A stretch of 64,000 nt of DNA from Callorhinchus milii (taxonomy: Eukaryota): NCBI RefSeq assembly GCF_018977255.1, contig NW_024704742.1, positions 37,758,001 to 37,822,000 of the forward strand. The letters run 5' to 3'. How positions within the stretch are numbered: the first letter of the stretch is position 1; each line of letters starts with the position of its first letter. A program made the translations under genes and the position numbers. The notes beneath the pieces are model-generated. The model was not told the DNA's origin and ran no database searches. It was given only the letters and a program-made list of their open reading frames with translations. Positions 1-64,000 of the stretch are shown here, one piece after another.

Positions 1-3000
1 CCACACTCACACTCACTGATACACACTCACACTCACTGATACACAAACACCACACTCACACACCACACTCACACTCACTGATACACACTCACACACCACA
101 CTCACACACTCACTGATACACACTCACACACCACACTCACACACTGATACACACCACACTCACACACACTCACTGATACACACTCACACACCACACTCAC
201 ACACTCACTGATACACACTCACACACCACACACACACACTCACTGATACACACTCACACACTCACACACACTCACTGATACACACTCACACACCACACTC
301 ACACACACTCACTGATACACACTCACACACCACACTCACACACACTCACTGATACACACTCACACACCACACTCACACACTGATACACACTCACACACTG
401 ATACACACTCACACCACACTCACACACACTCACTGATACACACTCACACACCACACTCACTGATACACACTCACTGATACACACTCACACACCACACTCA
501 CACACACTCACTGATACGCACTCACACACCACACTCACACACTGATACACACTCACACACTGATAAACACTCACACACCACACACTCACACACCACACTC
601 ACACCCACTCACACACCACACACACACACCACACTCACACACACACTGATACACACTCACACACCACACTCACACACTGATACACACTCACACACACACT
701 CACACACACTGATACACACACTCACACCACACTCACACACTGATACACACTCAAACGCTGATAGACACCACACTCACACACACTGATACACACCACTCAC
801 TCACACACCACATACTGATACACACACTCACACACTGATACACACACACACACTGATACACCCTCACACACTGATATACACACACACTGATACACACTCA
901 CACACTGATACACACACACACACTGATACACACACACTGATACACACTCACACACTGATATACACACACACTGATACACACTCACACACCGATACACACC
1001 ACACACTCGCACACCACGCAGTGATACACACCACACCCTGATACATACACTCACATTGATACACACTCACACCACACACTGATACACACTCACACCACAC
1101 CGATACACACTCACACCACACACTGATACACACTCACACCACACCGATACACACTCACACCAAACACTGATACACTCACACCACACCGATACACACTCAC
1201 ACCACACACTGATACACTCACACCACACCGATACACACTCACACCAAACACTGATACACTCACACCACACCGATACACACTCACACCACACACTGATACA
1301 CTCACACCACACCGATACACACTCACACCAAACACTGATACACTCACACCACACCGATACACACTCACACCACACACTGATACACACTCACACCACACCG
1401 ATACACACTCACACCAAACACTGATACACTCACACCACACCGATACACACTCACAACACACACTGATACACTCACACCACACCGATACACACTCACAACA
1501 CACACACTCACACACCACACTCACACTCACTGATACACACTCACACACCACATTCACACACACTCACACACCACACTCACACTCACTGATTCACACTCAC
1601 ACACACTGATACACACCACACTCACACACACTCACTGATACACACTCCCACACACTCACACACATTGATACACACTCACACACCACACTGACACACACTC
1701 ACTCACACTCACTGATACACACTCACACACACACTCACACTCATTGATACACACTCACACACCACACTCACACTCACTGATACACACTCACACACCACAC
1801 TCACACTCACTGATACACACTCACACTCACACACCACACTCACACACTCACTGATTCACACTCACACACCACACTCACACACTCACTGATGCACACTCAC
1901 ACACCACACTCACACTCACTGATACACACTCACACACACTGATACACACCACACTCACACACACTCACTGATACACACTCACACACCACACTCACACACA
2001 CTCACACACCACACTCACACACACTCACTGATACACACTCACACACCACACTCACACACACTCACTGATACACACTCACACACCACACTCACACACTGAT
2101 ACACACCACACTCACACACACTCACTGATACACACTCACACACCACACTCACACTCACTGATACACACTCACACACCACACTCACTGATACACACTCACA
2201 CACCACACTCACACACACTCACTGATACACACTCACACACCACACTCACACACTCACTGATACACACTCACACACACTCACACAAACTGATACACACCAC
2301 ACTCACACACACTCACTGACACACACTCACACACCACACTCACACACACTCACTGATACACACACACCACACTCACACACTCACTGATACAAACTCACAC
2401 ACCACACTCACACTCACTGATACACACTCACACACCACACTCACACACTGATACACACTCACACACCACACTCACACACTCACTGATACACACTCACACA
2501 CCACACTCACTGATACACACTCACACACACTGATACACACCACACTCACACACACTCACTGATACACACTCACACACCACACTCACACACACTCACTGAT
2601 ACACACTCACACACCACACTCACACACACTCACTGATACACACTCACACACCACACTCACACACACTCACACACCACACTCACTGATACACACTCACACA
2701 CCACACACACACACTCACACACCACACTCACACTCACTGATACACACTCACACACCACACTCACTGATACACACTCACACACCACACACACACTCACTGA
2801 TACACACTCACACACCACACTCACACACTGATACACACTCACACACACTCACACACCACACTCACTGATACACACTCACACACTCACTGATACACACTCA
2901 CACACACTCACTGATACACACTCACACACCACACTCACACACTCACTGATACAAACTCACACACCACACTCACACTCACTGATACACACTCACACACCAC

Positions 3001-5500
3001 ACTCACACTCACTGATACACACTCACACACCACACACACACACTCACACACCACACTCACACTCACTGATACACACTCACACACCACACTCACACACCAC
3101 ACACACACACTCACACACCACACTCACACACTGATACACACTCACACACCACACTCACTGATACACACTCACTGATACACACTCACACACCACACTCAGT
3201 GATACACACTCACACACCACACTCACACACACACACTGATACACACTCACACACTGATACACACTCACACACCACACTCACACACCACACTCACACACAC
3301 TCACTGATACACACTCACATACCACACTCACACACACACACTGATACACACTCACACACTGATACACACTCACACACTGATACACACTCACACACTGATA
3401 CACACTCACACACACTCACACACCACACTCACACACACACACACCACACTCACACACACTCACTGATACACACTCACACACCACACTCACTGATACACAC
3501 TCACTGATACACACTCACACACACTCACTGATACACACTCACACACCACACTCACACACATTCACTGATCCACACTCACACACCACACCCACACACTGAT
3601 ACACACTCACACACTGATACACACTCACACACCACACTCACACACACTCACACACCACACTCACACACACTCACACACCACACACACACACTCACACACC
3701 ACACTCACACAAACTCACTGATACACACTCACACACCACACTCACACACACTCACTGATACACACTCACACACTGATACACACTCACACACCACACTCAC
3801 ACACACTCACACACCACACTCACACACACTCACACACCACACACACACACTCACACACCACACTCACACAAACTCACTGATACACACTCACACACTGATA
3901 CACACACACACTAATACACACTCACACACTGATACACACTCACACACCACACACTGATACACACACTCACACACTGATACACACTCACACTCTACACACT
4001 GATACACACCACACACTGATACACACACACACCACACACTGATACACACACTCACACACCACACATTGATACACACACTGATACAAACACTCACACACCA
4101 TACACTGATATACACCACACACTGATACACACACTCACATTGATACACACTCACACCACACACTGATATACACCACACACCACACACTGATACACACACT
4201 GATACAAACACTCACACACTACACACTGATACACACCACACACTGATACACACACTGATACAAACACTCACACACTACACACTGATACACACCACACACT
4301 GATACACACACACCACACACTGATACACACACTCACACACCACACACTGGTACACACACTGATACAAACACTCACACACCATACACTGATATACACCACA
4401 CACTGATACACACACTCACATTGATACACACTCACACCACACACTGATATACACCACACAGTGTTACATACCCACACACTGATACACACCCACACACTGA
4501 TACACACCCACACACTGATACACACTCACACACCACACACTCACACATTGATACACACCCACACACTGTTACACACCCACACACTGATACACACCCACAC
4601 ACTGATACACACTCACACACCACACACTGATACACACCCACACACACACCAAACAATGATACACACACCACACACTGATACACACACTCACACTGATACA
4701 CACTCACACCACACACTGATACACACACACCACACACTGATACACACACTCACACACCACACACTGGTACACACACTGATACAAACACTCACACACCATA
4801 CACTGATATACACCACACACTGATACACACACTCACATTGATACACACTCACACCACACACTGATATACACCACACACTGTTACATACCCACACACTGAT
4901 ACACACCCACACACTGATACACACCCACACACTGATACACTCACACATTGATACACACCCACACACTGTTACACACCCACACACTGATACACACCCACAC
5001 ACTGATACACACTCACACACCACACACTGATACACACCCACACACACACCAAACAATGATACACACACCACACACTGATACACACACACTGATACACACT
5101 CACACCACACATTGGTACACACTCACACTGATACACACTCATACTGATGCACACCACACACTCACACACCACACTGATACACACACACACTGATACACAC
5201 ACATACACATACACTGATACACACACTAATGCACACACACATACTCATACACACACATTCATAAAATCACACACAATCATACACACACACACACTGATAC
5301 AATCACACACGCCCATACACACACACTGATACACCCACTCATATACTAACACACTGATACAATAACAACAACTTGGATTTATATAGCGCCCTCCACGCTG
5401 GATGGCGTCTCAGAGCGCTTCACAGTAACATATGCACACACTGATACAATCACACACATTCATACACACACTCACACACACTGATACACTCACACACAGA
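1..5500. repeat. Degenerate CA-rich simple satellite (CACACT / CACACTGATA / CACACCA motifs)
   Basis: Almost G-free plus strand built from permutations of CACACT, CACACTGATA and CACAC. Contains internal duplicated blocks (e.g. around 4347 and 4764). Runs off the left edge. Confidence 0.97.
5360..5429 (-). mobile_element. Isolated 3' tail of an L2 LINE / L2-tailed SINE
   Basis: Near reverse complement of the L2 3' end at ~19873-19941 (GTGAAGCGCTCTGAGACGCC...GGGCGCTATATAAATCCAAGTTGTTG). Confidence 0.8.
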
Positions 5501-6208
5501 ACCAATTTAAATTGTTGACATAGACATGACAAATCTATGCTTCTCTTTTTTCAGTAAAATACATTTTTCAAGTGAAATTCTTCATCAGTGATTGAAATGC
5601 CACATGAAGTTTCATGGTGAATAAAATAGTGATTGGTAAAATATTAATAACCTTGCCTTGACACTTGTTAGTGTTATCAACAAACAACAACACATTATGA
5701 AAATTGATCGTGGTGATTTCGCAAAATTCCTGACTCCTAATTTCAGTGATTTCAAGAAATCACTAAGTATTTTAGAGATTTTATGACGTTCCCGGGTGAA
5801 ATACTGTGGTAGGTTCATAATTTTATTGATAATTTCCTGGATTTTGTGAAATCCCTGGTTTCACAATTTTACCGTCACATGTACACCGACACACATTCAA
5901 CACACTGTTGGGAATACAGGAATGGTCTGCAGTAAAACTAACCACTCTGTATTAGCCAGGGGTTGGCCAGCAATGGACCTAATCATTCTTAGTCTGTCAT
6001 TAAGGTGCAACAGTAGTGGAACTGATCACTTTATATTAGCCAATGTATGGAGTTGGAAATCTGAGATTAGAGGAAGAGTAACTATTTATTATTTCATTCA
6101 CTATCACAAGTATCAATACTTCAGCTTTAGGAATAAAACAATGTAAAGCAATTACCATGCTTATGGAAACAACTATTCCTGAATATTTGATTAATATTTC
6201 AGCTTTAG

Positions 6209-6638
6209 GATTTTCTCAAGTATACAATTTAAGTAAATCCAACAGTCAATCATCCCTGGTCCATCAAGGGTGCCTTTTTAACACGTTCTCACAGACATCT
6301 CACAGACCAAGCTGTGCCCTGGGGCAGACTGGCTCAGTCACCCACACAACTGTAGCTGGTACCAAGGGCGGAGAGCCAGGACTGTGTTCAGCAGGAGCCA
6401 GATTGAAGTATTGGAGGAAGCATTTCGTCGGAATTGTTACCCAGGGATAGATGTTCATGAACAACTTGCTCACAAGTTGACTCTCGATGAAGACAGAATT
6501 CAGATCTGGTTCCAGAATCGTCGAGCAAAGCAGAAAAGATCTCACCATGAATCTCAGTTTCTGATTGTGAAAAACGCACTGATGTCCGGTTTAATTGTAC
6601 CCAAACAGGAGGAGAAACATGAACATCAAAGCATCTAA
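6209..6638 (+). pseudogene. HESX1: HESX1/Anf homeobox copy, intronless across the homeobox, frame disrupted upstream
   Basis: Reads [71 protein letters not shown], matching the HESX1 homeodomain and its SQFL tail. No introns at Q|IEVL or DRIQ|IWFQ. In-frame TAA at 6279-6281. Candidate acceptor ttag|ga at 6207-6209 lies in a different frame. Confidence 0.8.
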
Positions 6639-6649
6639 AACCGGATCAT

Positions 6650-6987
6650 GGGAGTCCTGTAGCTCAGTGGTTAGAGCACTCGCTTTGCAAGCGAGAGACC
6701 TGAGTTCAATTCCAGGCAGAGGGCGAAACCTTGGGCAAGTTTCCTTACTCCACACAGAGCCTAATAATAATCCCTCCAAAACCAAAAACAATAATAAAAA
6801 TTGGTCATTTTCAATCTACGACTGTTTGTGGGACATTGCTGTGCGCAATTGGCTGCCACGTTCGCCCACAAATATACAGTCAATTCACTTTACAGAGTGT
6901 TCTGTGAAGCGCTTTGGGACATCCTCCCGACGTGAAAAGCGCTATGTCAAATGCAAGGATTATTATTATTATTATTATTATTATTAT
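6650..6987 (+). mobile_element. Full-length tRNA-Ala(TGC)-derived SINE with L2-type 3' tail and (TTA)n end
   Basis: A-box TAGCTCAGTGG, anticodon arm CTCGC-TTTGCAA-GCGAG, B-box GTTCAATTCC. The 3' end resembles L2 tails in this window. Sister copies at 17838-18240, 19206-20132 and 55416-55737. Confidence 0.92.
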
Positions 6988-8199
6988 CTTTGACTAATGC
7001 TACTTTCTCACAGCGTCTTTTTATCAAGTTTCCACAAAAAACCTTGTTCAGTTATATTCTGTACACTATCAGCCCTGTCTTGCAGCAACAAGTTATATTT
7101 TACAACAATAAAAAGACTTCATTTCACAATAGCACACACACAGAGTGCAAATATAGACAAAGCATAGACGCAGAGCGCAACTGACAGTCACACACACACA
7201 CACATACAAAGTACAATTGACAGATACACACAGACACAGAGCACGACTGACACAGACGTAGAGCAAACATGCACCAGCAGTGAAGCAAATGTAACAAGGT
7301 GCTTGTATTTATTGAGCACCCTTGATGCAAGATAACATCTGTGAGATAGCCTCTTAACATGAAAGGTACTGTATAAATATAAATTATTGTTGTCGTGTAA
7401 CACCTGGAAATAAAAGTACAAGTACTCTTCGATCCCTTAATCACCTCCAGGCTTGACTACTCCAACTGCACCAGGGCAAACATGCTTACTGCACTGAACT
7501 TTCACCTTCACCTACATGATCTCAATTTCTGACACAGAGGCCAGAGCACTAAAACCTAAACACAACTGACAGTGGGGTCTAAGTTCTGAGTTATGATAAC
7601 TATGAGCAAAAACATGTGTGTAGCGAGAATCACAATTGCCTTTAATTGTATAGTTAATGAAAATGATTCCAGAATCACCAGTGAAGCTTTTCACGAATTA
7701 CGTAATTATCCATGGCACTGTGCAAAATAAAAATTATTTTTTGGGGGGTCATCCTTCCACCCCCACTGCCCTCCACCCCACTTGAGTCCAGCCCCCAGCC
7801 TGGGTGCAAACCCTTCACTGTCCAGCACCTTGGGATATCCTCCCAAAATGAAAGACGCTACATAAATGCGATTTGTTGTTGGTGGCGTTTCTCTTGGTTT
7901 TCCCGGCCAACAAGTCTCCAGATAAAATTAACCATTCACATCACAGCTGGTCGTGGAACAATGTTGAGCACCGATTAAGCGACCGCGGTTGTCTACCGAT
8001 ACGCAATCACTGCCCTTAATAAATACAATAAAGCGTTTCGAGAAGCCTCAACGAAAGACGGGAGGGAAATACCGGGCAAGAGAAAGAGGGTCCCCTTATT
8101 TATAATAATTATGGCCCGTCTTTCTCTCCCTCCCTGTCTTTTCCCTTCCCCTTTCTCTTTCTCTTTCTCGTCTCTCTCTCTCTCTCCTCCTCCTCCTCT

Positions 8200-8490
8200 T
8201 CCTCTCTGGCCACCTCTGGCCCAGCAGTGCCTGTAGTGACCTGCTGGAGGCGCCAGTGAGCATGTAGCTACACAGCAGTGTGCGGGGTGTCCTGGCAACG
8301 CATTGTTTAGGGGGCGGAGTGGGCAATGTGCGGGATTCCATGTCCCTCCTGTGGGCACAGCCTCTCACACACACACTCACACTCTCTCTCTCTCTCTCTC
8401 TCTCTCTGTGATCAGGAGCATTGCAGAGCTGCACCTGACACACACCCCCTCTCTCCCCCTCTCCCCCTCTCTCTCTCTCTCTCTCTCTGC
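8200..8490 (+). promoter_or_regulatory. Putative FAM47E-like proximal promoter region
   Basis: GC box GGGGCGGAG at ~8311-8319, CTCF-like CCTGCTGGAGGCGC at ~8241-8254 and CT microsatellites, 220-500 bp upstream of the ATG. Positional inference only. Confidence 0.3.
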
Positions 8491-8710
8491 AAAACACTCC
8501 TTACACACAGAGCACCACGAACAGTCTCTACCTTTAAGATCCAGACTCCCAGCTTCAGTCTCCAGTGTGCAAACCCCCACTCCCCACCACCCCCCCAACC
8601 CGGGGGTTTCATCGCATCGTATCAGTTTGCATCAACACTGTGTGGTACCCACGTTCGCAGGGGTTGGGTGGGCAGCGGTGCTCACCAGGGCTTGTGCAAG
8701 GCTTGTGCAA

Positions 8711-8787
8711 ATGGCCCATAAATGTAAAATTGATCTCGTTTGGCAATCGGAGCCAAGAAAACCAAAGGAAATACTTCCTCAGCCCTG
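8711..8787 (+). CDS. FAM47E: FAM47E-like exon 1
   Basis: ATG..MAHKCKIDLVWQSEPRKPKEILPQP(W), donor tg|gtgagt; phase 2 joins exon 2 to give PWYKERL. Confidence 0.75.
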
Positions 8788-9147
8788 GTGAGTAAGCCTC
8801 TGGACGAGCACCAGCTACTGTGGCTGCTGCTCCAGTTGCTTTTCATCTGTTTGATGTTCACATATCAGCACAGGGTCTATTATACCTTGATATTTGATGT
8901 TTGAGTTTATATTATATAATATTATGCCTTGGGACGTCCTCCTGACGTGCAAGGTGCTGAACAAATGTAATGTGTTGTTCTACCAGAATCTCTATTCCTC
9001 ATATTTATATGTTCACCGAATACAAATATGTGGATAATTTGACTATTCCTAACCTTGCTCTTGGTACGCTTAACATCAGCGCGGTGTAATGATATTTAGC
9101 ACGTCCCCCTGGCTGCAAAATGAATGGAAATTTATTTTAATTTGCAG

Positions 9148-9517
9148 GTACAAAGAGAGATTGAAAACAAAGTATCTGAAAGACCGAAAACAAATAATTT
9201 TCTCTGATTCTCTCAATGGACGTCGATGGCGTTTCTTCAAGCCTGGGCTGGATGACTGTCGTGATGGGTATCCATCTTTAGAGGATCAGGGTCTAACAAA
9301 AAGTCAAAAAGGTCTCAGTCCTGTGCTTTATAATGTACCACAAGTGTTCAAGCCTAGTCGGCGAGAGTCACAAAAGTTAACCAAAGAACAAATATGTTAT
9401 TCAAAGATTCCCCCATTGCAACACACAAAAAGATTGCAGATAGAAGAGATTGAATATTTTTTGACTCAGCATCCATTAGCTCTTTATCAACATCTGGAAG
9501 AAGGAATACCTCCTGAG
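9148..9517 (+). CDS. FAM47E: FAM47E-like exon 2
   Basis: ttgcag| ... |gtaagt; encodes GLDDCRDGYP and HPLALYQHLEEGIPPE, which are FAM47 family motifs. Confidence 0.93.
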
Positions 9518-10429
9518 GTAAGTGATACCTTGAGAAAATATTCACGTTTTAACAGTTTCTCTTTAAAAAAAATCATATATTTATGTGTAGAAAATAAACT
9601 TTGAATAAACTCTTAAAAAGGGATGGGAGTTACTCCCTGTATCTTGGCCAACAATCCTTGACTAAAATTGTTCATTCACTTCATGGCTGTTTGCAGAACA
9701 TTTTTGTATGCAAATTGGCTGCTGTGTCCGCGTACAGAATATACAGTCACTACATTTTGCAGTAAATCCTGTGAAGTGGTTTATGACGGCTGATATGAAG
9801 CCTACTAGATCAAATGTAGGGATTATTAATTTGTAATAGATCCAAATGTTGAAATGTGGGCTCAGACAGGACTAAAATTTGAACAGATAGTTGGACAGAA
9901 TATCAATAGTCATGGAGGTCATCAGTATATGTTAAGAATTTAACTTCATGCAAACCATGATCTAGTCTGATCTTCTACACAATGCTCATAATTTTGGGAT
10001 GAAATGTGCATCATTCAATATTATTTCTGCTTCTAGAAATGCAGGCCCCTGCCCCACCCCCTTCCACACCACACAAAAGTTTGGCCCATTGAACATGTTG
10101 GCCTGCAATTTTCAGGGCTGGTTTGCAGAATACTGACTGACGAACTCAACTTTTAATATAGTTTGGGACATGACATGTGCGTGCGACTGCAAAGTTGAAG
10201 GAAGGCGAACTTGATGGACCTTGGTTATCTTTTGTATAGCAATTCTTATGTTCTTATGATGTGAAGCACTTTGAGATGTCTCGAAGATGTGGTAAAGCGC
10301 TATATCAAATGCAAGGAGTATTATTAGTGCACAGAGTGGAAATTTAATAATATGGTAACATCGTCAGAGTTAGTCATCACATTGAATGTTACATTTTTCA
10401 CTCCTATATTTCAAAATGCTCGCATTTAC

Positions 10430-10747
10430 CTACAAATCACTTGATGCACCTCCCTACCTCTCCAACCTGCCCGCACCCCACTCCTCTACTCATCTCCTTC
10501 GCAAAGTTGGCTTGGGTCTTCTGCTCATCCTTTGGCCTCTCTGCTCCACTATTGGTGGCTGAACCTCTAAAACTCTCTGCCTCAACTCCTCCACCTTGCC
10601 TTTTTTTTCCCCATCTTCAGGTCACACCTGAAGACTTTCTTCTTTGATGTTGCCTATGGTCACCTCCCCTTTCTCCCCAGCTTGGAGTCAAACAATGCCA
10701 TTATTCAGGCCTCCAAGATGCCACTTGTGTAAAGGGCACTATATAAA
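10430..10747 (+). mobile_element. Decayed L2 3' fragment whose tail is interrupted by a CR1 insertion
   Basis: Resembles the L2 3' ends at 19600-19941. Tail GGCACTATATAAA breaks at 10747 and resumes as ATATAAATGCAAG near 12514-12526. Confidence 0.6.
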
Positions 10748-12486
10748 CATAAGAACATAAGAAATAAGAGCAGGAGTAGGCCATTCGGCCCCTCAATCCT
10801 GCTCTGACATTTAATAAGATAATGACTGATCTTCTAACCTAATTCCATTTTCCTGCCCTATCCCCATATCACTTAATCCCTTTAGTTTTTAAACATCTAT
10901 CAATCTCAGTCTTGAATATGTTCAAGAGAATTCCATAAATTCACTACCCTCTGAGTGAAGAAATGTTTTCTCAACTCGGTTCTAAAGGGCTGACCTTTAA
11001 TCCTGAGACTATGATCCCTATTTTTAGATTCTCCAACCAGGGGAAAAAGTCTCACACTGTCAAGACCCTTAAGAATCTTATAGGTTTCTATAAGATCATG
11101 TTTAATACTTCTATATTCTAGAGAATATAAGCCTAGTTTACTCAACCTCTCCTCGTAGGTCAACCCCCTCACCCCAGGAAACAACCTAGTGAACCTACAT
11201 TGCACCCCCTCTAAGGCGAGTATATCCTTTCTCAGATAAGGAGATCAAAACTGCACACAATATTCCAGGTGCAGTCTCACCAAGGCCTTCTACAATTGCA
11301 GTAAGACTTCCCTACTCTTGTACTCTAACCCCTTTGCAATAAACACTAACATGCTATTAGCCTTCCTAGTTGCTTGCTGTCCTGCATACTAACTTTCTGT
11401 GATTGGTGTACAAGTACACCTGAATCCCTCTGAATACTAACACTATCTAGTCTTTTCCCCCTCTAGAAAATAATCTGCTTTTCTATTTTTTCTACCTAGG
11501 TGAATAACTTCCCACTCCCAAATTATACTCCATCTGCCACCATCTTGCCCACTCACTTAACCTGTCTATATCCCTTTGCATCCTCCTTGTGTCCTTCTCA
11601 CAGCTTACTTTCCCATCTAGCTTGTATCGTCCGTGAATTTAGATACATTAAGCTCTATTTCCTTATATAAGTCATTGATGTAGACTGTAAACAGTTGAAG
11701 CCCAAGCACTGATCCTTCCGGCACTCCACTAGTCACAATCTGCCAATCTGAGAAGGACCAGTTTATCCCTACTCTCTGTTTTCTGCCTGTTAACCACTCT
11801 TCGATCCATGGTAATATATTACCATTAATTCCATGAGCCCTAATCTTATGTAAAAACCTTTTATGTGGCACTTTGTTAAATGCCTTCTGAAAATCCAAGT
11901 ACACTCTATCCACTGGTTTTCCCCCATATCTAATCTGCTAGTTACATATTCAAAAAACTCTAAAAGATTTGTTAAGCACGATTTCTCTTTCATAAAACCG
12001 TGTTGACTCTGCCTAATCATATTATCATACTAAGTGCCCCACAATGACATCCCTAATTATAGACTCTAGAATTTTCCCTACCACCGATGTCAGGTTAATT
12101 GGTCTATAGTTCCCCATTTTTTCTTTCCCACCCTTCTTAAATAGCAGCATTAACTTTGTGACCTTCCAATCAATGGGAACCGTCTCAGAATCCAGTGAAT
12201 TTTGGAAGATCAAAAACAATGCATCCACTACTTCTGCAGCCACCTCTTTTAAAACGCTAAGATGCAGGCCATCAGGTCCAGAGGATGTATCATTTTTTTT
12301 GTCCCATCAATTTATCTAGTACTATTACTTTACTGATATTAATTTGTTTAAGTTTAAGTTGTTTAAGTTCCTCACTAACATTAGTCTCTTGGTTCCCAAC
12401 TATTTTTGGTAAGTTTTTAGTATCTTCTAACGTGAAGACAGAAGCAAAGTATTTGCTTCTGTCTTCACGTTGGAAGATACTAAAAA
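10748..12486 (-). mobile_element. 5'-truncated CR1 LINE (degenerate ORF2 reverse transcriptase and 3' tail)
   Basis: Minus-strand peptides NYRPINLTSVVGKILE, QHGFMKEKSCLTNLLEFFE, YLDFQKAFNKVPH, SGVPEGSVLG; short tandem tail (TTCTTATG) at the left end. Confidence 0.93.
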
Positions 12487-13283
12487 TGCATATATAACTG
12501 CACATATATGCATATATAAATGCAAGTTCTTATTCTTGTCTGACCTGTCACAACAATAGATTTAGATTATTTCATGGGCAGAGAGTGGAACAAAGGGATT
12601 TTAACAGTTGGGAAAAATTGAAAGAGCTTGCCCCCAAGCAAAGCAGAGAGAACGGAAAACCAATGAAAATAATGTTAGAAATGGCAATGAGACCAAGTAA
12701 TGTTTGAAAGGAGGCATGTGAAGAGCACAGATCAGATAGTGAACCCATCACTAGAAAAATAGCAAACCTTTATTTTAGAAAGATAATGGTCATATAAAAC
12801 AAATAGAAAGGAAACTCAGTTGATGAAAGACAATGGGAAAATAAAATAGAGGTGGAAAACCAGCTTAGAATCTTAAGATTCTTACAGACCAAAGACAACC
12901 TTTGCAAAACAAATACAACGTAGTGTAGATTAGGCATGCACTACTAAAGCTGGGCTACGTAAAGCCTTAATGACAATAATAATAAGAAAATAATAATTAT
13001 TGTATTTGGCATGGAGACTTTCCCTTCAGGAGATGTCTTTAATCAATATCAGGATTACAGATTTACTGTAAAGTGCAGTATTTTGTAGGCGAATGCTCAT
13101 TACTTTTGGGAATGAGTGTAACCTCACTAAAAAAAAGCATTCTACGGTTTTGGATTTACTAAAGATGACGAAGACATTGACTTCAGCATTGGCTCAGGTG
13201 ACTAAGGATAAATAACCATAAGAATGTGAGTTTTTTTTTCCAATGTGTGCTTTCTAATGAGTCATAATAATGTTCAAACACAG

Positions 13284-13462
13284 CTTTTTGAAGATATTGT
13301 TGGTATCCTGGATCCCGAAATGCTCCAGTATGGAGAAGATATAATGTCTGAGAAATCTGATGGCATGTATAAAGTTCAAGAACACAATTTAGAAAACATC
13401 TTAAACTTAATGGACGATGATACCACCGTGAACACGGAGAGCAAATTAAGGCAAATGGCATT
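13284..13462 (+). CDS. FAM47E: FAM47E-like exon 3
   Basis: cacag|LFEDIVGILDPE...|gtaagt; phases compatible with both neighbours. Confidence 0.88.
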
Positions 13463-15401
13463 GTAAGTACCTCTGTTCTATGCTTTACAGGGGCCATGTT
13501 GAAGTGTTTATTGCTTAAACTTCTATGAGATCCAATAAACCAGTGGTGCAACAAGGCTTCAGGTGCCCTGGTGCAAGAATAGGTTGGGAGCCCCCTTCCC
13601 AATTCAAAATTGTGTTTACTATACAGGCACGTACTGGCCTATTGCGAGCCCAGGACACAGGTAAATGTTTCCAAAATGGCTTAAATGTTTTCTTTTGGGT
13701 GAGGTGGGATGAAAGCACATTCCGCTGCCAATGAATGGAGCACCCATAACCTCGAGGGCCCTGGTGCGACTGCTTTACTTGCACTATTGTAGTTATGCCA
13801 TTGCAATATACTCTCTCTTATCCTGTTTTCCTCTCTATGATTCTATATTGTTATCCTCCCAAGCCACACAATGTCTGTGCTAAAAGTGCTAGTTGAGCAG
13901 TATGGTCAGAATCCTGGCCAGAGCAGCCTGGGAAAACTGCAGGCAGGTGTATCAGAGCAGTCTGTTGGAGAGTCTTATTCAAATCTGCATGTTGGGAACA
14001 ACCATAGCTGTGGTTGCAAATCATTGCAACAGGAATCAAATCTGGTGCTATCAGTCCATGGGGGAGAGGCCTTCATGATTGACTCTCTAAAGCACCATTC
14101 AACAAGGGAGATACTGGAGATCTATAAGCAGAGTAGTAAACCTAGGGAGACAGTGGAAGCAGAACATGTCATTTGTTTCAAGAACAAATTAGATAGATTT
14201 CTGCTAGAAAATAATATTTCAGGATACAGTATATATAGTTTGGGACACAACATGTCAAGTGACTGCCAGGATGGTGGAAAGCGAAATGGATGGACCTTGT
14301 GCTTCTTTCGCCAAGCAAATTCTTCTGTTATATAGCCAGACTATATGGGCACTAGCTCTGCTTTCCCTCACATCCACAATATAACCCATCTCTCCATTGC
14401 CTCTTACCCCAGGTTGCACCTGAAGTGCGGTACTCCATATACAGTGGTTCTGGTCACTGACCAGGGTTTACAGGCAGTCCAGCAGACAGCAACAAGGTTG
14501 ATCCCCGGTGCTAGAGCTATGAGCAACAACTAATTAGGACCCTTCAGTCTGGAAGATACGATTCAGATGGGACCTTAAAGTGGTACATAAGATTTTAAGC
14601 GGGATTGAGAAAGTAATCTCAGAACAATACTTTTAGATGCACTAAGACACCAGAACCTGATTTAGATATACAAAGGGCAGTTTCAGGAGAGACACCAGGG
14701 AGTATTTTTTTACCAACAGAGAAATGAATGACTGAAACAGGTCTCTAGGAAGGATGGTTGAGGCTAGGACGCTGGATGCAATTAAAAAAACAACTTGATA
14801 GGAAGACGGTAGGGTGCGAATTCTGGAAAGATGAGATCAAATGTTCCTTCTTCGTCCGAGAATTTCTTGTGATTTTATATGATCTAATCCCTCTATCCTC
14901 GATACTCCCAATACCCTTTAATATATCTCTTTTTAAAGCACCTAATTCCATTTTTATATTCTTCAACTACGATTTGTGGCAGAGAATTCCACATTCCATC
15001 TACCCTCTGTGCGAAGAAATGTTTTTCTAATTCTCCTTCATTAGTTTTAGAGAATATCTTAAATATGTTTATTCTTTGCTGAGAAATTTATCAAGAAAAC
15101 ACACCTTATTCTCTGCTTTTGGTAAATTTACTCCAGAGAATCATTGTCCCCAGCCTTTTCAGATTACTGCCGACAACATGAGATAAGAGTGCAAAGCAAT
15201 TGTATGACATTTCACCCACAAATATACGCTCAATTCACTTTACAGTCTATTCTGTGAAGCGCTTTGAGACGTTGAGAAGATGTGAAAAGCACTATATCAA
15301 ATGCAAGGATTATTATGATTATTATTCAATGAGAATACCCTATTATAAATGAAGACGATGATTGCTTATGGCTAACGGTAATGGTTTGTGTTTGTCAAAA
15401 G

Positions 15402-15561
15402 AGAGGAGTCAAGGCGCAAAAACCCGTACAAGTGGCTTTTGCTCAGGGAAGCAGCAAAGAAAGAAAGCAAGAAAGTGAAACCCAAACGAGTCACCTCAAA
15501 ACCAATGGAGGAGGAACTAAAGCAAATAACCAAGGAGTTCTGTGAATGGGTTGCCTCTCTG
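15402..15561 (+). CDS. FAM47E: FAM47E-like exon 4
   Basis: aaaag|...KNPYKWL...ITKEFCEWVASL|gtaaat; resembles the FAM47 FCKWV motif. Confidence 0.88.
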
Positions 15562-15796
15562 GTAAATGGAGTGAACAGGATAAGTAAAATATTGAGGTTG
15601 AAAATGTGCTTGTCTAGAAAATTTTAATCTTACCGCTGTCTCACATCAGATAAAGCACACGCAATAGTACCTGTGCTTTCTGCAAAGTAACCTCTGTACA
15701 CCATATGGACTCATGAGGCCTCAGCTCTGAGGAGCATCCAGGTCAGAGCTGGTCTCACAAATCTCTGTGTTACAAATCATTTCAAAAATGTATTTT

Positions 15797-17256
15797 ACAT
15801 TAGAATACATTAGAATACACAGCACAGAAACAGGCCATTTGGCCCAAATGGTCTATGCCTGTGTTTATGTTCCACATGAGCCTCCTCCTGCCCTTCCCCA
15901 ACTAAGCCTTCAAGCATAACCTTCTATTCCTTTCTCCCTCATGTACCTATCTAGCTTCTGCTTAAATACATCTATGCTATTTGCCTCAACAACTCCTTGT
16001 GGTAGCATGTTCCACATTCCCACTACTCTCTGTGTAAATAAATTTCTTCTAACTTCCCTATTTCATCTATTTGTGACTATTTTATATTGATGGCCCCTGG
16101 TTTTGGTTTCCCCCACAAGTGGTAACATCTTCCCTATGTCTACCCTATCAAAACCTTTCATCATTTTAAAGACCTCTGTCAGGTCACCTCTTTTCAAGAG
16201 AAAAGTGTCCAAGTATGTTCAGTCTTTCCTGATAGATATAACATCTTAGTTCTGGGATATCCTTGTGAATCTCCTGTGCACCCTCTCCAGTGCCTCCACA
16301 TCTCTTCTATAATGTGGGGACCAGAACGGCACACAATATTCTAAGTGTGGTCTAACCAAAGTTCTATAGTAGTTTACCATAAATTCCCTGCTTTTCATTT
16401 CTATCCCTCTAGAAATGAACCCCAATGCCTGGTTTGCCTTTTTTATGGCCTTATATACCTGGGTTGCTACTTTTCGTGAATTGTGTATGTGTACCCCTTG
16501 ATCTCTTTGCTCCTCTACCCCATTTAGGTTTTTATTTTCCAGGATGTATGTGACTTCCTTATTCTTTCTACCAACATGTACCACTTCACACTTTTCTACA
16601 TTGAAATGCATTTGCCATTTAAATGCCCACTCAGCAACTTTATTAATGTCTTGCTGCAATTTGTTGCAATCCTCCTCGTATTAACTACTCCCCCCAATTT
16701 GGTGTCATCTGCAAATTTTGAAATTGTACTGCTGATTCCTGAGCCCAAATCATTAATGTACATTGTGAAGAACAGTGATCCCAATACCGATCCTTGTGGA
16801 ACACCACTGCCCACCCCCTGTCAGTCTGAGTAGCTACCCTTTACCCCTACTCTCTGTTTTCTGGAGCCAGCTTGCTATCCATTCTGCTATTTTTCCCCTG
16901 ACTCCACATGCTCTAACCTTATTAATCAGTCTATTATGTTGTAACTTATCAAACGTCTTTTGGAAATCTAAATATATTACATCTACTGTATTATCCTTGT
17001 CTACTCTTTCTGTTACCCCTTCAAAGAATTCAATGAGGTTGGTCAAGCATGACCTTCCTTTTTGAAATCTGTGCTGACTATTCTTTATTACGTTTTCTGT
17101 TTCCAGATGTTTTTCTATTACCTCCTTCAGTAAGGATTCCATTATCTTTCCTACTACCGATGTTAAGCTGACAGGTCTATGGTTCCCTGGGCTTGTTCTA
17201 TCTCCCTTCTTAAATATAGGTATAACATTAGCTATCCTCCAGTCCTCTGGCACTAC
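15797..17256 (-). mobile_element. 5'-truncated CR1 LINE
   Basis: Minus-strand peptides VPEDWRIANVIPIFKKGDR, GVPQGSVLG, KFADDTKLGG, LVRPHLEYCVPFWSPHY; frameshifted. Confidence 0.93.
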
Positions 17257-17579
17257 TAATTTTTTTAGATTTGTTTGAAACAAATTTTTTTTGAGCAAAC
17301 CAAAATAGGTGGTTGTAACTAAGTACAGTATTTCATGGCCTATTTATAATGTTGGAAGAAATACTGTAAACCTCACATAAGTTGTATCAGTTGAGACCAT
17401 ACATTTAATATGACTTAGGCAAAGTATGAGTTATGTCAAAGTTGCATAGAATATAAACTCTTGAACAGGACTTGGGAAGATGTACGACTTAGGTGATTGT
17501 ATGATTTATACAGATCAGACTAATGTGAGTTTTACTGTATCAAATGTTTTATAATTACAGTCATTTCTTGTTTTGAAAG

Positions 17580-17780
17580 GGTGGCGATACCTACAATATA
17601 GATGAATCGACTGTCAGGAGCCTGTTTGCCAGTGGTTATGAGGCCAAAGCCGCTGTCAATGTGCCTATTAGTGTGACAGAGCTGACCAGCATACCTCCAG
17701 AGTTAAGGAAATCAGTGGGAGTACCTTCAGTGATGTCTCCACTGAAATCCCATCTGAATAGGCTGGACCCAATCTTCGAA
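17580..17780 (+). CDS. FAM47E: FAM47E-like exon 5
   Basis: gaaag|GGDTYNIDESTVRSLFASGYEAK...IPPELRKSVG...|gtaagc; 201 bp, phase 0-0. Confidence 0.9.
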
Positions 17781-17837
17781 GTAAGCAGACCAATGTTCAC
17801 TTTACTAGAATTCACCTCCTTAATAAATTGGTGAAGG

Positions 17838-18240
17838 TAATAATAATAATAATAACAACAACAATAATAACAATAATAATAATAATCCTTGCATTTGATG
17901 TAGTACTTTTCACGTCTTCTCAACGTCTCAAAGCGCTTCACAGAATAGACTGTAAAGTGAATTGACTGTATATTTGTGGGTGAAACGTGGCAGCCAGCAG
18001 TGTCCCACAAACAGTCGTGGATTGAAAATGACCAATCTTTTTTTATTTTTGTTTTGGAGGGATTATTATTAGGCGTGTGGAGTAAGGAAACTTGCCCAAG
18101 GTTTTGCCCTGCCTGGAATTGAACCCATGTGTGTCACTTGCAAGGCGAGTGCTCTAACCACTGAGCTACAACAACAACAACAAGATTCCATTTATAGAGC
18201 GCCTTTCACGTCGGGAGGACGTCCCAAGGCGCTGGACTCC
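17838..18240 (-). mobile_element. tRNA-derived SINE with a ~63 bp L2 tail nested in its head
   Basis: Reverse complement of the 6650 SINE; head GGAGTCC|TGTAGCTC is split by an L2 tail at ~18171-18233. Confidence 0.88.
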
Positions 18241-19015
18241 TATAAGGGATATGGTGGGGGTGGGTAGTGGCTACAGCATGGAGAACGTCCGGGAGATATG
18301 GCAGAGAGTGTCTAGGTAGTGGGGATTATGTGGGGGTGATATCTGGGGGTAGCATATCTGGGAGTGAGTTTTGGAGATGTCTAGGGGTCACTGTCTGGGG
18401 GGTGGGGCAGGTGAAGATTTGAGGGGAGTCAAAGAATTGTTGGGGAAGGGGCTGCGCCCAGTCACACTCTGTGGTGGTGCCTCGAGGCCAGGTGGTTCTG
18501 TTCTCCTCTCCTCACGCTCCGATAACTTCACTCCCCCACTCCCGCACACTGGGCTTGCATGGCAGCTCGGCTGTTTGTGAGTCCTGGGACACTGGGAGCA
18601 CCAGCAGGTACACAGCAATCCTGTACTTCAAGCCGGGGGCTGCTGCCACACCCCCAACACCCCCTGTTCCCACATCTGTACATCAAGCCTGCCCTTTCAA
18701 TGGTTCATAGCGGGACTTCACCCATCCTCTTTTGATAGTGATCTCCTGCCAGTTTAAATGGTACCAGCATTCGAGCTTCAACCATCCTTCCTGTTAACAT
18801 GTTTGAGTCATTAATAACCCTTTGGGTAAAGGAATAGAGGTATTGCCATAGAGATATCACAGAAGTCGTTTTCACACAAGGACATGGACAAAAGCTTTGA
18901 GTCGTCCTCATGACGTGAAATGTGCTATATAAATGTAAAGTGTATTGTAAGCTGCATTGTTTGGAGGTGAAAATAGTATCCATTCACTAGACTTTTATGG
19001 TTGTGTTTTTGATAG

Positions 19016-19174
19016 AAATGCGTCAAGAACAGAAAGGCAAAGTTTAGGTATGGAGCGTGGTACCTAGATCCCAAGACATGGGTGAAAAGAGGCTATGATG
19101 AACTGCTGCTGGATCCCGGTTTTCGAAGGAGCAGTGATGGTGGATCCAGATTTATAGATTTCACGACTCTAAAG
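19016..19174 (+). CDS. FAM47E: FAM47E-like exon 6
   Basis: gatag|...KFRYGAWYLDPKTW...LLDP...|gtagta; hallmark RYGAWYL motif. Confidence 0.92.
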
Positions 19175-19205
19175 GTAGTAATTTAGGTTATTGACTATTT
19201 TCAAA

Positions 19206-20132
19206 TGGAGTCCTGTAGCATACTGGTTAGAGCACTTGCCTTGCAAGTGAGAAGACCTGGGTTCAACCCCCAATTATCCTTTCTCCCTCGCATCCAGTCC
19301 CTCACCAGCACCGCCTTCTTCCACTTCCGATGCATCGCCCGCCTCCACCAATACCTCTATCCGAAAGTCGCTGAAACCCTAGTCCATGCCTTTGTCACCT
19401 CTCGGCTGGACTATTCTAATGCCCTCCTCCACTACCATCCATAAAATCCAGATCATTCAAAACTCTGCCGCCCACATTCTCACCCGCACCAAACTCCGCT
19501 CCCCGATTACCCCAGTCCTTACCAGACTGCATTGGCTCCCTGTCCCAGAGAGGATCGACTTCAAGATCCTCACCTTGTATTCAAATCGCTCCACTCCTCT
19601 GCAGCCCCTACCTCTCTGACCTCTCTCCTCAAAACAGTACCCATTACCTTTGTTCCTCCGGGTCTGGCCTGCTCCTCGTCCCCCGAGTCCTCCGCTCCAC
19701 CCTTGGTGGCCGTGCCTTCAGCCACTATGCCCCGAGGCTTTGGAATTCCCTTCCTTACTCTCTTCGCCTCGTTCCCTCTCTTCCTATTTTCAGGTCTCTG
19801 CTGAAGACCAATCTCTTCGACCTTGCCTTTGGTCACCTTCTTCCCTCTCCCCTTGGCTCGGCCCCGGGATCCGTTACTGTGAAGCGCTCTGAGACGCCGT
19901 CCGGCGTGGAGGGCGCTATATAAATCCAAGTTGTTGTTGTAGTCAATTGGCGGATCACTTTCTAGGTGTAATAATCCCTTCAAAAAAATATTAATTTGGT
20001 TACCCAATGCACAAATGTTTGTGGGATCCTGCTGTGTGCAATTGTTATAGTATATTCTGTGAAGCCCTTTGAGACATCTCAATGACGTGATGAAGTGCTA
20101 TACCAAATGCAAGGATTATTAATATTATTATT
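19206..20132 (+). mobile_element. Older tRNA-derived SINE split by an L2 3' fragment (~19269-19941)
   Basis: SINE head at 19206-19270, then L2 peptides LVHAFVTSRLDYSNALL and LHWLPVPERIDFKIL with a (TTG)n tail, then the SINE body resumes at ~19968. Confidence 0.82.
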
Positions 20133-20371
20133 ACAAATGGATCAGTAATCAAATATTCAGCTCCAAATTCAGGTTGCTAGGGAGGGTGATTGTGGCCAGG
20201 ACACTGGATATTTAAAAAAAAACAGATTGGTGCTATAATGGGAGAATGATAGGGTGAGGATGAGATCAAGATGGGCCAAGAGCCTTCTTCATCCAAACTA
20301 ATTCTGTGAACTTGTGAACAGAAGAGCTGGAACATAAGTACAGAATGTGAAAAAGAGGTAATTCATCCATC

Positions 20372-22696
20372 AGACTGGCTACCTCCACATCCACTCCGCC
20401 ACCCACGTCTGCGGTCACCCCCTCGACCTGGTGATCACTCAAGGCCTCACCGTCTCAGATCTCACCATCATTGACAGAGCGATGTCAGACCATTACTTCA
20501 TCTCCCTTAACTCCTCAATCCCTCTCCCCACCGCCACCCAACCCACCTCCATCACCTACTGCAACTGGAAAAAATTTCCCCACCACTCTCGCCCACCACC
20601 CCCCATCCCGCTCGGCTGCTTTGGAGTCATCTGAACTCCTTCCCCTCTTGGCTTCCTCCCACAATGACCTATCCTCCTCGGTCACTGTTCTCCACAGCTC
20701 CCTCTCCTCCACTTTCGATTCCCTTACTCCCCTCTCTTCCCGAACCATCTCCTATTCAGATAAGTCACCATGGTACACCAGCCACCTCCACTTCTTGAAG
20801 ACAAGTGCATGCCGTTGAGAGCACCGGGCTTAAATCAAACTTAATGATCCATCAGCAGATCTGGCTGGAACTTTTCAAATCCTACCACTTCGCTCTCGCC
20901 CCCTCTAATTCATCTTTCTACTCCAAGACAATCTTGGAGGCTAAGGGCAACCCCAGGCTCCTCGTCTCCATCACCAACTGGCTCATCCGTCCACCCTCTC
21001 ATGCCTCACCCATCCTCACCTCAATGCCAACTGTGAGGCGATGTTGGACTTCCTCAAATCCAAAGTTGATGGGATCCACCCAGCTGCCTTTGCCGTTCCT
21101 TCTACTACCCCCATCCCCATCTCCCCCTCCCACCCCGGCCCCTACCCATCCCTCCCTCCACACCTTTGAACCTGTCTCCCACTCCTCTCTCACCGCCACT
21201 ATAACCACCATGAAACCGACCACCTGCTCCCTCGACCCCATCCCTACCCCTCTCCTTCCCTCCCAGCTACATCTTCTTGCCCCTCTACTCACAGACATCA
21301 TAAACCTCTCCCTGTCCACTGGTACTGTTCCCACCCCATTCAAAACCGTCGTCATGACTCCTATCCTCAAAAACCATCCCTGGACCCATCTGTGTTCTCA
21401 AACTACCGCCCCAAACTCCTTTTCCTCTTCAGTATCCAGGAATGAATTGTTGCTTCCCAGCTTCTATCCTTCCTCTCCCGCCACTCTATTCACGAGCCAC
21501 TCAAATTAGTTTTCCATGCAGCCCACAGCACAGAAACAGCCCTGGTCAAAGTGACAAATAACATTCTGTCCATCTGCTTTCAGGGCTCCTTCTGCCTCCT
21601 CGTCCTTCTTGATCTCTCTGCTGCCTTCAACACCGTTGACCACTCTATCCTCATCCACCACCTCTCCTCTCACCTCAACCTTCATGGCTCTGTCCTTGAC
21701 TGGTTCAGATCGTACCTCTCACACTGCCTCCACTTCATCTCCACAAACGGTTTTGCCTCTAGCCCCTGCACCGTCTCGTGCGAGGTTTCTCAGGGCTCTG
21801 TCCTTGGTCCCCTCCTCTTCAATATCTATATGCTCCCTCTTGGTGACATCATCCACAGACATGGGATCAATTTCCACATTTATGCAGATGACACCCAACT
21901 CTACCTCTCTGCCTCCACCCTTGACTCCAGGACCACTGCTTTCCTGACAGAATGTCTGGATGAGAGCTAACTTTCTTCAGTTGAATGTCTCCTGATTGGC
22001 ACCTCAGGCTCTGACAGCATCACCATCCATGGTTGCACATTCCACCTTACTAAGCCAGGCCGGAACTTTGACGTCTTGTTTGACCCTCAACTATCCTTTC
22101 TACCCCACATCTGTGCCATGACCCTCTCTGCCTTCCCCCACCTCCGCAACATCGGCCAACTTCATCACTGTCTCACACTGTCTAACTCCTTGCTTGTCGG
22201 CCTCTAACTCTGCAGCCTGTGTCCGCTCCTGCATTAAGCTCCATGACCCTATCATCCCCGACTCCACTGGCTTCCCATCACACAGAGGATACAGTTCAAG
22301 ATCCTGGTCCTCACCTTCAAAGCCATCCATGGTCTTGCTCCCCCTACCTCTGTGACTTCCTAACCCCCTACCATCCTGCCCGCTCCCTCTGTTTAGCGGG
22401 CTCTGGCCTGCTTCACATCTCCCACCTCATGCGCCCCACCATTGTCGGGTGATCCTTCTGCTACTCTGGAACTCCACCCCGCAATCCCTCCACCTTGCCA
22501 AATCCCTTGCCTCCTTCAAGACACATCTCAAGACCCTCCTCTTCGACCTTGCTTTCAATCACCATGCTTCGCCCCCGCCCTCCATCCTCCCCAATCCTGA
22601 CCTCCAGCTCGGGTCCGAAACTCTGACTGTCCAACGCCTTGGAGTGTCCTCCTGACGTGAAAGGCGCTTTACAAATGTAATTTTGTTGTTGTTGTT
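20372..22696 (+). mobile_element. Decayed L2 LINE ORF2 (endonuclease end, RT, 3' tail)
   Basis: Peptides GHPLDLVI, SDHYFI, TCSLDPIPT, LLDLSAAFNTVDH, QGSVLGPLLFNIYM, YADDTQLY; ends in (TTG)n. Confidence 0.92.
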
Positions 22697-22719
22697 ACCT
22701 CCAAAATCCTGGACTACCC

Positions 22720-23442
22720 TACAACAACAACAAAAACAAAATTACATGTATAGTGTGCCTTTCATATTGGGAGGACGTCCCAAGGTGCTGGGCAGTCAGG
22801 GGTCAGGACCTGAGCATGGGGTGAGGGAAGGCAGAGAGGTGGGAGGGCGACCAAAGGCACGTTTGAAGAGGAGGGTCTTGAGACCGGCCTGAAGGAGGCA
22901 AGGGAGGAAGCGAGGTGAAGGAACTGTGGGATGGTGTTCTAGAGTGTGGGGGCAGAGAGGCTTAAAACCCGGCCACCGATGGTAGGGCAGGTCGGGTGGG
23001 AGACATGGAGCAGGCCAGAACCTGCTGAGCGGAGGAGCGGGCAGGTTGGTAGGGAGTCAGCAGGTCAGAGAGGTAGGAGGGGGCAAGGCCATGGATGGCC
23101 TTGAAAGTGAGGTCAAGGATCTTGAACTCGATCCTCTGAGGGATGGGGAGCCAGTGGAGTCGAGCGAGGGTGGGAGTGATGGGGTCATGGAGCCTGGTGC
23201 GTGAGAGTACACGCATTTTGGATTATCTGCAGCTTGTGAAGGGAAGAGTTGGGAAGGCCGATGAGGAGGGAGTTCCCATAATCGAGCCTTGATGTGATGA
23301 ATGCATGGATAAGGATTTCGACAGCCTGAGGGGTGAGGCAGTGGCGGAGTCTGGCCATGTTGCGGAGGTGGTGGTAGGCAGTGGATGTGGGGGAGAAAGG
23401 ACAGTTCACGGTCAAACAAGACACCCAGGTTCCTGATTGTCA
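22720..23442 (-). mobile_element. L2 3' fragment, tail-to-tail with the preceding L2
   Basis: Minus-strand [17 protein letters not shown] and LHWLPIPQRIEFKIL; (CAA)n at the left end. Confidence 0.9.
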
Positions 23443-24545
23443 TAGTGAGGTTACCCTAGGACTTCATCCTTCTCACTTTAACTTCTGTGGGAAAGCTTTT
23501 TGACAAGTAGAAAGGAAAAAAATATATAGATTCAAGGACCATTGTCCTGCAACTTAAGATTGTCCTGAATTTTGGAAAATTCTAAAATTCCGACTTAAAT
23601 CTTGTGAAAAACTGGCTTCCAATACTGAATTTAAAATGTGTTCAAAATTCTGCACATCTTAAATTTTAATATAATGGTCGAGTTTTCGTCGATTGTTAGT
23701 TTGCACTACTCAGGTACTCACTAGTTAAACTCATTAAGTCATTGGGGTGACTCAGTTAGAAGCTTAAAATGAAGATTTTCCTGAATGCAAATTCATTGTA
23801 TAGATCAGGATATGATTAAAATCGGGATTTCTTGACAAAAAGAAAAGTGTAAATGTTTGAGCTGGTAAATCAAACAGTAAGTGCTCACCACCTCTGTTTG
23901 CTAATTGCACATTTTGCGTTTATCTTACAGCTTCAAGGTGGGACTAACATGTGAACCTCAACTATTGTATTTTATCTTCTTTGAAAGCAACCTTGTGCTA
24001 AATTCTTGAATAATACACTAGATGGAGCACTCACAGCATTAGAACTCCATTTGGGAAGGAGAGAGAGAGAAAAGGATTTATCTCCTGTGTTTCATTAAAT
24101 TAGAGATTTTAAATTAGAGAAATTAGAACAATTGGGTTGCTCATTTTTTATTTCTATGGCAACTTTTCTTCTCCAATTCTCTCACCTACACTCATAAAGT
24201 GGTCATTATTCATGTACGAACCTGGGTAGCGAATGTTGGAAGAATAGTCAACAACAGGCAGCTTCACCTGACACCTACCCTGACTCAGGTGGTTGCACTT
24301 TCTCCTCTGAGTCAGGAGTTTGTGAGTTCAAGCCCCACGTGTGGTCCTTAAAGTCACAGTCTAGATGGGGAAATGCTGCATTGTAGATGTACTGTTCTTC
24401 GACTTTAAAATAAGGTCCTTTCTGCCTGTTCAGATAGATTTTAAAGATATCTGGGACATTACTAGTACCAAAGGGGATTCTAATAAGGCTGAATAGTACC
24501 AACCAGTGATGCAGAGAAGACTGACAGGAAATTATCTTATCTTTC

Positions 24546-24868
24546 GTAGAATCATAGAATTATACAGCACAGAAGGAGGCCATTCGGCCCATTGTGGCTG
24601 TGCTGGCTCTTTGAAAATAGCTATCCAAATCAATCGCACTCTCCCACTCTCTCCCCATAGCCCACAAACTTGTCCTCCCCAAATAATTATCTTCTTCTCT
24701 CTAAAAGTTGCAATCGAATCGGCTTCCACCAGCTTTTCAGGCAATGCATTCCAGATCCCAACAACTCACTGTGTGAAAAAATTTCTTCTCATCTCCCTTC
24801 TGTTTGTTTTATCAACTATTTTAAATCGGTGTCTTTGGGTTACCAACCCACCCGCCAGTGGAAATAGT
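24546..24868 (-). mobile_element. CR1 3' end fragment
   Basis: AGAATCATAGAAT..ACAGCACAGAAGGAGGCCATTCGGCCC tail, similar to the other CR1 ends in the window. Confidence 0.75.
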
Positions 24869-25024
24869 TTGCTTTCAAGCAAAAGGACATTCTTCCAAAA
24901 AATATGCTCTACGGTATACCCTGTATATATATGTATATATAGAGCACTATAGGGGGGTGGGCTAATTCATTTAACCTGAGCTACTGCTTTTTTTAAAACT
25001 CTTTTTTTTATTGCTTTGTTAAAG

Positions 25025-25102
25025 GATAAGCACCAAAAAGGGCTCTACGCTACTTTGGCTTTCAGAGATTTCATTGAGGCTAAAGGAGCCAGAAAACCAG
25101 AG
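25025..25102 (+). CDS. FAM47E: FAM47E-like exon 7
   Basis: taaag|DKHQKGLYATLAFRDFIEAKGARKPE|gtaaag; resembles the FAM47E AFKDFI..G...P segment. Confidence 0.88.
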
Positions 25103-25432
25103 GTAAAGAGTACACAAAGGCATAGACATATCTATGATAAAACATACCTGCAAATTCAGGTGTATTTGCCAATATGTTTCAAACCATTGTAAAACTATAG
25201 TTGTCTCACAAATAAGGAGACCTTGGTCAAAATATTTTCTGAATCTTTAAAATATTTCAGATCTGACAGCTTTAATTCACATTTCAATATATGGAGGAAT
25301 AATCAGAATATGTTTCCCAGCTACATATAAACTATTTATGTATAATTAAACTATATACCGTATAACTAAGTATTCTAAGTCCGGTAAATCTTAGTTTAAA
25401 AAAAACAACTGTTCTGGTTTTATATTTTTCAG

Positions 25433-25561
25433 TTCATGCAGCAATTGCTTACCATAAAGGAGGATTCAAAATTCACAGACTATGCAGAAATGCCACTGCA
25501 TAACATAGAAAAGTTCAGGCGCAAAGCTGCTTTGCAGCATGTTGGTTTGGCCATGTATTAG
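25433..25561 (+). CDS. FAM47E: FAM47E-like exon 8 (terminal)
   Basis: ttttcag|FMQQLL...AMY-TAG; AATAAA at 25693-25698. The eight exons sum to 1353 nt (450 aa) without internal stops. Confidence 0.8.
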   Translation, partial: FMQQLLTIKEDSKFTDYAEMPLHNIEKFRRKAALQHVGLAMY

Positions 25562-26378
25562 CAGACTCCATCAATTGTATTGTTTTATCACAGTTTACTT
25601 TATGTTATAAGTTTCCAAGTATTTCAATCTTCCCCTTTTTACAGCTTTTACTTGGACCAACAATTTTCCTGATAATTATGTATTACGCTATGAATAAACT
25701 ACATTCTGCCAAGATTGCTAAATTCTGTATTTGTGTTCATCTGTTAGTTATGTGCACAACACAGATCATTTAACACAAAATCGTGCAGCTGAACTTAGAA
25801 ATGTTGCTTAAATGTGATTGTATATTTTTCGTTCTGGTCGTGTAATAGCAACATGTACTGTATGTGAAATTACTAACAGCAGATGTAAGACAAATGTGCA
25901 TAATAATGTTTCACTGAATTTAAAATAGTGGATGTGCGTGTACCTTTGATGCTATCATGTTTGTAGGTTGTTGATTAAACCCCAAAATGATCCAGATGTT
26001 TTATCAGTCTAGGTTTCTCTGTGCTTAGCATAAGGTGCTTCTAAAATGATGTTCAGAAGCAGCTACTACAGTACGTATTCAGCACTGTTTTCTCTAGCAG
26101 TCTGAGACTACGCTATACCATAGAGCTCCTAATCCAAACATAGATGTGAGGTGGACACTGGCACGTAAAGAGTTTTCAAGAAAAATTTATACCCAGAGAG
26201 TGATCACGATATGGCAGCCTGGTTCAGTATATTTACAAATCCTATGCAATTCCACATTGTGAATACAGCCTTCATTGTAAATAGCCTGTGATAAATAGAC
26301 TGAAATATTTGTAGTATTCAAACATCACCCAGAGAGGCACAAGATTTCTTCATTGTTGGAAATCACAAGACAACAACA

Positions 26379-26984
26379 ACAACAAGATTACATTTGTATA
26401 GCGCCTTTCATGTCAGGAAGACGTCCCAAGGCGCAGGATAGAGTGCAGCATTCCGAGCTGGGGTCGGGGGGGGGAGAAGGGAGGGAAGGGGGGTGGCCGA
26501 TGGAATGGTCAAAGAGGAGGGTTTTGAGACGGGACTTGAAGGAGGCTAAGGAAGTGGTGAGGCAGAGTGACTTGGGGATGGAATTCCAGAGGTTGGGGGC
26601 AGAGTGGCTGAAGGCTCTCGCGCCAATGGTGGGGCGGGTGGGCCGGGGGAGGTGTATCAGGCCAGAGCCGACTGAGCGGAGGGAACGGGCGGGTTGGTAG
26701 AGGTTTAGGAAGTCGCAGAGGTAGGGTGGGGCGAGGCCATGGAGGGCTTTGTATGTGAGGACCAAAATCTTGAACTGGATCTTCTGAAGGATAGGGAGCC
26801 AGTGGAGTCGGGCGAGAGTGGGGGAGATGGGGTTACGGAGTTTGGTGCGGGAGAGGACACGGGCTGCAGAGTTCTGGATTATCTGCAGTCTGTGGAGGGA
26901 GGAGTTGGGAAGGCCGACAAGCAGGGCTTTGCATAGTCGAGCCTGGAGGTGATGAAGGCATGAACAAGAGTTTGAGAGGGATTG
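26379..26984 (-). mobile_element. L2 3' fragment abutting the ACAT2 exon 1 region
   Basis: Minus-strand [12 protein letters not shown] and LHWLPILQKIQFKILVLTYKALHGLAPPYL; (CAA)n tail at left. Confidence 0.9.
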
Positions 26985-27122
26985 CCTGGTGCCCTCCCCC
27001 CTCCCCACCCGCCTCCTGCACTCACAGCGCGATGAGTGGGAGAGACGCTGTTGTGATCCTCTCCGCAGCGACAACCCCAATAGGTAACACAGAGAGAGCA
27101 GCGCCACAGCCGGACAGCGGGG

Positions 27123-27648
27123 CGGGGACCCACGGACACTGGGGGGGACCCACGGACACTGGGGGGGACCCCCGGACACTGGGGGGGATCCCCGGACATT
27201 GGGGGGGGGAACCCCGGACACTGTGGGGGGGAACCCTGGACACTGGGGGGGACCCCCGGACACTGGGGGGGGGACCCCCGGACACTGTGGGGGGGGACCC
27301 CCAGACACTGGGGGGGGGGACCCCCGGACACTGGGGGGGACCCCCGGACACTGGGGGGGGGACCCCCGGACACTGGGGACCCCCGGAAACTGGGGACCCC
27401 CGGACACTGGGGGGGGAGACCCCCGGACACTGGGGGGGGGGACTCCCGGACACTGGGGACCCCCGGACACTGGGGGGGGAACCCCGGACACTGGGGGCGG
27501 AACCCCGGACACTGGGGAACCCCCGGACACTGTGGGGGGGGACCCCCGGACACTGGGGGGACCCCCGGACACTGGGGAGCCCCGGAAACTGGGGACCCCC
27601 GGACACTGGGGGGGGGGGACCCCCGGACACTGGGGACCCCCGGACACT
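27123..27648. repeat. GC-rich minisatellite (CCCCGGACACTGGGGGGA, variable G and C runs) in ACAT2 intron 1
   Basis: About 25 tandem units of roughly 19-24 bp read directly. Confidence 0.95.
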
Positions 27649-27880
27649 GTGTGTGTGTGTGGAGGCGCTGCTCTGGAGGCGGATTTCCAGCAAACAGCTG
27701 AAGGATAATTGAAGTTGTTTGTGCGGGGCCTTAACCATCACTATTACCATCACCACAGCGCCCCCCCCCGAGCCCCCTGCCCCCCCAGCTCCCTGCCCCC
27801 CCCCCCTGCCCCCCCCCTGCCCCCCTGCACCCCCTGCCCCCCACAGCCCCTGCCGGGGAGATAGGTTGAGGGATTGGGGA

Positions 27881-27911
<31 letters not shown>

Positions 27912-28163
27912 GGGCAAAAGATGCTGTTAAGGGTGGCTGGGGGTGGGGAAAGGGGGACTGTGGCTGAGCTTGGCAGTCAGTGCTGTGAAGATGGAAGAAC
28001 GTCAACTTGATAAGACCCCAGATGAAAGGTTGAAGATGAGGTTTGAATAAATCGTTGGTTTGATATTCTGTACTGTCTCCGTGAGCTGACGTGAGCCAAT
28101 GCCTGAAGTGCGGAGATGCTGACGGGAGCCAAGCAGGAAAGCCTTTGTCTTGTCAACATGATA

Positions 28164-28335
28164 AACATAAGAAATAGGAGCAGGAGTAGGCCATTCGGCC
28201 CCTCAAGCCTGCCCCGCCATTTAATAAGACCATGGCTGATCTTCTAACCTAATTCCAGTTACCCGCCCTATCCCCATATCCCTTTATCCTTTAGGTTTTA
28301 AAAATCAATCTCAGTCTTGAATATGTTCAATGACA
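28164..28335 (-). mobile_element. CR1 3' tail fragment
   Basis: Closely matches 10755-10925 (AACATAAGAAATAGGAGCAGGAGTAGGCCATTCGGCCCCTCAAG). Confidence 0.85.
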
Positions 28336-29895
28336 TCCTGATGGAAGAGCTCCCTCTTTCACCAATACTGGTGCCAGTGGTCCACAAAATAAGGCATTAT
28401 ACAAATGCAAGTTCTTCCTTTTCTCCAGCCAGATCTTGTTGCATGTGGAGTCCCAGTACACAGCAAGTACACTTAGCTAAAACCTGCTTCTTTTAATCAC
28501 AGGCTCCACATGTGGTTCCAATGCGAGTTGGGGTCAAAGTAGGAGACATGTTCCTTCAGGATACCATTCTGTGTGATGGCCAAATGGATGCCTTTTATAA
28601 CTACCACATGGGTGTAACAGGTAAGAACTGTCACTGAATAAATACAAGGTTTGCATTTAAGTACTGGAAATTAATTGCATTTCCCTCTGTTTTCTAACCT
28701 CTCTGAGGATCTGTGGTGTTTAGTTCTAAGGCTACCAGCTGCCCTCCAGTATCTCATTAAAGTGGCCGTACTTCATGTGTGAATCCGAGTGGTAAAGGGT
28801 CACTGGGCTGTTTGACCATGAGAGGAGATGGAATATCACAGACAAGTCTCTTCCTGTCCACACACAAGCACCTTCCAGCCAGGACCATTGAATGTGATAA
28901 GAAGTGGGAACACTGGCTGTATTTTTCCTCCTACTTATACAAACTAATTGTAACATCCCATCTGCTGCCAAGCTGAGACCAGGTAACCTGGCACAAATCT
29001 GGGTCTTCCAAGTCTCAGTTCAACGCCAGGCAGTGCCTTTGTCAACCAAGTGCTCAAAGAGAGCAGCTTGGGAATGGAGCAATCTATATGCAGGGTTTGA
29101 TAAATTTATAAGATAGTATTGTTCTGATTAAAAATGGGGGGCGTTATTTGAATAGAAAATGTTCTTTTTGTTTCTATTTAATCATGTATTGTAACCATTT
29201 CTTAAAATTAGATACTGAAATAATGGGCACAATGTGTTTGAGCTCAGATTGCAATCCAAAGTGCCTGTTCCCAGCCTCCAAGACACAGTCGTGTATTAAC
29301 TACCTCAGCTGTGGAGGTGCTCATCGATGATTGGAAAAATGTGAACAAATTTACTGGAACAAACCTGAATCCTTTCTGAAGTTCAAAATATGGAGGAGGT
29401 TAATTCTGTTCTGAACTGTAAAGGGAACATGACTGTTGACTAAAGATGCTCCTACAAAATACACAGTCACTACACACTTCATAGTTGTGAAGCACTTTAA
29501 ACATCCTCGCGAATAGAAACATACTATTCTTGGTGGAGACCCAGGCATCCTACATGGCTCAGCCAACTTAAGACCAAAAGATTCTGTGGTTGAATTCCTT
29601 GGAAGCTCAAGCTTTTAACCTTTTTAGAGCAACAATATATCTTTAAAATTATCCTCTGTGGTGACAGATAAGCAAAGTCACCCGAGGGCAGTACTTTTAC
29701 ACTGTGATGACTGGCCTAACAGAAGCCAGGAAGGTGTGTGTTATCCTAAAACCACCTTGGAGGGTGTGAATGTGTGAACCAAAGCTGTGCAAGCTCATAG
29801 AACGGACGTAGATGTAAAGTAGCATGTTACTTGATAGCCATCATTATGTATAGCTACGGTCTCTTGGCCATGCACATATTTATATAAAGGTTTGA

Positions 29896-30192
<297 letters not shown>

Positions 30193-30795
30193 TAGGAGAA
30201 GGTTTCAGAAAGTTGCATATTCTAAGCTTTTTCAAGCCTCAAAAACAAATGTCATAGAGGGGACCTCTATAGAGGTATATAAGATGCTGAATGAGATTGA
30301 GAAAGTAAACCTACAATAATATATTCAGATATACCAAGCCAGCAGAAAACAAGGTACAGGTTCAGAGTTGTAAAGGACATTATTTAGGACACACAACAAG
30401 AAGTGTTTCTTTACACGTTGCTGCAACTGCAGTAGATTACCAGGAGGGATGGCAGAAGCTAGGTTGCTGGACACTTTTTAAAAAAAACTATGCGGTAATG
30501 AGAGATGATAGCATGGATATTCTGGAAGGCTCAGATTGAATAGGCCGAAAGGTTTTATTTATCCAAACCTCTTTTGTGATCTTATGTCATCCAGTCTGCC
30601 CTAAACCCTATGGGCTTGCAAGAGGTCTTCCAAACTATTTGGCACTCAACCAGACAGAGGCCAACATTATTCACTTCGACTAACATATGTGCCACACTTG
30701 TTTTTAAATGTATAACACTTATAATGAAATTAAAATTTTATTTGGTACTATTGTGTAGCCTCGAAGTGCTACATTTTAATTAGGAGCCTTAATAA

Positions 30796-30975
<180 letters not shown>

Positions 30976-30978
30976 TAA

Positions 30979-31257
<279 letters not shown>

Positions 31258-31635
31258 TAACCAGACTCAGACATGTTCATTTATTAGCACAACTCTACTT
31301 TTATATGGTGTTTCCTGTTTTGGGAATGGGCTATCCTGCAAGTGAGAGAATTGGCAGCTATTCTGCCCCCAGGACTCTGCTATTGTTTTTTAAGCACCTG
31401 CAGGAGACGAGACTGGGGTCATGGCTCAACTCCAGGTATCTCCCTTTCCCATTTGGAAAAGGTCTGCTCGGTCACTCCTCACATGGCTGATATCATTGAC
31501 TGAGGAGCGGTCAAATTGTGTCCCCCTGAAGTAGGGTCAAGTAGATTGTTTTCTTTTCAACCAATGATTCACCCACTGTGCATTCCATCATCTTCAGATT
31601 CAAGGGTAATGACTTAGATTTACTATTTATTCTAG

Positions 31636-31791
<156 letters not shown>

Positions 31792-32189
31792 TGATCCTTT
31801 TTACTTCCTGATTCACCCAATGGGTCAATGTGGGATGTAATAAAACAACAAATTGCATTTATAAAGCGCCTTTCATGTCGGGAGGATGTCCCAAGCCACT
31901 GCAGTCGAGGGTTTGCATCCAAGCTGGGGTTGGATTCGGGAGGGATGGGGGCCAGGAAGATGACCGGTCAGAGGAAGGTTTTGAGGACCTTGAAGGAGGT
32001 AAGGGAGAGTTGAGGTGATAGGGCTCTCGTTGGAGTTCCACAAAGTGAGAGCAGATAGGCTGAAAGCCTGACTGCTGATGGTAGGATAGGCAGGGGACCT
32101 GAAGCAGGCCAGTGGAGTAAGGAGAAAATTAGGGAAAAGGTTTTCCCTCTTTTTTTAAAAAAATGCATTTTTTGTGTTTGTCTTTCTAG

Positions 32190-32357
<168 letters not shown>

Positions 32358-32705
32358 TAAATTACACCTAAATTTTACTACAAGAACTGAAGATACTCTG
32401 CAGCTAAGCTACTGACTGGATAAAATTGAGCTTTTATTTTAGAGGTTACAGCCTGATTCCAATGAAATGTAGGTGCATTTTGTTTTTATAATGAATGTGT
32501 AAAGTAGGTAGGTTTTAAAACTATTCAAAACTTCAGTCCACATAAAATGGTTCTGAAAATTAGTGTAACTTTTAAATATTTGATTAAAAGTACTGAAGTT
32601 TGAAATCATAGTAATATTGTGTATGTGGAATCCATACTTTTGTTAAAATTCATAAACTCCTTCCTATTATCTCTCAATTCAGATTGACCATTTTTTTCTT
32701 TATGA

Positions 32706-32711
32706 AATAAA
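32706..32711 (+). terminator. Candidate ACAT2 polyadenylation signal
   Basis: AATAAA about 345 bp after the stop codon. Confidence 0.4.
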
Positions 32712-33113
32712 TTGCTCAATGTACCATTGCTGAATCTTGTAAACTGACTCTCAAATTACATCAAGTGCCAGTATTTATAGAAGGGCAAGATGGTTGAATA
32801 CATGTGAGAAAGCAGGGGAACATTCATTGTATTTTAATTTTGCTTTAATTGATTTACAAATGCTGCCCTAATACTTTTGAGCATTTTATCATTCCCCATG
32901 GTAAGATCAGCAACCAAGAATCAGAGAGGTTACTTATTTGGGGAGATAATAATCATCCTTGTATTTGATATAGTGCCTTATTACATCCTTCCCCAGTAGT
33001 ATTTTTAATTAATGTTTTCCCCAGTGAATTTGTGTGAGGGAGAAATCATGTCCACAATGAAATAACATACACAATTAATTAGATTTGAAAAGACCAGAAG
33101 CACAACATCAACG

Positions 33114-33119
33114 TTTATT
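33114..33119 (-). terminator. Candidate TCP1 polyadenylation signal
   Basis: AATAAA on the minus strand about 360 bp after the TCP1 stop, followed by a GT-rich tract. Confidence 0.45.
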
Positions 33120-33477
33120 CATGAAATTAAGGTGGTCTCTTAACAGCTCCCTACATAGATGGGCTGATCACTTGACAACTGTCACATTTTATTTCTGAAG
33201 GAGCTTGAAGCACAACTGTCAATGTACAGGAAATAATTTTGCACAAATAACTTGAAAGAGTTGACTATAGGTAACAAAGTAAGAGGTCTTTTAAATCCGG
33301 TTTGTGCCAAATAGCACTAAACAAGCATAGTAAATTAAACAGAGCACTAAACAAGTGGCACTGAATTTCAGACAAGTATGACAAGCTGCTCAATCTAGAA
33401 CAGAAGTACAAGAAGCACCTGATGGATGCCAAGAGTTAAACATAAATTATAATAGCTGATTTTAGAACTCAGGTGCT

Positions 33478-36037
33478 TCAGCCATTAAGCTCTCCACTTT
33501 GAACTGCATCTTGGTAACTCTTTCCTTTGTCTTGCTTTTCATCTGGGTAAAGTTTGATGAGATCATCAATTCGCAGGATGGTTATAGCAGCTTCTGTTGC
33601 AAACTTCAGACTCTTGACTTTAACCATAGTAGGCTCAAAGACACCAGCTTGTTTGTTGTCCCTTGGCTTCCCATTCAATAAATCAAGACCAATCCTGCAC
33701 AAACAAAATGTGAATTTGATTAACACTGTTTTAATAGCCAGTCACTACAATATTAGTAAAACATTCATAATTTCCGATTGAATTCTGACAACTCAGCCAT
33801 AAAAGTTACTTTAACAAGATGGAGAAAATCAATTTTGCACTTTACTGCTATCTGGGGCACCAGGTCACCAAAAATCAATGATTGCTCATGAATTGCAACA
33901 ATGTTCAAATTTAGTTTCATCGCTGATTCAGACAACAATGGGTCTCAAGTCACAATCTTTTGCAGACCACAGTACAATAAAATTTTTACCATTTCAAAGT
34001 TTTGCGATCAGGATTGACCTGAGCTTCGTTGTGGAATGCACGCAACTTTGCAACAAGGTCTGTAGAATCCTGAGCAGCATTCACTGCCAGAGTCTTAGGA
34101 ATAACCAACATGGCCCGGGCAAATTCTGCAATGGCAAGTTGTTCACGTGATCCCTAAACAAAAAGACAACCAACAGTTAAATACATGAAGTACTTTTAAC
34201 TTATTTTCTTAAAATAATTTTTAATACTGCAAATTAATAGGGACAGTAATCCCTGGTTAATCAGCTCAAAGCATACGTTAAAAGTGCCCTCCCCCAATAA
34301 TCTTGAAATACAATTAAACCCATACCAAACTAGTTGCATAGTTTTCCAGGTAGATGGAGAGTGCAGCTTCCACAGCCCCACCTCCTGGAACTAAAGACTT
34401 GGACTCAAGCACTCTCTTCACAACACAGAGTGCTTCATGTCGGGAGCGCTCCATCTCATCACACATGAAATCATTTGCTCCTCGCAGAATGATTGATGCA
34501 GAATTACGGGCCTTTGTACTGAAAATACAAATTAAACTTTACAACAATAGTACTTGTGAGGGTTGGGTTAAACTCATTTTAAAATGTCAGCATCAATTTA
34601 TACCTCACTTTTAGAAATCAGAATCTAGATCCCTTTTTCAATCACAAACATTGTGTGCACTGCTCCTGAATGAACAATACCTATTGCTTATATACTGTTA
34701 TGCAAAGCAATATTCATTGCCGACTTAAACCAGGAATAGATGTGACAGTTCTACTTTCATCAGCAAACTGCTTAGATTATATTTATATGCACAACAAATT
34801 TAATCTGCATCTGTGCAGTCAATATAAAAAAAATTACAAACCATTACAATCCCAACATCTTTTTCAATTCTGCAACACTAACAGTAACATTACAAGATAC
34901 TACACTGTATACATTGGAGATAATTTTTTATGTTCAGCTAATGCATTACTGAGAAGACATCAGCAAGGTCTTCAGTCACACAAGGCTGAATATTCTCTAT
35001 CCCAAGCGTACAACTGCTCATGCCACAGATATTAGCAGGGCAGCAAATAAATGGGAGTTCAGTAAGTTGTACATGTTTTTCTTACTTTTTAACAAGTATC
35101 AGTTCATCATCGCATATCCTTTCTTGAACCACCTCCTCAGCTTGGCCCACTAAAGAGGGATCAAAACTCTCATCTCCTTCCAAGTTTGCAAGAGTTGAAC
35201 AGATAGTTGCTATAAACAAAAACAGGTAAAAATCATCAGAATAGGTTTCTCAGTCCAAGACACCCTTTTCTGATTTACGTGACTTTTAACACTTCAACAA
35301 AATTACATTTGTATAGCGCCTTTCATGTCGGGAGGACGTCAGAATCACTAGGAAAATTCCAGCTGATTCCGAATGCCAACCTTTCAAAATTGAATGACAT
35401 TAATATTGGACATTAAACTCGATAGCTTGTCACTCCAAGGGTAAAGAGCTGAGCAATAAGTTATCCGGAGTAGCGAGTTTGATAAAGGTCCTCCCAGCTG
35501 CTCCGTGGCTTTTGGCCCTATCCTGTCACACGATAAGATGTAAGACAGCGTAGCAGGCCACGGCTTAGCCTCTGCAACGCATCTGAGCATAGGCACCCAA
35601 CCTCCGCTACCAATCACAGCATCGGGCTGGAGGCCTTTGTAATGCAAGATGCCATATTACAGAACGAGTTATCAGATCAATTTTCGACTAAGAAGATAGC
35701 GAATAAGCTATTTTCTGCTCGCTGGATTCAAACAATCTGAGTCAGTCATAGTGGCTATCACTAGCCATTATGAATGTCAGCACAGACAGAGGCTACTCAG
35801 TGCACCATTGATCCGCGCTAGGAGTTGGGCCCACAGAATAAAATTAATGTTTTTGGTTTTGGGCCTCGTCCAACCAGGTCGGAATTCCGGATAACTGGAG
35901 TCCAATAAGGCAGGGGATCACTAGTTTGAAAGTATGTATAATTCAAAACAGTAACCTAGTAAAAAAAATTGCTGCACTTACCTCCACTGGCCTTAACAAT
36001 TCGTCTGAGGTCTTTCTTCAGACAACGGCGTAATGCC
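33478..36037 (-). pseudogene. TCP1: TCP1 (CCT-alpha) 3' fragment copy A: partial exon 8 and exons 9-12
   Basis: Exon 12 33478-33694 (IGLDL...FATEAAITILRIDDLIKL), exon 11 33990-34153, exon 10 34326-34518, exon 9 35086-35209, exon 8 remnant 35982-36037 (ALRRCLKKDLRRIVKASG). Canonical splice sites. Exon 8 is cut by a minisatellite; ERSLHDA is changed to ERSRHEA. Confidence 0.92.
34928..35058 (-). ncRNA. SNORA20: Box H/ACA snoRNA, SNORA20 orthologue, copy 1
   Basis: Minus strand: CTCCCATTTATTTGCTGC...GAGCAGTTGTACGCTTGGGAT (hairpin 1), H box AGAGAA, TTCAGC...GCTGAA (hairpin 2), ACA plus 3 nt. About 131 nt, in TCP1 intron 9, where SNORA20 is hosted in human. The 5' half matches recalled human SNORA20. 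Confidence 0.9.
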
Positions 36038-36084
36038 CTGCAGGGACCTGCGCTGCAGGGACCTGCGCTGCAGGGACCTGCCCT
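36036..36084. repeat. 15-bp minisatellite (CTGCAGGGACCTGCG)x3 capping truncated TCP1 exon 8
   Basis: Read directly; same length again at 39508, 42400, 47756, 51175, 61049 and 63925. Confidence 0.93.
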
Positions 36085-37275
36085 ACATCCTCCCATCACA
36101 GCATCAAGCTAATTCTAAATATATCCAATATATCAAGCAGGAAGTACATCATCCAACCCCAGGAACTCTAAATTTAGAGTAGAGTTCCAACAGATATCTA
36201 CGATTATCATAGATATACCTTTGGTCACTGGAAAGAGTTCCCACTTTATTTCCTAAAACTAGTTTGTCCTAAAAATATAATAAATTTGAACTTGTAAAAA
36301 ATATATAGGGATGGAAATGTTTTCATACCATAAATAATCGCCCAAATAATTGTTGCATTTGATATAGTGGTTAGAACACTGAAACATCTCAAAGCACTTC
36401 ACATATAATTGCTGTCAAATGTAATGACTGTATATTTGTAAATAGTTGCAACATCCTTCTGACACAGAGACAAGATTGCTACCAACTGAGCTCAGTTGAC
36501 AAATAATAAATAGAGGCCAGAAATGTTTTTAAGTTTTGGTACAGAATTCTTTGAAAGTAAAGTAACTATTGTAATTACTTTACAGGAATAAAGCTACTCC
36601 TGAGAGTTTAAATAATTATAATATTCCTTGCATTTGATATCATGCCTTTCATGTCGGGAGGTTGTCACAAAGCGTTTCACAGGATTTATTTTAAAGTATA
36701 GTGACTGAACTGAGATCTCGAGAGCAGCTGGCAGTCAAATGACAAAGAATGGAAAACAGGTATTTAAAAACCAAAGTCAGATGATGCTCTAACGGCCCAC
36801 TGGGTAAAAGTACCAACTGCCGTAGCATTAAACCTTGCATTTGATATAGTGCATTTAATATAGAATCTCAGGAATGTCACAAGTTTGATCTCAATAAGAA
36901 CTACTCCGAGATGCAATACCATGCGAAGGCTGCTATGTAAATGCAGGTTGTTGTTGTTGCTTTGGGTTATTATGACTGGTCTCAGAGTCCCTGGCTTGGG
37001 AGAGTTCATGCTTCTGACTGACTCTCTTGCCCCATTGGAACCTGAGCATGGTCACAAGATGTCAGGTAATTTTAGGGTCAGCCTTATCACAAGATTGGTC
37101 TGGATTGACAACAATCACTCTCGCTCTCAAGGCTCACTCACAAAGAATGAGCACTAATGGAGATGGAGGAAGGTAACTGGTGCCTATAGAACTGTAACCC
37201 AGCAAAGGATCACCTGAAAACAACAAGACAACAACAACAAGATAGCATTTATAGAGCGCCTTTCATGTCGGGAAG

Positions 37276-37950
37276 CCCTTGCAGGGACCGGCCCTTGCAG
37301 GGACCGGCCCTTGCAGGGACCGGCCCTTGCAGGGACCGGCCCTTGCAGGGACCGGCCCTTGCGGGACCGCCCTTGCAGGGACCGGCCCTTGCAGGGACCG
37401 GCCCTTGCAGGGACCGGCCCTTGCAGGGACCGGCCCTTGCAGGGACCGGCCCTTGCAGGGACCGGCCCTTGCAGGGACCGGCCCTTGCAGGGACCGGCCC
37501 TTGCAGGGACCGGCCCTTGCAGGGACCGGCCCTTGCAGGGACCGGGCGCCCTTGCAGGGACCGGCCCTTGCAGGGACCGGCCCTTGCAGGGACCGGCCCT
37601 TGCTGGGACCGGCCCTTGCTGGGACCGGCCCTTGCTGGGACCGGCCCTTGCTGGGACCGGCCCTTGCTGGGACCGGCCCTTGCTGGGACCGGCCCTGGAC
37701 CGGCCCTTGCTGGGACCGGCCCTTGCTGGGACCGGCCCTTGCTGGGACCGGCCCTTGCTGGGACCGGCCCTTGCAGGGACCGGCCCTTGCTGGGACCGGC
37801 CCTTGCTGGGACCGGCCCTTGCAGGGACCGGCCCTTGCTGGGACCGGCCCTTGCTGGGACCGGCCCTTGCAGGGACCGGCCCTTGCAGGGACCGGCCCTT
37901 GCAGGGACCGGCCCTTGCAGGGACCGGCCCTTGCAGGGACCGGCCCTTGC
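37276..37950. repeat. 16-bp minisatellite (CCCTTGCAGGGACCGG), ~42 units with TTGCTGGG variants
   Basis: Read directly. Confidence 0.97.
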
Positions 37951-39508
37951 AAATCATTTGCTCCTCGCAGAATGATTGATGCAGAAGTACGGGCCTTTGT
38001 ACTGAAAAATACAAATTAAACTTTACAACAATAGTACTTGTGAGGGTTGGGTTAAACTCATTTTAAAATGTCAGCATCAATTTATACCTCACTTTTAGAA
38101 ATCAGAATCTAGATCCCTTTTTCAATCACAAACATTGTGTGCACTGCTCCTGAATGAACAATACCTATTGCTTATATACTGTTATGCAAAGCAATATTCA
38201 TTGCCGACTTAAACCAGGAATAGATGTGACAGTTCTACTTTCATCAGCAAACTGCTTAGATTATATTTATATGCACAACAAAATTAATCTGCATCTGTGC
38301 AGTCAATATAAAAAAAATTCAACCCCATTACAATCCCAACACCTTTTTCAATTCTGCAACACTAACAGTAACATTACAAGATACTACACTGTATACATTG
38401 GAGATAATTTTTTATGTTCAGCTAATGCATTACTGAGAAGACATCAGCAAGGTCTTCAGTCACACAAGGCTGAATATTCTCTATCCCAAGCGTACAACTG
38501 CTCATGCCACAGATATTAGCAGGGCAGCAAATAAATGGGAGTTCAGTAAGTTGTACATGTTTTTCTTACTTTTTAACAAGTATCAGTTCATCATCGCATA
38601 TCCTTTCTTGAACCACCTCCTCAGCTTGGCCCACTAAAGAGGGATCAAAACTCTCATCTCCTTCCAAGTTTGCAAGAGTTGAACAGATAGTTGCTATAAA
38701 CAAAAACAGGTAAAAATCATCAGAATAGGTTTCTCAGTCCAAGACACCCTTTTCTGATTTACGGACTTTTAACACTTCAACAAAATTACATTTGTATAGC
38801 GCCTTTCATGTCGGGAGGACGTCAGAATCACTAGGAAAATTCCAGCTGATTCCGAATGCCAACCTTTCAAAATTGAATGACATTAATATTGGACATTAAA
38901 CTCGATAGCTTGTCACTCCAAGGGTAAAGAGCTGAGCAATAAGTTATCCGGAGTAGCGAGTTTGATAAAGGTCCTCCCAGCTGCTCCGTGGCTTTTGGCC
39001 CTATCCTGTCACACGATAAGATGTAAGACAGCGTAGCAGGCCTCTGCAACGCATCTGAGCATAGGCACCCAACCTCCGCTACCAATCACAGCATCGGGCT
39101 GGAGGCCTTTGTAATGCAAGATGCCATATTACAGAACGAGTTATCAGATCAATTTTCGACTAAGAAGATAGCGAATAAGCTATTTTCTGCTCGCTGGATT
39201 CAAACAATCTGAGTCAGTCATAGTGGCTATCACTAGCCATTATGAATGTCAGCACAGACAGAGGCTACTCAGTGCACCATTGATCCGCGCTAGGAGTTGG
39301 GCCCACAGAATAAAATTAATGTTTTTGGTTTTGGGCCTCGTCCAACCAGGTCGGAATTCCGGATAACTGGAGTCCAATAAGGCAGGGGATCACTAGTTTG
39401 AAAGTATGTATAATTCAAAACAGTAACCTAGTAAAAAAAATTGCTGCACTTACCTCCACTGGCCTTAACAATTCGTCTGAGGTCTTTCTTCAGACAACGG
39501 CGTAATGC
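37951..39508 (-). pseudogene. TCP1: TCP1 internal fragment (partial exon 8 to partial exon 10), unit 2
   Basis: Copy of 34468-36036. Confidence 0.9.
38412..38542 (-). ncRNA. SNORA20: SNORA20 copy 2
   Basis: Same sequence as copy 1 by eye; flanking splice sites retained. Confidence 0.88.
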
Positions 39509-40740
39509 CCTGCAGGGACCTGCGCTGCAGGGACCTGCGCTGCAGGGACCTGCCCTACATCCTCCCATCACAGCATCAAGCTAATTCTAAATATATCCAA
39601 TATATCAAGCAGGAAGTACATCATCCAACCCCAGGAACTCTAAATTTAGAGTAGAGTTCCAACAGATATCTACGATTATCATAGATATACCTTTGGTCAC
39701 TGGAAAGAGTTCCCACTTTATTTCCTAAAACTAGTTTGTCCTAAAAATATAATAAATTTGAACTTGTAAAAAATATATAGGGATGGAAATGTTTTCATAC
39801 CATAAATAATCGCCCAAATAATTGTTGCATTTGATATAGTGGTTAGAACACTGAAACATCTCAAAGCACTTCACATATAATTGCTGTCAAATGTAATGAC
39901 TGTATATTTGTAAATAGTTGCAACATCCTTCTGACACAGAGACAAGATTGCTACCAACTGAGCTCAGTTGACAAATAATAAATAGAGGCCAGAAATGTTT
40001 TTAAGTTTTGGTACAGAATTCTTTGAAAGTAAAGTAACTATTGTAATTACTTTACAGGAATAAAGCTACTCCTGAGAGTTTAAATAATTATAATATTCCT
40101 TGCATTTGATATCATGCCTTTCATGTCGGGAGGTTGTCACAAAGCGTTTCACAGGATTTATTTTAAAGTATAGTGACTGAACTGAGATCTCGAGAGCAGC
40201 TGGCAGTCAAATGACAAAGAATGGAAAACAGGTATTTAAAAACCAAAGTCAGATGATGCTCTAACGGCCCACTGGGTAAAAGTACCAACTGCCGTAGCAT
40301 TAAACCTTGCATTTGATATAGTGCATTTAATATAGAATCTCAGGAATGTCACAAGTTTGATCTCAATAAGAACTACTCCGAGATGCAATACCATGCGAAG
40401 GCTGCTATGTAAATGCAGGTTGTTGTTGTTGCTTTGGGTTATTATGACTGGTCTCAGAGTCCCTGGCTTGGGAGAGTTCATGCTTCTGACTGACTCTCTT
40501 GCCCCATTGGAACCTGAGCATGGTCACAAGATGTCAGGTAATTTTAGGGTCAGCCTTATCACAAGATTGGTCTGGATTGACAACAATCACTCTCGCTCTC
40601 AAGGCTCACTCACAAAGAATGAGCACTAATGGAGATGGAGGAAGGTAACTGGTGCCTATAGAACTGTAACCCAGCAAAGGATCACCTGAAAACAACAAAA
40701 CAACAACAACAAGATAGCATTTATAGAGCGCCATTCAGCG

Positions 40741-40842
40741 CCTTGCAGGGACCGGCCCTTGCAGGGACCGGCCCTTGCAGGGACCGGCCCTTGCAGGGAC
40801 CGGCCCTTGCAGGGACCGGCCCTTGCAGGGACCGGCCCTTGC
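40741..40842. repeat. 16-bp minisatellite, ~6 units
   Basis: Read directly. Confidence 0.97.
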
Positions 40843-42400
40843 AAATCATTTGCTCCTCGCAGAATGATTGATGCAGAAGTACGGGCCTTTGTACTGAAAA
40901 ATACAAATTAAACTTTACAACAATAGTACTTGTGAGGGTTGGGTTAAACTCATTTTAAAATGTCAGCATCAATTTATACCTCACTTTTAGAAATCAGAAT
41001 CTAGATCCCTTTTTCAATCACAAACATTGTGTGCACTGCTCCTGAATGAACAATACCTATTGCTTATATACTGTTATGCAAAGCAATATTCATTGCCGAC
41101 TTAAACCAGGAATAGATGTGACAGTTCTACTTTCATCAGCAAACTGCTTAGATTATATTTATATGCACAACAAAATTAATCTGCATCTGTGCAGTCAATA
41201 TAAAAAAAATTCAACCCCATTACAATCCCAACACCTTTTTCAATTCTGCAACACTAACAGTAACATTACAAGATACTACACTGTATACATTGGAGATAAT
41301 TTTTTATGTTCAGCTAATGCATTACTGAGAAGACATCAGCAAGGTCTTCAGTCACACAAGGCTGAATATTCTCTATCCCAAGCGTACAACTGCTCATGCC
41401 ACAGATATTAGCAGGGCAGCAAATAAATGGGAGTTCAGTAAGTTGTACATGTTTTTCTTACTTTTTAACAAGTATCAGTTCATCATCGCATATCCTTTCT
41501 TGAACCACCTCCTCAGCTTGGCCCACTAAAGAGGGATCAAAACTCTCATCTCCTTCCAAGTTTGCAAGAGTTGAACAGATAGTTGCTATAAACAAAAACA
41601 GGTAAAAATCATCAGAATAGGTTTCTCAGTCCAAGACACCCTTTTCTGATTTACGGACTTTTAACACTTCAACAAAATTACATTTGTATAGCGCCTTTCA
41701 TGTCGGGAGGACGTCAGAATCACTAGGAAAATTCCAGCTGATTCCGAATGCCAACCTTTCAAAATTGAATGACATTAATATTGGACATTAAACTCGATAG
41801 CTTGTCACTCCAAGGGTAAAGAGCTGAGCAATAAGTTATCCGGAGTAGCGAGTTTGATAAAGGTCCTCCCAGCTGCTCCGTGGCTTTTGGCCCTATCCTG
41901 TCACACGATAAGATGTAAGACAGCGTAGCAGGCCTCTGCAACGCATCTGAGCATAGGCACCCAACCTCCGCTACCAATCACAGCATCGGGCTGGAGGCCT
42001 TTGTAATGCAAGATGCCATATTACAGAACGAGTTATCAGATCAATTTTCGACTAAGAAGATAGCGAATAAGCTATTTTCTGCTCGCTGGATTCAAACAAT
42101 CTGAGTCAGTCATAGTGGCTATCACTAGCCATTATGAATGTCAGCACAGACAGAGGCTACTCAGTGCACCATTGATCCGCGCTAGGAGTTGGGCCCACAG
42201 AATAAAATTAATGTTTTTGGTTTTGGGCCTCGTCCAACCAGGTCGGAATTCCGGATAACTGGAGTCCAATAAGGCAGGGGATCACTAGTTTGAAAGTATG
42301 TATAATTCAAAACAGTAACCTAGTAAAAAAAATTGCTGCACTTACCTCCACTGGCCTTAACAATTCGTCTGAGGTCTTTCTTCAGACAACGGCGTAATGC
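40843..42400 (-). pseudogene. TCP1: TCP1 internal fragment, unit 3
   Basis: Copy of 34468-36036. Confidence 0.9.
41304..41434 (-). ncRNA. SNORA20: SNORA20 copy 3
   Basis: Same sequence as copy 1 by eye. Confidence 0.88.
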
Positions 42401-43632
42401 CCTGCAGGGACCTGCGCTGCAGGGACCTGCGCTGCAGGGACCTGCCCTACATCCTCCCATCACAGCATCAAGCTAATTCTAAATATATCCAATATATCAA
42501 GCAGGAAGTACATCATCCAACCCCAGGAACTCTAAATTTAGAGTAGAGTTCCAACAGATATCTACGATTATCATAGATATACCTTTGGTCACTGGAAAGA
42601 GTTCCCACTTTATTTCCTAAAACTAGTTTGTCCTAAAAATATAATAAATTTGAACTTGTAAAAAATATATAGGGATGGAAATGTTTTCATACCATAAATA
42701 ATCGCCCAAATAATTGTTGCATTTGATATAGTGGTTAGAACACTGAAACATCTCAAAGCACTTCACATATAATTGCTGTCAAATGTAATGACTGTATATT
42801 TGTAAATAGTTGCAACATCCTTCTGACACAGAGACAAGATTGCTACCAACTGAGCTCAGTTGACAAATAATAAATAGAGGCCAGAAATGTTTTTAAGTTT
42901 TGGTACAGAATTCTTTGAAAGTAAAGTAACTATTGTAATTACTTTACAGGAATAAAGCTACTCCTGAGAGTTTAAATAATTATAATATTCCTTGCATTTG
43001 ATATCATGCCTTTCATGTCGGGAGGTTGTCACAAAGCGTTTCACAGGATTTATTTTAAAGTATAGTGACTGAACTGAGATCTCGAGAGCAGCTGGCAGTC
43101 AAATGACAAAGAATGGAAAACAGGTATTTAAAAACCAAAGTCAGATGATGCTCTAACGGCCCACTGGGTAAAAGTACCAACTGCCGTAGCATTAAACCTT
43201 GCATTTGATATAGTGCATTTAATATAGAATCTCAGGAATGTCACAAGTTTGATCTCAATAAGAACTACTCCGAGATGCAATACCATGCGAAGGCTGCTAT
43301 GTAAATGCAGGTTGTTGTTGTTGCTTTGGGTTATTATGACTGGTCTCAGAGTCCCTGGCTTGGGAGAGTTCATGCTTCTGACTGACTCTCTTGCCCCATT
43401 GGAACCTGAGCATGGTCACAAGATGTCAGGTAATTTTAGGGTCAGCCTTATCACAAGATTGGTCTGGATTGACAACAATCACTCTCGCTCTCAAGGCTCA
43501 CTCACAAAGAATGAGCACTAATGGAGATGGAGGAAGGTAACTGGTGCCTATAGAACTGTAACCCAGCAAAGGATCACCTGAAAACAACAAAACAACAACA
43601 ACAAGATAGCATTTATAGAGCGCCATTCAGCG

Positions 43633-46198
43633 CCTTGCAGGGACCGGCCCTTGCAGGGACCGGCCCTTGCAGGGACCGGCCCTTGCAGGGACCGGCCCTT
43701 GCAGGGACCGGCCCTTGCAGGGACCGGCCCTTGCAGGGACCGGCCCTTGCAGGGACCGGCCCTTGCAGGGACCGGCCCTTGCAGGGACCGGCCCTTGCAG
43801 GGACCGGCCCTTGCAGGGACCGGCCCTTGCAGGGACCGGCCCTTGCAGGGACCGGCCCTTGCAGGGACCGGCCCTTGCAGGGACCGGCCCTTGCAGGGAC
43901 CGGCCCTTGCAGGGACCGGCCCTTGCAGGGACCGGCCCTTGCAGGGACCGGCCCTTGCAGGGACCGGCCCTTGCAGGGACCGGCCCTTGCAGGGACCGGC
44001 CCTTGCAGGGACCGGCCCTTGCAGGGACCGGCCCTTGCAGGGACCGGCCCTTGCAGGGACCGGCCCTTGCAGGGACCGGCCCTTGCAGGGACCGGCCCTT
44101 GCAGGGACCGGCCCTTGCAGGGACCGGCCCTTGCAGGGACCGGCCCTTGCAGGGACCGGCCCTTGCAGGGACCGGCCCTTGCAGGGACCGGCCCTTGCAG
44201 GGACTGGCCCTTGCAGGGACCGGCCCTTGCAGGGACCGGCCCTTGCAGGGACCGGCCCTTGCAGGGACCGGCCCTTGCAGGGACCGGCCCTGGCAGGGAC
44301 CGGCCCTTGCAGGGACCGGCCCTTGCAGGGACCGGCCCTTGCAGGGACCGGCCCTTGCAGGGACCGGCCCTTGCAGGGACCGGCCCTTGCAGGGACCGGC
44401 CCTTGCAGGGACCGGCCCTTGCAGGGACCGGCCCTTGCAGGGACCGGCCCTTGCAGGGACCGGCCCTTGCAGGGACCGGCCCTTGCAGGGACCGGCCCTT
44501 GCAGGGACCGGCCCTTGCAGGGACCGGCCCTTGCAGGGACCGGCCCTTGCAGGGACCGGCCCTTGCAGGGACCGGCCCTTGCAGGGACCGGCCCTTGCAG
44601 GGACCGGCCCTTGCAGGGACCGGCCCTTGCAGGGACCGGCCCTTGCAGGGACCGGCCCTTGCAGGGACCGGCCCTTGCAGGGACCGGCCCTTGCAGGGAC
44701 CGGCCCTTGCAGGGACCGGCCCTTGCAGGGACCGGCCCTTGCAGGGACCGGCCCTTGCAGGGACCGGCCCTTGCAGGGACCGGCCCTTGCAGGGACCGGC
44801 CCTTGCAGGGACCGGCCCTTGCAGGGACCGGCCCTTGCAGGGACCGGCCCTTGCAGGGACCGGCCCTTGCAGGGACCGGCCCTTGCAGGGACCGGCCCTT
44901 GCAGGGACCGGCCCTTGCAGGGACCGGCCCTTGCAGGGACCGGCCCTTGCAGGGACCGGCCCTTGCAGGGACCGGCCCTTGCAGGGACCGGCCCTTGCAG
45001 GGACCGGCCCTTGCAGGGACCGGCCCTTGCAGGGACCGGCCCTTGCAGGGACCGGCCCTTGCAGGGACCGGCCCTTGCAGGGACCGGCCCTTGCAGGGAC
45101 CGGCCCTTGCAGGGACCGGCCCTTGCAGGGACCGGCCCTTGCAGGGACCGGCCCTTGCAGGGACCGGCCCTTGCAGGGACCGGCCCTTGCAGGGACCGGC
45201 CCTTGCAGGGACCGGCCCTTGCAGGGACCGGCCCTTGCAGGGACCGGCCCTTGCAGGGACCGGCCCTTGCAGGGACCGGCCCTTGCAGGGACCGGCCCTT
45301 GCAGGGACCGGCCCTTGCAGGGACCGGCCCTTGCAGGGACCGGCCCTTGCAGGGACCGGCCCTTGCAGGGACCGGCCCTTGCAGGGACCGGCCCTTGCAG
45401 GGACCGGCCCTTGCAGGGACCGGCCCTTGCAGGGACCGGCCCTTGCAGGGACCGGCCCTTGCAGGGACCGGCCCTTGCAGGGACCGGCCCTTGCAGGGAC
45501 CGGCCCTTGCAGGGACCGGCCCTTGCAGGGACCGGCCCTTGCAGGGACCGGCCCTTGCAGGGACCGGCCCTTGCAGGGACCGGCCCTTGCAGGGACCGGC
45601 CCTTGCAGGGACCGGCCCTTGCAGGGACCGGCCCTTGCAGGGACCGGCCCTTGCAGGGACCGGCCCTTGCAGGGACCGGCCCTTGCAGGGACCGGCCCTT
45701 GCAGGGACCGGCCCTTGCAGGGACCGGCCCTTGCAGGGACCGGCCCTTGCAGGGACCGGCCCTTGCAGGGACCGGCCCTTGCAGGGACCGGCCCTTGCAG
45801 GGACCGGCCCTTGCAGGGACCGGCCCTTGCAGGGACCGGCCCTTGCAGGGACCGGCCCTTGCAGGGACCGGCCCTTGCAGGGACCGGCCCTTGCAGGGAC
45901 CGGCCCTTGCAGGGACCGGCCCTTGCAGGGACCGGCCCTTGCAGGGACCGGCCCTTGCAGGGACCGGCCCTTGCAGGGACCGGCCCTTGCAGGGACCGGC
46001 CCTTGCAGGGACCGGCCCTTGCAGGGACCGGCCCTTGCAGGGACCGGCCCTTGCAGGGACCGGCCCTTGCAGGGACCGGCCCTTGCAGGGACCGGCCCTT
46101 GCAGGGACCGGCCCTTGCAGGGACCGGCCCTTGCAGGGACCGGCCCTTGCAGGGACCGGCCCTTGCAGGGACCGGCCCTTGCAGGGACCGGCCCTTGC
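43633..46198. repeat. 16-bp minisatellite, ~160 nearly pure units
   Basis: Read directly; only two variant units noticed (~44205 and ~44292). Confidence 0.98.
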
Positions 46199-47756
46199 AA
46201 ATCATTTGCTCCTCGCAGAATGATTGATGCAGAAGTACGGGCCTTTGTACTGAAAAATACAAATTAAACTTTACAACAATAGTACTTGTGAGGGTTGGGT
46301 TAAACTCATTTTAAAATGTCAGCATCAATTTATACCTCACTTTTAGAAATCAGAATCTAGATCCCTTTTTCAATCACAAACATTGTGTGCACTGCTCCTG
46401 AATGAACAATACCTATTGCTTATATACTGTTATGCAAAGCAATATTCATTGCCGACTTAAACCAGGAATAGATGTGACAGTTCTACTTTCATCAGCAAAC
46501 TGCTTAGATTATATTTATATGCACAACAAAATTAATCTGCATCTGTGCAGTCAATATAAAAAAAATTCAACCCCATTACAATCCCAACACCTTTTTCAAT
46601 TCTGCAACACTAACAGTAACATTACAAGATACTACACTGTATACATTGGAGATAATTTTTTATGTTCAGCTAATGCATTACTGAGAAGACATCAGCAAGG
46701 TCTTCAGTCACACAAGGCTGAATATTCTCTATCCCAAGCGTACAACTGCTCATGCCACAGATATTAGCAGGGCAGCAAATAAATGGGAGTTCAGTAAGTT
46801 GTACATGTTTTTCTTACTTTTTAACAAGTATCAGTTCATCATCGCATATCCTTTCTTGAACCACCTCCTCAGCTTGGCCCACTAAAGAGGGATCAAAACT
46901 CTCATCTCCTTCCAAGTTTGCAAGAGTTGAACAGATAGTTGCTATAAACAAAAACAGGTAAAAATCATCAGAATAGGTTTCTCAGTCCAAGACACCCTTT
47001 TCTGATTTACGGACTTTTAACACTTCAACAAAATTACATTTGTATAGCGCCTTTCATGTCGGGAGGACGTCAGAATCACTAGGAAAATTCCAGCTGATTC
47101 CGAATGCCAACCTTTCAAAATTGAATGACATTAATATTGGACATTAAACTCGATAGCTTGTCACTCCAAGGGTAAAGAGCTGAGCAATAAGTTATCCGGA
47201 GTAGCGAGTTTGATAAAGGTCCTCCCAGCTGCTCCGTGGCTTTTGGCCCTATCCTGTCACACGATAAGATGTAAGACAGCGTAGCAGGCCTCTGCAACGC
47301 ATCTGAGCATAGGCACCCAACCTCCGCTACCAATCACAGCATCGGGCTGGAGGCCTTTGTAATGCAAGATGCCATATTACAGAACGAGTTATCAGATCAA
47401 TTTTCGACTAAGAAGATAGCGAATAAGCTATTTTCTGCTCGCTGGATTCAAACAATCTGAGTCAGTCATAGTGGCTATCACTAGCCATTATGAATGTCAG
47501 CACAGACAGAGGCTACTCAGTGCACCATTGATCCGCGCTAGGAGTTGGGCCCACAGAATAAAATTAATGTTTTTGGTTTTGGGCCTCGTCCAACCAGGTC
47601 GGAATTCCGGATAACTGGAGTCCAATAAGGCAGGGGATCACTAGTTTGAAAGTATGTATAATTCAAAACAGTAACCTAGTAAAAAAAATTGCTGCACTTA
47701 CCTCCACTGGCCTTAACAATTCGTCTGAGGTCTTTCTTCAGACAACGGCGTAATGC
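46199..47756 (-). pseudogene. TCP1: TCP1 internal fragment, unit 4
   Basis: Copy of 34468-36036. Confidence 0.9.
46660..46790 (-). ncRNA. SNORA20: SNORA20 copy 4
   Basis: Same sequence as copy 1 by eye. Confidence 0.88.
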
Positions 47757-48988
47757 CCTGCAGGGACCTGCGCTGCAGGGACCTGCGCTGCAGGGACCTG
47801 CCCTACATCCTCCCATCACAGCATCAAGCTAATTCTAAATATATCCAATATATCAAGCAGGAAGTACATCATCCAACCCCAGGAACTCTAAATTTAGAGT
47901 AGAGTTCCAACAGATATCTACGATTATCATAGATATACCTTTGGTCACTGGAAAGAGTTCCCACTTTATTTCCTAAAACTAGTTTGTCCTAAAAATATAA
48001 TAAATTTGAACTTGTAAAAAATATATAGGGATGGAAATGTTTTCATACCATAAATAATCGCCCAAATAATTGTTGCATTTGATATAGTGGTTAGAACACT
48101 GAAACATCTCAAAGCACTTCACATATAATTGCTGTCAAATGTAATGACTGTATATTTGTAAATAGTTGCAACATCCTTCTGACACAGAGACAAGATTGCT
48201 ACCAACTGAGCTCAGTTGACAAATAATAAATAGAGGCCAGAAATGTTTTTAAGTTTTGGTACAGAATTCTTTGAAAGTAAAGTAACTATTGTAATTACTT
48301 TACAGGAATAAAGCTACTCCTGAGAGTTTAAATAATTATAATATTCCTTGCATTTGATATCATGCCTTTCATGTCGGGAGGTTGTCACAAAGCGTTTCAC
48401 AGGATTTATTTTAAAGTATAGTGACTGAACTGAGATCTCGAGAGCAGCTGGCAGTCAAATGACAAAGAATGGAAAACAGGTATTTAAAAACCAAAGTCAG
48501 ATGATGCTCTAACGGCCCACTGGGTAAAAGTACCAACTGCCGTAGCATTAAACCTTGCATTTGATATAGTGCATTTAATATAGAATCTCAGGAATGTCAC
48601 AAGTTTGATCTCAATAAGAACTACTCCGAGATGCAATACCATGCGAAGGCTGCTATGTAAATGCAGGTTGTTGTTGTTGCTTTGGGTTATTATGACTGGT
48701 CTCAGAGTCCCTGGCTTGGGAGAGTTCATGCTTCTGACTGACTCTCTTGCCCCATTGGAACCTGAGCATGGTCACAAGATGTCAGGTAATTTTAGGGTCA
48801 GCCTTATCACAAGATTGGTCTGGATTGACAACAATCACTCTCGCTCTCAAGGCTCACTCACAAAGAATGAGCACTAATGGAGATGGAGGAAGGTAACTGG
48901 TGCCTATAGAACTGTAACCCAGCAAAGGATCACCTGAAAACAACAAAACAACAACAACAAGATAGCATTTATAGAGCGCCATTCAGCG

Positions 48989-49617
48989 CCTTGCAGGGAC
49001 CGGCCCTTGCAGGGACCGGCCCTTGCAGGGACCGGCCCTTGCAGGGACCGGCCCTTGCAGGGACCGGCCCTTGCAGGGACCGGCCCTTGCAGGGACCGGC
49101 CCTTGCAGGGACCGGCCCTTGCAGGGACCGGCCCTTGCAGGGACCGGCCCTTGCAGGGACCGGCCCTTGCAGGGACCGGCCCTTGCAGGGACCGGCCCTT
49201 GCAGGGACCGGCCCTTGCAGGGACCGGCCCTTGCAGGGACCGGCCCTTGCAGGGACCGGCCCTTGCAGGGACCGGCCCTTGCAGGGACCGGCCCTTGCAG
49301 GGACCGGCCCTTGCAGGGACCGGCCCTTGCTGGGACCGGCCCTTGCTGGGACCGGCCCTTGCAGGGACCGGCCCTTGCTGGGACCGGCCCTTGCTGGGAC
49401 CGGCCCTTGCTGGGACCGGCCCTTGCTGGGACCGGCCCTTGCTGGGACCGGCCCTTGCGGGACCGGCCCTTGCAGGGACCGGCCCTTGCTGGGACCGGCC
49501 CTTGCTGGGACCGGCCCTTGCTGGGACCGGCCCTTGCAGGGACCGGCCCTTGCTGGGACCGGCCCTTGCTGGGACCGGCCCTTGCTGGGACCGGCCCTTG
49601 CAGGGACCGGCCCTTGC
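48989..49617. repeat. 16-bp minisatellite, ~39 units with TTGCTGGG variants in the right half
   Basis: Read directly. Confidence 0.97.
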
Positions 49618-51175
49618 AAATCATTTGCTCCTCGCAGAATGATTGATGCAGAAGTACGGGCCTTTGTACTGAAAAATACAAATTAAACTTTACAACAATA
49701 GTACTTGTGAGGGTTGGGTTAAACTCATTTTAAAATGTCAGCATCAATTTATACCTCACTTTTAGAAATCAGAATCTAGATCCCTTTTTCAATCACAAAC
49801 ATTGTGTGCACTGCTCCTGAATGAACAATACCTATTGCTTATATACTGTTATGCAAAGCAATATTCATTGCCGACTTAAACCAGGAATAGATGTGACAGT
49901 TCTACTTTCATCAGCAAACTGCTTAGATTATATTTATATGCACAACAAAATTAATCTGCATCTGTGCAGTCAATATAAAAAAAATTCAACCCCATTACAA
50001 TCCCAACACCTTTTTCAATTCTGCAACACTAACAGTAACATTACAAGATACTACACTGTATACATTGGAGATAATTTTTTATGTTCAGCTAATGCATTAC
50101 TGAGAAGACATCAGCAAGGTCTTCAGTCACACAAGGCTGAATATTCTCTATCCCAAGCGTACAACTGCTCATGCCACAGATATTAGCAGGGCAGCAAATA
50201 AATGGGAGTTCAGTAAGTTGTACATGTTTTTCTTACTTTTTAACAAGTATCAGTTCATCATCGCATATCCTTTCTTGAACCACCTCCTCAGCTTGGCCCA
50301 CTAAAGAGGGATCAAAACTCTCATCTCCTTCCAAGTTTGCAAGAGTTGAACAGATAGTTGCTATAAACAAAAACAGGTAAAAATCATCAGAATAGGTTTC
50401 TCAGTCCAAGACACCCTTTTCTGATTTACGGACTTTTAACACTTCAACAAAATTACATTTGTATAGCGCCTTTCATGTCGGGAGGACGTCAGAATCACTA
50501 GGAAAATTCCAGCTGATTCCGAATGCCAACCTTTCAAAATTGAATGACATTAATATTGGACATTAAACTCGATAGCTTGTCACTCCAAGGGTAAAGAGCT
50601 GAGCAATAAGTTATCCGGAGTAGCGAGTTTGATAAAGGTCCTCCCAGCTGCTCCGTGGCTTTTGGCCCTATCCTGTCACACGATAAGATGTAAGACAGCG
50701 TAGCAGGCCTCTGCAACGCATCTGAGCATAGGCACCCAACCTCCGCTACCAATCACAGCATCGGGCTGGAGGCCTTTGTAATGCAAGATGCCATATTACA
50801 GAACGAGTTATCAGATCAATTTTCGACTAAGAAGATAGCGAATAAGCTATTTTCTGCTCGCTGGATTCAAACAATCTGAGTCAGTCATAGTGGCTATCAC
50901 TAGCCATTATGAATGTCAGCACAGACAGAGGCTACTCAGTGCACCATTGATCCGCGCTAGGAGTTGGGCCCACAGAATAAAATTAATGTTTTTGGTTTTG
51001 GGCCTCGTCCAACCAGGTCGGAATTCCGGATAACTGGAGTCCAATAAGGCAGGGGATCACTAGTTTGAAAGTATGTATAATTCAAAACAGTAACCTAGTA
51101 AAAAAAATTGCTGCACTTACCTCCACTGGCCTTAACAATTCGTCTGAGGTCTTTCTTCAGACAACGGCGTAATGC
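49618..51175 (-). pseudogene. TCP1: TCP1 internal fragment, unit 5
   Basis: Copy of 34468-36036. Confidence 0.9.
50079..50209 (-). ncRNA. SNORA20: SNORA20 copy 5
   Basis: Same sequence as copy 1 by eye. Confidence 0.88.
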
Positions 51176-52407
51176 CCTGCAGGGACCTGCGCTGCAGGGA
51201 CCTGCGCTGCAGGGACCTGCCCTACATCCTCCCATCACAGCATCAAGCTAATTCTAAATATATCCAATATATCAAGCAGGAAGTACATCATCCAACCCCA
51301 GGAACTCTAAATTTAGAGTAGAGTTCCAACAGATATCTACGATTATCATAGATATACCTTTGGTCACTGGAAAGAGTTCCCACTTTATTTCCTAAAACTA
51401 GTTTGTCCTAAAAATATAATAAATTTGAACTTGTAAAAAATATATAGGGATGGAAATGTTTTCATACCATAAATAATCGCCCAAATAATTGTTGCATTTG
51501 ATATAGTGGTTAGAACACTGAAACATCTCAAAGCACTTCACATATAATTGCTGTCAAATGTAATGACTGTATATTTGTAAATAGTTGCAACATCCTTCTG
51601 ACACAGAGACAAGATTGCTACCAACTGAGCTCAGTTGACAAATAATAAATAGAGGCCAGAAATGTTTTTAAGTTTTGGTACAGAATTCTTTGAAAGTAAA
51701 GTAACTATTGTAATTACTTTACAGGAATAAAGCTACTCCTGAGAGTTTAAATAATTATAATATTCCTTGCATTTGATATCATGCCTTTCATGTCGGGAGG
51801 TTGTCACAAAGCGTTTCACAGGATTTATTTTAAAGTATAGTGACTGAACTGAGATCTCGAGAGCAGCTGGCAGTCAAATGACAAAGAATGGAAAACAGGT
51901 ATTTAAAAACCAAAGTCAGATGATGCTCTAACGGCCCACTGGGTAAAAGTACCAACTGCCGTAGCATTAAACCTTGCATTTGATATAGTGCATTTAATAT
52001 AGAATCTCAGGAATGTCACAAGTTTGATCTCAATAAGAACTACTCCGAGATGCAATACCATGCGAAGGCTGCTATGTAAATGCAGGTTGTTGTTGTTGCT
52101 TTGGGTTATTATGACTGGTCTCAGAGTCCCTGGCTTGGGAGAGTTCATGCTTCTGACTGACTCTCTTGCCCCATTGGAACCTGAGCATGGTCACAAGATG
52201 TCAGGTAATTTTAGGGTCAGCCTTATCACAAGATTGGTCTGGATTGACAACAATCACTCTCGCTCTCAAGGCTCACTCACAAAGAATGAGCACTAATGGA
52301 GATGGAGGAAGGTAACTGGTGCCTATAGAACTGTAACCCAGCAAAGGATCACCTGAAAACAACAAAACAACAACAACAAGATAGCATTTATAGAGCGCCA
52401 TTCAGCG

Positions 52408-52445
52408 CCTTGCAGGGACCGGCCCTGGCCGGGACCGGCCCTTGC
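52408..52445. repeat. 16-bp minisatellite, ~2 units (one degenerate)
   Basis: CCTTGCAGGGACCGGCCCTGGCCGGGACCGGCCCTTGC. Confidence 0.92.
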
Positions 52446-57385
<4,940 letters not shown>

Positions 57386-58501
57386 ATTACTCCTAAATTT
57401 TACGACAAGAACTGAAGATACTCTGCAGCTAAGCTACTGACTGGATAAAATTGAGGTTTTATTTTAGAGGTTACAGCCTGATTCCAATGAAATGTAGGTG
57501 CATTTTGTTTTTATAATGAATGTGTAAAGTAGGTAGGTTTTAAAACTATTCAAAACTTCAGTCCACATAAAATGGTTCTGAAAATTAGTGTAACTTTTAA
57601 ATATTTGATTAAATGTACTGAAGTTTGAAATCATAGTAATATTGTGTATGTGCAATCCATACTTTTGTTAAAATTCATAAGTTCCTTCCTATTATCTCTC
57701 AATTCAGATTGACCATTTTTTTCTTTATGAAATAAATTGCTCAATGTACCATTGCTGAATCTTGTAAACTGACTCTCAAATTACATCAAGTGCCAGTATT
57801 TATAGAAGGGCAAAATGGTTGAATACATGTGAGAAAGCAGGGGAACATTCATTGTATTTTAATTTTGCTTTAATTGATTTACAAATGCTCCCTAATACTT
57901 TTGAGCATTTTATCATTCCCCATGGTAAGATCAGCAACCAAGAATCAGAGAGGTTACTTATTTGGGGAGATAATAATCATCCTTGTATTTGATATAGTGC
58001 CTTATTACATCCTTCCCCAGTAGTATTTTTAATGAATGTTTTCCCCAGTGAATTTGTGTGAGAGAGAAATCATGTCCACAATGAAATAACATACACAATT
58101 AATTAGATTTGAAAAGACCAGAAGCACAACATCAACGTTTATTCATGAAATTAAGGTGATCTCTTAACAGCTCCCTACATAGATGGGCTGATCACTTGAC
58201 AACTGTCACATTTTATTTCTGAAGGAGCTTGAAGCACAACTGTCAATGTACAGGAAATAATTTTGCACAAATAACTTGAAAGAGTTGACTATAGGTAACA
58301 AAGTAAGAGGTCTTTTAAATCCGGTTTGTGCCAAATAGCACTAAACAAGCATAGTAAATTAAACAGAGCACTAAACAAGTGGCACTGGATTTCAGACACG
58401 TATGACAAGCTGCTCAATCTAGAACAGAAGTACAAGAAGCACCTGATGGATGCCAAGAGTTAAACATGAATTATAACAGCTGATTTTAGAACTCAGGTGC
58501 T

Positions 58502-61049
58502 TCAGCCATTAAGCTCTCCACTTTGAACTGCATCTTGGTAACTCTTTCCTTTGTCTTGCTTTTCATCTGGGTAAAGTTTGATGAGATCATCAATTCGCAG
58601 GATGGTTATAGCAGCTTCTGTTGCAAACTTCAGACTCTTGACTTTAACCATAGTAGGCTCAAAGACACCAGCTTGTTTGTTGTCCCTTGGCTTCCCATTC
58701 AATAAATCAAGACCAATCCTGCACAAACAAAATGTGAATTTGATTAACACTGTTTTAATAGCCAGTCACTACAATATTAGTAAAACATGCATAATTTCCG
58801 ATTGAATTCTGACAACTCCGCCATAAAAGTTACTTTAACAAGATGGAGAAAATCAATTTTGCACTTTACTGCTATCTGGGGCACCAGGTCACCAAAAATC
58901 AATGATTGCTCATGAATTGCAACAATGTTCAAATTTAGTTTCATCGCTGATTCAGACAACAATGGGTCTCAAGTCACAATCTTTTGCAGACCACAGTACA
59001 ATAAAATTTTTACCATTTCAAAGTTTTGCGATCAGGATTGACCTGAGCTTCGTTGTGGAATGCACGCAACTTTGCAACAAGGTCTGTAGAATCCTGAGCA
59101 GCATTCACTGCCAGAGTCTTAGGAATAACCAACATGGCCCGGGCAAATTCTGCAGTGGCAAGTTGTTCACGTGATCCCTAAACAAAAAGACAGCCAACAG
59201 TTAAATACATGAAGTACTTTTAACTTATTTTCTTAAAATAATTTTTAATACTGCAAATTAATAGGGACAGTAATCCCTGGTTAATCAGCTCAAAGCATAC
59301 GGTAAAAGTGCCCTCCCCCAATAATCTTGAAATACAATTAAACCCATACCAAACTAGTTGCATAGTTTTCCAGGTAGATGGAGAGTGCGGCTTCCACAAC
59401 CCCACCTCCTGGAACTAAAGACTTGGACTCAAGCACTCTCTTCACAACACAGAGTGCATCATGTAGGGAGCGCTCCATCTCATCACACATGAAATCATTT
59501 GCTCCTCGCAGAATGATTGATGCAGAAGTACGGGCCTTTGTACTGAAAAATACAAATTAAACTTTACAACAATAGTACTTGTGAGGGTTGGGTTAAACTC
59601 ATTTTAAAATGTCAGCATCAATTTATACCTCACTTTTAGAAATCAGAATCTAGATCCCTTTTTCAATCACAAACATTGTGTGCACTGCTCCTGAATGAAC
59701 AATACCTATTGCTTATATACTGTTATGCAAAGCAATATTCATTGCCGACTTAAACCAGGAATAGATGTGACAGTTCTACTTTCATCAGCAAACTGCTTAG
59801 ATTATATTTATATGCACAACAAAATTAATCTGCATCTGTGCAGTCAATATAAAAAAAATTCAACCCCATTACAATCCCAACATCTTTTTCAATTCTGCAA
59901 CACTAACAGTAACATTACAAGATACTACACTGTATACATTGGAGATAATTTTTTATGTTCAGCTAATGCATTACTGAGAAGACATCAGCAAGGTCTTCAG
60001 TCACACAAGGCTGAATATTCTCTATCCCAAGCGTACAACTGCTCATGCCACAGATATTAGCAGGGCAGCAAATAAATGGGAGTTCAGTAAGTTGTACATG
60101 TTTTTCTTACTTTTTAACAAGTATCAGTTCATCATCGCATATCCTTTCTTGAACCACCTCCTCAGCTTGGCCCACTAAAGAGGGATCAAAACTCTCATCT
60201 CCTTCCAAGTTTGCAAGAGTTGAACAGATAGTTGCTATAAACAAAAACAGGTAAAAATCATCAGAATAGGTTTCTCAGTCCAAGACACCCTTTTCTGATT
60301 TACGGACTTTTAACACTTCAACAAAATTACATTTGTATAGCGCCTTTCATGTCGGGAGGACGTCAGAATCACTAGGAAAATTCCAGCTGATTCCGAATGC
60401 CAACCTTTCAAAATTGAATGACATTAATATTGGACATTAAACTCGATAGCTTGTCACTCCAAGGGTAAAGAGCTGAGCAATAAGTTATCCGGAGTAGCGA
60501 GTTTGATAAAGGTCCTCCCAGCTGCTCCGTGGCTTTTGGCCCTATCCTGTCACACGATAAGATGTAAGACAGCGTAGCAGGCCTCTGCAACGCATCTGAG
60601 CATAGGCACCCAACCTCCGCTACCAATCACAGCATCGGGCTGGAGGCCTTTGTAATGCAAGATGCCATATTACAGAACGAGTTATCAGATCAATTTTCGA
60701 CTAAGAAGATAGCGAATAAGCTATTTTCTGCTCGCTGGATTCAAACAATCTGAGTCAGTCATAGTGGCTATCACTAGCCATTATGAATGTCAGCACAGAC
60801 AGAGGCTACTCAGTGCACCATTGATCCGCGCTAGGAGTTGGGCCCACAGAATAAAATTAATGTTTTTGGTTTTGGGCCTCGTCCAACCAGGTCGGAATTC
60901 CGGATAACTGGAGTCCAATAAGGCAGGGGATCACTAGTTTGAAAGTATGTATAATTCAAAACAGTAACCTAGTAAAAAAAATTGCTGCACTTACCTCCAC
61001 TGGCCTTAACAATTCGTCTGAGGTCTTTCTTCAGACAACGGCGTAATGC
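58502..61049 (-). pseudogene. TCP1: TCP1 3' fragment copy B: partial exon 8 and exons 9-12
   Basis: Exon 12 58502-58718, exon 11 59014-59177, exon 10 59350-59542, exon 9 60111-60234, exon 8 remnant 60995-61049. Same exon 8 truncation as copy A. GGGAVE changed to GGGVVE, LAIAEF to LATAEF. Confidence 0.92.
59953..60083 (-). ncRNA. SNORA20: SNORA20 copy 7
   Basis: Same sequence as copy 1 by eye; intron 9 of TCP1 copy B. Confidence 0.88.
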
Positions 61050-62281
61050 CCTGCAGGGACCTGCGCTGCAGGGACCTGCGCTGCAGGGACCTGCCCTACA
61101 TCCTCCCATCACAGCATCAAGCTAATTCTAAATATATCCAATATATCAAGCAGGAAGTACATCATCCAACCCCAGGAACTCTAAATTTAGAGTAGAGTTC
61201 CAACAGATATCTACGATTATCATAGATATACCTTTGGTCACTGGAAAGAGTTCCCACTTTATTTCCTAAAACTAGTTTGTCCTAAAAATATAATAAATTT
61301 GAACTTGTAAAAAATATATAGGGATGGAAATGTTTTCATACCATAAATAATCGCCCAAATAATTGTTGCATTTGATATAGTGGTTAGAACACTGAAACAT
61401 CTCAAAGCACTTCACATATAATTGCTGTCAAATGTAATGACTGTATATTTGTAAATAGTTGCAACATCCTTCTGACACAGAGACAAGATTGCTACCAACT
61501 GAGCTCAGTTGACAAATAATAAATAGAGGCCAGAAATGTTTTTAAGTTTTGGTACAGAATTCTTTGAAAGTAAAGTAACTATTGTAATTACTTTACAGGA
61601 ATAAAGCTACTCCTGAGAGTTTAAATAATTATAATATTCCTTGCATTTGATATCATGCCTTTCATGTCGGGAGGTTGTCACAAAGCGTTTCACAGGATTT
61701 ATTTTAAAGTATAGTGACTGAACTGAGATCTCGAGAGCAGCTGGCAGTCAAATGACAAAGAATGGAAAACAGGTATTTAAAAACCAAAGTCAGATGATGC
61801 TCTAACGGCCCACTGGGTAAAAGTACCAACTGCCGTAGCATTAAACCTTGCATTTGATATAGTGCATTTAATATAGAATCTCAGGAATGTCACAAGTTTG
61901 ATCTCAATAAGAACTACTCCGAGATGCAATACCATGCGAAGGCTGCTATGTAAATGCAGGTTGTTGTTGTTGCTTTGGGTTATTATGACTGGTCTCAGAG
62001 TCCCTGGCTTGGGAGAGTTCATGCTTCTGACTGACTCTCTTGCCCCATTGGAACCTGAGCATGGTCACAAGATGTCAGGTAATTTTAGGGTCAGCCTTAT
62101 CACAAGATTGGTCTGGATTGACAACAATCACTCTCGCTCTCAAGGCTCACTCACAAAGAATGAGCACTAATGGAGATGGAGGAAGGTAACTGGTGCCTAT
62201 AGAACTGTAACCCAGCAAAGGATCACCTGAAAACAACAAAACAACAACAACAAGATAGCATTTATAGAGCGCCATTCAGCG

Positions 62282-62367
62282 CCTTGCAGGGACCGGCCCT
62301 TGCAGGGACCGGCCCTTGCAGGGACCGGCCCTTGCAGGGACCGGCCCTTGCAGGGACCGGCCCTTGC
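62282..62367. repeat. 16-bp minisatellite, ~5 units
   Basis: Read directly. Confidence 0.96.
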
Positions 62368-63925
62368 AAATCATTTGCTCCTCGCAGAATGATTGATGCA
62401 GAAGTACGGGCCTTTGTACTGAAAAATACAAATTAAACTTTACAACAATAGTACTTGTGAGGGTTGGGTTAAACTCATTTTAAAATGTCAGCATCAATTT
62501 ATACCTCACTTTTAGAAATCAGAATCTAGATCCCTTTTTCAATCACAAACATTGTGTGCACTGCTCCTGAATGAACAATACCTATTGCTTATATACTGTT
62601 ATGCAAAGCAATATTCATTGCCGACTTAAACCAGGAATAGATGTGACAGTTCTACTTTCATCAGCAAACTGCTTAGATTATATTTATATGCACAACAAAA
62701 TTAATCTGCATCTGTGCAGTCAATATAAAAAAAATTCAACCCCATTACAATCCCAACACCTTTTTCAATTCTGCAACACTAACAGTAACATTACAAGATA
62801 CTACACTGTATACATTGGAGATAATTTTTTATGTTCAGCTAATGCATTACTGAGAAGACATCAGCAAGGTCTTCAGTCACACAAGGCTGAATATTCTCTA
62901 TCCCAAGCGTACAACTGCTCATGCCACAGATATTAGCAGGGCAGCAAATAAATGGGAGTTCAGTAAGTTGTACATGTTTTTCTTACTTTTTAACAAGTAT
63001 CAGTTCATCATCGCATATCCTTTCTTGAACCACCTCCTCAGCTTGGCCCACTAAAGAGGGATCAAAACTCTCATCTCCTTCCAAGTTTGCAAGAGTTGAA
63101 CAGATAGTTGCTATAAACAAAAACAGGTAAAAATCATCAGAATAGGTTTCTCAGTCCAAGACACCCTTTTCTGATTTACGGACTTTTAACACTTCAACAA
63201 AATTACATTTGTATAGCGCCTTTCATGTCGGGAGGACGTCAGAATCACTAGGAAAATTCCAGCTGATTCCGAATGCCAACCTTTCAAAATTGAATGACAT
63301 TAATATTGGACATTAAACTCGATAGCTTGTCACTCCAAGGGTAAAGAGCTGAGCAATAAGTTATCCGGAGTAGCGAGTTTGATAAAGGTCCTCCCAGCTG
63401 CTCCGTGGCTTTTGGCCCTATCCTGTCACACGATAAGATGTAAGACAGCGTAGCAGGCCTCTGCAACGCATCTGAGCATAGGCACCCAACCTCCGCTACC
63501 AATCACAGCATCGGGCTGGAGGCCTTTGTAATGCAAGATGCCATATTACAGAACGAGTTATCAGATCAATTTTCGACTAAGAAGATAGCGAATAAGCTAT
63601 TTTCTGCTCGCTGGATTCAAACAATCTGAGTCAGTCATAGTGGCTATCACTAGCCATTATGAATGTCAGCACAGACAGAGGCTACTCAGTGCACCATTGA
63701 TCCGCGCTAGGAGTTGGGCCCACAGAATAAAATTAATGTTTTTGGTTTTGGGCCTCGTCCAACCAGGTCGGAATTCCGGATAACTGGAGTCCAATAAGGC
63801 AGGGGATCACTAGTTTGAAAGTATGTATAATTCAAAACAGTAACCTAGTAAAAAAAATTGCTGCACTTACCTCCACTGGCCTTAACAATTCGTCTGAGGT
63901 CTTTCTTCAGACAACGGCGTAATGC
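62368..63925 (-). pseudogene. TCP1: TCP1 internal fragment, unit 8 (the repeat unit continues off the right edge)
   Basis: Copy of 34468-36036. Confidence 0.9.
62829..62959 (-). ncRNA. SNORA20: SNORA20 copy 8
   Basis: Same sequence as copy 1 by eye. Confidence 0.88.
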
Positions 63926-64000
63926 CCTGCAGGGACCTGCGCTGCAGGGACCTGCGCTGCAGGGACCTGCCCTACATCCTCCCATCACAGCATCAAGCTA

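Follow-up and report, generated by a model that had tools for sequence, protein, structure and literature searches.

The window, meaning the whole 64,000-nucleotide stretch of Callorhinchus milii DNA that was analysed, contains two copies (A and B) of a block in which ACAT2 and TCP1 lie tail to tail, each followed by a tandemly amplified 2.78-kb unit that holds a TCP1 fragment and two minisatellite arrays. The exon numbering of TCP1 follows the initial annotation and the structure of the human gene; the boundaries of the TCP1 blocks come from our own homology mapping. The features were located as follows:

28502..34467, damaged copy A: exons from 4 onward of ACAT2 (plus strand) and exons 12-10 of TCP1 (minus strand), arranged tail to tail
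29924..29995, fold-back inverted duplication with 34-bp arms and one mismatch, at the boundary of ACAT2 intron 4 and exon 5
34468..36033, minus strand, first copy of the TCP1 fragment that is repeated: parts of exons 8 and 10, with exon 9 and the two introns in between
34928..35058, minus strand, H/ACA snoRNA copy resembling SNORA20, within the intron between exons 9 and 10 (Rfam E 5e-4; 39.7 bits, under the Rfam gathering score of 60)
36034..36081, plus strand, J1: 15-bp minisatellite of 3.2 units (TRF; RefSeq models P0126, P0127 and P0128)
36082..37274, piece X: 1.19 kb, 37% GC, with several SINE/L2 tail relics
37219..37274, minus strand, L2/SINE 3' tail, its 5' side truncated where the 16-mer array begins
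37275..37951, plus strand, J2: 16-bp minisatellite of 42.6 units, variant runs included (TRF)
37951..52445, four further complete tandem units, starting at 37951, 40843, 46199 and 49618
40733..40740, plus strand, second form of the join between X and the array: shortened SINE tail plus a short direct repeat of the flank
52446..53277, minus strand, truncated unit ending at J3 with ACAT2 exon 4
53278..64000, copy B: the same ACAT2/TCP1 block, then further units (starts 59492 and 62368), whose J1 and J2 are the same

The first copy of the TCP1 fragment runs on into intact exon 10 and exons 11-12. The four further complete units carry 16-mer arrays of about 6, 160, 39 and 3 copies, respectively, and each has a 15-mer array of 3.2 copies. 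Units 2 and 5 differ at 0 of 2782 bases and unit 2 differs from the unit of copy B at one of 2782. Copies A and B, with the unit excluded, diverge by 1.24%. The tandem amplification of the 2.78-kb unit came after the formation of the junctions. A putative ACAT2 exon 1 at 27032 was unsupported by PDB or Pfam.

At J1 the start of exon 8 is replaced, with piece X on one side of the array and the exon-8 remnant on the other, and homology to TCP1 begins beside the 15-mer at residue 310 of 559. Read in the TCP1 sense, the array is in frame, leading from an ATG within X through RAGPC-SAGPC-SAGPC-R into ALRRCLKKDL. At J2 the end of exon 10 is replaced by the 16-mer, and the join with what remains of exon 10 shows microhomology of 1 base; homology to TCP1 ends there at residue 385-387 of 559. 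The arrays detected by TRF and these limits of homology bear out the initial annotation, in which exon 8 was broken at the 15-mer and exon 10 at the 16-mer, and J1 and J2 are supported as true non-homologous junctions.

The same annotation had described the two motifs as related and pointing in one direction, which agrees with our comparison. Both units contain CAGGG, and they align with 14 of 16 positions identical (one indel, one substitution), a score equalled by 13 of 20,000 unit shuffles; this identity supports one common source as the probable origin of both arrays. Matches to the core motif numbered 271 in the window, against a mean of 4 expected from shuffles, and all 200 of those listed were on the plus strand, the J1 and J2 arrays being direct repeats in the same orientation. 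With up to one mismatch and on both strands, the core was not found in positions 1-36030 or 52447-61030; both intact exon-10 copies, in A and in B, are therefore free of it, as had been claimed. A 20-bp GC-rich array at 27110-27649 was rejected as a relative of the 16-mer, given that 2432 of 5000 shuffles scored alike.

The window holds seven short and six long arrays, 13 in total, which are copies of just two junctions and range in length from 48 bp to 2.6 kb. Copy number varies from 3 to 160 among the six paralogous 16-mer arrays and is 2 or 3 units for the 15-mer, RefSeq models included. The 13 arrays are not independent, and the window has two independent junctions only. The array forms a more stable hairpin than its dinucleotide shuffles (z = -5.5), but 125 of 500 unit-shuffled arrays fold equally stably and hairpin fragility was rejected as evidence; the self-complementarity of the unit was matched or exceeded by 4627 of 20,000 shuffled units.

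Piece X had been left out of the earlier account. The arrays had been described there as bracketing the 1.57-kb snoRNA-bearing TCP1 fragment, a description that stands for the fragment itself (its first two copies measure 1566 and 1555 bp) and, with the low score already given, for its SNORA20 match, but not for the interval it was applied to, which encloses X instead; the 15-mer and 16-mer arrays bracket X as much as they do the fragment. The longest stop-free frame within X is 97 aa, and X shows no terminal inverted repeats, no credible Rfam match and no marker of a TCP1 intron, such as a second snoRNA. A DNA transposon or Helitron was rejected for X, as it lacks terminal inverted repeats, a short target-site duplication and, judged by the length of its stop-free frames, coding capacity, and its source may be either TCP1 intron 7 or foreign DNA. 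The second form of the X/array join, found at five of the six joins, has the pattern of a secondary deletion with a templated insert, in a direction of change that we infer.

Other lesions of the duplicate lack the motif. The fold-back inverted duplication at 29924 is confined to copy A, J3 (53277/53278) has a 4-base direct repeat at the join, and neither of these two other clear lesions carries it; an 11-bp indel lies between two GCC triplets within the ACAT2/TCP1 duplicate. The fold-back insert, the 11-bp indel, J3 and the second X/array join show ordinary, motif-free error-prone repair. Only one of the 14 retroelement tails in positions 1-37300 adjoins the motif, so a general rule that it caps truncated LINE tails fails within the window. 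The earlier proposal that one process acted at two breaks keeps its common source and its true junctions, and the motif-coded residues beside TCP1 in a RefSeq model from another chromosome also speak for it. Its extension to a general breakpoint-capping system is so far unsupported: the independent junctions are two only, and J3, the fold-back and 13 of 14 tails are motif-free.

Partial TCP1 models are present in RefSeq on five contigs of C. milii. The intact TCP1 gene of the species is represented by XP_042202655.1, and further copies besides P0137 by XP_042194222.1 and XP_042189998.1. The J1 array has three units in the window, two in model P0003, which occurs on two contigs and continues from J1 into intact exons 8-12, and one in the RefSeq X2 isoforms. 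A different arrangement is given by P0137 (XP_042188778.1), on a 99-Mb contig of another chromosome, in which exon 8 is intact and preceded by GRSLQGP, an exact 7-residue match, at the level of the protein model, to the 16-mer translated in the TCP1 sense. Among 265 proteins, six besides P0137 had longer matches, every one a carrier of J1, and the remaining 258 matched the 16-mer translation over at most 4 residues. P0137 has I450/R453, as in the full-length RefSeq model P0139, whereas the J1 models that reach these residues (P0003, P0126 and P0128) have V450/K453, which points to two TCP1 sublineages with the motif upstream of exon 8, where it would most simply be present by inheritance. The motif in P0137 extends to about 1.3 units only and is followed by AGLRG, which differs from the start of X. 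Two CR1-type 3' ends in the window encode the same five residues, at an estimated chance expectation of about 25%. P0137 is the sole outside occurrence found, once more beside TCP1, and its place upstream of an intact exon 8 comes close to an array at the parental position, which the initial annotation had named as evidence against its own proposal.

The reading that we favour, with a probability of roughly 45%, is that one minisatellite lay beforehand upstream of TCP1 exon 8 and gave one end of each rearrangement, with slippage and tandem amplification later. The breaks would then likely have fallen in, or been copied from, a pre-existing repeat and not have been sealed by a dedicated process. 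As a first step, a deletion would have fused mid-exon 8 with the repeat block lying downstream of X, giving J1 with about one unit, which would have slipped to two and then three units. Secondly, a tandem duplication would have joined exon 10 back to the repeat block upstream of X, giving J2, and thirdly, unequal crossover would have multiplied and homogenised the unit. The enzymology, read from junction signatures alone, may have been polymerase-theta end joining or replication template switching; complex insertions are marked by templated inserts and microhomology (PMC5120786). The series of J1 units, one in the X2 isoforms, two in P0003 and three in the window, would fit such slippage. Against the pre-existing minisatellite, the AGLRG of P0137 is not the start of X, so that two repeat blocks or a further junction are needed, its 1.3 units have the size of a fresh junction insert and fit repeated capture equally, and X lacks a TCP1-intron marker.

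A birth of the motif at J1 by snap-back synthesis in end joining, followed by copying in cis to J2 and later expansion, with P0137 as a later join to an existing array, appears doubtful. In the TCP1 sense the unit has a built-in fold-back, in which GCAGG is followed, after two bases, by its own reverse complement and then AGG; the intact protein has Ala-Gly three residues ahead of the break (DAGAMAVRR), which could supply a seed, and a genuine fold-back insert exists elsewhere in the same duplicate. Precedents exist in yeast, where breaks can acquire short fold-back inserts of some 5-34 bp (PMC11724301), and in flies, with multi-round SD-MMEJ (PMC5728401). However, a separate transfer to the sublineage with intact exon 8 would be required, and there is no exact template longer than 10 bases outside the arrays in the array-free window.

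A single capture of an array-X-array segment that originated at another locus and became the templated insert in the 1.57-kb tandem duplication, with both switches in the minisatellite blocks of the donor, is unlikely. Both junctions and their direct orientation would be accounted for by one event, and X resembles ordinary SINE-rich genomic DNA. The combination in P0003 of J1 with intact exons 8-12 on two contigs is compatible with this capture but does not need J2, and the motif beside intact exon 8 in P0137 is left unexplained.

Decidedly unlikely is a source acting in trans that writes the motif at unrelated breaks, be it a mobile minisatellite or a small RNA serving as template for a LINE reverse transcriptase. 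The motif occurs in up to three pairs of flanks (J1, J2 and P0137), at J2 it adjoins a 5'-truncated L2/SINE tail, the AGLRG of P0137 could be of CR1-type origin, and R2 proteins show template jumps and snap-back at 5' junctions (PMC11371274). Nevertheless, all three cases lie within TCP1 duplicates, and the tails, J3 and the fold-back speak against it as above. The direct, not inverted, orientation means moreover that no writer of fixed polarity can have capped the 1.57-kb fragment at its two ends; such a writer would need to extend one end of the fragment and one end of X. The orientation likewise speaks against telomerase-like or reverse-transcriptase healing, for which outward-pointing inverted repeats at the two fragment ends would be expected. 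The source element or small RNA envisaged in the initial annotation was not found in Rfam, viral contigs or metagenome contigs: at E<=5 no Rfam family matched J1 or the opening 25 bases of J2, and at the gathering score none matched any array, the two-unit pattern had 0 matches in viral and 0 in metagenome contigs, and the exon-8 pattern had 0 in metagenome contigs. As weak tests, the translated array had no match in a word-index protein search and 63 in an exhaustive one, the best exact over 6 residues; the ten of these looked up were all unnamed ENA singletons, and the matches look like unrelated 16-bp-period repeats. For shorter TCP1 fragments, no named C. milii protein was among the 120 matches listed.

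Equally little credit goes to the wider version, in which a 16-21-base motif would be repeatedly written or captured at independent germline breaks. The J1, J2 and P0137 junctions would be three separate events, of which two adjoin truncated LINE 3' ends. Jumps of a LINE reverse transcriptase onto a short RNA would seed minisatellites and help to spread the TCP1 duplicon over many chromosomes.

Errors of a noisy assembly are highly improbable as the origin of the junctions: the units are nearly identical and the species' public long-read assembly rests on PacBio SMRT reads at 68x (PMC8302630), but two RefSeq models carry J1 in a separate form with 2 units, the arrays have structured variant runs, the X/array join has two forms, and eight of 24 listed sequencing runs (6 samples, 2 studies) contain 0.86-0.93 of the words of one unit, a share that cannot vouch for the junction words (an estimated 7%) and to which one run may contribute as the assembly's own source. 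Four small runs (2-13 million letters) contain 0.86-0.92 of the unit's words, which hints at a high copy number. No RNA run was among the listed runs containing unit words.

The arrays consist of head-to-tail units within 10-60 bp, of variable copy number, at the edge of duplicated sequence, as VNTRs do, and belong to the ordinary class of tandem repeats at duplication breakpoints. CAGGG repeats were reportedly described at hominoid pericentromeric duplications by Eichler, Archidiacono and Rocchi in 1999. Those repeats, as covered in PMC2566985, share with the present ones a CAGGG-bearing GC-rich tandem repeat beside duplicated, truncated gene segments across chromosomes, whereas here the unit is of 15-16 bp with one CAGGG and is seen with one duplicon family only; the likeness is functional only, no homology is claimed and the elephant-shark arrays are not filed as a member. 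Germline CNV breakpoints, enriched in tandem repeats according to PMC4090240, resemble this case in having duplication breakpoints in a GC-rich tandem repeat, but here two related arrays mark two junctions separated by 1.2 kb, and amplification within a macrosatellite-like unit of 2.78 kb followed. With SD-MMEJ/TMEJ and fold-back inserts (PMC5728401 and PMC11724301) the locus shares short inserts, fold-back inversion and short direct repeats of the flanks, together with microhomology of 1-4 bases (1 base at J2, the 4-base repeat at J3) that is not diagnostic; in contrast, no flank template for the motif was found in the DNA examined, and the arrays are far beyond insert size. As in FoSTeS/MMBIR (PMC5120786), an ectopically placed block of gene sequence is joined at several points and includes an additional captured piece, but the structure here is fixed and amplified in the germline and the order of events is not readable from one haplotype.

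In the literature searched, supplements aside, no paper on this TCP1/ACAT2 locus was found. In the elephant-shark assembly the 3' half of TCP1 is spread over five contigs or more, the largest of which carries the 2.78-kb tandem amplification; neither this scattering nor the amplification was found in the published literature searched. On the likely reading, the locus neatly illustrates a complex duplication linked to repeats. The scattered TCP1 copies inflate the annotation through chimeric models that begin with minisatellite-encoded residues. Should the motif recur at unrelated breaks, this would be a new route of minisatellite birth at repair junctions.

The tail-to-tail ACAT2/TCP1 block is present as two damaged copies, both in the part of the window from 28.5 kb onward, and tandem units come after each copy, every unit measuring 2.78 kb in addition to its variable array, with TCP1 exon numbers that we take from the human gene:

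From 28502: ACAT2/TCP1 copy A, damaged.
From 53278: ACAT2/TCP1 copy B, damaged.
Tandem unit, + strand: exon-10 remnant, intron with SNORA20, exon 9, intron, exon-8 remnant, then arrays and piece X.
Tandem unit, + strand, after the exon-8 remnant: 15-mer x3.2, piece X (1.19 kb), 16-mer x n.

Outside the tandem unit copies A and B are 1.24% apart, with 0-0.08% substitutions in most of the unit (34871-37260 vs. 59896-62273), and this low divergence points to recent homogenisation. The last TCP1 exon of the window is 100% identical to named Callorhinchus milii proteins.

The initial annotation had placed related minisatellites at both TCP1 breaks, and this was confirmed: J1 joins exon 8 to X through the 15-mer array (36034-36081) and J2 joins X to exon 10 through the 16-mer array (37275-37951 in the first unit, x42.6). 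Their relation is closer than was claimed, as 14 of 16 unit positions match, a likeness that goes beyond the 10-base core and was equalled by 13 of 20,000 shuffles. The core is indeed absent from 1-36030 and 52447-61030, which include both intact copies of exon 10. The arrays in the window, 7 of them short and 6 long, are copies: between those units that were compared, 0-1 of 2782 bases differ. There are therefore only two junction events in the window, J1 and J2. The arrays do bracket the TCP1 fragment, but they bracket X just as much. X is littered with SINEs, and no terminal repeats, long reading frame or credible RNA family were found in it. Among the 14 retroelement tails in 1-37300, the motif was present at one, the tail at J2.

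Beyond the window the evidence is at the protein level: RefSeq holds partial C. milii TCP1-like models on five contigs (139, 99, 81 and 24 Mb; 629 kb), the sole full-length RefSeq model seen being on a 12.7-kb scaffold. These models make up a dispersed duplicon family that falls into two sublineages (V450/K453 vs. I450/R453); V450/K453 is also what the 11 elasmobranch proteins examined have. The N-terminus of the TCP1 model P0003 (two contigs), MGGCRAGPCRAGPCRALRR, is J1 with two units, and the remainder differs by one residue from the full-length model P0004. Three units are present in the RefSeq models matching the window and one in their X2 isoforms; because the models thus show two, three and one units, J1 probably started from about one unit and then grew. 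In the X2 isoforms a GT-AG gap of 30 bases removes two units; a real intron would probably be longer, and reads of a copy with one unit may lie behind these isoforms. On the - strand, J1 (35981-36096) gives an in-frame chimeric frame in both copies A and B, made up of an ATG from X, repeat-coded residues and then TCP1 310-559.

In another model, P0137 (XP_042188778.1; 99-Mb contig), exon 8 is intact and preceded by GRSLQGPAGLRG, in which all 7 residues of GRSLQGP match the 16-mer when it is read in the TCP1 sense. Among 265 proteins, 258 matched the 16-mer at 4 residues or fewer, and the six others besides P0137 were J1 models. P0137 groups with the full-length model P0139 (I450/R453), apart from the J1 copies (V450/K453); thus, two sublineages have the motif linked to exon 8 on its upstream side. 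The sequence after the motif in P0137 differs from the start of X, and two CR1-type 3' ends in the window also code for the five residues found there, a coincidence expected by chance alone in about one case in four by our estimate.

The simplest account, tentatively held at a probability of about 0.45, is that two blocks of the repeat, one on either side of X, were already present upstream of exon 8 and were then rearranged. J1 would be a deletion that began in the downstream block and ended within exon 8, and J2 a tandem duplication that joined exon 10 back to the block lying upstream; slippage would have altered unit numbers (3-160), and unequal crossover would have amplified and homogenised the unit. 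Against this account, P0137 has only about 1.3 units, resembling a fresh insert, nothing in X marks it as derived from TCP1, and a hairpin argument for the array failed a fair control (125/500). That the motif arose at J1 through snap-back, with copying in cis, is rather unlikely, and a single capture of a foreign array-X-array piece is improbable; like the pre-existing repeat, both imply one local source.

A trans-acting writer of the motif, the only new reading among the four biological ones, is more doubtful still. The initial annotation had suggested a breakpoint-capping system, and capping of fixed polarity at both ends of the 1.57-kb snoRNA-bearing fragment is ruled out because the arrays are directly oriented, an orientation compatible with fixed-polarity extension of one end of that fragment and one end of X. 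No source element or small RNA for the motif was found in Rfam, viral or metagenome contigs or protein searches, all weak tests for a eukaryotic repeat. Eight of the 24 listed runs contained 0.86-0.93 of the unit words, which shows that the unit DNA exists and says nothing on the junctions. Snap-back and extra templates are among the features reported for R2-protein 5' junctions (PMC11371274), so a reverse-transcriptase version of capping is mechanistically possible. Assembly error at the junctions is very improbable. The C. milii assembly is described as long-read (PMC8302630).

Other lesions in the duplicate are ordinary signatures of error-prone repair, for which SD-MMEJ (PMC5728401), fold-back inserts at repaired breaks (PMC11724301) and template-switch insertions (PMC5120786) are among the comparisons described. 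At J3 (53277/53278) the junction of the unit with ACAT2 exon 4 has a direct repeat of 4 bases and lacks the motif; in copy A only, a near-perfect fold-back inverted duplication (29924-29995; -44.3 kcal/mol, z -14.7) takes the place of the pyrimidine tract ahead of ACAT2 exon 5; an 11-base indel at 35557 is flanked by two GCC triplets; and in five of the six X/array joins the SINE tail is shorter and a short piece of the flank is repeated. Exon 10 of copy A carries substitutions at 34434 and 34441 (L395R, D397E), which convert a site near the J2 breakpoint to an exact copy of a 12-base word of the SINE/L2 tail at 35322, 36648 and 37262; a brief template switch or gene conversion may have caused this. 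The exon 8-9 intron holds a CpG-rich stretch of 600 bases (35340-35930; 24 CpG in the 766-base intron vs. 2 in the next), with an 8-base direct repeat at its bounds and a short L2 tail preceding it; it may be an insertion that lacks annotation. A full tRNA-headed SINE (55415-55742) is present in copy B only, with 94% identity to that at 6651-6978.

In 27032-28502, a possible ACAT2 first exon with what we take to be a thiolase-like start, without database support, precedes a GC-rich array of 20-bp units (27110-27649), after which comes exon 4; motifs of exons 2-3 were not seen there, so copy A may have one more deletion. Two features lie further upstream:

6282-6638, + strand: uninterrupted homeodomain frame (Pfam E 1.9e-22).
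9074-9604, + strand: FAM47-family exon (Pfam E 1.3e-12).

The homeodomain frame, presumably HESX1-like, has a SINE directly after its stop and is a possible retrocopy or single-exon paralogue. FAM47 is presumably foreign to the usual ACAT2-TCP1 region, judging from human synteny, and this neighbour is consistent with an ectopic duplicate.

No literature on this locus was found. Enrichment of tandem repeats at CNV breakpoints is among the findings of PMC4090240 (background in PMC11925013), and of the named analogues the CAGGG repeat of hominoid pericentromeric duplications comes nearest, as far as described in PMC2566985, with a likeness in way of working at most and no membership claimed. What the initial annotation saw in the sequence is real and was seen correctly, and the locus is most probably a repeat-linked complex duplication of an ordinary kind.

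Follow-up and report, generated by a model that had tools for sequence, protein, structure and literature searches.

A tandem SNORA20 array in Callorhinchus milii probably expanded within a recent, dispersed ACAT2-TCP1 duplication family

A 64,000-nucleotide stretch of the Callorhinchus milii genome (contig NW_024704742.1, positions 37,758,001 to 37,822,000, forward strand; hereafter the window, in whose numbering coordinates are given) carries one intronic snoRNA eight times over in fragments of TCP1, which raises the question of whether a new snoRNA host is forming here or whether the snoRNA was copied along with something else. The copies that a first-pass annotation had reported as intact SNORA20 were recovered as eight 131-nt stretches of the same sequence, all on the minus strand (34928-35058, 38412-38542, 41304-41434, 46660-46790, 50079-50209, 52907-53037, 59953-60083 and 62829-62959). 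An array of eight copies, as that annotation described it, is correct for the window, but the array continues past the right edge with three further units (units 9-11) to a total of 11.

Each copy has the H/ACA anatomy of two hairpins, with AGAGAA at position 61 and ACA 3 nt before the end, and folds with z = −1.94 (8 of 200 shuffles were equally good). Within TCP1 intron 9 it is separated from the donor by 27 nt and from the acceptor by 410 nt. When the 5′ pocket was compared with all U residues of the 18S rRNA of the same genome, U612 ranked first with 12 pairs (runner-up 10), or 8+3 pairs in the usual geometry, and with the pocket 14-15 nt from the H box; this residue falls in the conserved 18S site that had been named for the pocket, so that intron, H/ACA fold and 18S pocket all agree with the assignment to SNORA20 in a TCP1 splice context. 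Rfam was divided: at the gathering score the window gave only two tRNA-like SINE heads and no SNORA20, whereas below threshold the SNORA20 model matched over its full length at 39.7 bits (E 0.001; cut-off 60), the score also reached by the SNORA20 of a near-complete TCP1 copy on C1473. The low value stems mostly from a divergent 3′ hairpin. Two reports describe SNORA20/ACA20 (RF00401) as a TCP1-hosted guide for 18S U651 (PMC3766210, PMC4824147); the copies here share with it the TCP1 intron location, the H/ACA anatomy and a 5′ pocket matching the equivalent 18S site, and differ in bit score, in the 3′ hairpin and in number, with at least 35 genomic copies against one. By position and predicted target, the window snoRNAs are SNORA20 orthologs that fall below the Rfam membership score.

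The array is part of a 47-kb ACAT2-TCP1 block cleanly inserted in one LINE, whose left half lies at 26370-26979 and whose right half restarts ~10 kb past the window (G000:C1:~37,832,076). On third copies of this LINE the two flanks map next to each other (best copy 91% to each flank), and the target site shows no deletion and an imperfect overlap of 3-9 bases. At its left end the insert begins with a truncated ACAT2 promoter and exon 1 (26980-27090, plus strand; ATG at 27032; tblastn with ACAT2 P0268), followed by the GC-rich repeats of ACAT2 intron 1 (27110-27860, plus strand; TRF), which are also present in the native locus adjoining WTAP. Block A contains ACAT2 exons 4-9 (28497-32357, plus strand) and, because exons 2-3 are missing, no complete ACAT2. 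Its TCP1 part, unit 1 (33119-36096, minus strand), comprises a chimeric ATG, an exon 8 remnant, complete TCP1 exons 9-12, poly(A) signals and a 270-codon frame. About three copies of a 15-bp variant of the junction motif (36034-36081, plus strand), recurring in each full unit, link TCP1 exon 8 to a captured 1.18-kb segment (36086-37270, plus strand), whose source at G000:C4:18.369-18.371 Mb retains no motif or element within 20 kb. The first 16-bp minisatellite array follows (37275-37951, plus strand; 43 copies), and others lie at 40741-40843, 43633-46199, 48989-49618, 52408-52446 and 62282-62368. Units 2-5 (37951-52407, minus strand), with 16-bp arrays between them, each hold an exon 10 stub, intron 9 with SNORA20, exon 9, intron 8, the exon 8 remnant and the captured segment; they measure 2,790 bases and are mutually identical, unit 7 differs from unit 2 by one base, and unit 1 has 99.2% identity. 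The truncated unit 6 (52446-53277, minus strand; SNORA20 copy 6) is joined to ACAT2 exon 4 of block B (53278-62281), which comprises the 3′ part of a second ACAT2, a SINE insertion (55416-55737) and TCP1 from exon 12 to the exon 8 remnant, that is, unit 7 with SNORA20 copy 7. Block B is likely the parent of the short units. The array alleles in it are plus-strand A at 60218 in exon 9 and at 61009 in the exon 8 remnant; its 15-bp junction spans 61047-61109, and an acceptor lies at 62054. Unit 8, with copy 8, runs to the window's edge (62368-64000, minus strand).

Related copies are dispersed over at least seven contigs at 95-100% identity. A stretch of TCP1 intron 9 matched at all 40 scored places (seven contigs, 29 places outside the window's array), and the truncated ACAT2 promoter and exon 1 gave 29 strong matches genome-wide. 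In the 1,051,812 bases fetched we counted 35 full and four partial copies of SNORA20 (at least 35 full copies, on six contigs), 22 full and six partial copies of ACAT2 exon 1, and two of SNORA29; the 35 to 2 ratio between the snoRNAs is partly ascertainment, since loci were located by the SNORA20 region. Most fetched loci carry a 16-bp array, ACAT2 exon 1 (28 matches) or both. The family's commonest element is the ACAT2 promoter with the 16-bp repeat, and many members have no snoRNA or a broken one; three units on C5 consist of array, ACAT2 exon 1 and 11-12 kb of local DNA, a snoRNA-free cargo, and several fragments of 200-244 bases are the snoRNA and little else. Members are circularly permuted, truncated and laden with DNA picked up from earlier landing regions, the captured donors being C4:18.37 Mb and the window's own local flank (20559-24264, plus strand), which recurs in members at C1:32.26 Mb and C2:21.98 Mb with the motif at both borders. 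Five copies share a junction between TCP1 intron 4 and the motif, opened at differing points; it is present with different starts on C9, at C4:15.3 Mb, on C1473 and at C3:72.9 Mb, although a tandem-array donor would look alike. A TCP1-like gene on C15 was ruled out as source (protein identity 60-80%), as was, for the assembled copies, amplification of ACAT2 dosage, exon 2 being complete in one of six matches and that copy beginning GTG. The family is best read as core-duplicon-like, and the array as one derivative of this genome-wide family rather than a local snoRNA cassette.

The native ACAT2 promoter adjoining WTAP has a single copy of the 16-bp motif, and it is apparently from this promoter that the repeat arose. 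Its arrays reach 10 kb, occupy the head of family members as well as many of the new junctions, differ in length at every junction and fold into a long DNA hairpin (z = −6.7); miRNA matches on them were composition artefacts, far below the Rfam cut-off. Of its dimers, 3,438 were counted in the fetched sequence (0.1% of the genome) compared to 4,515 genome-wide (patterns one base out of phase), and the 15-bp variant had ten of its ten matches at family loci. The motif (score of at least 22) occurred at 18 of 89 alignment-end classes, against 2 of 3,000 random flank windows, and at 18 of the 53 ends leaving the element, against none of 36 internal-deletion ends. It was absent from the other 35 outward ends, many of which are probe ends or SINE insertions and about a dozen true junctions; the window's own left end is also without it. 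This promoter-derived repeat likely drives the copying, and SNORA20 is therefore probably a passenger, not a newly selected RNA cluster.

We consider it probable that the array is a tandem expansion in a 47-kb, LINE-inserted ACAT2-TCP1 duplicate of a recent dispersed family, with SNORA20 likely an unselected passenger. We reconstruct the mechanism from its end products, and its circles, breaks and template switches are steps that we infer. An initial fusion between TCP1 intron 4 and the ACAT2 promoter would yield a repeat unit or circle; hairpin-forming arrays would stall or break DNA and offer a landing pad for template switches at microhomologies of 1-6 bases, and excised pieces may integrate anew at other sites. 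Unequal exchange between arrays would then amplify the intervening DNA, in this array a unit of 2.79 kb with a snoRNA incidentally inside it.

The first-pass annotation had set a newborn snoRNA host beside neutral amplification, and the latter, its alternative, fits better. The host reading accepts the origin proposed above and adds minus-strand transcription from the CpG island of an STBD1-like gene, splicing that releases extra SNORA20, and selection that keeps the copies; we judge it unlikely. The island begins ~0.4 kb past the array's right end (obs/exp 0.56-1.13 in 500-base windows) and is oriented such that divergent transcription from it would run TCP1-sense, making it a candidate promoter for the array. 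Both intron 9 splice sites and the intron 8 acceptor are kept in eight of eight units, and the intron 8 donor in all except the truncated unit 6 (7/8), as had been claimed. Public gene models span units (with X1/X2 isoforms and a modelled splice that leads out of the repeat to an acceptor at 37041), and unit depth is high and alike in four other samples. Of the unit's words, fractions of 0.79 and 0.72 occurred in sequencing runs X9 and X10, which were presumed to be RNA, are possibly DNA, and give no evidence on expression. The statement that both outer exons are cut, precluding any TCP1 protein, does not hold for units 1 and 7, which continue into complete exons 10, 11 and 12, the 3′ UTR and ACAT2, and where an upstream ATG opens the 270-codon chimeric TCP1 frame (matching gene models P0247 and P0245), a length of frame from which a polycistronic non-coding host would be free. 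A polycistronic minus-strand host ending at the TCP1 poly(A) site has the intact intron 9 splice sites in its favor, but TCP1 poly(A) regions occur twice (33119/33193 and 58143/58217) and a single transcript would therefore not simply cover all units, as the internal region after unit 7 would end it ahead of units 1-6. Signs of selection were mixed: identical sequence was found in 26 of the 35 snoRNA copies, but the 131 nt are also hit by three breaks or insertions. Variable sites were nominally rarer in the snoRNA (3/122) than in introns (33/338) in one of the three overlapping sets of copies (p = 0.0095; shared variants, p = 0.02), but the other two sets were null (p = 0.19 and 0.41), and for private variants the snoRNA showed no significant deficit relative to introns (p = 0.56, 0.37 and 1.0). 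Members with a broken snoRNA or none are, moreover, common, and a dose limitation is not known for H/ACA guides of one rRNA site.

An assembly expansion, named beforehand as an outcome that would undo the array, is very improbable. Units 2-5 are identical across 2,790 bases, the native TCP1 locus is interrupted at assembly gaps, and the join of unit 6 to ACAT2 (53277/53278) is absent among the matches listed for the four other samples, all of which would suit it; yet array length varies from junction to junction, and the units are not an assembly expansion because DNA contigs from those samples hold the unit at ~100-170 times single-contig depth. Unit-allele contigs (0-2 differences) reached ~900-1,480 against ~5-15 for single flank contigs, and one contig connects the captured segment to the 16-bp array. 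It is more likely that the assembly under-counts units. We regard it as quite improbable that the 16-bp array and ACAT2 promoter are a terminus of some Helitron- or Pack-type non-autonomous element served by an enzyme in trans. The near-fixed head at the promoter motif, variable tails, head-to-tail tandems and captured gene pieces are reminiscent of rolling-circle elements, and the target was kept without deletion and with the short overlap, but ends differ between copies, the head in the window included (judged from junction listings), and the motif caps both ends and also occurs internally. Among the 100 long ORFs of the fetched loci, the 76 scanned lacked a Helitron or DDE catalytic domain and yielded only LINE and LTR pieces and two Tc5 DNA-binding fragments. 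Rather unlikely, too, is a broader proposal in which the promoter motif would be a self-propagating recombination seed, its hairpin arrays copied onto broken ends in fixed outward orientation and shuttling kilobases of cargo from one chromosome to another with no transposase of their own. A snoRNA cluster at birth would then be among the outcomes, made up of over 100 identical exon-intron-SNORA20 units transcribed from the rear of the STBD1 promoter.

The duplication family that we favor as the array's origin resembles the primate core duplicon LCR16a/NPIP (PMC7419210) in that a core seeds serial interspersed duplications and pulls flanking donor DNA to non-orthologous sites, junctions are often in repeats, and fusion genes are possible. 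Unlike in LCR16a, the core consists of a 16-bp minisatellite derived from a promoter, together with ACAT2 exon 1; it measures kilobases, not tens to hundreds of them, and its coding copies are almost all broken, with no sign of a selected gene. The single site examined kept all target DNA, whereas losses of 3.4-80 kb are described for 12 of 13 LCR16a sites. Permuted insert order relative to source, junction microhomology or short fillers, and distant insertion are shared with the duplications through circular DNA of tilapia vasa (PMC3245284) and human cSDPs (PMC7450558), but those are single events, and the present family shows dozens of them in series, along with multimers and a recurrent junction repeat. 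Titles and abstract openings in the literature mentioned no C. milii ACAT2/TCP1 duplication, minisatellite segmental duplication or snoRNA copy number; subscription papers or genome-paper supplements may describe the duplication. SNORD115/116 and GAS5-type hosts are tandem snoRNA clusters in non-coding hosts. The array likewise repeats exon-intron-snoRNA units with intact splice sites, but its units are recent and identical, its transcript is hypothetical and its promoter a candidate, and its host pieces come from a dispersed family often without the snoRNA.

Core-duplicon behavior has been described mainly in primates. The present family would add an example from a cartilaginous fish that evolves slowly, and its short, defined junction sequence would make core mobility testable on a 16-base motif. 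It indicates a route by which one intronic snoRNA may reach tens to hundreds of splice-competent copies without retrotransposition, and such amplification is a possible first step towards clusters like SNORD115/116. The duplication family also explains the broken, multiply annotated ACAT2 and TCP1 in the C. milii genome.

The SNORA20 array is one member of a dispersed family of ACAT2-TCP1 segmental duplicates in the C. milii assembly (GCF_018977255.1). The intron 9 region matched at all 40 places scored, a count that stands as at least 40, on contigs C1, C2, C3, C4, C9, C43 and C1473, while the left end of the insert (window 26980-27090), which is ACAT2 promoter plus exon 1, gave 37 matches, of which 29 were strong, and extended the family to C5, C7 and C962. 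Across 1,051,812 bases of family loci we counted 35 full and 4 partial SNORA20 copies, 2 SNORA29 copies, and 22 full and 6 partial copies of ACAT2 exon 1. ACAT2 exon 2 was complete in only 1 of 6 matches, which leaves nearly every assembled copy non-functional for ACAT2.

Family members also carry or amplify foreign DNA. On C5, an array with ACAT2 exon 1 amplified 11-12 kb of local, snoRNA-free DNA three times. A 1.18-kb segment originating at C4:18.37 Mb now lies within every full unit of the window array, and DNA of window 20559-24264 lies within palindromic members on C1 and C2. Two such 26-kb palindromes (C1:32.24-32.29 Mb and C2:21.96-22.01 Mb) were duplicated along with 10 kb or more of flanking DNA on either side (98-99.6% identity), representing either a recent interchromosomal copy or a misplaced haplotype. 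Another member (C1:32.52-32.54 Mb; loci L048, L105) sits in an intron of an EGF gene, presumably nephronectin-like, and the public protein model P0269 fuses N-terminal exons of this gene in frame to ACAT2 exons 5-9. Minimal exon 9-donor-SNORA20 fragments (L070:6374-6609, L090:8906-9184) lie right behind a divergently oriented copy of the ACAT2 promoter, and antisense activity of this putative promoter could read them. Tc5/pogo DNA-binding fragments in cargo DNA (L034:2657-3505, L071:504-1316) adjoin minimal snoRNA fragments.

The eight SNORA20 copies reported by the first-pass annotation were recovered in the window, which corresponds to C1:37,758,001-37,822,000; their 131-nt sequences are identical, and each unit carries a single one in minus-strand orientation. 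The Rfam search it proposed gave no match at the gathering score, but SNORA20 was returned at 39.7 bits (E 0.001), below the cut-off of 60. Folding supported the two-hairpin architecture, re-inspection found the splice sites around the units as described, and the 5′ pocket paired best with U612 of C. milii 18S rRNA, the target already named. Human SNORA20 is listed with TCP1 as host and 18S U651 as target (PMC3766210; PMC4824147). A near-complete TCP1 copy on C1473 holds a snoRNA identical in sequence and Rfam score to the array copies, alongside SNORA29 at 54.4 bits and, in intron 7, a degenerate SNORA20-like copy. TCP1 exon 12 in the window matches proteins annotated as Callorhinchus milii TCP1 at 100% identity. 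In L031 (7437-7560 and 9693-9830), the degenerate SNORA20-like copy of TCP1 intron 7 lacks an ACA box, while SNORA29 occupies intron 5 by present numbering; the human paper gives the fourth intron (PMC4824147).

The units are less uniformly truncated than first described. Units 1 and 7 have no exon 10 cut, contrary to the claim that both outer exons are cut throughout, and each ends a long block whose plus strand carries the 3′ part of ACAT2 and whose minus strand carries TCP1 exons 12 to an exon 8 remnant. Nor was the statement that no TCP1 protein can be made confirmed: an ATG in the captured DNA opens a 270-codon frame matching predicted public gene models P0247 and P0245, and short units match a predicted 115-aa model spliced out of the repeat. 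Poly(A) signals are present as predicted, but in two sets, one following unit 7 and the other following unit 1, rather than at a single TCP1 end. Three further units beyond the window bring the array to 11. A 70-base near-perfect palindrome with weak miRNA-family matches lies at the ACAT2 exon 5 acceptor (window 29925-29994) and is absent from block B.

The insert interrupts a LINE, which stops at 26979 and continues 47 kb later. Third LINE copies, the best at 91%, match both flanks in direct succession, with a 3-9 base imperfect overlap and the target DNA fully kept. Neighbouring genes are a FAM47-like exon on one side (window 9074-9601) and, on the other, an STBD1-like gene (CBM_20) whose CpG island begins ~0.4 kb past the insert; a CCDC158 exon also flanks it (STBD1-like gene and CCDC158 exon at L014:1340-1560, L014:3252-4190 and L016:5950-6471). 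The FAM47-like and STBD1-like names derive from Pfam domains and synteny and are presumptive. Window 1-5340 is a degenerate CA-rich satellite of 5.3 kb.

The native WTAP-ACAT2-TCP1 locus is broken at assembly gaps, with WTAP and ACAT2 exon 1 at C3:56.86 Mb (56.857) and TCP1 exons 1-4 lying 6.3 Mb away at C3:63.19 Mb. Neither TCP1 nor ACAT2 was seen assembled as an intact gene, although there are full-length proteins for both (P0003 and P0268). Beginning ~90 bases 5′ of the start codon of native TCP1 is a GC-rich minisatellite longer than 1.3 kb (L044:8693-10000 onward). A second, intron-containing TCP1-like gene (C15:14,038,554-14,045,064; L038, L039) shows 60-80% identity per exon; L039, where its introns up to 9 lie, gave no Rfam match at E 0.05.

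Many family junctions carry a 16-bp repeat related to the ACAT2 promoter, single-copy at the native promoter and reaching 633 units in duplicates. About 3,438 of 4,515 exact dimers genome-wide fall within the family loci examined, as do all 10 occurrences of the 15-bp variant. The array is predicted to fold into one long DNA hairpin (z = -6.7), and none of 200 shuffles folded as well. The motif occurred in 18 of 89 alignment-end classes, equivalent to about 15 distinct junctions because certain rows represent opposite sides of a single junction, versus 2 of 3,000 random windows; it marked 18 of 53 ends leaving the element and 0 of 36 internal deletions. The 35 motif-free outward ends include probe ends, SINE insertions and about a dozen real junctions. 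At short caps between element and foreign DNA, the motif scored higher outward-forward in 8 of 8 cases checked by eye, with a margin of only 1-2 points in three because it is nearly palindromic.

In four further samples from one study, contigs agree with the unit alleles to within 0-2 differences, which speaks against an assembly expansion; the join of unit 6 to ACAT2 was not among the matches listed. Depth per contig was 1,146-1,480 for introns 8-9 plus snoRNA, 903-1,179 for the captured segment and 631-855 for ACAT2, versus about 5-15 (median near 8.5) for single repeat-flank contigs tabulated alongside. The unit thus stands at roughly 100-170 times single-contig depth, a rough ratio that does not equal copy number, versus 11-16 assembled copies of array type. 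The array units are real and probably more numerous than assembled.

These observations, namely the family structure, the motif at heads and many junctions, captured flanks, clean insertion, and permuted multimers sharing one TCP1-intron-4-to-motif join, suggest a mechanism in which hairpin arrays would act as break and template-switch sites and pieces may move as extrachromosomal DNA. The 2.79-kb unit may stem from a join between an array end and exon 10 of a copy resembling block B; unequal exchange among arrays would then expand the unit lying between them. No Helitron or DDE catalytic domain was found in the 76 ORFs scanned out of 100 long ORFs from family loci, and we found no published account of this family. 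It appears to work like a primate core duplicon (PMC7419210), and it shares marks of circular-intermediate duplication (PMC3245284; PMC7450558), but differs from these systems in the short promoter-derived repeat at its junctions.

Identical snoRNA sequences make up 26 of the 35 copies, and three breaks or insertions lie within the snoRNA. Compared with the intron in three overlapping copy sets, the snoRNA gave Fisher P = 0.19, 0.0095 and 0.41 for variable sites, P = 0.34, 0.02 and 0.09 for shared variants, and P = 0.56, 0.37 and 1.0 for private variants, such that any conservation signal comes from shared rather than private variants. At the low power of these sequence-based tests, the pattern is consistent with neutral copies seeded by a functional source gene, though selection on the copies may also have acted.
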